DNA of 62,299 nucleotides, counting the filler, from Rhizaria sp. SCN 62-66 (lineage: Eukaryota): NCBI GenBank assembly GCA_001724265.1. It is 5 parts of 5 records of this genome, joined end to end, with 100 filler letters (N's around TTAATTAATTAA, not from the genome) between each part and the next. Parts side by side here need not be neighbours in the genome. Positions count along the whole stretch, not along the records: positions 1 to 8,940 come from MEDY01000578.1; positions 9,041 to 23,745 come from MEDY01000579.1; positions 23,846 to 32,778 come from MEDY01000580.1; positions 32,879 to 53,064 come from MEDY01000581.1; positions 53,165 to 62,299 come from MEDY01000584.1. One strand, written 5' to 3'. Below are positions 1 to 62,299 of the stretch, in pieces. The position numbers and the translations under genes are program-made. Below the pieces are notes generated by a model, which did no database searches, was not told where the DNA came from, and saw only the letters and a program-made list of their open reading frames with translations. Position 1 is the stretch's first letter. Every line of letters starts with the position of its first letter.

Positions 1-226
1 CAATGGCGGCGGCGGCGCGGCGGGCGGCTCTGGCCCCGTGGCCGAGGAGGCTCTGGAGCGAGCTGTGTGGCGCGACGGAGAGCACCAGCGCATTGCCACT
101 GCCCACGCGCTGCTGGGGCTTGATATCGGCACCAGCCACTATATTAAGGAGGCAGGGACCGGGGTGGTTGCGCGAGGGTGGGGCGAGGCGGACCCCGTTA
201 CGGGGGCGCTCAGGGCCACTATGTAA
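1..226 (+). CDS. 3' end of a partial gene, unknown product
   Basis: GC-rich open frame (…AEEALERAVWRDGEHQRIATAHALLG…RATM) ends at TAA 224-226, after which GC drops. No motif recognised. Confidence 0.4.
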   Translation, partial: NGGGGAAGGSGPVAEEALERAVWRDGEHQRIATAHALLGLDIGTSHYIKEAGTGVVARGWGEADPVTGALRATM

Positions 227-1332
227 TGCAAGTATGTTCTAGTCATGCTGAATCTGCTTTGGTACATTGCGCTGTGTAAGCTTGGCATGAATGTGTTGTG
301 CCATCACCCAAACAGCGACATGATTGTGTACTCGCTCAGGAACATCATCACAGACATCTCCGCATGGGAAACACTATGTTGAAATGTGTTCTTCGGCTTC
401 CTCATCATGTTGAACTTCAATGATACGATGGAAAAAGCGTATGTGAAGTTTGCTAATTACTAGTCTGAAGATCTTGTTTTGTTGTACGTCTTGATACCTC
501 GAACACGCAAAGCCCGCATTATCACACACCGTCGCTGACGCTCTTGCGACACTCCCGCAACCTTCAGCAGAAACACTAAAAATAGCAAAGACAGCATCAA
601 AGGAAGGTACAGTGCGGTTAACGGTAGAGGTGGGATTGAGCTGTGTCTGCGCGATGGAAAACTCGATGCAAAGCTGTGAACTGTGCAGCCCGTCCACATA
701 TCAAATGTCTATCACTCCACAAATGCTCATCCTGCAATACTGAGGGCGTCAAAAGCAACGCGCGTAAATTATACAGCACTGTGGAGATCTTGATTTAGTG
801 TTTCAGTTTTGGAGTGTAATATATTTTACATTCTTTACCCCTTACGGACAGAAAGTTGTTAAGGCAGGATACGTCATCTCTATCTTAAATGTAAGGATTC
901 TGAGCAATGAGCAATATTAAATGTCTGAGCTTACAGTGTTCAAAAAGTCATATTATTGTATCTGTACTGTACGTAATCCGTAACTCTTGTTAACAAGGGG
1001 ATAACTCATTTGAGATTATTGAGGACATGAAGACAAAGAAAATTCAAGTATAACAGCTGGTTGAGGTTTCAACATGTTTCGTGTTTTGCGTTTTGATCAT
1101 TCCTATTGGCGAGCGCAAAATAGAACAATGTACTAGTACGTGGGAGGTTCCCTTGCATCAGGTAGTCTAAAAGCATAAAATTTTGTTAGGGACATCCAGT
1201 CCGTGAATATGGAAACGGCAGTGACGAGGGTATTCATACAAGCTCGTGGCAGAAGCTTCATCTGATAAATACACCGTTGACTGGATCTGAAACTTGTGTT
1301 TTTTTTTGGCCGTATTTCACTTGTCAACAGCC

Positions 1333-4300
1333 TCAGTTAGCGGTAGCGCGTATGGCGGCAGAGTTGGTGACAAAAGATAATAGCCAATACACATAGTTGC
1401 ACACCTTTTTGACAAAGCCCTGCTTCTTAGCGCCAAAAGCATCATTAAAGTCTGCGAGCTCGCTCTGTGATGGACACACTTGCCCAGAAGGGCTCTGTTC
1501 TTGTAGAATCTTCGGCGGGACGCCACCTTCCTCCTCTTCTTCGCAGACAGCTGCTTGGAAGTGACTCTGCACTGACGCTTCAGCGAGTGTAGGGTCATCC
1601 TGCGTCACACCTAGATTGTTCTGCACGGATAGGGCGGATGGGGATGATGGCGCGGATTGCGCGGCGTTGCGCGTCGGCCATAATAAACAGGTGAACCGAT
1701 TAACATAAACCCAGATGAGAGAACATCCCAGTGCCAAGCCAGTCGTAATCTTGTGTTGAGCAAATAAAATGAAACCACTTACTGCGGACTTAGCGACGCA
1801 CTTGATTTGAGAAGCAGAAACTGTGGGAAGCCATCGAGTGAAGTTGGCGGAGAAAAACTGGACCGGTAACGCAGATTTAACCGCCTCAACGGCACGGGTG
1901 CTCATCTCGATGGCGAAAGCAGGAATTGCAATCCTTCTGCTTACGAAACTGAAGTCGATCCTGACAGGAGCAAGTGCCATGTGGACGATCGTGCTGATGA
2001 TTGCATTACATCCTTGAGACATGATGTGCGTGACCGCCGCCCACAAACAGATTCCGCGCTCAGTCGGGTGACCTTCTTCCTGTAACCAGACAGCAGAAAT
2101 GATGTCGACAACCGGACGAAGAAAAAGCATCGCGAGTATGCCCATCGCGGGCATCCTGCTAACCAGATAGTCGACAATAAACGGGATGGCATTGTACAAG
2201 GAACTTAAAGTCATCGAAGCGTAATGGGACTTAATCGACCAATTTCCAGATAACAGAGCTGGGAGACTTGAGACCAAGGCACCGAATACGAGGCGTCCCG
2301 CAGTGATAGATAGGTAGTGCGCAGGAAAGACTGAGATCAGCAAAAAAGCAGAGTGATGCACATACTTATCGACGCCCACAAGACCAGTGCACACAGCTGT
2401 GAGGAAATACGACAGATCATCAACACCCTCTTTCACACCATCGTGTTTTGAACATGGTGTTGAGGACGGTGGTAAAGGCGGTGCTGGGGACAGAGACGTA
2501 GATGCCGGTGAAAGCAGTGTGAAAGGCGGCGATGTCGAGGAGGCATTGTTCTTGGTTCCAAGAAGCCACTCCATTACTTGTGCGAATTGACTGTCAAGGC
2601 CAAGCTTGTTCCAAATGTACTCAGCCGCCCACCAACCTCCGGAACTTATCAAGGCGGCTGCACCCGGCGCCAACGTTGTGCTGCTCGATGACTCAACTTG
2701 CACACCGTCGATCTCTACTTTGTGGTAGCGCTCGTGCCAGACCCAGCCAAGGCAAGAGTGATCAGTTGACCTGATGTGATGGCTCTCTTCATTTGAGCGC
2801 TCGGGTGTGGATGCAATCGGGCCTGTTGGCTGATTGTTCTCATCAAGCCCCACTTTAGTCGTCGCATTAAACGACACAACATTCTGCGAAAGAGAATTGT
2901 TGACTTGAAGTCCGTTTGAAAAAGAAAAATCACAACTCATTAGATTGTTCTCATTAACCTGTGTACACGCCTCGTGCAGATATGCGGCCTTGGCTGAGCC
3001 ATCTGCAACTCGAATCACAAATGTCGCAGCATGAACTTTTGTGACGCCGACGTCGGCCAAGGAGCTCCCTTTTACTGCCACCACAGTGTGGACATTAATA
3101 TGAGCGATCTGGTCTGTTGGGGTCAGCTCAAGTTCAGTCCCCTCATGCTGCTTTGCGTCGCACAAAAGCTCCTTATGTACTTGTGACGAAGAGGCGGAAA
3201 AATCAACGTTGTTCTTGTAACGACCCAACATGTACGGGCTATTCAATTCGCACTTTTGCCCTTCTTGCGTCAGGAGTGCAGAGCCATATGCCGTAGTTTT
3301 GGAAGAGATTGATTCCAGCGAGCCACTGTTGAATGTGTCATGTTGAGACATAACCTGCGTCACAAGCTTCGCAATACCAGAGGTAGCATTAAACGTGCTC
3401 CCATCAGCAAGTTGCATGGTTATCGCGCCAAGAGGTGTTGTGGGCGCGTTAGGATCAACAGTTACAATAACGGTCAGCTTTTCTTTGGCGTCCAGAGTCA
3501 TGTTGACGGGGATGTCGTCCACAATGTCATATTCTGCAGTTGAACGAATGTGAACAGTTGTTGTTTCCTTCTTGCCTTCGCTAAGCTCAGCCGTGTTCAC
3601 AGAGGTCGAATCCACAACACCCACACCAGTCGCTGTGGAAACACTGGAGATTACACTCCCACCCGCGTTTAAACTGTTTGCGGTCGTTTTTACGTTGATT
3701 TGCTCGCTGAGAGTCGAAGAACAGTTAGAATGGGCGCCAGTTGGGGTGTCAATATGCCTTAGGCCCAGGTCAATCTCTCGCAGAACCTTGCCGTCCTCGC
3801 GATAGACCTGCGTCACGCTGCATGTGTTGGCCCCAAGGTAGATGAACCCGCGTGCTTCGCTGCCGTTCTCGCGGTGATACGCGTGCAATGCCTCGGTGGT
3901 CACATGATTCGCAGAAACGATGCCATCGTGCTCTGAACGGGAAGTTGCCTCGGAGATTGTACTCGAGCGACCAGCAATATAGATGTAACGACCACCCTAT
4001 GGCCGAATGAATGGGGCAGGAAGGAGAAAAATGACAGGGATACAGCAAATTTAGTCTTCATGGGAACAAGGAACAACAAAGCAATGCAATGTCAAGCAGA
4101 GACAACCGCCATGATGCAAAGAGTTAATGCAGGACGCAAGGAGCTGTACGTACCCACTGTAACGCCTCCTCCCCCGTCACGGTTAGCTCTGACATATCAT
4201 ACTCAAACCTTGCAGAGCCATCGTCAAGCTGGACATGTTGAGCTCGGAGCCAACGTCCATCAGCACGGGCACAAACCTGCACATCTGTGCGTCGATTATC

Positions 4301-7300
4301 CTGAGCAATCACCGTTGCCACCGGTCCCCAGAAGTTTAAGTTCTCTTCTTTGCTCAGCGTGTGGGTGACTAGCTGGCTCTGGCGAAAATAGACGTATTCG
4401 CCTTCAACAGAGTACAATCCTTGCGTGCGAATAGTCTCAGTCGTTTGAAAATTATCAACCTGAAGGATGTCAGTGGCATTCTTTCGGAACCATCCCTTCC
4501 TGATACGGTACGTCACATCGCTGTGCGTTAGAACTTTATTGCTAGTGTGGCATGGCATCATTTGTGCAGAGGCAACAAGCTGTCCCATCTCAGGAGGGGG
4601 TGCTGCTAGTGGCACGAACGAGTCTCCTTGACGGCGGGACGCGAGGAAATCGCACTGTACCTGGTTCAGACTCAATCCTGGGACGACTGCGACTGAAATA
4701 GGGACGGCCAGAGTCGTAGTGAGTTTTCCCACGACAGTGTTACGATATGGCGCACCGGAACCGCCATTATAAAGGCGGTCACCTCCACTCGCTGTGATCT
4801 GTCCACCAAGTTTGTTGTACCATTTGATCGCCGTCATCTGGTTACCGTTAATGTCAGTCCACAAATAAGGGTCGGAGATGCCGCGCCGACCGCCGAAGGC
4901 AACGGAGGCATCAATGGGACCGATAGAAATACCGATAAAAACGTTTTTTCCCTGTTCATTAACCGTGAAAACACCTATCAGCAGCGTTCCAGTCGAATAA
5001 ATGAATAAACCGTGATGAGATATCTGGAAAGCAATACGCATGTCAAACAAAGCAAAGTGCAGATATAAAACAAAAGAACAAGAAAGAAAATAGATGCTTG
5101 ATATCAAACGTACCAGAGCAAAATCGAATATTTGTTGACCTGCCACCGAGACTCGCGGAGACCAAAGGAAAAACAACTACGCTTGCCTGAGCAGTGGCCA
5201 CTCTCGCAAACACAATGGGTTGGTTGAAAAGGCCCGCACGGTAGAGTTGCGTTCCCCATGAGACTGAGGCAGAGATGGTACTTGCAAGAATGCGACTCGC
5301 AATATTAGACACCACATACGAAGCGACTCGCTGAGCAGCGCTGTGAGCAGCGGCACGGACATCGCCTTGGAGCAAAGCAAACGCACCGTCAACGCAAGCG
5401 TCTGTTGCAGCACTCCCGAGTCCAGATGAAAGCACAGAGGTGCTTTTTAGCCACGAAATCATCGTTTCACGAGCAATGACGTTGACAACCACTGATTTAG
5501 CAGCATTAAGCACGCTCACGCGACCATCAGCTGTAGAGATTATGTTGGAAAGGATCGTCGCTCCTCCTTGAACAGCACCATTCCAGAGCTGGTTGGTGAG
5601 GTGAGGACTCAGCTTGACTTCGACATTCGGAGAGGAAAGACCCCCACGGGACCCAATTGTGCGTGTGGTTGTAATATCGAGAAAAGGTGTGCTAGTAATC
5701 TCAGTCTTGCGTGTGTGAAGCGATGCAGCTGAGTTTGCTACAATGTCATTCAGTGACGAGCCTGAAGCACCAGAAGCAGACACATTGGTGACTGTGTCTG
5801 TCCGTCGCCTGTGAAACAAGGAATAGACGCTGGCGGTCATTCTTTGCTGCAGCTCAGCTTCCATTGTGCCTTGACTGCTTACACTCGTAGACATAATGCC
5901 AGTGTCTACGTCGAAAGCATCAGTTTGTGTGCGCGTGCCACGCTCCACAGTAACTCCGCCAAACGCCTCGGCATAGTTGAACCCGAAAATTGGAATGTAC
6001 TCCATATCGTTCGCCTGCTCAGCAACATGACGGGCGCCAGCAGTAGAATAGGTCGGAATAACACCATCAAGTAAGCGAGGTCGGGCAGCTGCAGCGACAG
6101 GATCAGTCGTCGAGTAAAACCCGCGATGCGATGTCACCTCCGTGTAGCGTCCTTGCCAGTCACACGAAAAACGGTTTGGCAATAACAGTCCGCGACGATC
6201 GCCCCAGTACACCCCTCTTCTCTCGACGTTGAGTCCGTGACGATCAACACCATTGGCTTGGTACGTTTGATAGAAGCGCTCTTGCGTTGCCACGGACCAC
6301 TCTTGGGAAGCGTCGCTGAGCAGCGCCGGGAAAGAAGGTAGTTGAGATGGAGGAGCGGTCACAACAGCAGCCATGCTTGCCACAGTGACGTTGGGCATTG
6401 GAATCGGCGGCGAATGGGAGGGGTCAATCAGCCCGTGCGCGTGAAAAGTGCCAGTGGCAGTGGTGCGAAAGAGAGTTGTTAGACCCTCACGGCCCGTCAT
6501 ATAAGCAGATTCAATCGAAGACACCGCTCCGTTGAGCAACAAAACTGAAGGTGATCCATCTGAATTTTGGTAGATACTTTGGTTTCCGACGCGAAAGTGA
6601 GAATGCGTGTTCAACGCTCCCTCCGTGCCGGTGTTGACGCCAGAAACTTGTACGACTTGAGAGAGGGAGTGCATGCTGAGCGCGCCACCAGGAGCAGCAT
6701 CAGCGTGCGTCACAAGACCGACATTTGAGTTAAATACCCCCATGAGCACAGATACAGCACTGCCATCCCGGTGCGTGTGCCTCGCCTGTGCATCCGCTTC
6801 ATAAACTCCAGGAGCACGGGACGCAGCACTATCAAAGTTGCCCGTCGCAACTGGTTTGGTTGTGCTTCGAGTCACAGAAGCAGAACCACCAATCCATGTT
6901 GCGAGATAAACATCCGACTACGACCTAGCGCCAGCAACGCCCGTAACTCTCTCAGCGAGGGTGGCGCCAGGTGGAAGCGACAAGGAGGGGTGGCGGGGAT
7001 GACGCTGTTGTTCAGAGCTACAGTCGCGTGACCAGAAACGGGAGCGCATGGGGCGAAGACTGCCAGTGGTATTAGCTTGATCTCTGCGCAGGACAGCCTC
7101 GGCTGCCCTCTGTCGCAGTTGTGGGACGCGAAGCGAAGTCTCAGTCTGTAACCTGTTGACATCAAAATTGGACGTGGCTACGTGCAAGACGTGAGGGTTG
7201 GACAATCCAAGCCGCCTGAGTGCCGCCACGTCTTGCGTCGCGTCCATCGCTGAAGTACGACGGAGAGTGAAGACAGGGCCGCTCATGCTCTCCAGGGTGG

Positions 7301-8114
7301 TGGAAGATGAGTAGTTGCGGAGAGAAGAACGACAAGAAGGGAATCCTGACATATTATATTCGGTCATTGATTTGTGAAGAGGAAACACGTTAATTCTGTT
7401 TCCGATGCCTTGAAAGACAAACTGTCCATTTGTGACCGCGCGTTCAGAGGTGGAGATAACGAATCTTCCCCGTCTTGCTTGAGATTGACTCGACTCTTCG
7501 TATGAGCCAGCTCCAGCTCCTGCCAGAAACGATTTCATAAAGGAAAATGTCACTGAAAGCCCCTGGGCCTGCGCATCCGTCGCTGTCGACGAAAGAAGAT
7601 AGGCTGAGCTTGGTGCGACGGTGTTGATACCAGCATACTCCACCCCGACTGTCCAGTTCGGGTCGGGATTGGTGGCCAGGTAGTTATAGGGATTTTTTTG
7701 GCGATCCATCGAGAAAAGCATGCCTCGACCAGAGAAAGACCCGTTAACGTAGTCAACGGCGCGTGGGACGACAAGATGGGAGTCTACGACGAATGGGAGG
7801 CCGTATCGTTGAGCGGAAACGGTGAGTGCAAAAGAAAGTCCTTTGTCAAACAAATGAGGATCACTGCGAGCAAAGTCAGTAGCAGCCCTATAGGCGTGAC
7901 GTAGCGCATGAAGCTGCTGAGTCTTGCCTGACATATGTGCAGCGAAGTCGAGTGCCATGGTGTTTCGTTGAGTGTCAAGAGAGTGGCGAAGGTGGTCGTT
8001 GATGTCACCATGCTCAGCCAGGGGGTCATATCGCCTACTCGCGTAGTAGTCGATGGTTCCATCAACGATAACTGGGGTCAAGACGCGGTTGACGCCATCC
8101 ACCAGGGAGTTCAT
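1333..8114 (-). CDS. Giant orphan protein (~2,170 aa), 2 introns, one in-frame TAG; Ser/Thr-rich regions plus hydrophobic helical blocks
   Basis: ORFs 6918-8114 and 5043-6875 share a frame and are separated only by TAG 6918-6920. Introns GTACGT..CAG 5113-5024 and GTACGT..TAG 4153-3997; the second joins …EALQW|GGRYIYIAG… in phase into ORF 1333-3903. One unexplained frameshift near 5115-5180. Ends TGA. Confidence 0.65.
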
Positions 8115-8591
8115 GTGAAAAATGACTCGACAATTGTAAGTGGCGACGTCGACACTACGAGAGAAGAAAAAGCGGCAAATTTCGCAAGATATAACAGTTT
8201 CCTTGTCAGATCAATGGCTATTCGTATGTTGAAAACGGAGTTAAAATGCGAGTATGCATCAGAATCAGCCATAATTCATGTCAAAAGCAGGAAATTGAAG
8301 TAGATATTAAATGACACATCGCTGCAAGGAGACTGCCTCTGACAATGGGAAAAACAGCAGCCCCGGGATAGAGTATTCACAATTGGTGGGTCATATAAGT
8401 GGAATGTAAAATGCAAATCCTCAACATATAATACTAATATTTGGGCATTCGCTCATGGATCAAGCCAATTACCAATCGGTCCCATCTTAGTTGGCAACGC
8501 GGTCTGCATCTGCATACTGGGAGCTGACCCTTAGAGCCAGTTTGGATTCTTAGACTGTCTTCACTGAGTGCCTGGCAAGCAGCTGGACCGA

Positions 8592-8771
8592 TAACACGGG
8601 GGTCGCGAATTGGGCCGATTGCTGTTATTGACGAAATCTTGATGGATATGTCGTAAAACTATGTTTGAGTTAGTGCACAACATTTTAGCTGCTAATACAC
8701 ACATTATACTATACTGTCTTATTTTGAGGACGTTAGTATGCGGAGATCTGATCAATTTGGCTGTTTTCCCA
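8592..8771. repeat. Dispersed ~180-bp repeat, copy 1 (probable transposon end)
   Basis: Highly similar reverse complement of 23846-24025, e.g. ttttgaggacgttagtatgcggagatctgatcaattt. Both copies lie near contig ends. Confidence 0.85.
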
Positions 8772-8940
8772 GTCACTTTTTCACTGTGGTCGTCGGTCAA
8801 AAAACGGATTTGCCCACCAATTTGCAGTCAAACTAGGTGCGCTTTGGAGGAAGATCTAACCGTATCAAGACCGTTAAGTTCGTGTATGCTTGGGTGTGTG
8901 GTTTGTTGGATGGGTTTTATGTTTCGATTTTTATTTTTAT

Positions 8941-9040
8941 NNNNNNNNNNNNNNNNNNNNNNNNNNNNNNNNNNNNNNNNNNNNTTAATTAATTAANNNN
9001 NNNNNNNNNNNNNNNNNNNNNNNNNNNNNNNNNNNNNNNN
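8941..9040. other. Artificial contig spacer
   Basis: 44 N + TTAATTAATTAA (stops in six frames) + 44 N. Confidence 0.99.
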
Positions 9041-10029
9041 TTATTTGACGGAAGTTTGACAAAGTTGTATGGCTATTTCAAACTGCCCCTTCCAGGCGCG
9101 TTTTTGCGTTTTCCATAAACCTCTACATCAGGGGTATATCATATTCGTGCGTATTTTGAGTCCAATGGGCTTGAATGAACTACCTGCCCCCCACCAAGAA
9201 CCGAAAATTCCCCCGATAAAATTCCATTTTACAAACTGAAAACAACATGCTCCCTCTAACTGGTTGCACTTAAAGATCCCTCAGACTCAAATAACAAAGA
9301 GCAGAGGCGAAAACTTTGAAAAGATAGTTTACGATGGATAAAGAAGACTTCTGAAAAATAAACATGCATTTTTAAATGTTAAATTTAAGCTTGTTCAATT
9401 TATTAAGGAGTTACTATTTAAAATGTTGATACAGCGCATACACGTGAAACAAATATAGGTTTTTTTCACGCATCAACTGTTAAGTGCTCAGAAAGGTACA
9501 GACTGTCAGCTCGTGGGGTCGCTTCAGCTGCCGTGCACACTGTGTGCGTGTGTGCACAGCGCAGCCTAAGGGGCTCTCACCCCGCGCTCCCCGTCGCGCC
9601 GCGCCCATCGCCCGCCCGCAGCACCGGGGCTGGTCGGCACGGATCCAAATTTCATGAAATTCACATTATATCACATGAAACGCCCGCGCCGCCGCCTACA
9701 AGGGCTCTCAACGCCCCCCGCTCATCCCTCCGAGTCTCTCTAGCCCATTATCATCGTTAAAGCTCGCCAGTGCGTGGCTTGGCGCTCGCGCCGCGGGGTG
9801 TGAGCTCCACGGGCTCCTGCGCCCGCGCGCGTGCGCTGCCACTGCCGCTGCTGCTGCTGTTGTTGTTGATCGAAGACGAGGACGAGGAGGAAGGAAAGGA
9901 CGGGGAAGCAAAGGTAGAGCCGCCGTAGACGGCGGACGGGGCTGCATCCACGCGCCAGCCCGCGGTGGCGGGCGAGGCGACGCGCGCGCGCGCGGCGGAG
10001 TGCGCCGCGGCATCCCCCGGCGCGTCGCG

Positions 10030-11271
10030 TCAGAGTGCGTGGCCGTGACCGTTGGCGCCGTCATCCGACTCGCGGTACAGCCCCGTTTCGCGGAGATCGA
10101 GCAGCGCGGCGTTGAGGTCGTTGACGGCCGACGACTGCTGGTGCGGGTCGAGACGCATCTGGTCGCGGACGTCGGAGAAGTCCTCCGTCTCCTCGTACTT
10201 GACCTTGGCGTAGTGCGAGCGCAGCGGCATGGCGTAGAGCATGCACATCTCAACCAGCAGCGCGGCGATCGACAGCAGACCCATGGCCGACACCATTTGC
10301 ACCAGCAGCGTCTGGAAGTCGAACTTGGTCAGTGTGCCCGTCACGATGAAGATGAGCTTCGGGCCGGCACGCTTCAGGGTCTGACGCTTGTTAGAGTCGC
10401 CGCCGCGATCCCAGCGCGCCTCGAAGAGCTTGTAGTCCGCGCCCTCAATCTGCTGCACCTGGTACTGGTATTTGATGGCGCCGTTGGACGGGTTCTCGTA
10501 GTTGACGAGGACCATGACGACGATGCCTGAGTACAGCTCAGAGTTCTTGGGGTCCCACGAGGGACGCGACAGGTCGACGTTGGCGGCGTTGAGCATCTCG
10601 CCCACGGTCAGGATGTCGGGCGTGTCGTCGTACGTCGGTTTCCACGTGCGCACAACGTTGCCCTTGGTGTCGAGCAGGTCGCCGATGAAAGCGTTAGAAG
10701 AGCCGGCGAAGCGGTGGTCGCCGCCGCGCGCGAACACGGGCGTGTGGAACGAGTGCTTGAAGCCCAGAGTGAAGTTGTTCACGCCGGCCAGGAAGTACGT
10801 CGTGGGGGGCTCGTCATCCTCCCAGGGGATCAGACACTCGTTCTCGTCGGAACCGCACTTCTTGGTCTGCTCGCTGACGGCGACGCGCGTGGTGAGGAAG
10901 ATGCCGTTGACTTCTTCGAGAGGGAAGCGCACGCCGTGCTCGTCCCACGTCTGGCACGAGATGTTGGCCTCGGCGGGGAAATCCCAGGGCTGCGTGTTGG
11001 TCAGACAGAAGATTTCCTTGCTGGGCACCGTCGTTTGTTCGGCTTGCTTGACCTGCTTCATGAGCGACACACGTACAGTGCCAACGGGCACGTCCGAAAT
11101 GTTGTATCCTTCGTCGATGTAGAGCACCTTGATCAGGATATAGCACGCGACCATCACCAGCAGAACGAAACGCAGCAGACCGAGGTAGCGGTCCTTCACA
11201 CGCACAATCTTGGGCGTGTTGTACGCGAACACGCTGTCCGGGTCGATGTTGCGGAGACACCGGCAACACAT
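10030..11271 (-). CDS. P2X-family ATP-gated ion channel-like protein (413 aa)
   Basis: N-terminal FAYNTPKIVRVKDRYLG (YxTxK motif) then TM1, Cys-containing ectodomain with FLTTRV and NFTLGFKHS, RQTLKRAGPKLIFIVTGTLTKFDF before TM2. Ends TGA. Likely start ATG 11271. Confidence 0.9.
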   Translation of the reverse strand: MCCRCLRNIDPDSVFAYNTPKIVRVKDRYLGLLRFVLLVMVACYILIKVLYIDEGYNISDVPVGTVRVSLMKQVKQAEQTTVPSKEIFCLTNTQPWDFPAEANISCQTWDEHGVRFPLEEVNGIFLTTRVAVSEQTKKCGSDENECLIPWEDDEPPTTYFLAGVNNFTLGFKHSFHTPVFARGGDHRFAGSSNAFIGDLLDTKGNVVRTWKPTYDDTPDILTVGEMLNAANVDLSRPSWDPKNSELYSGIVVMVLVNYENPSNGAIKYQYQVQQIEGADYKLFEARWDRGGDSNKRQTLKRAGPKLIFIVTGTLTKFDFQTLLVQMVSAMGLLSIAALLVEMCMLYAMPLRSHYAKVKYEETEDFSDVRDQMRLDPHQQSSAVNDLNAALLDLRETGLYRESDDGANGHGHAL

Positions 11272-11856
11272 TTTGACCCGTGCCTGCTTTCGATCAAAAG
11301 GAGATGCGCCAGGCGCAGTAGAACGAGTGTAAGAGACATGTAATTGGCAAGACAAAAAGAAAAGAACCTTTTCTATCTCTATTCAAATAACAAACGGCAT
11401 TTCTGCGAAGGGGCATGACACGCAATTCGAGATAGAATCGGCGCACAAAGCGACGTGGAACCTCAACTCTCAAGGAGAGGGCGCGCCAAGGAGGGTTGCT
11501 AGTCAAATCTTCGCACAGCACGCCGACACGCGGCGCTACTCAGGTTTTCATACGATAAAACTATGTATTCATGAAATAATATAGGATAGCTAATACCAAA
11601 ACAATATTATTATTCGAATTAAAGCAACATATCCCGGCCAACGACTCGAGTTCGTCAAGTCCGTCATACAACAATCAGTCTCTGGAAGCCACGTCAAGGG
11701 CCTCGACAGCATACGCATCTGCTCTTAACGAGTCAGGGCTATCATAAAACGTGCAAGTGCGTCCTGCAAGCGAGATATCATGGGGACGGTCCCACTGCGC
11801 CTCGTCTTCCTCTGGCTCGACACTCCACATTGCTGTCTGACTCACATTCGCAGCGC

Positions 11857-14034
11857 TCAATTGTTGCGCGCTTGACGAGGGCTGACAGCGCCACTGGCGG
11901 CTGCAGTGCCGGCGCAAGCCTCGACAAGCTGCACCACAACAGCCACAACGCTGGTACTCGCTGCGTCCACAACCTAGATGCAAAGAAAAAGCAACATAGA
12001 GCGCAACAGGTAATATCAGATTGGGGAGGGTGAGCCAAATGTGCGTCGTTTCAGACTAATACAGTGGCATATGTCGAGAAAGAAACAACAAAAACAATAC
12101 ATAAAACAAGTGATAACTCAAGAAAACAAAAATAGATTCGCTCAGGTCATGGCGGTTGTTCGTAGACGTACCATAGCGCTGACGACGACCGCGAGCGCGA
12201 GCGGTGCGCCGCGCTCATCCGCGCCGCGCCACAGCACCGCGGCGTCCGAGCCCGCGGCGCTGGCCGCACACATCGTCACCGCCGCACCCCCAGAGCCTGC
12301 AGCGCCCGCGGACGCGGCTGCGGCGCGGAGAGAGGGGAGGGTGACCGTGAGCTGCGCGGCGGCGGGCAGCGTGGCCGCCACGCCGTCCAGCGTGGCCGCC
12401 GCGGGCAGCGGGCCCAGCTGCACGCCCGCGCGCAGCGCAGGAACACCCGCGCCCGAAGCCCCCGCCTCGGTATTAAGGGGGGGCGCGGGGACGCGGACAG
12501 CGCCGCAGTAGGCGTTGAGCACGGCTGGGAGCCCGCCCGCGCGTCGCGCCGCGGCGGCCACGGGCGCGGCGGCGCCGGCGTCGAGGCCCGCGGTCGGCAG
12601 CTGCTGCTGCTGTTGCGGCGCGGGCGCGGCGGCTGACGCAGGCACGCGTGCACCCGCGGCAGCGGCGGCGGCGGCGGCGAGGGAGTTCGCCGAGCGTGCG
12701 CCCGGAAAGCGCAGCGGCGTCGCCAACTCGGACGCCATCGCAGGAGGCGCAGGCGGCGGCGCCTCACCACCACTGCCGCTGTCGCTGCTCTTGTTGTTGT
12801 TGTTGTTGTTGCTGCTGTTTCCGTCTGTGGCGTTGTCACGGTCGGCAGCGAGGAGCGCGGCGGCGGTGCGCGCGATCGCGCGGTCCGGGCTCACCACCAG
12901 CAGCACCTGATCCAATACCCGCACCCATGCGCCGCCGCAGTCGCCACTCTCAGTCGCGACCGCCGCGTTCGCGCCAGCAGCAGTGTGGGCACGGGCTGCG
13001 GTCAGGCGCGCAGCGGCGGCGGCAACGAGCGCGGCGGCGGCGGACTCGGCGCGGGCGACTGCGGCGGCGCGGGCGGCTGAGGCGGCGCGGAGTGAGGCCG
13101 CGGCGGCTGTGCGCGCGGCGGCGTCCTGGGGCGCGGCGGCGGCGTCCGCGGCGGCCGTCTCGGCGGCCTCGGCCTCGGCGGCGGCGCGCGCGGCGGCGAC
13201 AGCCGCGGTCTCGGCCGCAGCGACCGCGTCCGCAGCAGCGGCGGCGACTGCAACGGCGGGGGCGACGGGTGCGAGAGCGCGCAGCGTCTGCGGCAGCGCG
13301 GGCGCGAGGAGGCGTGCGGGGAAGAGTAAACGCAGCCAGAGCGCGGGTGCGGGCGCGACGAGCGCGAGCGCGGGGGGCGCGAAGGCGGCGCGGAAGGCGG
13401 ACTGGGCATGGTGGAACAGGGGCTGAAACAGGGCCGCAGTGTTGGCGGGCGAGAGCAGGGAGCAGGGCAGCGCGGAGCCGGGCGCGGGCGGCGCGGGGGC
13501 AGGCAGCACCGGCAGCGCGGCCGGGGAGTCCACGCGCACAGTCACGCTCGCGCCGGAGGCGCTGGCGTTGCCACTAGAGACGGAAGTGCCTGAGGTGCAG
13601 TATGTGGTGTTGGAGAGCGCAGCACGCGCGAAGAGGGTGTGGAGGTCGCGCAGGACGTGCACGGCGTGCTCGGCGGGGGTAAGAGGAAGCGCGTCGCTAA
13701 CGGCGGTGACCTCTTCGCGCGTGAGGCGCGGCGCAGAGCCCGGGAGCCCGCGCGCGCGGCTCTTGGCGAGGGCGAGCTGGCGGTAGAAACGGCGGCGCTC
13801 AACTACCCACCAAGTTAGGTACACCGCCAGGAACGCCACCATCCACACCATCGCGCCCCACAGCACGGGGAACTGCAGCTAAGTCAGCGTAAAAGATAAC
13901 AGCAACATACAACAGGGGTAGCGTGAAGAGAGTGAGCAAGAGAATTGGGAAAGTGTGACGAAAGGAGATTCAACAAGATGCAGCTGTCGATAAAGTTATG
14001 AGCTCAAACGTACCTGCTTGGATGCCACTGCCAT
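11857..14034 (-). CDS. Ala-rich membrane-anchored protein, 3 exons (14034-14014, 13872-12172, 11973-11857)
   Basis: MAVASKQ|FPVLWGAMVWMVAFLAVYLTWWVVERRR gives an N-terminal TM helix. Introns 14013-13873 (GTACGT…GCTGAC…CAG) and 12171-11974 (GTACGT…TAG) are both phase 0. Ends TGA. Confidence 0.65.
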
Positions 14035-14381
14035 TGATTTTTTAGAAGAGTCGTGGAATTGTACCCAGGGACACGGATTCACAGAGAATGCGCTTGCAAC
14101 GTCTTTCTATGCCAGGATATCAGGACAATTCGACTCTGCACGGTCAGATGCCAACTGTCAGAGCTTTGAGGTCGGCCAAAAAATGTTGCTAGATCTCGCT
14201 AGTCTCATCGTGAATGTGACTGCAACACGCACAGCGCATGTTTTATTAAGTCAATATCTATTATGTTTTATTTATACTCGTCAAGTAACTCACGCGTCTT
14301 GTATACTCACCATCCTCTACTTGCTGACCTGCACTTCTAACCCATCTTTGTCAAATCACGCATCTGTGGCCCACATAGCAT

Positions 14382-14912
14382 ATGGTACGTCATTAACCCA
14401 CATTCATTCGATTTCCCATGTATTCAATGACACCATATTTGTTTCATATATCTACTGCACTTTATCTTCCGCATCATTTTTGCATTCTCTCACTCCAACT
14501 ACTGCTATGTCCTGCCATCCGCTCATTTGTGTCCCCGCGTCTCGCGCGCCACTGTCCCTCCGCCACAGAGTGCGGTGTTCAACTTTCAGTCACTGCTCAC
14601 AGTGCTGCTTTTGCTCATCTGCGTCTGCACGTACCTGCGCAGCTACTGGCCCGACCTCATCAACCGCAACAAGACTGGGTACGTTTCCATTCTAGCATTC
14701 AATTCCTTACTATCTTCATCTCAGTCTCTCTCTGTCGCTCGCTGCTTCTGCATCATCATCCACTCTTCGTCTCACATCTACACGTGCTCCCTCTTCCCTA
14801 TTACAGCACACGTGGGACGCTGTTCAAACTGGCGCGCGTCGGCGAGCGTTTGAGTCCATTAGTATCGATATCACTAATCATAATGGCGTTTCGAGTATTA
14901 TGGGCAGACTGA
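14382..14912 (+). CDS. TMEM167: Protein kish / TMEM167 family, 3 exons (14382-14384, 14569-14678, 14807-14912)
   Basis: Spliced product [72 protein letters not shown] matches the Kish consensus. Both introns GTACGT..CAG. Ends TGA. Confidence 0.93.
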
Positions 14913-15337
14913 CCCCGCCCTTCGCCGGCGCCTGCTGAGCGCGCCGGCCAGCCGCGCCCGCGCCCCGCGGCCGTTTGCGGGCTTTACTGCTGCGCTGTGC
15001 ATGTTGATCGTGCGGCGCGGCGCGGCTAGCAGTGACGACAACTGCGTGATCGCTTGATCCGTGGCCTTCATTCAGCAAGACTCTGAGGCCAATTTGAGGC
15101 CACTGCGCGAAGTTAAGGGCGCGGGGCGGACACCTAAGGTCGCGTTTTATACTAAATACACAAAATTTCGACTCTTTCGGCTCGTCTATGTGTGACATAA
15201 TTGCCTTAGATCGAACTCGACGCTATTTTTTCGGTCCATCGATTGGCGGTGCGGTTCGTCCGCCGCAGTCTGGGTCATGCGGAGGTCGAAACGAAAAGTT
15301 CATTGTCTGGTTCTCTGACCGTACATTTCATTGTAAA

Positions 15338-16042
15338 ATGTCGTCCGATGATGTTGACATCAGCAAGGTGCGCGAGCCCTCTTGCATTCTTCCTTACGTC
15401 TTCCTTTCCGGTAGCGCCACCGCCGTGTACGTCCTCTCGTCAGCTCTGTCTTTCGCGCAGTCCTTTTCTCTCTTTGTTCCGTGTGCATGATCGATATAGT
15501 CTATGTTTAACACTGCGTAGGGCTCTCGACTCATGTTTTTGACTTGCTCTACTTTCTTGTGCTGTTTTAGGTGCCTGCCGATGCTGAAGAAGTTCGGGAT
15601 CACCACCGTGATCAACCTCACTGACAAGGAGTTCGAGTACCCGCACAAGGACAAGGTTACCTACCACGGCTTCGACCTCGAGGACGAGGCCGAGTGCGAC
15701 GTTTCCGAGTACTACGACAAGCTCTTTGCCATCCTCGCCGGCGTCAAAGAGAAGAACGGCAAGGCGCTGCTGTGCGACCTCGCGGGCACGTCGCTGCCGT
15801 CAACAATGATGGCGGCCTACATGCTGCAGGCGTCTAAGAAGCAGGAGAAGTACCTCCCGCTCAGCAAGGCGCTTGCGCACATCGCCAGCAAGGACCCCGT
15901 GCTGAAGCCCTCGGAGCACATGCTGCTGCGCCTGTGCCTGCTCGAGGAGGACCTGTACGAGGAGTGCTCCGTTTCGCTCTCGCGCCCCGGCGGCGCGCGC
16001 GGCAAGGGCGGCCGCGGCGGCAAGGGCAAGCGCGGCAAGTAA
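15338..16042 (+). CDS. Dual-specificity phosphatase-fold protein, probably catalytically dead; intron 15427-15570
   Basis: EPSCILPYVFLSG, LKKFGITTVINLT, DLEDEAECDVSEYYD, MAAYML and KPSEHMLLRL follow the DSP pattern. The active-site loop reads LLCDLAGTSLPS. Gly/Arg/Lys-rich tail. Confidence 0.85.
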
Positions 16043-16547
16043 GCGAAATCACCCACTCCTTGCTTACTTACCACGCGCTATTGCCCTCGCGTCCCTCCAC
16101 CACTGCTCACTGCACGCGCGCCCGCTGACTTATCTGCGCGCGTGAAAGCAGTTCGAGCTTGGGAGTGAGAGGCGGGTGCATGCATCTCGAATAGGACTTC
16201 TAGGTTGTTACAATTGTTATAAGTTGTCATACGTAATTAGAGCGGGACAAGCGTTCCTCGCACACGCAATACAGTAGTAAATGTTGACGTGTGATCATGC
16301 TAGTTCTGGAGTGCAACGCTATATTGAATCGAAATCACATGTGTATTACGTACGAATGTAAGGCTATTGAGAGTTGGCAACGCCTAGTCTGCGATTATAA
16401 GCAATCAGACTCGCGAGATTAAGGGCACCACTGGACTAGATAACAAGATATAGGGAAATAAACACGGGAGTCTCGGACTGGATAAACTAGTGTACAAAAC
16501 CGAGAGCGTAAACAATGCGCAAGGCGGAGTGCGCGCCTCACCATGCC

Positions 16548-19500
16548 TCACCAAGCTTGCGGCACAGGGCCGCCGCGCCTCTGACCCTGCATGTGGCTCT
16601 GGCCCTGGCCTTGGCCTTGACCGGGGCCCGGGCCCGGGCCGTAGCCAGGCCCGGCGCCAAGCCCGGGGCCAGCGCCAGGGCCAGGGCTAGGGCCGTAGCC
16701 GGGCCCCGGTCCGGGTCCGTAGCTGCCGCCGGGGCCAGCGCCAGGGCCGCCGTAGCCGTAGCCACCGGTCATCGGACCGCCGTTCATGACGAGACCGCTG
16801 GTAGGGCCGTTGTGGGGGCCGGGGCGGCCGCGCGCGGGGGGGCCTTGCGGATACGCGCCTGGACCGCCACTGCCGCCGCTGTCGTAGCCGCCGGGGCCGG
16901 GAAGGCCGCCGGTGTGGTACACGGCGCCGGGACCCAGAGGCGCGGGCGGGGCGCTCACACCGCGCACCAGCGACCCAGGGCCACCGTGGCCGTAGCCGCC
17001 GGGGGGGCCGCCGCCGCCGTTGCCGTAGCCTCCGGGACCAGGACCGGGGCCGTAGCCGCTCTGAGGGCCGCCGGGGCCTGGAGGACCGTAGTTGTTGTAG
17101 CCGCCGCCGACATTATAGCTGCCGTTCGGAAGGCCGCCGTTTAGGCTGCCGCGGGAGTTGGGCGGGCCGTAGCCCTGTGGGGGAGGCCCCTGCGCAGCGA
17201 AGCCGCTGTTGGGGCCCGGGGGACCGTAGCCGCCGCCGAGGCCGTTGGGGCCAGGGGCGGGCGCGGGGCCCCAGCCGCCTTCGGAGGGCGCGGGCACGGG
17301 CGCGGCGCCGGTGTGACTGCGCGGCCGTTGCTGCTGCTGATGCTGCTGGTGCGGGTGCAGCCCTTGCGGTGGAACGACAAGAGAGACGCCCGAGGCGCCC
17401 GCGGGGCCTACGGGGCCAGCGAGGCCGGCGGGCCCGGCGGGCGGACGGCGCGCGGCCGAGCCCACCGGCGGCGGCGACCGCGGCAGCCCAGAGCCCGCGC
17501 GCTGCATGCCCTGGCTTTGTTGCGGCAGCGGCAGCGGCTGCCCGCGGGCCATGTGGCCGCCGGTGGGCCCCGGCTGGCCGGGCGACGGGCCGAACCCCGC
17601 CGCGGCGGCCGAGGCCGCGGTGGCGGACACGGCGCGGCGCGGCGCGGGCATCGGCGGCGTCGCCGGGGCCGCAGCAGCAGCAGCGGGGCCGGAGCCCTGT
17701 TGTGCGCCGCCGACGGGCTGCGCGCTGCGGGGCGCGTAGGCGGAGCGCTGAGCGCCGCGGTTGCCGAAGGCCGACGCGCGCTCGAGCTCGAGCAGGTCCT
17801 GGGCCTGCGCGCCGCCGTCGCCGTCACCGTCACCGTCGTTGGCGCGGCCGTGGCCGACGCCGCGCTCGCGGGCGGCGGCCGCAACGGCGTGCGGCGGCGC
17901 CGAGCCGGCGGGCCTGCGCGTCGACGACGATGAGGCCCCCTTAGACGCGCTGACGACGCCCGCCGAGGCTGCCGCGGCGGCCGCGGCGGCTGCGGCGCCG
18001 GCGCCGGGCCCCGCGGAGGCTGCGGCTGANCGCGGTCGCGACCGCGGTGAGCGCTGTGGCGCGCGCGGGCAGGGCCAGCTCGCCGGGCCCCGCGCTGGCG
18101 CCGCCGTTGGCGGGGCTGCTGGGGCCGAGCGTGCCGCCCAGCGCGCCGCCGCCGCGCACGGGCATGACCGTCTGCGCGGGGTCCGTCAGCGCCGACGGCG
18201 CGCGTGCGGCCTCGAGCAGCGCGCCGCGCAGCGCGGCGTAGCCCGCGGCCGCGCTGGAGAACACGGCGGGGTACTGCAACGCCGCCGCGCCCGCGCCGGA
18301 GCCGCCCGCCGCGCCGCCGGAGCCCGCGCCAGAGCCCGGGAGCGTGGCCGACAGCGTCGCGCCCGCACCCGCGCCCGCGCCGGCGCCCGAGGTGAGCGTG
18401 GCCCAGGCCTCAGAGCGCAGCGCGCTGGTGGGCTTCTCCAGCAGCTTGGCGAGCGCGGCCGCGAGCACCGTGGGCATCGCCGCCAGCGCGGCCACGCTCG
18501 CGGGGTCCGCCGCGGCCGCGGCGTCACCACCGGCACCGGCGAGACTGGAGTCGCGCCGCTGCAGCGAGCTGGGCCCGCCCCAGGCGGCTGCGCCGCCGCC
18601 GGCACCGGTCGCACCGGAGCGCGCGGCGGCGGCAGCGAACAGCTGCGCGTGGTGCTGCGCGAGCGACAAATAGACTTGCGCGGGCACGCCCGTCATGCCG
18701 CTCACGGTCGCGGACGACGCCGCGGCCAGCTGCGCCAGCGGCTGCGCCAGCGGGGAGCCGTGCTGCGCCGCTAGCGCGCCCGCGGTGACGCACACGAGCG
18801 CGCCGCCGCCACCGCTGGCACTCGCGCCGCCGCCGCTGCCCGCGCTGCCGGAGCCGCGGCGCATGGTCGACGAGACAGCGGCCGCGGCGGCCTTGGCGGC
18901 GGCCGCGGGCGACGAGCCGAACGGGGCCGGCGCGGGGGCCGGAATGGGCGCTCCGCCGGTGCCCGCGCCCGCCGCAGCGGCCTCGACCTGGCCCCAGCGC
19001 GCGATGCAGCGTGCGACAGCGCCAGCGCCCCAGGCGTCGGTCAGTGAGGCCAGCACGAGGCGGCCAGCGGCGCGCACTTCGGGCGCGTCGCCCGTGCACG
19101 CGCGCGTGACCGTGAGCAGCAGCCGCGGCAGCAGCGGCGCGAGCAGCGGCGCGAGCGGGGACGCCAGGGACGCCGCGGGCGGGGGCACGGCCGCGGGCAA
19201 CGGCGCGGCGCCCGCCGCCGCGTCGGCGGGCGGCAAGAACGCGGCGTGCGCGGCGATGAAGGCGCGCGCGCGGGCGATCTCGCCCAGCGTCCAGGGCCCC
19301 ACGGCCACAGGTGCGCCCAGCGGAGCCGCGGCGCTCGGCGCGGGCTGCGCCAGGAGCGCGCGCGCGAGGGGCGCCGTAACGGAACGCAGCAGCGCGGGCG
19401 GCGCGCCCAGTCCGGCCTTGAGCAGCAGGAAAAGCATGCCGTCGAGCTCGCAGTCGCGGCCGCACACGTGGCCGCGGCGGCGCGCGACGGCGGCGCCTGC

Positions 19501-22500
19501 GCGTGCAACGCCGTCGACGCTGGCGTAGAGGTGCGCGGCGACCGTGGGCGCGGTGAAGAGCCCCTCGAGCGCGCGCGCGACCTGCACCACGGCCAGCGTG
19601 CGGTGCCGCTTGGTCACCGAGGGCGACGCCCAGACCGAGCCCGAAGACGCTGCCGCGGCCGCCGAAGCGGCGCCGGTGCCGGACGTGGCTGGCGCGGCAC
19701 CGCCCGCGGGCAGCGGCAGGCTGAGCAGCGCTGCGTAGTTGTAGCCCGAGTGTGCGGCGGCGACGACAGGGTGCCAGAGTGCGGCGCCGACGCAGGGCCC
19801 CGCGGCGGCCACGGCGGCCGTGGCCGAGGCCGCGGCCGCGGGGGAGCCCGCGGCCGGGACTGGCACGGCGCCGATGGCGTTGCCGCCGCCGCAGGTCATG
19901 TGCGTGGCAAGCGTCAGCGCGGCCGCCAGCGCCTTGACGGGCGTGAACGCGCCAAAGATGGCGTCCATGCACGCGCGCGCGGGTCCTGATAGGAACCCAT
20001 TGTTGTCGTCGGCCTTCTTGAGCACAGCGTTGAGCGGCAGCAGCGCGAGCGGGGACAGGTCGTACGCCGGCGGCAGCGGGCACGCCACAGTCACCGTGCG
20101 CACGCGCGCGCCGGGCGCCAGCGGTAGCGTCGCTGCGCCGAGCGCGCAGCCGCACGCGGGTGCGGCGGCCAGCGCCTCGAGCAGCGAGCAGTCCTCGTGC
20201 GCCGCGGCGGCGGGGACGGCGACCGGGTGCAGCGGGCAGCGCGCGGCCGTGGCCACGCAGTGCAGCGCCGCGGCGCCCAGCGCGGCGCGCCAGCCGGCCT
20301 CGGAGGGCCCGCCGTAGTGCAGCAGCGGCGCGTTAACGAGAAGATCCCGCAGCGCGAGCAGCGCGCCCTTGGCGGCGGCGGAGCGCAGGTTCTCCGCCTC
20401 GGCGGCCGCGGCGAGCAGCAGCGGGCGCAGCAGCGCGGGACCCGTCGCCAGCGCGCCCAGCACGGGCGACAGGAACGGTTGCGCAGGCGACGGCGTGGGC
20501 AGCGGGACGAGCCGCAGCATAACAGGCACGCCGCCCGCCGCGGCCTCGGCGGCCGTCGGCGTCAGCGTGAGCACCAGGGGCGAGGCCTGCTCCGCGACGG
20601 GCAGCAGCGCGCCCTGCGGCGGCGGCGCCGGCAGCGCGAGCAGCAGCTCCGCGGCGCTGTGCGTGGCGAGGCGGCGCAGCAGCAGGAAGCCATCGAAAAC
20701 GAGCGACCAGTCGCCGCTACCCAGCGACTGCGGGCTCAGCCGGTACGCGACGTCCGTCGCCGCCACGGCCACGGGCGCGCCGCCCGGCGCAGGCGCGGTC
20801 GCGGCGGCCTTGCCGGAGAAGACGAGCAGCTGGCGCAGCGCGGCGGCGGCGGAGGGCGCCGGCAGCAGCTGGCCCGCTGTGGGATACTGCCCGCCAGGCT
20901 GCTCGGTCAGCCCGCGCGCCACGGGCGGCGAGCCGCCGGGCGCGGCCGGCGCGGACGAGGGCGCGGCGCGCGCGGCGACGGGCGCGGGGTGAGCAGACAC
21001 GGACGCGGATGCGGACGCAGCGTGCGCGAGAAAGGGCGGCGGCGGCGAGGGCGCGGGGTCGGAGCCCCCGGCGCAGTCGTCGGCCGACGGGCTGTAGCGG
21101 TCGTCGCTGTACTGCACGCCGCCCGCATAGCCCGCCGCGTCGCCGTCGCTGGCGCCACTGGCGCCCATGTCGCCCGAGCTGCCGTGCGCATCGCCGCCCT
21201 CGGAGCCCTCCGCGGCGGCCGCAAGCGACGCCGGGCGCCGGAACTTGGACCCGCGCCGCAGCCGCGCGCCGCCGCCGGGGGGCAGCGCACTGGCCGCTGT
21301 GATGAGCGCGGGCTCGGCGTCCTCCTCGAGCAGCGCGCCGCCGCGGGGGCGCGCGGCATCACGGTCGGTGTAGGCCTCGCCCGCGACGGGTTCCTCTTCG
21401 GGCGCCTCGGGCCAGCGCAAGAGCGACTGTGCGCGCCGGTGAAACCCGCCCGCGCCCGCGCCCGCGCCTCCAGCAGCGCCACTGACAGGGCCAGCGCCAA
21501 CGCCAGCGCCGGCAGGCTTGGAGCCCCAGCGCGACTGCGCGGGCCCGTGCGCGAGCATGGGCGCGTGGCCCGGGTCGTCGAAACGAAACGCCGTGCCCGC
21601 TGCGGCCGCGGCCGCGGCTGCGCTGTGGTATGCGGCCCCGTCGGCGTGCGAGTACGACAGCGGGCGCGCGTAGTGCGCGCCGGCGCCGGCGTCGCTGTCG
21701 TCGTCGTCGTCGGGGCCGACGGGGACGCTGCTGGGGGTGGGCACGTCGCGGATCGACAGCGCGCTGCCGGCCTCGCGCAGCAGCGGCGCCGGGTACGCGC
21801 CCGCGCCCGCGCCCACGCCCGCGCCCCAGCCCTGAGCTGGCCCCGGCGCGGGCGAGAAGGGCGGCGAGGTCGCGGACGCCGCGTACGACAGCGGGGACGA
21901 CGCGAGGCGCACGTTGTCGCCCGGACCCAGCACCCGCGTCGCGTAGCCCTCGCTCTCCATCGCGGTCACACCGGTTGCAGTCGCGGGGGCTGGCATCGGC
22001 AGGGAAGGCGACGCCGAAGCAGAGGCGGACGAGGACGCGTTGGAGCCCGCGCGGGGCCGGCGCACAAGCGAGAGGCGCGCGCGGATGGCCTCGGGCGTCT
22101 CGGACTCGCCCTCAGTCTCAGAGCCTAACCCCGCTACAGCAGCAGCAGCGGCGTCAGACTCGGAGCCCGTGGCCGGCGTGGCGGGCGCGGCGACGGCGAG
22201 CGTGACGGCGGCGATGGCAGCGACGACCTGGAGCGCGGCGTACGCGCCACCCGCAGCGGCCACGGCGGCGCGCAGCACGGTCTCCGCGGCCGCCACAAAC
22301 GGGTGGCACGTGTATCCGTCGCCCGCGCTCGCAGAATCGCCGTAATCGTCGTTCTCGTCGTCATCGTAGTCGTCGTCGGCCCCCGCGCGCGGCAGCGGCA
22401 GCCGCGCAAGAGCGAGGCGCGCGGCGGCCAGTGCGGGCGCGAGCGGCGCGGCCGCGGCGGCCACGGCGGCGGGCTCAGCGGCGGCGCCCAGCAAGAAGAG

Positions 22501-23745
22501 CGCGGCGCCGGGCCCGTCGTCCGCGGCCGCCGCGGCCTCGACGTCGGCCGGGGCGGGGAAGCCCGGCGGCAGCGCGGCCAGCGCCACGGCCGCCGCATTG
22601 GGGCCGAAAAACCCGGCGGGCGCGGCCGCCAGCGTCGGCGCGGAGGAGCGCAGCGCGGGAAACAGCGCGTCCGCAGCCTCAGCCTCAGCGTCACTGTCAA
22701 GAGAAACAAACGCAGCGGCGGCGGGCGAGCGCGCGCAGAACCATAGCGCGGCGAGCGGACCCGCAGACACGCGCAGCGACAGCGCAAGCGCGAGCGCAGA
22801 CACGGCCGAAACGGACGCGGACGCGGCGGCAGCGGCGGAGGCCGGGGCCGCGGACGGCGCGAGCGGAGCCAGGAGCGCCACGGCCCACACGGGCAGCGGT
22901 GCCCCGGCGGCGGCGGCGGCGGCCGATGCTGCGGAGGGCTGTGGCTCGCTGGGCGCGAGCGCGGACATGGCCGCAGACAACGTGCGCTGCGCCGCGGCGG
23001 CCGCCGACGGCGCGGGCTGCGCGGCGACGAGCGCGGTGGCCACGGCGGCGGCCTGAGCCTGCGCGTGTGACTGCGCGTGCGAGTACGAGTACGCGGGCGC
23101 GAAGAGCTGCGGCAGCCAACGCGCCAGCAGCTGCGCGCGCGAGGCGGACGGCGCGGCGTCGGCGGAGCGCAGCAGTCGTGCCAGCGCGCGCGCGAGGGCC
23201 CGCGGCGGGCGCAGCGCGAGCGCGGCGACGGCCTCCGCGTCAGGCTCGGACGCGAGCGAGCCCTGCGCTGCTGTTGCGGATGCTGCTGCTGCGGTGGCTG
23301 CGCCCACGGCGTGCGCGTGCGGCGGGAGGAGCTCCGCGGCGGCCGCGGCGGCGCGCGCGAGCAGCGGGCCGAACACAACCGGCACCAGCAGCGCGCGCGC
23401 GGGCGCGGCGTCAGCGGCGGCGACAAGCGCGGCGGCAGCGGCGAGCGCGGCGGCGGCGTTGCGTGGCGCGGTGCCGGCGCGCGCGCGGATGTGGTGCATC
23501 AGCGCCGAAGCCGCGTCGCGCCGCGCAGCCCACAGCCGCTGCAGCCACAGCGCGCTCGGCGCGGCGCCTGAGGCTCCAACCGCGACGGGTGTCGCAGGTG
23601 TCGTGGTCGCCAGTAGGAGCGCGGGGGCGGCGAACGGATGGAAAGCCGGGGCCGCGGCTGCGCCGCCGGCGGGGCGGGGCTTGCGGCGGCCCGCGGCGTC
23701 CGCGGCGGCGGCGCGCGGGAGCCGCGCGGCGCCCGCAGCGGCTGC
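16548..23745 (-). CDS. Very large Ala/Gly/Pro-rich protein with TOG (CLASP/TOGARAM-like) domain and a GPG/GYG low-complexity C-terminus; 5' end probably truncated by the contig end
   Basis: HEAT motifs SGDWSLVFDGFLLLRRLATHS, AENLRSAAAKGALLALRDL, VLKKADDNNGFLSGPARACMDAI and GDAPEVRAAGR. The frame changes at the single N (18030) and continues open into ORF 16548-17651. Confidence 0.75.
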
Positions 23746-23845
23746 NNNNNNNNNNNNNNNNNNNNNNNNNNNNNNNNNNNNNNNNNNNNTTAATTAATTA
23801 ANNNNNNNNNNNNNNNNNNNNNNNNNNNNNNNNNNNNNNNNNNNN
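23746..23845. other. Artificial contig spacer
   Basis: 44 N + TTAATTAATTAA + 44 N. Confidence 0.99.
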
Positions 23846-24025
23846 TGGGAAAACAGCTAAATTGATCAGATCTCCGCATACTAACGTCCTCAAAATAAGA
23901 CAGTAGAGTATTATGTGTGTATTAGTAATTAAAATGTTGTGCACTAACTCAAACACAATTTTACGACATACCTCTCAAGATTTCGTCAATAACAGCAAAC
24001 GGCGCAATTCGCGACCCCCGTGTTA
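23846..24025. repeat. Dispersed ~180-bp repeat, copy 2
   Basis: Reverse complement of 8592-8771. Confidence 0.85.
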
Positions 24026-24294
24026 GGAGGTCGTTGGGTGCCGTTTCTCTGTGGATTTCCTGTGAGAGAGTCCCTTTATGTAAAATTTCGTGCGTAACAT
24101 TACCGCTCCGACTGAAATGTGTAGTTTCCAACCGCTTGTTGCAAATAGTGATTTTACGTATTTGAGTAACGATGCACGGAGTGTATTATCGTGAATCTAT
24201 CTTCTTGGCCGCGTTCTCATTCCTGCCTTCAAATGCCATTCTCTGCTCCTCCATGCCTCCCCATCGTTTTGTATCTCGCAACGTAGCACTTGCT

Positions 24295-27200
24295 ATGATT
24301 GCACGCCCTTACTGCAGATTGCAGTTTTTGTTTGTGCTTGTGGCCTGTGCACTTGCGAGTGTCTTGGCGGCTCCCACCACGTTGTTTAGTGGCGTCTCTG
24401 TCGCGCCACTCAAGTCGCCTGACAACCGCATTGACGTCGGCTTTCTTATCTCTTGGACAGACTTTGAGAACCCGGATAAGAATAAGATCACTTCTTTGTT
24501 TAAGGTTCTTCAGACGTCTTCTGGTGCGCCTGTCATTGGCGCTGTTCAATATGCTGGCTTTGCTGACAACGTCGTCATTCCCGGCATTACTTTTAGCGCC
24601 TCGGCCATTAATAGTACTGGCCTGAGTGTGTCTGTTGCCATCTCTACTGCCGTATTCCCAGTTTCGGGCTCGATCGCCGTTGTCGCACCGTACGTGGCTT
24701 CCTCGCAGTTCCCATTTGCCGCTAGCTGTGGTTCCTCGGCTGTGTTTGCACTCTCTTCCGCCGACGATACGATTTTGTCTCTGGAGGGCTCTCTTACAGT
24801 GACGCGCAATATCCCGCCTTGCCAGACGGACAAGACTGTGCTCCAGACACCGACCTTCAGCGCTTCAGCCGGCACAGAGTACTCTTCGTTGCTGGGCGTG
24901 ACGTCGTGGCTGAGGTTCAACGCCGTCCACCTCCCTCCTGCGCCCAACAACGGCGGCGCGCGCCGCCTCGCCTTCGCTCTCTATCCCTGGTACCCGCGCC
25001 CCGCGGTGCCGGTCATCACCGGCATGTCCGCCGTCCCTGTGTCTGTGGGCTCTAACGCCACGCTGACGGCCAGCGTCACCGCGGCCGGCGCGATCGAGTT
25101 CTGGCTCTAGGGCAACACCAGCGGCTCTACCACTGACTCCTTCACCTATTTCCACTTCAACGTCACGTCGTTGACTGAGCAGTGCGGGTCCGTCACCAAC
25201 TACGCCTTTGGCATCCCCGCCAGCATGACTTCGCTGACGCTGGACGAGTCCGTGCAGCCGAACCTCAACTACCACCCCGTCGGCACCACACGCCAGGTTA
25301 CGAACGGTGCGTGCCCGCCGCGCTTCACCGGCGTCTCGCTCAACGCCGAGCGCGTGGGCACCAACGTCAGCGACGACACCAAGGCGCACAACAAGCTTGT
25401 CATTGCGTGGGACGGCTACACCAACCCTTCGGGCTCGCTTAAGGGCGGCAACACGACCGGCGGCTTCGAGGTGGTGCTCCTCAACCTCACGTCGGCTCCC
25501 GCCTCGCACCCGCTGAAGGACATCATCATGTACAACTATGCGACTGTGTGGGTCAACGACGTGCAGTACGCGACCTCGCTGTCGGACAACGTGCTCAACA
25601 CGACTTATACTAGCGGCATCACTGATACGGCCTCGGGCAAGATCGACATCAGCTTCTCCAGCCGCATCACCGCGTGCGGGACGTCCATGACGCTGGAGCT
25701 GAGCCCGACATACAGCGCCCAGTTCATGAAAAACTTGGCTCAGATGGACCCTCTCAACCCCACCTCGCTCATCGTTGTGTTCAAGCTCACCGAGGACTGC
25801 AAGCCGCCAATCACCGTCGGCGACGTTGCACTCACGCTCGTTGACGACTCGGCGGCATTCATCTACGCCAGCCACTACGCCAACATCGCATTTGACAGCA
25901 TCACTAACCTGCCTGCGGGCATCACCACGTCGGAGCTCAACTCATTCCTCACACTCACGCTTGTCACCGAAGCCTCCAGCGCCAGTCTGTCGCTAATCAT
26001 GGCGTCCCCGCCGGTGTGGGTCACTGCCAAAGGCACCATCGTTGACGACGTCGTCATCACCATTTCCTACGGGTTCATCCCCGACATGTACACGCTCACG
26101 GCCAGCTCGCGCTCCAACAGCTCGCTGCCCACCGCGGGCGCCATCCGCTTCCCGCTGGCCTTCGTAACGCCCGTGCCCTGCGGCAATACCGTACAGGTGA
26201 TCGTCAGCGCCGGCACCACGACGGCGAACCCCGGGTACGCGATCACCACCAAGTCGGGCGCCTCGCTCTCCGCTACTTCGGACCCGCTGCGGTGCCCAGC
26301 GGAGTTCACTGATGTGTCTGTGGCGTCAGCCGACATCCAGTCGAATAAGATGATCAAGCTGTCGTGGACGGGCTATACTAACGCCGCCGGCGCTGCACTC
26401 AGCAACGCCTTTATTTTCCGCCCTATGCAGAACTCGGCGCAGAGCCCGTCGCTGATTGACTCCGTGCCGACCGACCCCGTAGCCGTGACCAACACCAGCG
26501 GCGTCGCTGTGCAGGGCGTGACCGCGACCGTGGTGTACATTGCCGCCAGCAACTTACTCGTCGTCTCGCTCGCAGGCCCCGCTACCAGCGTCCCCGCCGC
26601 TGGCGCGCTTGCTTTTACGCCCGTGTACAAGGCCGACTCTTTATGCGATGCGTTGGGCTTCTCTTACAACGTCACTGCTTGTTCGCCGTATGTGCGTCAG
26701 GCGCCCAAGTCGGTGGCGGCGATTATTTTCCCGCGCCCTTGCGCATCTGTGAAGTTGACACTGGGGAGCGAGACGACTTCGCATGCGGCAGTCACTTCGA
26801 AACCCAATGGTGTGTACACCATCTCCGTCAAGTGGTCCGAGCTCAACACCGCCACGCCTATTACTACGCTGTTCACGCTCGTTGCCCCCGACTCCAACCC
26901 GCAGTGGCTGCACTCGGATGTCGTCGCCACCGTCCAGGCCCTCGGCCCCGCGGGCTCCCCGCTCCCCGGGGTGACAATTTTTGCTGACGTAATGCCGTCG
27001 TCGCGCAGCGTCGCCGTCTCCTTCAACATCTCCTCCTTGCAGCCCGCTGAGGGCACGCTGGTGCTCACGCTGAGCAACCTGCTTATTACATACATGTGCG
27101 CCGCTACGGCGCTCACGCCCTCGCCACGCGTTCTCACGCTCTCGGCGCCCGCGACGCTGAAATTTAATGCTGGCAGCATCAACTCCGTTTCTTTGCCTTA

Positions 27201-29805
27201 CGACCGCTGCAACGCCACGTGGGTGTGCACGGATAACCGTGTGCCGTGCAACGTCGAGGTCGAGACCCACTACGCCACCACCTGTCCCACCAACTGCGGC
27301 GAGACTAAGCGCAAGCTCAACGTCCACGGCTGCGCCAACACGTTCCAGGGCTTCGACGCCGGCAACGCCACCGCCGACGTCTGCGGCGCTGAGCTCACGA
27401 ACACGCGCGACTGCTTCGACTGGACCTGTCCCGACGCTATGTGGCTGTGCCGCGCGAACAGCGCGACCGCCTGGCTCAAGTGCGAGGCCGAAACGGGCTT
27501 CACGACATGCGAGACCAAGAACGGCTGTTACACTGGCGTAACCCGCACCCGCGACCTAAAGTGCGTGCCGCATCAGAACGACGACACCGATCTCGGTCAG
27601 CACTGTCCGGCGACGGTTCAGGCGAAGAAGCCTGAGGCAAGCAGCAAGTGCGCGGACAAGATCGACCGCTGCGCGGCCAAGGACTCCAAAGCCCCCGAGT
27701 GCTACCTCGACGGCAGCGATACTAAGGCGTACTGCTCTAACGCGGCCAGCAAGGCGTATCGCACCGCGGCGTGCTGGGACTCGGCCGCCAACGCGGCCGC
27801 CGACTCGACTGCGCTGTGCGCTGCGGCAAACGTCACGCTCAAGACCGAGTGCTCGACGCTGCCCGCGTCGTGCTCGGCGACTCTGGGCTGGCTGTCGACC
27901 GACGGCGCGTGCCTGACGGCAGACGTGGCGGCCCTGTGCGCGTCCGTGCAGCCTCTGAACGTGGGGTGTGGTTACTACAACGCCAACAACACGCTTGTCT
28001 CTACGCTCGAGTACGTCTGCACTGACAAGCTTGCCTCCCAGACGCCCAAGCCGCAGGACTGGAAGATGTGCTCCCAGCCCGCGGTGAAGTGCGATGCGGC
28101 GTACGGCACGTGCACTGTTGCCCAGACCGTGAGCACCGGCGATCGCTCGTGGTCGAACCTCGCTAAGTCATGCAACTGCCTCTACGGCTCCCACGGCGCC
28201 GCGTGTGGCACGCACGTGTCAATTACAAACGTCACCGTCGCTAAGGACGCTGCTGCCACGGGCGAGGACCTCGGCTTCTTCTACAAGGCGACATGGACAG
28301 TGGTTAACAACAACGAGTACCGCGCCAAGTTTACTCTCATAAGGTCGACTTCGAACGAACGCATCGTGCTCTCTGAGCGCACCGTCGCAGGCGGCTCATA
28401 CACTTTCAACCTGCTGGACACGGAGGGCGGCGCCGCGCCGGGTAACTACACGCTGGAGATCCGCATCAGCTCGCTCATCACGGTTGTGTCGCCCGCGTTT
28501 GTGGTGACGCTGATGTGTGATGGTCGCTGCAAAAACGGTGGGACATGCTCGGCCGTGACGGGCGTGTGCGCGTGCAAGGGCCAGTGGTCGGGCGCGTTTT
28601 GCGACATCAGCCCCTGCGACACAGCCGGCTGCAGCGCCATCGGCACTCAGATCGAGAACCCCTGCACCGTGGTCAACGACCGCGCCAAGTGCAACTGCCT
28701 CACTAACGACGCTGATGATGCCTCGCTGTTCCAGGACGACAAGTGTGTTGTGCCCGTGTCCGGCTGCAGCGTGAAGTGCGCCAACGGTGGCAAACCCTCA
28801 GCCACGGTCGTCAACGGCACCGTGACATGCTCCGGCAAGTGCGATTGCGGCGCTGCGGCGGCGCTCTACAACGGCAACTTATGCGACGTGTGCATCAACC
28901 CGTGCGCGGCCGCTGGCGTGCTCCCCAACGGCGGCTCCGTGTGCGGCAAGTGCGTTTGCAAGGCCGGACACTCGGGCAAGCTCTGCGGCTGCCGCCACGC
29001 CACGCTCACGCTCTTGTTCAAGCCTTCCGCGAGCGTGGCGTGGTACTTTGACGACGCTGATGTCACGCGCGAGGACCGTCTGCCCGTGTTCATGTCGGAG
29101 CTCGAGAGCGATCTTGTTACCGTTTTTGCCGTTCCCGGCGTCTACGCCACTGTTGCTTCGCACGTGCGCGGCACCATCCGCGATTCTGTTGCCGGCGACA
29201 AGGCTATGCGCGTTATCGTCCGTGTCGGTCCTAGCTGTGCTGAGGACCAGCCCGCCTCTGTCGCTACATACCCTATCTTTGACGCCGCACTGGCTTCTTT
29301 CGCTGCGCAGTCCACCGGCTTCTCCGCCGCAGGCTTCTCGCTGCTGTCCACGGACATGATGTCGACGTACACCGCGCTGAACAATCTCAACATCGCCGTG
29401 TTGGCCTCCCTCGAAGACCCGACCTCGTCCACGCTCGGCAGCGCACTGTCTGCGAGCGAGAGCAATAGCTACGCCATCGCTGACGAGGGCTGCACCGCGG
29501 ACTGCGGCGCCGTCGTGCCTCAGGGCACGGGCATCCCGGACTTCGTGCCCGAGGGTGATGATGGCGGCGACGAGCCTGACTCGGAGCCTGACTCGTCCTC
29601 GGGGCTCACGGAGAAGATCATCGTCGGCGTCGTCGTTGGCGGTGGCTGTCTGCTGATCATCATCCTCATCGTCGTCCTCTGCAAGTGCGGCTGCTGCGCC
29701 GGCTGCTGCGGCAGCTCGCCCAGCTCGTCTGGCGCTGGGTACAATGAGAAGGGAACAGGAAACAACGTCGAGATGACTGCCTCGGGCTCTAACTACGAAG
29801 TGTAA
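24295..29805 (+). CDS. Type I cell-surface protein (~1,836 aa) with signal peptide, beta-rich domains, TSP1-like and EGF-like repeats, TM helix and Cys-rich cytoplasmic tail; one in-frame TAG
   Basis: Signal-like LQFLFVLVACALASVLAA, EGF CKNGGTCSAVTGVCACKGQWSGAFC, TM IIVGVVVGGGCLLIIILIVVL followed by CKCGCCAGCC. ORFs 24172-25110 and 25171-29805 share a frame and are separated only by TAG 25108-25110. Ends TAA. Confidence 0.85.
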
Positions 29806-30489
29806 GCCAGCGTGCAAAGCAGAATAGTAATTCTCTTCCGGGTGAGACTGGACCGTCTTCTCACCATTTACGTCTTCACACTTGTATATCTTTTACAAAT
29901 AATATTATTACCTACGTTTCCAACTTGATTAATTTGTTATTTCTCATTTTAAGCTACGTTTCTTTCTTGAGTTGCTCCGAATCTCGTAGTGGTGAACATA
30001 TTGAGCGTTGTGAGGAGTGCAATGTACAGCGCATTCTTTCAATCAAACTTTGAAATACAGTCTTGTGTTTTGTCTTTTTGGGAATGTGAGAATTGCTATT
30101 TAGTCATCACCTTTTTTGTTTGCTCGACCAGCGTGTCCCGTACTTTCAACGGTTCACAGTGATCTATACCAATAATGAGAACCTATATGCTAGTCGCGAC
30201 ACATTTTATTTTTATTTTTTATTTTCGCGACTGAGAAGCTCGTCGGTCAACGGGCACATGAACAAATTGCAGATACAATATATACATATTAATATGTATG
30301 GATATGAAAACATACCGCCAATTTATTCATTATAAAAAAAAACATACTGAGTAGTGTTTTTGCCCGGTTAGACGCGCGTTATCATATTCCCTCGATGTGA
30401 CTCACATGCATGCTCTATTCATGTCCGACTAATAGCTGAGTTATTCTTACGTTCTCGCGTCTTCAACGTCTCTTGTCGACGGCCCGCCA

Positions 30490-32009
30490 ATGTCTCAGCG
30501 CGTTGCCGTCATCACCGGAGCATTGAGCACTGCCCCCCAGCAGCCCCCTACTGTCCCTGGCGCGTGTACAAGCACGCACACGGACAGGGATGCGCTCAGC
30601 CACGGCCCAGTGTCTGAGCTCGCGGCGTTGCGCCACAACGATAGCCAGCTTGCCGCGGTCTCGCACGGTCCGGCACCGCTCAAACCAGCCACATGAGCCT
30701 CCGCGGGTGCCCACGCAGGCACCGGCGCTGTTGCAAGCGCCTGCGGTGCCGCGGGGGTGCCAAAGGCAGTCCCGCCTGTCCACCGAAGTTAGACACTTTG
30801 AGCTCCCAGTTAGAAGGCACGGACTGCGCCAGCGCCGCAGCCGCCTCACCACTCCAAAACACGGGCGCGGGACTAGGCTCAACGCCGTCGTCGCTCGCGG
30901 CGCCGACGAGCCCCGCCGCGTCGGTGTCTGCGTCCGTGACTTTGCCTTCCCCGCTGCATACGCGGGACCGCTGGCGCTGTCACTCGAGGACGCGCGGTCG
31001 TTCTCCTCGCTGGCGTCACTGCTAGCCGCCGCAGTCTCCGCGTCCGTTTATCACGGCGACGACCACGGCGACCATAGCGACGCCGACGATGGCGACGTGG
31101 GCGGCCCAGGGCGGCGGTTTTACGAGGGCAACAGTGACGTGTTTGCTCCTCTGTCAGAGCTTTCCTTTTCTCTTTACACCGCGGCTCGTGGGGACTGCAC
31201 CGCCGCCGCCGCGGTCGTTACCATCACTGCCGCCACCACTGCCGCCGCCGCGGCCACAGACACTGCCACCCCCGATACTGCCGGCGCGGCGGGCACTGAC
31301 CGTGGGCATGATGGCCTGGGCGCGGGCGCGCGCGCTAATAAGGCCGGCTTCCGTGGACTCCCCGAAGCATAACGGGCTGCGCCGACGTTTTCCTCACAGT
31401 CACAGCACACGTCAGCCCAGGCCTGGCGACAGCCGCGCAGACGCCTCTGGGCAAGCGCTTGGGCCTTTCTACTGTGTCGTCGCTGTTCCCCCTGTCCAGC
31501 ACGTTCTTCATTGTGCTTACGCGCGCGACTCGGCTGCGCGCGCTGTCGACCGCTTTTGAGGTTGCGCCGCTGCCGAAGAACAGTAGAGTTAGACCAACAC
31601 CTTGAGGAACGCACTGACGAAAGCTCCTGAGGGTGACATGCTTATGTCACAAGCCATGGTTGACTCAGGTGCACTCATCTACTGCGCCAACACACTGCTC
31701 TCCATTGCTGCTTTGACTGCACCACCACGAGGTAAGTCACTGAAGCAGCTGTGTGAGGCAGTGCGCATCCTGATTCAGACTGGCAACACGAGCCCGGACC
31801 CCGCGGTGTTGTCCGAGGGCACCCAGCCGCGCAACGTGTTCCTGGCAGACTTCTTTGCGACGGGCAGCCGCAGCGCGCTGGTGGAGCTATTGAGGAATGA
31901 AGCTATGGGCGTCGGAGAGCAGGAGGAGGTTCTGCAGCTGAACAGGGTAGTGACGGACATTGTGGGCGACATCATAACAGAGGGAGTTGCGCCACAACTT
32001 GCCGAGTGA
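30490..32009 (+). pseudogene. Fragmented/chimeric paralog of the ARM-repeat genes at 54495 and 57990
   Basis: 31602-32009 (PDPAVLSEGTQPRNVFLADFFA…DIVGD) matches the C-terminal part of the 57990 protein (PDPAVVTEGSAPRNEFLAAFFA…DIVGD). VRDFAFP…DVFAPL weakly resembles VRAFARP…GLWEPL of the 54854 ORF. Several frame breaks. Confidence 0.6.
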
Positions 32010-32509
32010 TGACGCCAGTTTATGTTTATTTGAACAAAAATACGAGATTTCATTTTACGCACAGTATTTTACGCGTTCTACATGTATTCTTGGCGTTCAT
32101 CTTTTTGATTTCCTTTAGCTGCAAACCTTCACCGTAACTTACTCTCACAAATTAAACTCGGTATGGACAGTTATGCGCTGAATTGTGATTAAAAAAACAA
32201 AGTATGATGTATAGAGTAGTATCGGTATAAGCGGACTATAATTCACTTGAGTAAAATCTCACCATCCATGCTTTTCTCAAATCATACTTTTCAAACCCTC
32301 AAATAAAACTCAGTGACTTCATAGGTCAACCCTCACACACACACACTCTGTCCATCATATTGTTATCATAAAAAAAAATTGCCAGCATAATGTTCGATGA
32401 CGTTTACCAACAACGACCTCACCACGTTCAAAACGCCCTCGAACAACGCCCATCCATCGGCATGGTCATCTGTGGGCTCTCAACACGAGTTCGATGAACA
32501 CTCGTTTCG

Positions 32510-32778
32510 TTAACCCATGTTTGCCACTAGTTTGCTGACCATATCCGTCAGCTGAGCCACCTGCTGCTCGAGCTCACTAACTCGTTTCTGTAAGCGCTTG
32601 TGGGAAGCGTGTTGCAAGCCGTGCAGATGAGTGAAGTTGATAGACTCGACTTTTCCATCTCGATGTGTCTGCAACGACTCCATCACATCCTCGGCGATGT
32701 AGCCATAGTTGACAGCACCAGTTTTGTCGATGTCTGCATTGTATTTAAAGCTCACAGGCACCATCTTATCGTAGGCAT
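32510..32778 (-). CDS. Peptidase S74 / intramolecular chaperone (tail-fibre chaperone-like) C-terminal fragment, truncated by contig end
   Basis: PVSFKYN…YGYIAEDV…SINFTHL…ASHKRLQKRVSELEQQVAQL matches the Pv.f.y…GfIAqdv…vdY…coiled-coil pattern. Ends TAA. Confidence 0.75.
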
Positions 32779-32878
32779 NNNNNNNNNNNNNNNNNNNNNN
32801 NNNNNNNNNNNNNNNNNNNNNNTTAATTAATTAANNNNNNNNNNNNNNNNNNNNNNNNNNNNNNNNNNNNNNNNNNNN
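32779..32878. other. Artificial contig spacer
   Basis: 44 N + TTAATTAATTAA + 44 N. Confidence 0.99.
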
Positions 32879-34199
32879 CTGAATATAATTCGAATTATAT
32901 GTATTTAAATGCTTATCATTTACACAAGAAACACCACTTTTGAACACAGAAACACCACCTTTGGACACAGCGAGGGGGAATACACCGTGGCCCGTCTTCG
33001 TCACCGTCTCACATGCTTTTTTATGTAAAATGTCGTGCGTCACAGAAGAACGAATAATACGCATATGCTAGCAAAAGAGTGGGCTTGGGTAAGCTCCAGC
33101 CGCGCTGCTGTGGTGAGGACGCAGTATCACAAAACAAGCACTATTTGAAAGGCTTTTAGCCAATTGCAAGAGCAAAGTAAGCAGAAAAATAGCGTGGTGA
33201 AATAAAAAGCAGATTTGATCGCCAAATAGGCATGTATTGATCTCCAAAAATGAATCACCCCACAATACCAAGGAGCAAGGCAAGAAAAATGAATTTGCAC
33301 CGGACTCATGCTGCCAACTGGGGCAACAGACTGGTAAACGTGTTTTGTGGTCAGCGAAGGGTGGGGGACCCTCGTGGTTGTATGTATTAATAGGCTGTAT
33401 GAAGGGTAGACACGGATGTTAACGTAGATGGCATGACCTTCTCAATTATTGTAAAGAATACAAAGTGAAGAGTCCGACTCTCAGCTGCGGTTGAGGTTGA
33501 TGTCAGAGGAGAGGGCCGGGCGGCTGTTGCAACCATAACCTGACCAGTTTGAACCGATGTCGTCGAGAACAGAGAGGGGGGCCGAGTACGGAGCATCTAC
33601 GAACTGTTGCCCACCATAAACGACGGTTGGCACCGTCGTTGATACGAAGACGATGCTGCATAGACGACCCGATTGAGCATCATCATCGAGCTCCAGAGAA
33701 CACAATGTGACGTGTTGCTGACCGCAATGGACACGGAAACTAGCTCAAACGAATAAAATGTCAATTTCTAACCCGATTACGCTTTATTACGAGATAAGCT
33801 TGGATGCTCATGAGGCCTTAAAGTAGAGCAGACATATGGTCAAAACGGTCAAAATCTTTTTTGTGGTGGACATCCTCGATCGAATGGCGACATTGAGTTA
33901 GGGTGGCGGCTCTCAGAGGAACTTTGGAGTGAGGAAAACGGCATGCAGACAGATATTCTTGATACGAGAATGGTTGCTTATTGTTATGTTTGTTGTGTTT
34001 TGTTTGCTTTGTTTGATGGCAGTGTTTGACATTTGTTTTATGAGGCAGGAAGGGGGTCGAGTTGATGTCGCCACCAGCGCAAGCGCGGAGTTGGGCCTTT
34101 TTGGTTGCTCGCCCTCCTTCACACCGACCATGGAATGGTTTGCCTCTTGCTAACCGCTTACCTTCTGTTGTTGTCTGTTTGCTTTTCTTGCGCAGAGGC

Positions 34200-36008
34200 A
34201 TGGCGACGCGTGAGGAGCACGTTCGCTCTCTGGAGCACATCAACGCTCGCCTCATCGAGGTCAGTAAGGCTTTAAGGACCGATGACAAAGAGCACTTCGC
34301 GATCATCCAGGCGAAGCTGGACAAACTTGATCTGGAGAAGGACCTCCTCGAGGCCAAGATTGATGTCCACGACAAGGTGGACGGGGCTCAGGAGCGGGTT
34401 ACTCGCTCCCAAGAAGCCCTCGACGCCTTCAAGCGCTCTGCGGCGGCACCACCTGTCGGTACGTTTCTGTTTGCTGCTTGCTGTTGCTCTTTGCTGTTGC
34501 TCTGTTGCCGTGCTTGTTTGACTGCTGTTTAGTATTGTTGGCTCACCTTTCTCTCTCTCTCTCACACACACTCACTTAGCGATGACGCCGTACGAGACAA
34601 CACTGCTCACGACGCTCGCTCAAGTTGCGACGGCACCGGCGCCTGACTTGCACATCCCCGAGCAGACGGTCGTGCTGAGCGCTGCTACCCCGTCAGTGCA
34701 AGCCAGCGGCGTCACCGGTTTCGTCCCTTTTTACGGAGCGGTGCGCACCTTCCTCGCCACCCAGGTCTCGCTTGAGGATACTGAAAACCAGTTGATTTAC
34801 CGCAACGACTCGTGGAACGCTGTCGTGCTCGCGGTCGCCAACGAGCCAACGAAGCCCCTTTACCGTTTGGTGCGCAACTCCCAATCGGCCACGTCGCAGC
34901 ACGGCGCATCAACCTTCAATCCTCAGTCCCGCCCCGATCCGAGGAAAAGGCCGCTGACGGCATCTTGGAGGCGGTCAAAGACATCACCGACAAGTTTTGG
35001 TTTGGCCCATTTTTCCAAGATTGCGTCGACGGCGTGTTGGGCGTGGCCTTTGATGCCAGGACTCTCCATCTCTACCAGCTCATTGGCAAAACACAATAGC
35101 TCATCGCTACGGCTGACCTGACGACGGACGATGGCAAGGCCAAGGCGCTGAAGCTGGCCGTGAACGTGGGCCGCTGGCTCCGCCACGTCCGCGAGGAGCA
35201 GCTTGTTGGCAAGTGGAAGAGGTGTATCGATGTGGGTGACCACTCTATCGAGTTGTCGTCCAAGGGCGCGGTCAAGCGGCTACCCCTCGAGCCCAACCAG
35301 GTCGACTGGATGCACCAGGTCTATCACAGCGATATTCCCTGCAGGGAGAGTCTGGAAGGGGACATCATGAAAGTCGCGGGCGGCAAATACGAGATGACCC
35401 TCTTACCCATCGGCATGCCGCTGGACGAGCTACTCAGCCGCGGTAAGGTGACCGACCCGATGCCCGTGCTGAAGGCCATTCTCTCGTTCTTCGTGGGGCT
35501 GCACGCGATTGGCTTCGTGTATATCGATCTGCGCCCGTCCAACGTCATTCGCGCTAACGAGGGCTACCTCGTCATCGACCTCGAGTTTGTGCGCCCCGTG
35601 AACGAGGCTGTGCCCGCCAACCTCAAGTGCCGAAGCGTACTGGAGAAGGCGCAATTCCCGAAGATGGGCATGACGGCGTCGACGTGCATGGACTTGGTGA
35701 TGCTGCACGAGCTCATGGTCACCTGCGGGTGGACCAACTAGCAGGATCCCCACTACGGTGCGCTTCTCGCGTACCTCGCGCAGGTCCGTCCCGCGACGGG
35801 GCACACGGCCAGCACGGCGCTCGACATCCTCAACACCCCCGTGAAGCAGGTGTTGCAGCCTGCGAAGAAGTCGAGGACACATCCTCAACACCGCCACGAA
35901 GCAGGTGTCGCAGCCTGCGAAGAAGTTGAGGGCGACGAAGATGTAGCGCTAATAATAGACGAACAGCAAGACAATCAAAAAGGTATGCAATCCTCAAAGG
36001 GCAAGTAA
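34200..36008 (+). CDS. Crinkler-like effector architecture: coiled-coil N-terminus, PD-(D/E)xK-like nuclease module, protein kinase-like domain; one frameshift, so possibly a pseudogene
   Basis: Intron 34459-34579 (GTACGT..TAG). SRPD…EEK…AVKDITDKF motif with a frameshift near 34935. Kinase motifs LHAIGFVYIDLRPSNVI and YLVIDLEF. In-frame TAG at 35097-35099 and 35739-35741. Confidence 0.7.
35825..35932 (+). repeat. Imperfect tandem duplication (~55-bp unit x2)
   Basis: acatcctcaacacc…gaagcaggtgt..cagcctgcgaagaagt.gagg occurs twice in succession. Confidence 0.85.
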
Positions 36009-37820
36009 TTCGACGAAAGACAGGGAAGGCAGTCACACCATCGGATCAAATCGACAACATCAATGAACATTCCAAAGAGAAGGCCCCAATCACAATGAGA
36101 GGGACATAAACTCACTTACGTTACGACAAATCAAAGTAGAAAGAGAGAAAAAGGCTGTATTGGCTAGGCCAGTTTAGCGGTTCGGTTTTTTTTGTCCCCA
36201 CTAATACTTTGACTAAATCAAACGATGAACTTGTGTCCATAAACAAAATTTTATCCGATATCACGTGGTCAAATTTTTAGACGTTCATATATCACTCCTA
36301 TCTCTAGCAAACGAAGAATTGAGCTCGGTGCGGAATTGGTGGCTGATCGAAACGAGCCAAGCAGTGTGAGGACAATCTAGGCACAATTATTTTGAGATAG
36401 CACACCATAATACGAAATACTCAATTGACATTACCAATTCCAATATGTCACATTTATGTAATGCAAATATTCACCGTCGCGTTAACTTTGTTTTCAACGC
36501 AACATCAACTCAACCGTAATCTCTCTTTCGGCCTCCCTATCGACGTCTCCCTTTGACGTCGCGCCACTTTCCTTCGTGTCTCGCAGCGGCCTCTCATGCG
36601 TCTTACGCCTCTGCTAGTGGCTCTCGCTGCGGCTTGGGCGCCCGCTTCCGCGACTTGCTCATTCACCAAGGACCAGTATTTTGTGGTGAACAACAAGACG
36701 CACCCCGTGCGCACGAGCCCTCTGCTCGACTATGTCTTCACGCCCGACGACACGTTCAGCTACTACGACACCGGCAAGGAATTCAAAGGCACCGGCTGGA
36801 CGGGCTACCTGCTCAACGTGACTTCGCAGCGCTGGATGGCGGACATCTCGACGCGCCCCGTGTGGTGACACAACGTGCTAGTGATCCGCCCGCACCAACT
36901 CAACATCGGCGCGCTCTACGTCACCGGCGACAATAACGAGGAGGGCAGCACGCCCAATGAGCTCTCCGTGGACGTCATCATTGCCTCCACGCTTGCCGTC
37001 GAGACCAACTCCGTCGTCACGATCCTCTATAACATCCCAAACCAGGAAATGGCCTTCAAGAAGCCCGATGGCACCTTTTACGAACAACCTCAGCGAAGAC
37101 GGGCTCGTCTCTTACACCTGGGCGCAGTACGTCGACGCTCCCGCGCGCGCCGAGCAGGTCGTCTACCTCCACATGGTCAAGTTCGTGTTTGCCACCATGG
37201 GCGCCATCGCAAACTACACCTCCAACCCCAAGTTCCAGCGTGACGGTACGTAAATACCACACATAGACCGCTATTAATCGCTCTTGAACAAACCAAGCGT
37301 CTCTTGTAATGTATTTTAATGTAGTTATCGCGTTATTTTAACTTTATTTGAGTCTAATGACATCATCTCATCTTAATCACTTGACTATTGTTTTAACTCA
37401 TATTTTTAGGTCGTTTCCCGACTCCTCTGACCGAGTTCATCGTCTCCGGCGCCTCCAAGCGCGGCGCCACGACTTGGCTCACCGGCATTGCAGACGCCGC
37501 GCTGCCTGCGGCGCAGCGCCGCGTCGTGGGCATCGTGCCCATCGTTTTCGACATCGTCGACTTCGAGAACTCCCTCAATCAGATGTTCAAGAACCTCAAC
37601 GCCTGGTCGTTCGCCTTCAATGACTACCGTAACCACGGCGTCACCAAGCTCATCGCACAGCCCGAGCGTCTGGAGCGCCTCACGTGCGTCATTGACCCAA
37701 TGAAGTACGAGTCCTTTGACTAGATTGCCCCCGCCCTCGTCATCTCCGCCACCGGCGACGAGTTCTTCCAGGTACGATATATATTCAATAACACGGCATA
37801 GTGGACTTTCGTTGCATGTA

Positions 37821-38735
37821 CAGTCGATTGTACAGATAGTGAGCGAAAATTTACAGATAGTGGTTGTTTTTTACGGTTTTTTAAACGTCGTCTGATTATT
37901 ATTTGAATACATTTTATATGTCCATCTCATCTTAAATTACACAATTTATATTTTTTTGCGCTCTCTTGATTCTATCCTAGCGAAAGATCGGAAAGGTACT
38001 TTCGCGACTTTGACTCCTATGCCGCCGAAGATGAGGACGTCTTCGAAGCCTCGCGAGTCTTAAGTCGAGAGCCAAAGGCGCAAATCAACTTTGTAAGTCA
38101 CTCCAACGGCGTAGTAGTCGCGGCTCATTCGATGCCGTTGCGTTCAAAGACTTTTTGAGCGTATTGTGCACCAGATGTGTCTCCTGCACCCAAGTGGTAC
38201 TCCTACTCTTGTGCTTGATAACGCACACATTCATCGCACCAGCATCATCCAACCTCTAATTAAGACATGCGGTGTAACTGTTGTGTATCTTCTACCCTAT
38301 TCATCTACTTTTAATCCGATCGAGAACCTCTTTTGGGTTATGAAGAGTCTGATCAACAAGCGCTGGCTGCCAAACCCGCACACTGACAAGGTACAAGTCC
38401 TTAAACTTGTTGAAGACGTCATCCGGGACCTCACGGAAATGACAAGGACCCACAATCTTGCTCGCTACTACTCGCACATGCGCAACCAAGTCAAGGCCAT
38501 CGGGCTGAGGGGTGAGATTACGTATCCCTCGGAGGATGTGTATGATGCACTCGATAAAATGAATGCAGCTAACAAGGCTAATAAGGATAATAAGAACAAT
38601 AATTAATGTAGTATATATAAAAATAGTTTCATTATTAATTACAATCGTTTTATTGAGATCGGCATTTTTGAATCTGAAAATACAAAAATCCACCACTTTC
38701 TGTAAATTTTCGCTCACTATCTGTACAATCGACGG
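37821..38735 (+). mobile_element. Tc1/mariner-IS630 superfamily DNA transposon, internally deleted (915 bp), inside an intron
   Basis: 43-bp terminal inverted repeats (37821-37863 and 38693-38735, 2 mismatches), TA on both flanks (37819-20, 38736-37), internal transposase remnant. Confidence 0.93.
38166..38606 (+). pseudogene. DD34E transposase C-terminal fragment
   Basis: LVLDNAHIH…YLLPYSSTFNPIENLFWVMK with 34 residues between D and E. The N-terminal HTH and first catalytic Asp are not visible. Confidence 0.9.
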
Positions 38736-41333
38736 TATATGTAAATTTAGCTTCAACACAGGCATTTCGTATCGTTGATGCGAACTTATGCACTTTTGTA
38801 GCTTTCTTCTTTGTTTTTCTCTTGTAGCCCTCTGACGACTGGTCCTGGTGGCCGCGCTTCACGAGCAAGTCATCCCTGCACGGCTCGCGCCACTACCGCC
38901 TGCACATTGCCAACGCCGAGCATGCCATGGTGACAGGTCTGCTCACTATGATCGGCTCCGTGCGCGGCTTCGTCACCGCGCTGCAGAAGCCCGACCCGGC
39001 AGCCGCGCTGCCAGCCGTCGAGGTGTCGCTGGCCGAGGACGGCACCGTCACCATGGCGGCGTCGGTCAAGCCCAGCGAGGTGCGTGTGTGGCACGCCGAG
39101 TCGCTGCCGTCGTCGCCGTTGGGCCGCCGGGACTTCCGCATGATTAAGGGCCACACGCCCGCGGGGCCGTGCACCCCGCCAGCGATCCTGCTCGAGGGCA
39201 TCTGCGTCAACCCTGTCATCTGGGCCTTGAGGAAGTCCGACGCCACGCAGCGCGCCGACGGCCGCTGGGAGGCGTCCACCGTCGCAGCCAAGCCCGCCGA
39301 CGAGGGCGTGTACGCGGGCTACTTCATCGAGATGAAATTCGCCGCCAAGCCTAAGGACCTCGTCTTCACCTCGCAGGTCGCCATGCAGCCCATGGCCTAT
39401 CCTTACGAGGGCTGCAAGACTGAGGAGCAGTGTCTCGGCGAGCTTGTGTAAGCTCCGCACAGCTTAATGTGGACTGCGATCTGATAACGACATCTTTTTG
39501 AGCTAAACTGAAACATGTGTATTGGTGTGGTCTTCTCGTAATCTGCTGCAGCCAGCTGCCTTCTCGGCATTCCTTCAACAGGGCGCGGTCTCCCAGTAAT
39601 GACGTAAGAGCAGTGACGACTGGACTATTAACAACAGCAGTTTTTTTACACATAAAATCAGCATCTCCAACAGTTATTTTTTTCCATTCTGCAACTGCGC
39701 TGTGGTTAGATTTTTTGAGGGTGGAGACAGTGAGGAAGATGCCAACTTTTGATGCCAACTTTTGATACTTTAAAGATGCTTCGTCAATGCCTCACATCAA
39801 CCAAGTTCCTCATGCTGCCAATTGTGAATTCGTTCTACTAGCAGATATTAATATTCATCGAGTACTAAATAAATTCCACTGCGGACATCATCACCATTTT
39901 TTTTACTGAAGAGAAAACGCTTGGCATGACGTTTTTCAGCATTTTAATTGATTTTTGGTCACGTAACACGATCATCGATGCAATAGATCGCCTTCCAAAC
40001 ATACAAGAGAATAACAACTTGTGGCACCAGAGTGCTCGGACGCAACTTGAACAACAGAAGCAGAACATAGCAGGACAATCTGTCTGGCTGCTTGCCCAGT
40101 TTCGCTCTTCCACCGCTGCGCTCCGCATGTCACTAGGTCACGGACTGCACCTCGTACCCTGTTTCTCATTCTCAAATGTTCAATAAAATAGAGACGTATA
40201 CAGGCACTATCATCCTCTCATAGCCTGCCGGTAACTATTCGTATCTGAGATTCAGTTGACCCAGCGAAAATCTTGACCGAAACTAAATCCCTCTGGCCGG
40301 TGGTAATCGGCAGGCAATACATGTTGTGAGATTGGGCTGATATCTATGGCCACTGTATTGGTACATATTGCGGCTAAAAACTAGCACAATATGTCCATGC
40401 AAGAGCGAGATGGTTAAAAGATAAAACAGTTACACGACGAAAAAACAAATAGTCGCACCGCATTGCGGGATTAAGATTACTTGATTTCAGGCTTCGGTGC
40501 CGTTAGCATTTTGATGACACGTCAATCTGCAACAAGAGTACGTATCTGGATAAGGATACCGATTGACATAATATATACAATTTACACGATATTAACTCGT
40601 AAATCAGATGAAGGAAGGGTCTGACCATTTCTTCGCGACTGCATCCTGACAGTTTCGATTGGTAGCATGAACGTGACTTTCCATGAAACAACAGTCTGCT
40701 TCATACAAACAACTATCCGTAAGCTTAACGTAAAAACATAATCGACAGAAAAATCAACACAACAACAAAAACAAAACAAAGCAACTAAAACAGTGTACTA
40801 TACACTCTCATCATAATTCTCCAATAACAAAATTGTAATTTTCAAAATAGTAATATGGAGTAACTACGATTAGTAAAATAAGGCACGATGGAAGAGACAG
40901 AACAAAACGTAAACGTAAAACACACACACATCCACGCACAAGCGCTGAGAGGGACAAAAAATTTACATAGACCAGCATACTCCTATAAAAACTGAAAACA
41001 GTAGTTTTAACTGAATACAAAGTGTCTGGTTTAGCTTTAGTCGTGGACATAGTCGCCAACGGTTTCGCGCCAAGGCGTTACCGGTAGGTCTAAATCTTAA
41101 ATTATCTGAGAAATGCAGACGACGTCACAATTTCAGTTTGATGACAACGGATGAGAAAATCACTTCTTTTATGTCCACCTACCTGTCATGGAGGAGAGAA
41201 ACTTGAAGTATTGCACAACAGCAAACCGAGATTGATATCGATATCAGAATCATATTCATATAGGCATCAGCTCATAGCAGTAGTGCCCAGAGCTTTCGGA
41301 TCTGTTTGACCGTGATCGTTAGCTCTTTGGTGA

Positions 41334-42614
41334 TTACATGTGCATGTACATGAGATTGCGCGCGCCGACGTCGAGGTTCACCACGAGCGTGGGATCATTA
41401 TGCTGCTCGCGTAGACGCTGCCGAGCCTCCGCTCCGGCAATCGCTTCTTCCGCTGCAGTCGCAGCATCAGCGTTGCCAAAGTCCTCAGCGCTGGCATCGT
41501 GACCGCGCGCAGCCACCCTGAACTTAGCGTTCTCGGTGGTCTGTATGGCCACCTGGTCGAACGTGCTGTTCCACGCTGGCATGGCACCAGTCTCCATCAC
41601 CAGCAAACCATCGTGTCCGCGCTCTGCCGCCGCAGTGCGGCCCGGAGCGACCTGGACAGCGTGCCTGCGACGGGCGTCACTCACGCGTTGCGCGTCGCTC
41701 TTGGCTGACATGAAGTCGGCCTCAGCAATAACCGCTTGGGTGGAGGCAACATTTCGACGATCGAGCGCGAGTTTCTTCTCGCGGAGCTGGTTTTGGCGCC
41801 ACTTGCGCATGATCTGCGGGACGTCATGGCCAAGAATGTAGGCCTCACGCAGACGCACGCGTAACGGTGCTAAGCTCATCTCCTCGCGCTGCAGCACGAT
41901 AAACGCGATGACAACGACGACGAAGAAAAGGATGACAAGCACGCAGATAAGTACAGTGGCGACAACCTTGGCCGAGTGCGAGAGCGTGTCGACGAAGAGG
42001 AAGTTGGCCAAGAAGAAGATCATGAACGACGTGCCCAGCGATAGGAACTCGACAGCGCCCGGAACGCGATTCTCGAACGGCTGGCCAAAGATCTGCAGCA
42101 AGATGCACACGAAGATCAACAGTGATGCAAGCAAGAGCTGAGTGTGCAGCGCACCGGGGAAGAAGACGGAAATGGCGACAAGCGCAGCCTTGCGAAACAT
42201 CTCATTGAGGAACCAATAGTAACGTGTGGGCTTGTAACCGCGGTACAGGAAGGCTATCTGCGATTCGAAGTTCTTCTTCTGCGCGCGCGTGATGTCAGAG
42301 GTGCCAGTAGCCGGTGCCTGGATAAGTGCGCGGTTACGGTATAAAATAGCCCACGCGAACAGCGGAATGCCGACGACCCAGAGGATAAACATCGGCACGC
42401 CAAGGACCAAGATAAACATGATGTGTTGGGAGGAGTAGCAGGGCTCGCTGAGGTCGCCGAGCATGAAGCTGGCGCCAGGGTCACCACCAATACTCTTGCA
42501 GGAAGCAACTGACAGGGAGAGGACGGACTTCACAGCGGCCGATGAAACAGAGGCAGACGTTAACACGAAAATGAAGATGCACAACATCGCCAAGAGCTGA
42601 AGCAGGGACAACAT
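41334..42614 (-). CDS. C-terminal multi-pass membrane domain of a protist Cys-rich receptor-like protein (5' part missing or displaced)
   Basis: DLSEPCYSSQH…GVPMFILWVVGIP…FLYRGYKPTRYYWFLNEMFRKAALVAISVF…QPF is typical of the TM module downstream of GCC2/GCC3 (ephrin-receptor-like) repeats. Ends TAA. Confidence 0.75.
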   Translation of the reverse strand: MLSLLQLLAMLCIFIFVLTSASVSSAAVKSVLSLSVASCKSIGGDPGASFMLGDLSEPCYSSQHIMFILVLGVPMFILWVVGIPLFAWAILYRNRALIQAPATGTSDITRAQKKNFESQIAFLYRGYKPTRYYWFLNEMFRKAALVAISVFFPGALHTQLLLASLLIFVCILLQIFGQPFENRVPGAVEFLSLGTSFMIFFLANFLFVDTLSHSAKVVATVLICVLVILFFVVVVIAFIVLQREEMSLAPLRVRLREAYILGHDVPQIMRKWRQNQLREKKLALDRRNVASTQAVIAEADFMSAKSDAQRVSDARRRHAVQVAPGRTAAAERGHDGLLVMETGAMPAWNSTFDQVAIQTTENAKFRVAARGHDASAEDFGNADAATAAEEAIAGAEARQRLREQHNDPTLVVNLDVGARNLMYMHM

Positions 42615-43799
42615 GTCGATGATAAATGTGACGCCAGTGGTGTGGGCCAGACAGATGTGTTAACGCTCGTCAAATGACCTCGAAGAGCCTGAACCTCGGT
42701 ATGGGTGCCTAGAAAGGAGAAAGTTTAAGAGCATGCAAATGTGAGCAGTGTGGTAAGAACATTGTGGTGTCAAAGCAATCTCCGAATTATGGTGCAATCC
42801 CACCGTAGACATAGTATGTTGACAGTGAGCTCGAACTTCCCAGAGGCTTGTATGTGAGTTTGTTTGCTTTGGTCGGCGGACTGGCTGGCTAGGAGGCAGG
42901 CAGGCTGGCAGCAGCCGGTGCGATTTTTTACGAACCGCTTACAAACCACTCCTAGGTTTTGCCACTCGATGCTGCATGCTTCTGAATCCCTTTTTTTACA
43001 TCCCTTTTGTATTGGAGTCACGACCACATGAGCGGTACGTAAGAATTTTACTGAACATGGACTGTCCGACATTTTCGCGATGCTTTTCTCGCTTGATTTC
43101 GAAGCATTCTTTCATATGACTCCATTTTTAACTCAAGTAATTGCACGTACAGTCAAGGTTCCCAGAAAGCACACAGCAGAGTTTTTTTTAATTATCATAC
43201 GTACACACCCATAGATGAATTCATGTATTGATTTTATCAGGACTATGCCGGCTAAGTTCAAAGAGAATGCAAGAAACTGTTCCGTACCTGCTAACGCTTT
43301 AATAAAGCACCGATCTAGATATAAAATTTGCTCTTGAAAACAAAAACTCAAGTTCGGCGAAAAAAAAAAATCCGGTATTTGAGAACAAGAAGTGGAAACG
43401 AATTGGGGTGGTATTTGTAATTTGACACCTCCCAGTCAAGGTCTTCCATCGTTTCACGTAAAATACGTAGTACATGAGATCACCTCAAGCTGGTAGGAGA
43501 ACAAAACACTCAAAAATTAAATAGTCGCCGGTCATTAAAGTAATTCTTATGATTCTTGTTCAGACGGAAACAAGCATGTGTCGACTAATCACACACTGCC
43601 TTCCGTTGTTACTTAAAAGTCAGCGTGGCTATACTGATGCGGCTGCAGCTACTGCTGCTCTTGCGACTGTCACCACGACTGCTGCTGTACGTTGATATAC
43701 TGCAGACCGTTCGCGGGTCGGAACATGTGCATTTGCATTTGCATTTGCATTTGCCTTTGCGCTTGTGTGCTGACGCATGCGCATGTGATTGCATTAAGA

Positions 43800-46700
43800 C
43801 TTATTTATCCTGATTTGCATGGACAGGTGCTTGCATACTGACAGTGCTGAACATGCGCGCGACATGCATGTGCGATGAGTGTACGGGGGAGTTCATACCG
43901 CCATGCCTCTGAGCAAGACTGCCGGGAGAGGTCAGCCGTCCGGGGGTGCATATTTGGGAGTTTGGCGTTGCAGGGGAGTTGCGAAGCGACTGGTAATAGT
44001 GCAGGTGCAAATGAAGTGGAACTATTTTATGCGGATGCGAGCCCTGGTGTGTCGCCAATTGCTGGTGCAGGTACTGGATGTGCGTCTGTTGGAGCGGAGA
44101 ACAATCAAGTGTCGCAGACGGCGAGGTAAGCGGGTGCCGCCGAGTGAATGACCAACCAAGACCCCCAGATGTGGCATTCATACGACGAACCAAAAGTGGA
44201 CTACCTGCAGAAGTCAAACGGTTGAGCAAGCATTTGCTGCTTTTGCAGCAGTTGCTGTGAATTGTGGTTTTGCAGTGTTGCCGCGATCCGCGTCGCTGCC
44301 GTATCAGCAACAGCCAATGACGGCAAAGCGGCGGTGGAACCATCGACCCAAGGTACGTCGGCGCCTAATTTGAGCAAGATGCTTTCTTCTCAGCAAGACG
44401 GCAGTATCCCATGTTTGATGATGCGCATGCATTTGCTGCAGAGGGACAACTTCACCCCCCAAGGGCAGCATGGCGCTGGCCATGGACGTATTGAATGGTG
44501 GGTTGGTCAGTAGAGCTGTTATGGATGTCGTTGGTCTCGTGGGAGCCGTAGCGATCAGACATTGGGTGATAGAAATGCTATGTAGCGAAGTTCCCCGTGT
44601 TTGGCATACTTTCGTTGCCATTAACGATAGCACCGGGGCACCACGCAGCAGCATGCATGAAACCAGTCATATTATGCACATCGTCAGAGGATAAGCCGAG
44701 TGGTTTGGCGACAGTGGATATCGGAGCCAAATCGGGAGGTGAGAAGTCGCTGATTGAGTCAGTTGGGGATCCCGGTTTGGAATAGCAAAACACAAAAGCA
44801 AAAATACAAACAAACAAAAAAAGACGGGAGGGGAGTCACACATGCAGCACAGGTGGGTCAGTTTAACACGAATTTGAGGAAGGATCACCGATTCACCGCT
44901 AAAACAGTTGTGTGTGCGTATTGCTTCTTTTGTCTGTGTGTGCGTGATATATTTACGACTACAACCCAATGGACTAACAAACGCACAGATTAATATCCGC
45001 ACATTGAACAAATTACAGTTTCACATTTAATCAATGATACAAAAATGAACAGGTGTATGATAGGCATACGAGCCCGGGAAGATGCCGCAAGGATGCACAG
45101 CCGGTGACAAATGCAGTAATTTGCCCAAGCGTCTCCTGTCACTGGCACTGGGGGCAGCTGGAAGTGGCAACGACGCTGACAACATGATACGAGGGCCAGG
45201 ACTGAGACTGGCCGAAAGACTTCGCTTCGCAGGCAACGAAGGGGACACCTGAGACTGCGACTGCACCAGCAACTGTGCATCGGGTTCCAAACAAAGCTAC
45301 TGGCGTTATAACCTGGCATCGCAATGTGAGGCGCATCGCCAGCGCCGCTGCTGTGCGAAGGAACAGAGACTGCATGCTGCATGCCATTACCAAGCGGCCT
45401 GTCACGGCTGTTGGCATTGGTAGCAATGGCGTTGCTGCGATTACGGCCCTGGACGTCGCTGTCACGTCCTTGTTACGGCATCATGAGCTGCCCATGATCT
45501 TGACTTTGTCGCCGTTGATCCGGCATGTATCGTTGCTGTTGTTGTTGCTGTTGTTGTAGATGCTGCTGCTGTTGCTATTCTTGCTGGTATTGTTGTGACT
45601 GCAGCTGCAACAAGGGTTGTGCCTGGGAGGGCGTTGGCAGCTGCACTCCAATGCAGGCATAGCGTGCATCGGCAAAAGTTGACAAGGGTCCCGGGCCTGT
45701 GAGAAACTTGTCCAGCCCACTTACACAGGACTGATAATCAACCCGCGCACTCAACTGGCTACTGGAGGTAATGCTGTCTCTTGACACCAAAATGTCGGGG
45801 AAACTTGCCTGTGAGCTGAAAGGAGAAATGTAGTGGTTGTTGCTCATCGTTGTCGTCAATACCTGCGGTGACAAACAGCCTTGCTCTTGTTGTTGAGAAG
45901 ATATCATGCCCAAATGGTGAGCCGTAACCCCGTGCGCTTCCAAGGACGGCAAAACAGGATACCTTGAGGGAACTGTCTTCACTGGTCCCAACTTTGGTGA
46001 TGCTGTGACCACGCTATCATAACTGCAGCTGGAGTGATCGTGCCCGCACGCAGTGCACCTGCCACCCCGAGCACAGGTCTTTAATTTGCGCGGAGGCGAG
46101 GACGAAAGTTGGCTGAATACGGTCAGATTCGGGGTCTCAACGACAACGGCAGGGCCGACGTCGCGTGCGGGAGCCATGGCTGCCTTCCGCCGAGCGGCTG
46201 CCTCAGCTACCGGCGGCGCGGCTGAGGATGCGGATGAGTCGCCCGACGTGACGTTTGACGAAGCAGCAGCGGAAACAGCATGGGGTGTTGACTGCCGACA
46301 AAGATCCACATGCAACGTACAAGCTTTCACTGAGGAGTGAGCCTCACATAGAGCTGCAGGCGCAGCCAATATGCTGCAGCTGCAACAGTCACTGACGTTC
46401 TGAACAGAATCATCGCAGTTAGGGGCGAAAGGAGCAGCCGGCATTACCGGCGGGTTGGCATAGAGTTTGCTTATCCATGGGTGCCAGCGTAACATCACCA
46501 CCAACACGTCACCGCGTACGGGGTCAAACATGAGGCCGAACGACTGTGGCACGCAAAGACAGTGTGGGGCAGATGACATCGCACGACGGGCTGGCGTACC
46601 AGCCTCTGGCACATTTGGATTATTTGCGGATCGGAGAGACGGGATGGACTGAAAGAGAGCATGTACAAGTAGGCTGGCTTTCGGTCAAATTTCTCGGCTG

Positions 46701-49700
46701 AGACATAACGTTGCTGTCCACAGAGACCTTGAGCCCGCCAGAGCGGGCAACATCCACAGCGGCCTCACGCATTTCGCGCAGCACATCGCGCATCGGAGGA
46801 TACATGGATTTGCGCAGAGGCGTTACCTCGGAATAATCACGTACATGTACACGTATATCGTCATCACCCGTAGAATTCATGCCTTCGATGCGAAGGTTAG
46901 AGTTCGAGCTTAGCGCGGAGATCTAAGTGAAAAATCGAGCAGCAGCCGCCGCACCTCGTGCGGATAGCGCCGGCAAAATGCGAGGAACGCGTTGGACTGA
47001 TATCCACGTTCGTCACTCGCATCGGAACCCATCTCATTGAATAGTGCGTGCTTAAATGGTGCATGTTGCGATACATCTGCTTTGGAAGAGCTATCAGTGC
47101 AGCCAAAGCCCACAGAATTATTTGCCAAGACGGCAGAGTCATCAAGGATGGGGCAAGTACAGGGAGAGAGAAGGAGAATAAAGGGGTTCGCCTTGGGGTC
47201 GAGGCGTGGCCTGTCCTCACCTGGTGGAGCAAACACAGAATCAGATTCCAAATGCGAGTCTGCACAATTTCCGAACACAGTGTCAACAGCTCGGGCCTCT
47301 GGACACACACGAGGACTGCTGGCAACAATGGGACCCACCGGATGGTTCCAGCTAAGTTTCCCATTCATATGGGGGGCATCAACCGGCACCGCCGTCATTG
47401 CTGCGACTGGCTCGACCGCTGTATTCTCTTGTGCAATCATCCCAGATCCGATTCGAGTCGTACCCGGCTTGGCGCCCATCGTAGTTTGTGACGAACCTGT
47501 CGAAGTGGTGTTTGCGTAAATGTCCGTATCCTTGGGGTTGAGTGGCACACGCAGCCCTGCCAAGACATAAGCAACGGCATCCGGGCTGTTCGCCGCCCTA
47601 TGCAGGCCGGGACATCCACCAACCTCGGCCGCTGTTCCGGAACTATTCATTGAGACTGGTTCTGCGCCCATATCTTTCATTGTGGGATTCATAGCGGTGT
47701 TGGGAATTTTACCCACGCCTGAAATATTTAATGTAGCACTTTTGCGATTGTTGATCGAGTAAAGACAATCACACCCTTGAGTCGCACACGCAGAGTTGGA
47801 GACGCAGCAGTGCGTGACATTTTTGAACGCGCCTCCGAGACCGTGAACCTTCACGTCGCCATCAGGAATATGACTGGACGAAGTTGCCGGCGAAAGCGCG
47901 CACTGCGTGCGAGTGTAGTGATTCGCACGACTCAGAGTGTGCGTCGCGCTGTCGATGTCAAGGAGTGAACTTGCCATGGGAATTAGATGCGCTCGGACAA
48001 CGGGACGAGCGGCCGCCGACTTCACTGTGGCAGGATCCGAAGGAGACTACGACGGCATAAATATCATTGATGCTGTAGCCGACGCTGTCGCTGAAGAGGA
48101 ACTGTTGGACATTTGGCGCAACACTGTCGGGACAGCTCCCACGAGGCTCTGGCAGGAGATAAAGCAAGGCATCGGCGCAGCGATTGGCGGCGTGACAAAA
48201 GTGCATTCTGACGAGACTACGTCGCTGCTGTTATTTCCACCAGTGCAACCTCCATTCAGATCGCCATCGCTGGGGTCGTCACCACGGCACGCTTGGTCGA
48301 GCTTGAAACTCTCCCAGCTGACATCACTTTCGCTCCTATAGCCTCCGTCATTGCCGCTCTCATCCGCATAATCATCACTTGCGGTACTAGACTAGTGCGC
48401 CGCCGCTCTGTTAGGGGAACACTTGGTGATTACGCCGGACAAGTGATGCAAGTTCCGTGTGCTAATACTTCCATCATGAGCAAGGGCGCCAACATGGACT
48501 CCCAAGCCATCGCGATGCAGGGATTGCATGCCCACATTCGCGAAAAAGTTGGCAACACTCCCCGATGACAATGCTCTGTTGAGGGTCGCAACAGCCAATG
48601 AGGGCAATCGTGTCGCAGATGAAGGCTGCGCTCCGATGAGAAAGCTATTCACGATCTTGGGCAAGACACCGTCTGGTCGCTTGCGATTTGAAGGGGACGT
48701 CGGTGGGGGCCCGCCTAAGGCCTCCCTATGCGCAACGCCCCCTGTACTAGAGCCAGAAGTTGCCATAGTGCGTAAGCCAACGCACATGCCACTCCGCTGC
48801 GAGGTGGCGCCAACGACATGACGGAAGGGTGTACGAGCCGCTGCACTGCGGCCAGAAGACGCAGACAGAGGCAGGCACAATGTTGCTGCTGCGCCTGGTC
48901 CCTGGCCCTGCAGACGGGGATGGCATGTGCCATGAGAAATTGCATCGCGAGCGTGCGAAGTTATCGGCCCTGAAGTCGTCAGAGTTGTGCTGAGACCACC
49001 ATGGCGGCTGTGCACTCGAGAACCGACGGCAGGGCCCGACAACAACGTTAGCGGGTCACCCTTGCTCGCATCTGTCGTGGACGCGTGACTTGAAGTCACC
49101 ATACGGGAGGAAATCACTGCTGTTCGAGGGCCAACTTCACAAGGTGATGTTGGTTCGCGATGGTCCAGCTTGAAGGTATCAGTCACCTGCTGTTCCGCCG
49201 CCCTCGCTTGTGAATACGGCACATTTATGGTGCTGTGATTAGATGTTGCTGCGGCAGCAATGGCATCGGACACCCCCGTAAATTGGCCGATCAAGGAGCC
49301 GGTGATGGTTGCATTGGTGTTGAGAGTGGCAGTGCAGCCCGCCAACGGAGGAACTGGCGGAGGCGGAAGCGGCGTCAGCTGCGTTTGCTGCGACTGGCGC
49401 GCCTCCCCAGCCAGGCCCGACCCACTAGCTGCCCGATTCACTGTCGCATGCTGAGGAGGAATGCCCAAACAGCACAAGGAGGCGACAGAAGAGAGGGGCA
49501 TTGGCGCAACAGGGGCAAGTCCAAGAGCCTCTAGCATTCGGTACGTGACTAGTTGGCCGTGGAGTCCTTGTAGGGCCAGGGCAGCTGCCGCCGCAGCGAG
49601 GCGTTCTGGCACGGCACTGCCTTTACCGTGGACGCCACCTGCCACATTGGCGTCATCAGTGGCGTCCGCGTTTATGTAAAGGCTGTGCAAAGCTCCGCAC

Positions 49701-50539
49701 CTGTAGTGATGAATGCCCTTCGAAGACGGAGTGGCCGCAACAGCGGCGGCGGACGTTAACCGAGAGCAAATGACGCCACCGGCAGCTGAACACACTTTAC
49801 ACAGCTCAGCATGGAGGCAGCCGTGTGCATCGACCTCAGCGTCGTTCCGGCCGCAGCAAAGCAAGTGTGGCGACATCCTTTCTGCCGCAGCCACTGCAGC
49901 GGCCGCAACAGCAACCTCCGCGTCCGTGACCACTCCGGCGACCGCCGTGGCGGCTGCAACGGCGCGCGCGACTTTGCGCGCATGTGACTCGAACAACACA
50001 CAAAGGCGCGCCTTGAGAACAGCATCTCCTGATGGCCGTCGGGGTTCTTTCTAGCCTACCGGGTATCCACGCGCGTCCAGAACCGAGCCGTAAAACTGAG
50101 GGAGGCTGCCCGAACGCGGGCATACGTCAGTTGGAAGCGGATCTGACTCGGAGGGTGGGACTGTGGAGGTTAGCGGCTGCGTCGCCTGAGTCGCTGTAAA
50201 AAAGCTGTTGGGGCGACGGATTGGGAAGCGTGGAGGAACGGAGCTGCCGGGAGAAACAGCAGTGAGTTTGAATGCTGGAAGTGCCGACGGGGTCATGACA
50301 ACGGGGTTGCTCAGGACATCATCGTTTTCGTCCTCACCAGTGCCGTCGTAATTCAATACCTCCGAAGGTCCACGATTTCTTGCTGCACGCATCTCTGCTG
50401 CACACATTCTGCATGGCTCGCGTGTGTGCGCCGATATCTCGCTTGGGAACATGATCGCTGGGATTATGGAGGTAGGGGTCTTTGCGTGATTGTGCAACCG
50501 CGTCGAAAAATATGCCAACAGCCTCGCTAGTCTCAGCAT
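43800..50539 (-). CDS. Long low-complexity (Ser/Ala/Pro/Gln-rich) gene of unknown function; 3' part fragmented
   Basis: 50539-46910 is one frame of ~1,210 codons broken only by TAG at 50051, 48392 and 48047. The same frame resumes at ~46680 with TAG at 45575 inside poly-Gln. Further frameshifts or introns lie below 45300, so the 3' boundary is approximate. Confidence 0.55.
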
Positions 50540-51159
50540 GACCTGGTAATTGCTCTGAAAGTGCGTGAGTCTTGCTGAGAGTGAACCGATGATTGTGCTA
50601 ATTTTTCATTGGCACCTCAGTCATGGGCGCCTATGCACCCATACGACGGGCACAAGGATCGCCCGCTGTGAACACAAAATGAGAGCTGCTCAGGTCATCA
50701 CCGGTGAAGTGGCGCTGATCAGCGAAGCGCCTGCGGGAGCAGTTGCGACTGTGGGGTGGCGCGGTTGCTGCAGTAGCACTAGGCTCATCGCCTTTCGCGA
50801 GCACGCTGTTTGGCATGGGGGCAGCAGCATGTCGGAATGTGATGTGCCTTGATGAATTATGATGCGGCATGTTGTCATATTCACCGACGACAGAGACTGG
50901 CTGCGCGCGGAGATTGTTGCGGCCAACTTTTGTCTGTACGCAACCCATTTCAAAGTCACCAAACACAAAACGACCACGCGGCCGATCTGTATCATCAAAC
51001 AGGGCCTTGACAGCAAGTGCCAAAGCATTCCGACGCGCATCATCAGCTGGGACGTTTGCGCTCACACGGACAGGAAATGAGAATCGAATGACACTTGTTA
51101 AGTTCTTAAACGTGACCGATGGCGAGTAGTAGTCGAGCGACATCACATTGTAGACAGTT

Positions 51160-53064
51160 GTGCCGGGACATGCCTCGCACTGGGCACTGCCTTCATCATC
51201 CGCGTAAGTGTCTGGGGCACACTGCATGCTCGACTCAGCGCGCTCTTGCGCGAACGTGCCACGCGGGCAGCGCACGCACGTCTGATAGCCAAGACCGGAG
51301 TACGTGCCGATGGGACAAGGACTGCAGTTGGCGGCACCGGTGCTGTTGGAATAGAAGCCTGGCTGGCACTGGCGACAGAGAGCCTGCGACCAGAGATCGT
51401 TGTAGTATCCCGGCTCGCACGCCACGCAGCGATAGTCATCGTTGCGTTGGCCGGGCGGGCACTGTACGTACGAGAGCAGGATAGTCTCACGTGAGATATC
51501 GCCATAGCGCTGCAGCAGTGTCACCGCGCGGTCCACAGATGAGTCTGCCGGCGTTGTGCAGAGGACCTCGTGGTGAGGGTCCAAAGTTGTGTGCGTGACA
51601 TTCGTACAAGTCAAGCCACAAATCGAAATAGTTGCACCAGAGCCACCAAAGTTGTCTCCGCGGAGCATGATGCGACTACCACCAAGGCGGTTACACTCCA
51701 TGATCACACTGGTTGAGACTTGTTCGCAGCCGCGAATCTCCGTGATGACAGGGATCGCATACGTGACACGATCACGAGACTCTGCGCGCTGCGAACCGGC
51801 CCTGATAATGAGCGCAAGACTTGAGCCAGACCCAGAGGGAAGGTTGCATGTTAGCATCTCATTTGAGTCCTTTTCGATCGAAGTGCATTGACGGCCACTC
51901 ACCATCACAGAGTGAGGTTCAAGGAAACCAGTGCCCGTAATCGTTAGTCGCACAGTGCCGCCGTCAGTCGGACAATTAGATGTACTTCCACGCGCAGTGT
52001 CATCAACATCACAGCCGTATACAGATTCAACGGTGGGTACCTGTGGGTACGAATATTTGTCAGTGGAGGAGACGCTGCGGCCCGAAATTGTAAGCTTGAA
52101 GAACAAATCAACAAGATTGACGTTGTCTTGAGTGCGGCAGACAAGATATTTGGCGTTGCTTGGTAGGTCGAAAGCTCGTCGTTAAAAACGCACTCGAATG
52201 GGATCGAATCGAAAGAATTTCTATGCGTTCAATTGAAATTTCAAATCCAATGTCCTCCCCAAGGGTTGTCATGCTGACGTAGTCGTTTGTACGCTGACCA
52301 GGACCAGCAACAGTGATGGTATGCAAAGATGACGGCATAAAATAGTGCTTTGGGTAGCTGATACGTACACGATTGTTGTCGCCAATATGTGCAAGGTCAT
52401 CAAGCGCCTCTGTGCCAGCCCAGTTCCAGTTCCAGGTGGAGCAATCAATATCAGCGGCAAGATTTGTCGCGCTATTACGTTGCACACAGAAGTTCTCCAT
52501 TGGTTGACCTGGCACTGGGGCGCGGACAAGGGGAACCAACTGCGCGGGGTACACTCGCGACGAGCGGCAGTGACACGCACGTTCGATTGGGTGATTTCAA
52601 CAACATAGCCGGTCCCATCTGTGACGTCGTATCCCGTGTAGCGCATACTGTAGCCTGTGTTGTAGCGGTACTCAACCCAAGATGTGTTCAACTACGGACC
52701 GTGATTGCCGTTGTTAGCTACGACGATTGTACTACCATTGATGTTAGTAGGGACACCGCAGTTGTAAGGCGAGCACGTCCGTGGTGAGGAAGACCATTCA
52801 CCAGTTGCTGTGCACGTGATAGAATCAGCTGCGTGGCTCACTACTGCGCCATATTCGCAGGTGTAGGTCGCAATAACACCATATACATTCATCAAAGTGG
52901 AGGGCGATTGCGTGACAGAGCCTAAGGAAACCTCAGTCAACGTTGGACATGGGCGGGGTGTGCAGCGAGGAACATCAACAGGCTGCCAGCCCTCAGCAAT
53001 GGTGCACGTGCGTGTCTTGTCACCAGAGTCGGTCGTCCACATGTAGCCATCCGCGCAAGAGTAA
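51160..53064 (-). pseudogene. Ectodomain fragment with sushi/CCP, IPT/TIG and GCC2/GCC3-type Cys-rich repeats; frameshifted and truncated
   Basis: ATYTCEYG…ITCTATGEWSSSPRTC (sushi), GGTVRLTITGTGF and GGSRIMLRGDNFG (IPT), CVACEPGYY…CQPGFYS…CPIGTYS…CPRGTF. Frameshifts near 52540 and 52160, in-frame TAG 52692-52694. Similarity stops after CEACPG. Confidence 0.8.
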
Positions 53065-53164
53065 NNNNNNNNNNNNNNNNNNNNNNNNNNNNNNNNNNNN
53101 NNNNNNNNTTAATTAATTAANNNNNNNNNNNNNNNNNNNNNNNNNNNNNNNNNNNNNNNNNNNN
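53065..53164. other. Artificial contig spacer
   Basis: 44 N + TTAATTAATTAA + 44 N. Confidence 0.99.
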
Positions 53165-53647
53165 TGCATGTTGGTTGTTTCCGATTCGTTCCTTGCACGC
53201 GTTGTGGGCGGCGTGGTTTTCACCACAAAAAAGAATTTGACGTGCCTGATTTGGGCTTCGTTCGTGAGTGCCGTAAAGGTTGTCAAAATGACCCACCTAA
53301 GAAGGCTCATCTCACGTGAGTTGAGCAGATATAACCGAACAAATGTCCAGGTTCATACCTTAAACTAAAAGGATTACTCCCTTTTGTTTTGACAGCTCTT
53401 CCGAAGGACCATCCGCCAGCTTGTTGCTGGTGTTTTCAAGAATGAAGCAAAGCCTACGACATGCAGTGCAACGTCGGGCGTTTTTTATGTGATATATCAA
53501 TGTTTCTGTCTTGTTTGTGGTGAGAGAAGGGCTAGAATTACCAGCTTGGATTCTGGTCTGCGACGATGCATTAGGTGAAGCGATGCAGCTCTACTGGCTT
53601 GTAGTAGATATAGTAGGTGACATTACATCTACTGCACCGGGCTCTGC

Positions 53648-53963
53648 TGTTACCGCCGACATTCTGCATAAAATTCCAATCGACAGCAATTGCCTGTCGC
53701 GATTTAAAGGTGGCGTTTCTTGTGTATATTATACACACTTCGTTTTCCTGTGAACACAGACTCTCAATTTCTATGAAAACAATAAGAACCACGTATATAC
53801 ATGTAATTCGAATTATATGCTGTGTCTCTGATATTATAAATTGTTATTGTTGTTTTCACAGAAAAGAGAAGTCTGTGTTCACAGGAAAACGCCACCTTTA
53901 TGGTGTTTGCCCCAGTGTGAGCCTGTGAGACTTGGTATTTTATGCTAAATGTCGGCGGTAACA
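53648..53963. repeat. Nested inverted repeat / foldback (MITE-like)
   Basis: Outer arms 53648-53679 and 53932-53963 (29/32 complementary). Inner arms gttttcctgtgaacacagact / agtctgtgttcacaggaaaac and taaaggtggcgttt / aaacgccaccttta. Confidence 0.8.
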
Positions 53964-54494
53964 TCTGCGTCACAAGAGAGTGGCAAAGCCGACGGGGCGC
54001 CGCAATAACAAAGCATATGGGAGTGGCACAACACGATTTCACTGTGGTTTGCTGTTGTTGTGTTGTCATTGTGCAAAGGGGATTTTTGTGCAGAATGTCG
54101 GTTGCGACATGTGTCACTGCGTAGCTCTTTGCTGCGGAAGTTCTTTGTTGCACTTCATGCAGTAAGCTTATGTGCACTAGTTGATACAGTATTTTTTTCT
54201 TATCCCTCTTGGTGGCTGAGGGTCAAGCCATCTCCCAAAATGTATCACTGTTTTGCGGGATGGGTTCATCGTCTATTAGGAATAAAGATGTATATTTGGA
54301 AAGATGCAATATGTTTACAGTTGACTTTGTTTCGGCTTTTCTTTCAGTTACCATTTTTGTATGTGATCTTTTTGCCTGTGCCAACTGATTCTTCCTTTGC
54401 GTGCATCATTTTCTTTTGTGTCTTGTCGTAGACTTACAATTAGCTGTACAACATTAGCTGCTGAAGTAAATTTATTTTTTGATTTGACTACAAA

Positions 54495-57148
54495 ATGTCG
54501 CGCATGGCCCGCCTCCTTCCCGGCCTCTATGCCGCACTAGCCCCTGTGATGACGCTCTCAACAAGTCTTGCTGACCTGCGCCAGCTCGAAACTGTTCTTT
54601 CTGGTCGCAGCTTTGCAGCGATGTTTATGGCTGTGCTTCGTGAGACCAATGTGGTTGAGCTGCTTGCACAGTCTCTTAGTCTCACGGGGGAAGGCGACGA
54701 CAACGAAGCCACCGAACGCGTGCATCTCATCATCGGATTGCTTGATATCATTGCGGCGAGCGAGCATCAGCAGCAGAGCAGGAAAATACCACTTCAAGTG
54801 TCCGGCTTCATGGGTTTTGACGTGCTTGCCGATGGTCAAGCCGTTGACAAGATTTGCCAACGCGTGCTAACTTGCCCTTAGAAGACGCAGATGTTTCCAC
54901 TGCTTCGCATTGTACAAATCGCTTCTCGGTCAACACTACAATCCAGACGAAAGTTGCCGCCCTCACCACTTTGCTTGCGTTTGCACAGAAACTGGGGGTG
55001 GTTGACGAGACATATCTGTCTTTGTGCTTTGCGGTGTCTTCGCTATGCCTGTACGGAGCTTCCGTGTCGTACTCCGCCGTGGCCGGCTTCGAGCCCCTGC
55101 TGCGCGCTGCACTGCGCCACAGCAGCGCTGGAAACTCGCAACACGACATAGTTGCGAGGGAGGCTACGTTCGTTGCCCTATATGGCGTGCTTCGTTCAGG
55201 CAGCAACGCGGTTGAAGACTTTGTGGCCAGCTCTGAGTTCGACTTGCTGCTGCAATGCGTGCCCGGGTGTCACTTGGGATATGAGAACGAAAACACAGAC
55301 TTCACCTCGCTCGACCTGCTGCAGCTCTGTGTGGCCGCCCTTGACGCCCCTGCGCGCGTGCGCCTGTTGGCTGGAGACGCGTTGACCGAGGGCCGTCTGG
55401 CGCACGTGGCTGCGCGTGTTTGCGAGAACGACAACGACGACGACGTCCAGCGATCCCCTCTAATCCCGCTGACAGCTCTCCTGACATCCCTCGTAGGACT
55501 CGTTCCCGCGTTCGATGCGCAGTTCGTGAGCGGACGCTGCGTTGGACAGATACTGAGCCAGGTGCATTCGATGCTACACGAGTACGGCCGCAATGAGCTG
55601 CTTGCGCTGCAGCGCAACATTGCCGTCGTTCTCGACACGCTTCTGTCGTCGCCCACGGGGGCGCCCGGCTTCGCGGCGCAGCAGCTGCTCTCCAGCGGCG
55701 CCGTGCCGTGCTGCACCGCGCTGCTGGGCGCCGCCGCTGTGTGGAGCAGCAGCGAGAGGGGCGACTGTGACGGCAGCGGCTGCCATGACCGCTGCGCTGG
55801 CAGTGGCGCGCGCGAGAGCACGGAGCCGAGCGCGGAGCCGAGCGCGGGGCCGAGCGCGGACACCGTGGCGCGGCTGCTGCGCGTGCTGCGGTTCACGCTC
55901 GCCGCCAGTGCCAGCGCCAGCGAGCCCGCGTCCGCCCAGCCGCAGGAGGGCGCCAGCGCGGCGTGGCGCTCCAACGCCTCCCCCGCGGCCTTCGTCGACG
56001 GTCGCGGCCTGCAGACGCTCGAGCTGCTGCGCTACGCGGCGCACACGCAGCGCGCCGGCAGTCCCGCGCGGGGGGATCTCGCGCAGCTGCACGCGCTGCT
56101 CGAGCGCCTGGCCGTGGCCCCGCCGGCGCCCGCCGAGTCGGCGGAGGCCGCGGCGCAGCGTGAGCTGGCCGTCGCGGACGTCCGCGCCTTTGCCCGACCG
56201 TTTGGGGGCGACTGGAGGCGGGCGTTTGACGTGCACATTGCGGGCGCGCTGGAAGAGGGAGGCTACCCGCGGCAGGTCGCATACTGCCAGGACACGGGGC
56301 TCTGGGAGCCGCTCCCTGCGCCGGCACAGTCGACCGTCGCAGGAGCGGCTGTGCTCACTCCGTCGGCGGCGGCGCTCTCGCTGTTGCAAGCCCGGGCGCG
56401 CGAGAGCGTCCTCGCGCACGCGACGGGGAAGAGGTTCGCCGCCGACGCGGGCTGTGACGTCGTGATGCAACTCTCGAGTTACAACGCCGAGACGCAGCGG
56501 CACGACGGGTACCGCATGGTGATCCAGCTCGACGACGCGCGGTTCCCCGGGGGCGCCGCGTACTTCCGCACCGCGGCCGTGAGCAACGCACTGGGCACGT
56601 ACCTGCATCGCTGCCTTGTCGCTGCGCCATCTTCTGCCGCCAGTGAGCCCCCGTCTGCGGATGCGACGCTGCCGTACGTCGCCCTGTACAGCGGCCGGCC
56701 CGAGGTCTCGTGCGCGTCCTTCTCACTCGCACTGCCGGAGAGCGACATTGTGTATGGGGAGTACACCGCACCCGCTGTCGACGCTGCTACTGGAGCGGGC
56801 GCGACGCTCCCGACGGGCACGGTACTGATGTACCCGCGCTCCGTCGTTCCCCCGGATGCGCCTATCGGATCGTTCGACATCCCTGTGTTCATCGTCTTCC
56901 GGCCCTGCGCGGCTCGTTTGCTGCGCGGCGCCGTGCCAATCGGCCGCGTGATGTCGTGTCTGCCTGATGATACTCTGGCGGACGTCGCTGAGGCCGCCGC
57001 CCAGGCCGGTTGCGACCAGCCCTTCGACGCTATTGTGCTGCGATGCTTCGAGGCCGCCTGGGAGGCCTCCAAGTGCCTAAAGTTTGCCAACAGGACGAGC
57101 TCGGTCGTGAGTTTCTTAGAGTGTCGTTTAAGGCAGGGTTCCTCATGA
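54495..57148 (+). CDS. Divergent ARM-repeat protein with a C-terminal degenerate cyclophilin-like domain; one frameshift near 54870
   Basis: The N-terminus parallels the 57990 protein (GFDVLADGQAVDKICQRVL vs GCTVLLERGVAEKLCCVL; LLSSGAVPCCTALL vs LLDAGAMRYCAQTL). C-terminal GYRMVIQLDDARFPGGAAYF…YLHRCL…GTVLM…VFIVF…VPIGRV. Ends TGA. Confidence 0.6.
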
Positions 57149-57989
57149 GCAGACGAAAGGAGTATTCAGACGAGTTCTCGCTCAGAAAAAGCGAATTACT
57201 ACCGCCAACTTTTTTTTTTTCCAACAATAGTTTATTGATGAGCGCGACATTCCTATATTATCCTGTCTGTGTCATGTGAAGACTCCACGAAGCGGCATGT
57301 TGAGGTCAAGACTTGCATGGACGGCGAGATGGTGTTTAAGGAGCGTCTGTGACACAAGATCAAGACACGCAAGATATAATTAAGAATACAAGCATAAGTC
57401 TTCATATAGATACACATATCTTCACCTAAGTGCATCTGACGATCAGGAAATTGCGGTACAGCGAGTATTTTTCCGGCGATGGCACGAGGATCCAGCTCCT
57501 TAATTAAAGATGCTTCTGTGATGTTGCCATGGCACAACCCGAGGTTTCGACCTTTATTATCGCACAAAACGCAATTATTGTATACGATTGAAAAATATTG
57601 TAGCTTGCAATCGTGTTCTTCTGTGCGAACTCACACCATGTTCGTGCTAGCGAGATATGGTGGAGAGGAGAGACTCCAACAGCAGCTTCTTACGCTCAAA
57701 CGGCATATGATTGACTTGACGGAGGTCTTTGCTATGGTTTATAGCTTGATTGCATGACATTAATTATTATATCTACTACTCGCTTCTCATGGTCGACATC
57801 GTAGGTAGCAGAGTCGCTGTCTCAAATATCCTACCTTACCATCATCCTATCCTTCGCCTTTCGTCATATTTTTATCCACATGTGTCATTTAAATGTATAT
57901 GCGACTGTACAATAGCACTCCAGTTTGAAACAATAAGGACTTGGTTAAGAGGTCACTGACGTATTACAACGTATAACGCGTTTTCAGAG

Positions 57990-59810
57990 ATGCTTCCGTT
58001 TAACTACGTCAAATTTTTCGAAGCACTCGCGGCTCTTATTTCTCCCGCATCATCCGTTGACGGAGTACAAGCTCTGAGGAGGATTACTGCGATCGAAGAC
58101 TACGATTTAAAAACTCTCACGGTAGCATGTCTTGACCACGGCGTATTCGACTGGCTTTTGCGGTCACTCGAGTACTGCGGAGACGCGGACGAACCTGAGC
58201 GAACAAAGGAGACTCTCTGGATATTCACGAATCTCGCCGTTACGTCCGAGGGCTGCACCGTGCTGCTTGAGCGCGGCGTTGCCGAGAAGCTCTGCTGCGT
58301 GCTCCACCTTGGCCAGCCCGACGACATCGTCGAGAACGCCCTCTGGGCGCTGGGCAATATCGCCGGCGAGGGCCGCGCAGCCGTTGAGTCGCTCATCGAG
58401 CGCGGGGTCTTCGCACACGTCTGCCGCTACATGACTGAAGTGTACCAGGCAAGCGGCCAGGTCAAGGTCGCGGTGCACAAGATCCTCGCTTGGACGATGT
58501 CCAACTTCCTCCGCGTGAAGCCCCCGCTGCCGTACAACATGACTGCGCCAGTGCTGCCGCTGCTCGCCTACGCGCTGCGCAGCTTCGCTCCCTTCCCGGG
58601 TCTCGAGGAAGTTGTCGTCGACACGCTGTGGTCGCTGTCATACGTCTTCCGCGAAGAGAGCGAGGGTGTGCGTTTCGAAGACCTGGTCGGCGGCGGTGAG
58701 ACGAGCGTCCTGTACTCTGTGCTGGAGCAGCTACACACCAGCCGCATGACGCGCACGCCCGCGCTGCGCGTGCTCGGCAACGTCGCCGCGCTCGACCGCG
58801 GCATCCCCGCGCAGGTCTTCACGGCGCCCGTGCTGGGGCACCTGCAGCGCCTCGCCGCAGGGTTGGGCTACAACGACACGAACGCCTTCAAGGAGCTGCT
58901 GTGGACGCTGTCTAACGTGCTGTCTGAGGGCCCCGAGGTGACGCAGCGCGTACTCGAGGTGAACCTGCTGCAGACGCTTGTCCCGCGCGTGCCCGTGCCG
59001 ACGCGCGACCGCAGCACCGCGACGCGCCTGTGGCAGATCGCCTCCGAACTCTCATACGTGCTGCGGAGCGCGCTGGCGGAAGACAACACGGGCGAGGGCG
59101 GCGCCGCGGTCGTCGCGCTGGCGCTGCTCGATGCGGGTGCGATGCGGTACTGCGCGCAGACGCTCGCTGTCGCCGCTCAGTTGACGGAGGTGTCGTCCCA
59201 CCAGACGCTGGGCCGGATCTTCAAGGCGGTCCGCGTCATGATCGAGTGCGGCGACACCGCGCCAGACCCCGCCGTGGTGACCGAGGGCTCGGCACCGCGC
59301 AACGAGTTCCTCGCGGCATTTTTTGCGGCACATGGCCAAGATGCGCTGGGGAAGCTGCTCGAGAACGAGAGCTTGAACTCCGTGGACGCCGCATACGAGG
59401 AAGCCATGGCGCTGAACAATCTTCTGGGCGACATTGTGGGAGACGTCGCTGCGACTTACTCGTCGGAGCCGAGCTCTGAGAACGAGGACTCCGACGAAGA
59501 CTCTGATGCATACGCGAGCGAAGACACCGATGACGGTGCTGAGGATGACGCGGGCGGGGATGCAACCGAGGGCAGCGATGACGACGTGGACGACGACGAT
59601 AGCGACGAGAGCGACTAGAACAGCAACGCGGCATCGGGCGGTGTGGATAGCCAGACTGAGCAGGCCGCCGAGGTGACGGCTGAGCAGGACAGCAGCGCGG
59701 GCAGTGATGGTGCTGCTGTTAATCCTGTTTCCATTGACGCTGTTGATGGTGGTGATGAGTCGCGCACGGCGAGCAACAAGGCGAACGCTGCACCGGATGT
59801 GCCCGAATGA
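57990..59810 (+). CDS. Importin-alpha-like ARM-repeat protein with long acidic tail (606 aa if TAG 59616 is sense)
   Basis: WxxxN ARM motifs LWIFTNLA, ALWALGNIAGE, AWTMSNFLR, DTLWSLSY, PALRVLGNVA, KELLWTLSNV. The acidic tail continues 63 codons past TAG 59616-59618 to TGA 59808-59810. Confidence 0.85.
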
Positions 59811-60999
59811 GTGGAGTCGGTCTCCTTTTATTGTATTCACAACGAATCAAATCTGTTCAACATATTTTTTTTACCTCTGTTTATTTCATCTGCTAGAACG
59901 ACAGCACAATGTGTGTCGTTGACAACGTAAACAACTTAAAACGAGTGACAAACGATCATTCCAAGCGACAACCACACAGGGCGCGTTTTTATGGTCATTC
60001 TTCGCATATCCCTTTTGTGTTCGACTCTGTTTTTGTTTTATGTGTGAACCTGTCACCTGTGGCTTGTGACTCGCCTGTTTAATTTGGCGATTGTGTTACT
60101 GGACAGATCACCTCTTCGTGATCTGACAACTATATTAATACTCTACCTACCGATGTTAGCTTAAGCTTTAAGCCTTACTGTACAACTCAATACACTTGTT
60201 CATTAACTGCGTAAGCTTGCGAGCTTTTGTTTGATCGCAATCTTCTTTTTCTGCTCGATTTATCGCTTGATTTATCGCTTATGTCGGCGGAGAAAATCGG
60301 CATTTTGCCGCTTAAGCCATCGACAAATAACGCACAGAAAGCTTGAGACTCCCAAGCTAAACAACCACGAATAAGTTTACGGATGAAGTTCACCAAGGTC
60401 AAACGCAGGTGAGGCACGTGGCAAAACGCGGTGCGAGCGTTGTAATACTTGATTGGTTGAATGATAGATAAAATAGCTATTGTATTGGAGTAACGCATGT
60501 GTTGATACAGCATTGTTTTCGAGGCTGAAGTGGCGGCCGCAGTCACAAAAAGACGAAAAGTGTCTCGACAGGCGAGTGTTAAGAACAAAAAAAAAAAATG
60601 GGGGGAGAAAATACAACGCTCGAAAAAAGCACCTTTGGAGAGAGTTACATTAAAAACAGAGTGGAATACGGACAGATATGTCGAAATAGAAACACTGCAC
60701 AGTCAAACCAGCGAATGAGAAATAGAAAACAAATGAGACAATACTTTGTTTAACAAATACAACACTGCTCGTTTGCACGCAAAGAGACATCGGTGTTTCT
60801 TCGGGTACAGCGGTTCTTCGAGTACGGTACGTTTGAGAAAGAGCAGAATGCGAATAGGTGCTATTTAAAAAATGAAGGGCTCAAAAAAACAAAACATAAA
60901 CAAAAACGGGTCGTCTTTGTTAACAAACAGAACAAAATCTTCATCAAAAACACAACACGAGTTCTCAATATGTTGCGATTTGATTGTGTTACGTCACGC

Positions 61000-62299
61000 T
61001 TACTGGTTGCCCTGGAGCTTATCATACCCGTACTGACGCATGAGGCGCGTGGCATTGAAGACATCACCGTTGGAGTCGGTCTTCTTGCCCTTGCCCTTGG
61101 CGGCAGCGTTGGCGGCCGCGGCGCCGGGGGCGACCTTAGGCGGGACGGAGATGAGGAGCTTGTTGGCACGGCGCTGCGCGGTGAGCACGTTGTGGATAGT
61201 GGTAGACATGGACATGGAGATCATGACGAGCTTGATGTCGACATCAACGTCGCGCATGTCCTCGCGCTCGTGCGACAAGAAAAGGCCGAAGGACTGCGAG
61301 AGCGGGAACGCGTTGTTATAGTAGCTGTAGCCCATCTGCTGGCCGCTCTCGTAGGTGATACCGTACGAGCCGTGGTTAGAGAAGGAGATGATCTCCCACT
61401 CGTCGTACTTGAACGCACGAGTACCACGCGAGTTGTTGTACTGCGTGTTGCCGTTGAGATAGTTGAAGGTGACAGCCTCCAGGTCGAAGTCGTACTGGCT
61501 GTCCTTCTTGTTGTTCTCCTGGAACACACGCAGGAACGGCACGGGGCGACAGTTGCTGTTGCCGTTCTTGCTCAGGAACGCCGAGAAGGACGGGATGATG
61601 TTGCTGTCCGTCTGCGCGGCCTTGTCGCGCTCCGCAGCAGCCATAGTGCGCCCGGCCTCGAAGGCGTCGAGCTCCTTCTGCGCGGCCTCGTCGTCGTCGG
61701 AACCGCTGTCGAGGTCCTCGTCCTTGACCACGAACTCCTCCTCGTTATCCTCCGCAGCGTCGTCGACCGTGGCAGCTGCAGTAGCGCCGCCACCGGAGAC
61801 GGTGACTGCGTCGTCCACGTCGTCGACATTGACGATGCCGGCACGCTTCATCTCCTCGAGCTTGGTCGCCGCCGAGCGCGTCGTGTCGGTCGTCATCGAC
61901 GCAGCGGGCAGGCCGTAGAGGGCACTGCGGCGCGCAAAGAGCACAGTGTTATCGCGCTTCTCCTCTTCCTCGACGCGCTTCCGGCGGGCGTCGGCCTTGG
62001 CCTTGAGGTGCGCAGCGATGATCGCCTTGCGCTTCTCCTCGCGGCGCGCAGCACGCTCCTCGGGCGTCTCCTTGGCACGGCGCTCAGCGCGCGCGCTCTT
62101 CAACTTGGCGAGCTGCTCCGCACGCTCGCGCGTGCGCACAGTCTGCTCGGGACGGCGGAAACGCACCAGCATCGCGAAGTTGTAGTTGGTCGACGGCACG
62201 ACAGTCTTGGGGAACGGCAGCTGGAACTTGAGACCCGTGTAGGAACCAAGGCGCAGGAACGTCGACTCGTTGCCGTCGGGCAGCGTCTCGGTGATGAAC
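61000..62299 (-). CDS. 3' part of a large protein (beta-rich segments flanking a charged helical/acidic insert), product unknown
   Basis: Open to the window edge with strong GC3 bias. Ends GNQ-TAA followed by AT-rich sequence. Confidence 0.75.
   Translation of the reverse strand, partial: FITETLPDGNESTFLRLGSYTGLKFQLPFPKTVVPSTNYNFAMLVRFRRPEQTVRTRERAEQLAKLKSARAERRAKETPEERAARREEKRKAIIAAHLKAKADARRKRVEEEEKRDNTVLFARRSALYGLPAASMTTDTTRSAATKLEEMKRAGIVNVDDVDDAVTVSGGGATAAATVDDAAEDNEEEFVVKDEDLDSGSDDDEAAQKELDAFEAGRTMAAAERDKAAQTDSNIIPSFSAFLSKNGNSNCRPVPFLRVFQENNKKDSQYDFDLEAVTFNYLNGNTQYNNSRGTRAFKYDEWEIISFSNHGSYGITYESGQQMGYSYYNNAFPLSQSFGLFLSHEREDMRDVDVDIKLVMISMSMSTTIHNVLTAQRRANKLLISVPPKVAPGAAAANAAAKGKGKKTDSNGDVFNATRLMRQYGYDKLQGNQ

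Follow-up and report, generated by a model that had tools for sequence, protein, structure and literature searches.

UAG is probably a sense codon, most likely for glutamine, in the source organism of the DNA analysed here, with UAA and UGA retained as stops in the pattern of NCBI table 15. The window, which is the whole stretch of 62,299 nucleotides, consists of five contigs joined by N44-TTAATTAATTAA-N44 spacers, and the best explanation of the data combines this code with the origin of all five contigs from a single uncultured, GC-rich, intron-bearing microbial eukaryote; we give the two jointly a probability of about 0.75. The in-frame TAGs are real and stable across samples, and they are found in frames that are otherwise held open by selection. 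Such TAGs in intact, selection-kept coding sequence occur in four genes of the window (P1, P2, P3 and an ARM-repeat gene) and in seven copies of a multi-copy family from JGI metagenome contigs. The source organism recurs in wastewater and bioreactor metagenomes.

Results

The 12 in-frame TAGs listed in an earlier note were all present at the positions and on the strands given there, as were one internal TGA (36866) and one TAA (45473), and the TAGs were distributed over four of the five contigs (contigs 1, 3, 4 and 5). The description of coherent coding on both sides of the TAGs held for six of them in four genes (6918; 25108; 48047, 48392 and 50051; 59616) but not for the other six (35097, 35739, 37721, 44578, 45575 and 52692), which lie in decayed or weak loci, and thus the list overstates the clean cases. 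The four clean genes, with 1023, 1850, 1209 and 606 curated codons for P1, P2, P3 and the ARM gene, respectively, together contain six TAGs and no TAA, TGA or frameshift.

The orphan gene P1 (5043..8210, minus strand) is a frame of 1055 codons that ends in TGA and contains one in-frame TAG (6918–6920), flanked by 430 and 624 open codons. When P1 was compared with 1.84 billion representatives, the sole matches were its own two fragments, covering residues 1–398 and 414–786 and broken at this TAG. The gene P2 (24166..29805, plus strand), with 1879 codons and a TAA end followed by DNA of 37% G+C, has one TAG (25108–25110) with 314 codons on one side and 1564 on the other. Its translation, as read by eye, begins upstream of the TAG with a hydrophobic N-terminal leader, and continues downstream with EGF-like Cys-rich repeats, one stretch resembling a membrane span (also by eye) and a tail. 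Orthologues were found for neither P1 nor P2. The orphan gene P3 (46910..50605, minus strand) is a frame of 1231 codons ending in TAA, in which the TAGs at 50051, 48392 and 48047 delimit segments of 184, 552, 114 and 378 codons, and it is free of in-frame TAA, TGA and frameshifts. The ARM-repeat gene with an importin-alpha-like fold (57960..59810, plus strand) has a TAG in its acidic tail at 59616, with 552 and 63 open codons around it and TGA following at 59808, 64 codons from the TAG; the G+C content is 0.61 ahead of the TAG and 0.62 from there to the TGA, and then drops to 0.39. The clean long frames of 1000–1850 codons have a G+C content of 50–63%, and frames of this length free of TAA and TGA cannot be the product of chance at such a composition. 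A six-frame count of codons with at least 100 open codons on both sides and a local G+C below 0.65 gave TAG at 6 of 691 and TGA at 6 of 1754, which taken alone is only suggestive and not significant.

The comparison with sequence contigs of other samples covers contig 4, where the region 42458–51009 is present in contigs of X1, X3 and X4, from three studies, with 0 to 3 differing letters. The TAGs of contig 4, including the three sites in P3, are identical in all of them, and the single 8558-nt contig of X1 shows no allelic bubble. Furthermore, P3 is matched by RNA contigs at 47080–47368 and 49899–50151, the latter a poly-A RNA contig that runs across the TAG at 50051 and carries it unchanged.

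Further evidence comes from paralogues of the window locus at 34582..36008 (plus strand; TAGs 35097 and 35739), a family here called kin, with a kinase-like DLRPSN motif noticed by eye; the family had no match in Pfam. The window copy lacks 40 nt, at 34938/34939, that its paralogues have, and is therefore probably dead; the read depth of this region is 10–20 times that of the single-copy part, with the 40 extra letters in the other copies. The seven paralogous loci in JGI contigs, drawn from separate metagenomes, amount to 2428 codons and contain 14 TAGs in nine columns and no TAA or TGA, and with TAG read as open their frames are collinear. From at least 328 substitution events, the neutral expectation for these copies is 5.9 TAG, 2.2 TAA and 1.8 TGA, and the probability of seeing neither TAA nor TGA is about 0.018. 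All five internal indels are multiples of three; the only indels of other lengths are 17 nt in the CT-rich region upstream and a duplication of 55 nt at the very end of the C-terminus. Over 174 codons, the close pair L003 and L006 has 12 synonymous differences, 3 non-synonymous ones and one TAG/CAG, and these substitution counts show purifying selection in a TAG-bearing pair. The TAG of column 62 is common to all four copies that cover this column. Between subfamilies dN/dS is close to 1 (148 variable columns are non-synonymous and 39 synonymous only), so single copies could be dead.

Both UAA and UGA behave as terminators. The 25 frames end in TAA (14) or TGA (11), a result forced by the way in which the frames were drawn; in addition, G+C falls directly past these ends, and the C-terminus SSKGK shared by the window kin copy and L002 is followed by TAA in the former and TGA in the latter. 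The claim that no supported gene ends in TAG agrees with the 25 ends, with the same reservation about frame drawing, but four of the 25 genes have a TAG within their last 100 codons (the ARM gene, the gene with TAG 45575, the TIG copy and the L006 locus). In L006, the TAG is followed by one more codon and then TAA, whereas the L001 paralogue has TCG opposite this TAG and the same TAA. The TIG/ephrin-receptor-like family copy (50334..52181, minus strand) has TAG 50631 as the first stop in its frame, and its likeness to other copies finishes in loose ends at 51166. It may truly end in this TAG and is the sole candidate for such a terminator.

The curated codons, about 10,400 in all, include seven UAGs, which make up roughly 2–3% of Gln-type codons. 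Compared with GC3-rich genes, UAG is more frequent in the weakly biased orphan genes and the fast-evolving multi-copy family; its density is 5 in 4003 codons of low-GC3 orphan genes against 2 in 6426 of GC3-rich genes, an excess that relaxed constraint would yield as well. The commonest codon opposite TAG is CAG. CAG or CAA stands opposite TAG at kin columns 142, 238 and 272 (3 of 10 family columns) and at both sites of a neighbouring coiled-coil gene, one paralogue contig has CAG at 35097, and TAG 45575 lies within a poly-Q run, which counts for glutamine. The remaining partners (AAG, GAG, TCG, TTG, GAY, GGG and TAC) are the mutational neighbourhood of TAG, so the amino acid is not fixed by them. 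No TAG was found at conserved domain columns of P2X, Kish/DUF1242, DSPc, PTR2, the ARM core or TIG, where about one or two were expected at the observed density.

The six TAGs outside the clean genes, two of them in the window kin copy, include several that are uninformative. The PhoPQ_related gene copy (36596..39451, plus strand) carries an in-frame TGA at 36866, shifts frame near 37085 and has TAG at 37721, together with a GT-AG intron at about 37247–37409 and a Tc1-like DDE_3 element in the following intron (about 37812–38744). The Pfam profile is collinear over two frames (positions 2–116, then 121–165, 171–276 and 287–367), with the frame change falling between profile positions 116 and 121. 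This copy is a pseudogene, and TAG 37721 is thus uninformative; its combination of TGA, frameshift and TAG is unlike the JGI copies. Coding status is not supported for the short frame of 127 codons that holds TAG 44578 (44455..44835, minus strand). The orphan gene with TAG 45575 in its poly-Q tract (45473..46684, minus strand) meets TAA 45473 33 codons past that TAG, after which the frame is open for 160 codons more, and it is matched by an RNA contig at 46102–46314. In the sushi-repeat copy of a multi-copy family (52269..53064, minus strand), TAG 52692 stands against TAC (Tyr) in the L006 paralogue, and because a Tyr occupies a position held by Cys in the paralogue the copy is possibly degenerate.

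Discussion

The main alternative to a sense UAG is that the code is standard and that the TAGs arose by nonsense mutation, mostly from CAG, in recently formed pseudogenes and defunct repeat copies, in a genome with many decaying genes. The earlier note had itself offered this, and it does account for about half of the 12 sites, in the PhoPQ_related pseudogene, the deleted kin copy, the sushi copy and the TAA-bearing gene; the frequency of CAG as a partner, the dN/dS near 1 between kin subfamilies and the higher density of TAG where genes are weakly constrained are all in its favour. It does not readily explain the sites in P1, P2, P3 and the ARM gene, which lie in otherwise intact frames. Codon content predicts TAG as just 0.51–0.60 of nonsense changes, but the nine family columns and six clean-gene sites are all TAG; no frameshift interrupts the four clean genes (about 4,700 codons) or the JGI copies, whose internal indels keep the frame, and the L003/L006 pair has few non-synonymous changes. 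Decay would leave mixed stops and frameshifting indels, and such marks were found only in the PhoPQ_related copy (TGA, frameshift and TAG) and the window kin copy (40-nt deletion); the one feature of the remaining loci that fits decay is the dN/dS near 1 between subfamilies. Under nonsense decay, the roughly 13 large genes in 62 kb would include 4 pseudogenes of very recent origin, each with TAG as its only kind of in-frame stop and each fixed across the samples of three studies, and we consider this explanation unlikely.

It is also improbable, on present counts, that UAG is ambiguous, being read through inside genes and terminating in some contexts such as near the 3′ end, for which the context-dependent codes of Condylostoma and Blastocrithidia provide the model. 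The low overall usage of UAG and the TAGs near the ends of four genes would fit, among them the TAG of L006 just before TAA and the first stop of the TIG copy. Yet coding character persists past the TAG in three of these four genes (as a poly-Q run, as G+C held at 0.62 as far as the TGA, and as TCG with the same TAA in L001), the TIG copy is a family fragment that has been rearranged, and the counts are too small for a context test. An artefact, whether from chance frames in GC-rich DNA, errors of assembly or base calling, or a bin of mixed organisms, is very hard to credit and already largely refuted. The GC-rich stretches of contig 2 do give many spurious long frames and the six-frame count is not significant by itself, but the clean frames reach 1000–1850 codons at only 50–63% G+C, the same sequence was obtained in three studies, the paralogues come from separate metagenomes, and shared repeats and paralogues tie contig 1 to 3, 3 to 5, and 4 to 5 (the last through L005). 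The central claim of the earlier note, a sense UAG with UAA and UGA as stops, is supported, and it is strengthened by independent DNA outside the stretch on which that note was based: the seven JGI loci, their in-frame indels, the selection seen in the close pair and the exchange of TAA for TGA at one C-terminus.

If UAG is a sense codon, its meaning would most likely be glutamine, with termination left to UAA and UGA. The decoding would be done by a tRNA with the anticodon CUA; no other anticodon reads UAG without also reading UAA. This tRNA would probably derive from tRNA-Gln(CUG), and eRF1 would read UAG poorly. Neither the window nor the seven JGI loci contain a tRNA gene or the eRF1 gene. 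We tentatively propose, at slightly less than even odds, that an undescribed non-ciliate lineage, abundant in wastewater reactors for a decade, has independently reassigned UAG alone to glutamine and is at an early stage of this change, with UAG still a small share of Gln-type codons, GC3-rich genes avoiding it and termination at UAG perhaps persisting near some 3′ ends. If so, it would show a stop codon in the course of being captured, in nature and in a nuclear genome rich in G+C, from a habitat that yields DNA, RNA and proteome data.

Phyllopharyngean ciliates inhabit activated sludge. The contigs here are multi-gene, with a Tc1-like transposon, introns of at least 165 nt and GC3 up to 0.9, unlike typical ciliate macronuclear DNA. 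The codon table itself is that of Blepharisma nuclei (NCBI table 15, TAG = Q), and UAG is given as glutamine for Protocruzia tuzeti and two phyllopharyngean lineages in PMC11687900. Among the systems closest in kind is the fornicate Iotanema spirale, for which Panek et al. 2017 (PMC5304391) describe UAG as glutamine with UAA a stop; the likeness lies in the reassignment of UAG alone, the likely meaning and, by the same logic, the need for a CUA-anticodon tRNA. That code was established, according to the same account, from many orthologues with UAG at conserved columns, whereas the evidence here comes from paralogues and orphan genes only. The source organism moreover is GC-rich, has GT-AG introns and lives in wastewater reactors, and nothing ties it to fornicates.

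In the rhizarian exLh (Sainouroidea), also described in PMC5304391, only UAG is changed and UAA and UGA are stops, but UAG means leucine and is abundant (384 UAG in 71 genes), whereas here it is rare, and CTG or TTG stands opposite TAG in just 3 family columns, compared with 3 family columns and 2 coiled-coil sites for CAG or CAA. The scarcity of UAG in highly expressed genes of exLh resembles its scarcity in GC3-rich genes here. Amoeboaphelidium protococcarum, cited in PMC11687900 with other UAR = Gln codes, likewise shows stop-to-Gln change in a non-ciliate but reads both UAA and UAG as glutamine, while here 14 of the 25 frames end in TAA, which is followed by the fall in G+C and exchanges with TGA at one shared C-terminus. 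Codes named as separating UAG from UAA in PMC5304391 and PMC11687900 are few, namely Iotanema, a rhizarian, Scotinosphaera, Protocruzia, some phyllopharyngeans and one oligohymenophorean ciliate. The organism would add one case to a type of code change that is rare but has been described before, and another independent case with UAG still rare in a GC-rich genome would bear on stop-codon capture and on the usual coupling of UAA and UAG.

The database entries P0009/P0010, P0007 and P0008, fragments of genes of the window, were called with the standard code and break off precisely at TAGs. Callers using the standard or bacterial code truncate the genes of the source organism at each TAG, and its proteome is therefore mis-predicted in wastewater catalogues.

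The nearest named relative of the P2X protein is a chytrid, at 31% identity. This match gives a faint hint of a possible affinity with Holomycota.

Reading frames interrupted only by TAG

All 12 in-frame TAGs, together with TGA 36866 and TAA 45473, were found where an earlier note on this DNA had placed them. Its claim that coherent coding sequence surrounds the TAGs held fully for the six that lie in four clean frames; the other six lie in compromised loci. Three of the clean frames are the long genes P1 on contig 1 (5043–8210, minus strand; TAG 6918, flanked by 430 and 624 codons), P2 on contig 3 (24166–29805, plus strand; TAG 25108, flanked by 314 and 1564) and P3 on contig 4 (46910–50605, minus strand; TAGs 50051, 48392 and 48047 between segments of 184, 552, 114 and 378 codons). 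The fourth, on contig 5 (57960–59810, plus strand), encodes an ARM-repeat protein with a predicted importin-alpha-like fold and carries TAG 59616, 64 codons ahead of TGA 59808; its G+C is 0.61 before the TAG, 0.62 from TAG to TGA and 0.39 after the TGA. No TAA, TGA or frame break was found in the 1023, 1850, 1209 and 606 codons of P1, P2, P3 and the ARM gene, respectively, and at 50–63% G+C such openness by chance is impossible. By eye, P2 has a hydrophobic leader 5′ of its TAG and its sole membrane-span-like stretch far 3′ of it. The search of P1 against 1.84 billion representatives returned its own fragments only, and residues 120–560 of P2 gave no orthologues at "near" lengths. A six-frame count of stops with both sides open was not significant alone, because antisense frames of GC3-rich genes yield long frames split by TGA.

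The contig-4 sequence was compared with assembled contigs, rather than raw reads, of samples X1, X3 and X4 from three studies, and over 42458–51009 these had 0, 0 and up to 3 differing letters, respectively. The whole of this region is covered by one X1 contig of 8558 nt, so there was no sign of a second allele. Furthermore, a contig from a poly-A metatranscriptome, a library that may contain carried-over DNA, spans 49899–50151 and crosses TAG 50051 with 0 differences. Two further RNA contigs map within P3 and the gene that carries TAG 45575 (45473–46684, minus strand); the RNA comparison was likewise limited to contig 4, where stretches without RNA cover do not count as silent. RNA joints on contig 4 were considered as introns and dropped, being non-canonical and derived from paralogues. 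Editing of UAG in the RNA is opposed by the lone RNA contig over TAG 50051, which is unedited.

TAG in independent copies of a multi-copy family

A repeat unit at 33907–36184 (plus strand), present at ~10–20 times the single-copy depth, consists of a small coiled-coil gene and a ~450-codon gene (34582–36008) without Pfam match. Four database proteins are 74–83% identical to the product of the latter; the C-terminus of P0007 falls exactly at TAG 35739, and P0008 starts just past the column of TAG 35097. A scan of JGI metagenome contigs found seven short loci (L001–L007) with paralogous DNA, and all seven, with TAG read open, gave collinear frames that reached the contig end or the family C-terminus. 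These copies contain 14 TAGs in nine columns and neither TAA nor TGA in 2428 codons, when the TAG share of nonsense changes expected from their codon content is only ~0.6. Under a neutral model with at least 328 substitution events, 5.9 TAG, 2.2 TAA and 1.8 TGA were expected, and the probability of seeing no TAA or TGA was ~0.018. TAG thus builds up at about the neutral rate, and TAA and TGA are kept out.

The DNA-level alignment showed five indels within the frame, all multiples of three. Other indel lengths were confined to two places. One is the CT-rich spacer upstream (17 nt); the other is the extreme C-terminus, in which tandem duplication of 55 nt (35824–35931, plus strand; two copies, 90% match; also in L001, L004 and L006) alters the frame of the final codons and gives two alternative tails, "...HPQHRHEAG...SSKGK" and "...TKMSR". 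The reading frame of the coiled-coil gene tail also varies among copies. The TAG of alignment column 62 is common to all four copies covering it. L003 and L006, a close pair, are separated over 174 codons by 12 synonymous and 3 non-synonymous changes and one TAG/CAG, so purifying selection acts in TAG-carrying copies, with the caveat that their translation might start at an internal Met 3′ of column 62. Against this stands a pairwise dN/dS of ~1 (0.8–1.7) between subfamilies, with 39 variable columns synonymous only and 148 non-synonymous; the family either is diversifying or includes dead members. The coiled-coil protein has a hydrophobic tail, and its coiled-coil part is doubled in frame in L001 and L007. 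The motifs "IDLRPSNV...DLEF" of the ~450-codon protein look kinase-like by eye; Pfam gives nothing.

TAG in compromised loci

In the PhoPQ_related copy the Pfam profile was matched collinearly in two frames (profile positions 2–116, then 121–165) and TGA 36866 falls within the first match, which marks the copy as a pseudogene and makes TAG 37721 uninformative; the TAG at ~38826 in this gene merely forms the 3′ terminus of an intron. Relative to other copies, 40 nt are missing at 34938 from the window copy of the multi-copy family, and thus TAGs 35097 and 35739 probably sit in a dead copy. TAG 52692 lies in a sushi-repeat copy and faces TAC in a paralogue; at another position the copy has lost a Cys retained by the paralogue. 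TAG 44578 is in a 127-codon frame without support, and TAG 45575 lies within a poly-Q run of a gene in which TAA 45473 also occurs, with 160 open codons after it.

Two mobile-element observations concern these loci. An intron of the PhoPQ_related gene contains a Tc1/mariner-like element (37812–38744, plus strand) with a DDE_3 transposase fragment (E 4.6e-12) and ~61-nt inverted repeats (38684–38744 vs 37872–37812, 90% identity), and pieces related to its repeat occur on contig 5 and in L005. Immediately 5′ of a sushi-repeat paralogue, and in the same frame, L006 has a weak match to rve, the retroviral-type integrase core (1120–1350, plus strand; E 1.9e-5, under the Pfam cut-off), which hints that part of the sushi family may move with a retroelement.

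TAA and TGA as terminators

The 25 frame ends, drawn from a first set (13), a second set including the PTR2 gene of L006 (8) and family copies (4), comprised 14 TAA and 11 TGA, a tally with some circularity, since TAG was left open when the frames were drawn. TAA or TGA is the first stop of any type reached after at least 100 codons in 21 of the 25, and the other four have a TAG within the last 100 codons. Coding character runs on beyond this late TAG in three of the four, as indicated by the poly-Q run in the 45575 gene, by the G+C profile in the ARM gene and, for L006, by paralogue L001, which has TCG at the same column and an identical TAA. The fourth, a TIG/ephrin-receptor-like copy (50334–52181, minus strand), may end in TAG; this copy is a fragment of its family that has been rearranged and whose likeness to other copies stops at 51166. 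In addition, the same "SSKGK" C-terminus is followed by TAA in the window copy and by TGA in L002, the mark of two interchangeable stops, and hence UAA is not reassigned. The base after TAA is G in 7 of the 11 TAA terminators with downstream bases printed, often as TAA-GC (examples at 29803, 46910, 39449, 61003 and L006 3546), which may reflect a favoured context for termination.

Alternative explanations

The probable reading is that UAG is a sense codon and that UAA and UGA are stops. A standard code, with the TAGs as products of decay, accounts for the compromised loci but does not explain why the four long genes and the seven paralogues are interrupted by TAG alone and free of any frameshift, and we consider it unlikely. 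An ambiguous UAG, read according to its context, is judged slightly less likely again at the numbers available. Artefact or chance is largely excluded. A giant-virus origin (alternative codes in giant-virus MAGs being the subject of PMC13524828) was ruled out by the GT-AG intron, the transposon and the cellular gene families. We also rejected RIP-like C>T hypermutation, since with 109 CAA and 201 CAG codons it would also give TAA from CAA, and TGA from TGG and CGA.

Proposed decoding of UAG and its likely amino acid

With UAG taken as a sense codon, CAG or CAA stands opposite TAG at family columns 142, 238 (5 CAG) and 272 (4 CAG) and at both coiled-coil sites, CAG is found at 35097 in a paralogue contig, and runs of Q flank TAG 45575. 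The other codons opposite TAG (AAG, GAG, TCG, TTG, GAY, GGG and TAC) are simply the mutational neighbours of TAG, in a family whose amino acids are little constrained. Weak support for Gln comes from the one TAG/CAG difference in the pair L003/L006, whose changes are mostly synonymous, and given reassignment we put Gln at about 60%. The codon table of the organism would be NCBI table 15. Reading UAG but not UAA needs a tRNA with anticodon CUA, as argued in PMC5304391; such a tRNA would decode UAG here, and release-factor recognition of UAG would have to be weakened.

Cases of UAG-only reassignment described in PMC5304391 and PMC11687900 are to Gln in Iotanema spirale, Protocruzia tuzeti and two phyllopharyngean lineages, to Leu in the rhizarian exLh and a phyllopharyngean, and to Ser in Scotinosphaera. 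This type of change is already known, and the degree of newness here hinges on the lineage. Full-text searches of the literature outside subscription journals listed no account of such a code in a wastewater eukaryote.

Gene content and origin of the contigs

The five contigs (1–8940, 9041–23745, 23846–32778, 32879–53064 and 53165–62299) are joined by spacers of the form N44-TTAATTAATTAA-N44. Their genes are eukaryotic and include a P2X receptor, TIG/ephrin-receptor-like repeats, sushi repeats, Kish/DUF1242, a DSPc phosphatase domain, a PhoPQ_related protein and a Tc1-like DDE_3 transposase. At ~37247–37409 there is a canonical GT-AG intron, AT-rich in its interior; G+C is high in exons, where GC3 reaches 0.9, and 35–47% in introns and spacers. 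Nearly all P2X relatives, including every one closer than the best named relative (from a chytrid, 31% identity), are metagenome proteins. Neither the window nor the seven JGI loci contain a tRNA gene, the window has no Rfam family, and the DNA analysed holds no eRF1, rRNA or conserved single-copy gene with TAG. Over 43500–53000 (9.5 kb), 85–92% of sampled words are present in runs that carry a bioreactor or wastewater metagenome label and belong to three studies (2015–2025). Scans of genome contigs with the family alignment and then with the Tc1-like transposase, and a scan of viral contigs, gave no match to further DNA of the organism.

Shared repeats or paralogues tie contig 1 to contig 3, contig 3 to contig 5 and, via L005, contig 4 to contig 5; contig 2 is without such a tie and also without any TAG site. 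A 180-nt repeat near the end of contig 1 (8592–8771) recurs inverted, with 93% identity, at the start of contig 3 (23846–24025); it is probably dispersed in the genome and the cause of the assembly break. On contig 2, an open frame of 1934 codons (17941–23745, minus strand; ~80% G+C, GC3 0.90) encodes an extremely alanine-rich product without Pfam match, and the adjoining frames 12145–13995 and 16551–18029 (both minus strand) are of like character. The DSPc (dual-specificity phosphatase) domain at 15491–16039 (plus strand; E 9.7e-9) reads "LLCDLAGTSLPS" at what we take to be the usual catalytic-loop position, and the protein is possibly an inactive pseudophosphatase. On contig 5, the minus-strand frame 61003–62298 shows the coding signature of the organism (GC1/2/3 of 0.59/0.43/0.87), with 38% G+C beyond its terminal TAA; the plus-strand frame 60754–62298 given by ORF finders is probably spurious.

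Follow-up and report, generated by a model that had tools for sequence, protein, structure and literature searches.

Several nuclear codes in which UAG has become a sense codon are known. Those that reassign UAG alone are listed as giving Leu, Gln or Ser, and UAR is read as Glu in peritrichs (PMC11687900); the exLh and Iotanema codes are described in PMC5304391, a UAR = Glu code is found in Blastocrithidia (PMC12153298), and in Oligohymenophorea sp. PL0344 UAG as Glu occurs together with UAA as Lys (PMC10553269). No report of UAG as Glu with UAA and UGA both kept as stops was found in the literature searched, which consisted of main texts mostly outside subscription journals.

Here we consider a 62,299-nucleotide stretch of DNA (the window) from Rhizaria sp. 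SCN 62-66 (GCA_001724265.1), composed of five pieces with N-flanked TTAATTAATTAA linkers between them, and the genome from which it comes. The contig with the site under study (G000:C581) lies within a 34.9 Mb, 714-contig eukaryotic assembly. We propose, with a probability of about 0.68, that in this uncultured sludge protist UAG is decoded as glutamate through a tRNA(CUA) derived from tRNA-Glu, with an altered eRF1 predicted not to act on UAG and with TAA and TGA as stops.

The likeness to the UAG-only codes lies in a sense UAG, a UAA stop and a tRNA(CUA), and the eRF1 change falls on the same residue as in Iotanema, T32G there and T32S here. The genomic marks of a UAG-only code, namely intact conserved genes with UAG, the stop usage, a tRNA(CUA) gene and altered eRF1 residues, are all present. 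The differences are three. The residue here is likely Glu, which does not figure among the UAG-only assignments that PMC11687900 lists; 78-91% of genes use UAG in the UAG-only ciliates, whereas here the codon makes up about 1 in 4,000; and TAA and TGA are both common stops. PL0344 also reads UAG as Glu via a tRNA(CUA) nearest to tRNA-Glu (69-93% there, against 64% here), but its UAA is reassigned too, while here TAA is the most frequent stop and is absent in frame from 134,119 codons. The UAR = Glu codes of peritrichs and Blastocrithidia share with the present case the capture of a stop by Glu; they reassign UAA and UAG, whereas here UAG alone is affected, and in a GC-rich genome. The case departs from each of the described variants: from that of Iotanema, Hartmannula and Trochilia (Gln) in a tRNA(CUA) that is not tRNA-Gln-derived, from that of Rhizaria sp. 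exLh and TARA ciliates (Leu) in UAG columns that do not favour Leu and a tRNA that is not Leu-type, and from the UAR = Glu codes and that of PL0344 in a UAA that is not sense here.

The starting point was the suggestion that a TAG within a poly-glutamine tract encodes Gln. The TAG is indeed there, at 45577-45575 of the minus strand, with the sequence and the peptide as quoted. The features of its host gene, which is broken, are as follows:

45575..45577, minus strand: TAG in the Gln-rich tract QQYQQE-TAG-QQQQHL, read directly from the sequence.
45473..46684, minus strand: frame holding this TAG, with an ATG at 46579 and a TAA at 45475-45473; 3′ part of the broken gene.
46600..46980, minus strand: segment between two frameshifts, still homologous to the paralog coding frame (tblastn frames 3, 2, 3).
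46923..46925, minus strand: TAG within the frameshifted segment, facing Gln (CAG) in the alignment to the intact paralog.
46910..50605, minus strand: 5′ part of the broken gene, 1,232 codons with three in-frame TAGs (50053, 48394, 48049).
50051..50053, minus strand: TAG facing Gln (CAG) in the alignment to the intact paralog.

The minus strand at the site reads ...CAG CAA GAA TAG CAA CAG CAG CAG CAT CTA CAA CAA CAG..., that is QLQSQQYQQE*QQQQHLQQQQQQQQRY, and the next in-frame stop is the TAA at 45475-45473, 33 codons on. The Gln frame joins an upstream 334-codon ORF without break and has the best coding score of the six (−74.5 against −121.8 or worse), yet it scores under background, and the two other minus-strand frames of the tract are likewise open, as poly-Ser/Asn and poly-Ala/Thr. 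The site is no assembly slip, since contigs of two runs span it, one from a run that is possibly the source sample (X1) with 0 differing letters and one from a different study (X4) with 3 differing letters in 4,404, their places unspecified. In ENA/Logan, predicted proteins terminate exactly at QQYQQE on 3 + 4 contigs; public gene callers cut the proteins of this organism short at TAG. None of the contigs of the one RNA run compared covers the site, and an Atlas search with its ORF gave a best match of 0.82 and none usable, and for the lineage, too, the Atlas held no match that could be used. Genome-wide, CAR-CAR-CAR-TAG-CAR-CAR occurs 277 times against 284 for the reversed control, so that the motif is no commoner than chance, because Ser, Asn and Ala repeats in other frames give identical letters.

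The intact paralog, on contig C2 of the same genome, is a single frame of about 3,000 codons with blocks matching both window frames. The 45473..46684 frame corresponds to its C-terminal third, and the paralog runs past the TAA that closes it; the 46910..50605 frame is free of TAA and TGA until the first frameshift, in a T run near 46976, leads into a TAA, and the second frameshift lies near 46640-46600. Only the TAGs at 50053 and 46925 can be aligned to the paralog, the poly-Gln TAG itself being unalignable, and both face CAG. With the host gene twice frameshifted and the paralog carrying CAG at these two other TAGs, the poly-Gln TAG is most plausibly a CAG altered by C>T change in a gene copy under decay, the very possibility that the original prediction had entered as a caveat. 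The site is therefore weak evidence, with nothing firm to say on the encoded residue, and the claim that it points to Gln is not supported: a TAG within poly-Gln reports the origin of the codon and not its meaning. The paralog, otherwise open, has two in-frame TAGs of its own (C2:153711 and C2:153777), upstream of the block conserved with the window copy, and these do support read-through.

Four other TAG contexts quoted along with the site were all found in the window, at 59616, 35739, 48394 and 48049, two of them in the same broken gene and one in a multi-copy family. The further TAG-bearing frames of the window are:

24166..29805, plus strand: EGF-like surface-protein frame of 1,880 codons, whose single in-frame TAG, at 25108-25110, is flanked by coding-like sequence on either side.
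57960..59810, plus strand: Armadillo-repeat frame, whose acidic tail contains an in-frame TAG (59616-59618) and remains coding-like up to a TGA.
5043..8210, minus strand: frame of 1,056 codons, containing a single in-frame TAG at 6920-6918.
34785..36008, plus strand: frame of the multi-copy family, with TAGs at 35097 and 35739.

The TAG of the EGF-like frame is better evidence for read-through within the window than the poly-Gln site. Those of the 34785..36008 frame are weak evidence, because the frame belongs to a multi-copy family, whose summed contig depth reaches some 20-fold the depth of the single-copy part. Multi-copy families occupy 33764-39450, 41700-42400 and 51000-53000 of the window, with many divergent copies in the runs compared; they comprise PhoPQ-related, kinase-like and TIG/ephrin-like/Sushi surface proteins, and several copies look broken. 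At 10033-11382 of the minus strand, a gene of the P2X receptor family (PF00864, E 1.4e-19) terminates in TGA.

Stop-codon usage was followed over about 1.0 Mb, made of 214 loci and the window with overlaps de-duplicated, or about 3% of the genome, coding-like sequence being called by a self-trained coding model. In this sample, gene-end-like sites number 52/85 for TAA, 40/77 for TGA and 0/43 for TAG. After coding-like sequence, neither TAA nor TGA follows for 40 codons in 42/43 cases at TAG, 20/85 at TAA and 25/77 at TGA; after an open frame of at least 500 codons, 100 further open codons follow 15/20 TAGs, 4/41 TAAs and 10/62 TGAs. The codons that are confidently in frame, 134,119 in number, include 33 TAGs, 2 TGAs and no TAA. 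In this eukaryotic bin UAG is thus used like a sense codon, if a rare one, and TAA and TGA end the genes. At L118:1020-1025 two consecutive in-frame TAGs stand behind an acidic tract, with some 45 open codons from there to a TGA; this is a possible exception where TAG might terminate.

In-frame TAGs occur in eRF1, UBE2J1, a USP5-like gene, MLH1, CNOT9 and several kinases, and in the first five homologous or coding-like sequence flanks the TAG on both sides. On this evidence UAG very probably encodes an amino acid in this genome. Counts of Pfam matches with a lone TAG overstate recoding, because many of these TAGs are intron acceptors: the TAG was internal in 5 of the 14 matches inspected, and the other nine were dropped as evidence, eight having it at the match edge behind intron-like sequence and one within intron-like sequence. 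Searches of the DEAD, kinesin, PK_Tyr, two dynein domain, SNF2, UCH, ABC, AAA, TBC, myosin and MFS families yielded a single new internal site, that of the USP5-like gene. No read-through variant was seen in the clusters of 20 TAG-truncated proteins (12 found) or in the CNOT9 cluster, and a scan of metagenomes yielded a single contig, which was identical, and no close relative that included flanks. The L176 contig is genomic and contains introns.

Two components of the decoding apparatus bear on the identity of the residue:

G000:C84, L122:1489-1561, minus strand: tRNA(CUA) gene (Rfam 58 bits, ARAGORN).
G000:C63, L069:1111-1830, minus strand: eRF1 with an in-frame TAG in the N domain, at human position 107, from the sequence and a homolog alignment.

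The tRNA(CUA) gene came from a pattern search with 23 matches, one of which ARAGORN calls a tRNA with anticodon CUA; a T run lies downstream and host-type genes around it. Its nearest kin among the recovered tRNAs of the genome is tRNA-Glu(CUC), identical at 47 of 73 positions (64%). With both Glu tRNAs it has in common U1-A72, C2-G71, C3-G70 and a purine at 73, and it lacks both the GG start and the U73 end of the two Gln tRNAs. The acceptor stem and the T arm are those of Glu: the first 7 bases match the Glu tRNAs at 5 and the Gln tRNAs at 1, and the last 25 match them at 20-21 and 12-13, respectively. The short variable region is unlike that of a Leu-type tRNA. Judged by its sequence, the molecule is a tRNA-Glu derivative, and the identity elements, a check proposed with the original prediction, speak against the Gln reading. 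All 21 stem pairs are kept, five through two-sided and three through one-sided change, and such compensation suggests long selection on the structure. The loop carries A36-A37-A38, which we take to be the motif for isopentenylation, a modification that presumably aids the reading of codons starting with U.

The eRF1 search gave three matches, two of them Pelota-like, leaving one eRF1, whose in-frame TAG is identical in a JGI contig. Against 117 homologs the protein carries T32S (T in 117/117), G57S (G in 117/117) and T58K (T in 116/117). T32 forms a hydrogen bond with the G of UAG and is also altered in Iotanema (PMC5304391); T32A lowers release at UAA and UAG in vitro, and T58 shows RNA-induced shifts (PMC3384315). 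The literature search for T58K in eRF1 returned no report. The altered factor is predicted to have lost UAG recognition. Since its N domain holds an in-frame TAG, synthesis of eRF1 depends on read-through of UAG, and a feedback or autoregulation through this TAG is possible. The nearest relative (P0004, 84% identical) also has T58K, so the whole lineage may carry the code. USP5-like relatives, those behind P0248 and P0249, are 40-44% identical.

Homologs deep enough to give informative columns exist for three TAG sites. In eRF1 the TAG column of 117 homologs holds E 106, D 10, V 1 and Q 0; the single Val is that of the nearest relative, and the position is therefore relaxed in this lineage. 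In the USP5-like gene the column holds E 73 and Q 2 in 128 motif-anchored homologs of 148, E in 72 of 137 rows by phmmer, and E in both closest relatives. That of UBE2J1 (n = 120) holds D 51, N 31, H 15, S 13, E 3 and Q 0. Two of the three columns, which are drawn from about 3% of the genome and from family searches, are thus Glu-dominated and none Gln-dominated; enrichment in Glu is a result that the original prediction had counted as contrary to it. When the ordinary codons of the same three proteins are used as a calibration, columns with at least 50% E are found at 14/33 Glu and 2/30 Gln positions against 2/3 for TAG, and columns with at least 50% Q at 15/30 Gln positions against 0/3 for TAG. 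The pattern of these three sites is likelier for Glu than for Gln by roughly 90 times.

That UAG encodes Gln, as in Iotanema and Hartmannula, through a Gln-type tRNA(CUA) that the bin lacks or through the Glu-bodied tRNA charged with Gln, is nevertheless the alternative that survives best, although we regard it as unlikely. UAG-only Gln codes arose several times, according to PMC11687900. The shallower sites lean the same way: MLH1 (109.0 bits with Gln, 107.5 with Glu), CNOT9 (110.6 and 109.8, in an ambiguous register), the NEK-like kinase, where the TAG faces Gln in the best PDB match (NEK1), and a ubiquitin-like domain, where it faces Gln in 11 of 13 paralog hits; the two alignable window sites, with CAG in the paralog, do so as well. 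In favour of Glu, the TAG of the kinase L077 faces Asp in both close paralogs; that of a CAMK-like site faces Ala or Lys in the best PDB matches. Pfam bits summed by hand over 8 sites, with the first family for each, give Glu 597.8, Gln 596.2, Lys 595.7, Ser 590.8, Tyr 585.3 and Leu 583.8. Glu is ahead of Gln by just 1.6 bits and of Lys by 2.1, which leaves Glu and Gln unseparated, and Leu and Tyr are disfavoured, Leu standing 14 bits under Glu and being the top residue at only one of the 8 sites. The UCH Pfam score was rejected for comparing residues at the USP5 site, 3 of 4 variants falling under the threshold set. Of what had been predicted, UAG as a sense codon, a polar residue and the disfavour of Leu are upheld; Gln on the strength of the poly-Gln site is not.

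The neighbours of the TAGs are Gln-rich, which again would suit Gln: around the 33 in-frame TAGs Q makes up 11.6% and E 4.0%, unlike the neighbours of GAG/GAA in 1,000 of 1,000 resamplings. A mutational origin would also predict such neighbours. In a model with parameters assumed by us, in which each TAG comes from a codon one step away and transitions are favoured 3.5-fold, the density of the observed value is 0.03-0.18 under Glu and 0.10-0.21 under Gln, so that under this origin model, and only there, the neighbours would not discriminate. In poly-Gln contexts TAG takes 1 of 870 positions, below the 13 of GAG, which counts against Gln; the scarcity of TAG in acidic tracts, with 4 matches genome-wide against 14 for the control, counts against Glu. 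Against Gln stand also the deep columns set out above and the tRNA search, in which the pattern that a Gln(CUG)-derived tRNA(CUA) would fit returned, among its 23 matches, only the Glu-type gene and no Gln-type one; in that survey 63 of 506 Rfam candidates were scored, and the bin may miss tRNA genes. Weighing the columns, the tRNA, the context and the prior of Gln as the commoner outcome, we hold Glu to be the probable residue.

Ambiguous read-through, with a mixture of Glu and Gln at UAG or with Glu competing with residual termination, is more doubtful still. It would explain the rarity of UAG and its avoidance of conserved positions, and several observations agree with it: the columns are divided between Glu-like and Gln-like, among codons of the Glu or Gln class about 0.6% are TAG, no stop codon of any type occurs in several dynein heavy-chain frames 4,500-5,200 codons long, and just one tRNA(CUA) gene was found. 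However, a single tRNA normally carries a single amino acid, no gene-end-like TAG was seen among 43, and eRF1 itself requires read-through. Very improbable is the view that nothing is recoded, the TAGs being nonsense mutations in dead copies, intron acceptors or assembly errors and the tRNA a stray suppressor, which accords with the frameshifted host of the poly-Gln TAG and with the nine intron-associated Pfam matches, but not with the homologous or coding-like flanks in eRF1, UBE2J1, the USP5-like gene, MLH1 and CNOT9, with nonsense decay that would yield TAA also (in-frame TAA 0 against TAG 33), with TAG ending no gene, or with the recurrence of TAG sites across other assemblies.

For decoding as glutamate we propose the following course. 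Glutamyl-tRNA synthetase would charge the tRNA(CUA), eRF1 would no longer recognise UAG, and the residue inserted would be Glu, with TAG kept rare at about 1 in 4,000 codons. New TAGs would arise by two routes. Where Glu is constrained, GAG would turn into TAG without altering the residue; in Gln-rich or decaying sequence under loose constraint, CAG would often undergo C>T change. The second route would be the likely origin of the poly-Gln TAG.

The organism itself is recovered best from bioreactor or wastewater metagenomes; runs X5 and X6, with small shares, were left out of this habitat inference. Its genes are GC-rich and intron-poor, and it has dynein and kinesin sets of axonemal scale (12 DHC_N2 and 50 kinesin matches). 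Contig C706 (L147:1501-5945) carries an AT-rich 18S rRNA gene of 41% GC with four group I introns by Rfam, three or four of them in or beyond a 1.5 kb insertion. The first insertion is also long enough to hold an ORF, as is presumably typical of twin-ribozyme introns with a homing endonuclease, and a helix feature of this 18S is one we take to be heterolobosean-like; the rDNA may be mis-binned. Ubiquitin (L148-L155, L306-L310) is unusually divergent, with an MSMQIF start; it is found as scattered monomers, as L40 fusions and fused within a protein of 1,150+ aa; no polyubiquitin junction was recovered among these loci.

We lean towards the fuller picture of an unrecorded nuclear code in which UAG stands for Glu and both UAA and UGA remain stops. 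Its bearer, a wastewater protist that is GC-rich and does not resemble a ciliate, would combine a long-diverged Glu-derived suppressor tRNA with an eRF1 (T32S, G57S, T58K) that recognises UAA and UGA, leaves UAG unread and could itself be made only with UAG read-through. The single poly-Gln site is ordinary and misleading, yet it draws attention to a reassignment of UAG that is real and genome-wide, with glutamate as the most likely residue. Few codes treat UAG apart from UAA, and a Glu version, if true, would be an added assignment and the missing single step toward UAR = Glu. With a suppressor tRNA and a natural eRF1 variant together, the way in which eRF1 reads the third stop base would become directly testable, and an eRF1 predicted to tell UAG from UAA and UGA would be useful for amber-suppression engineering in eukaryotic cells.
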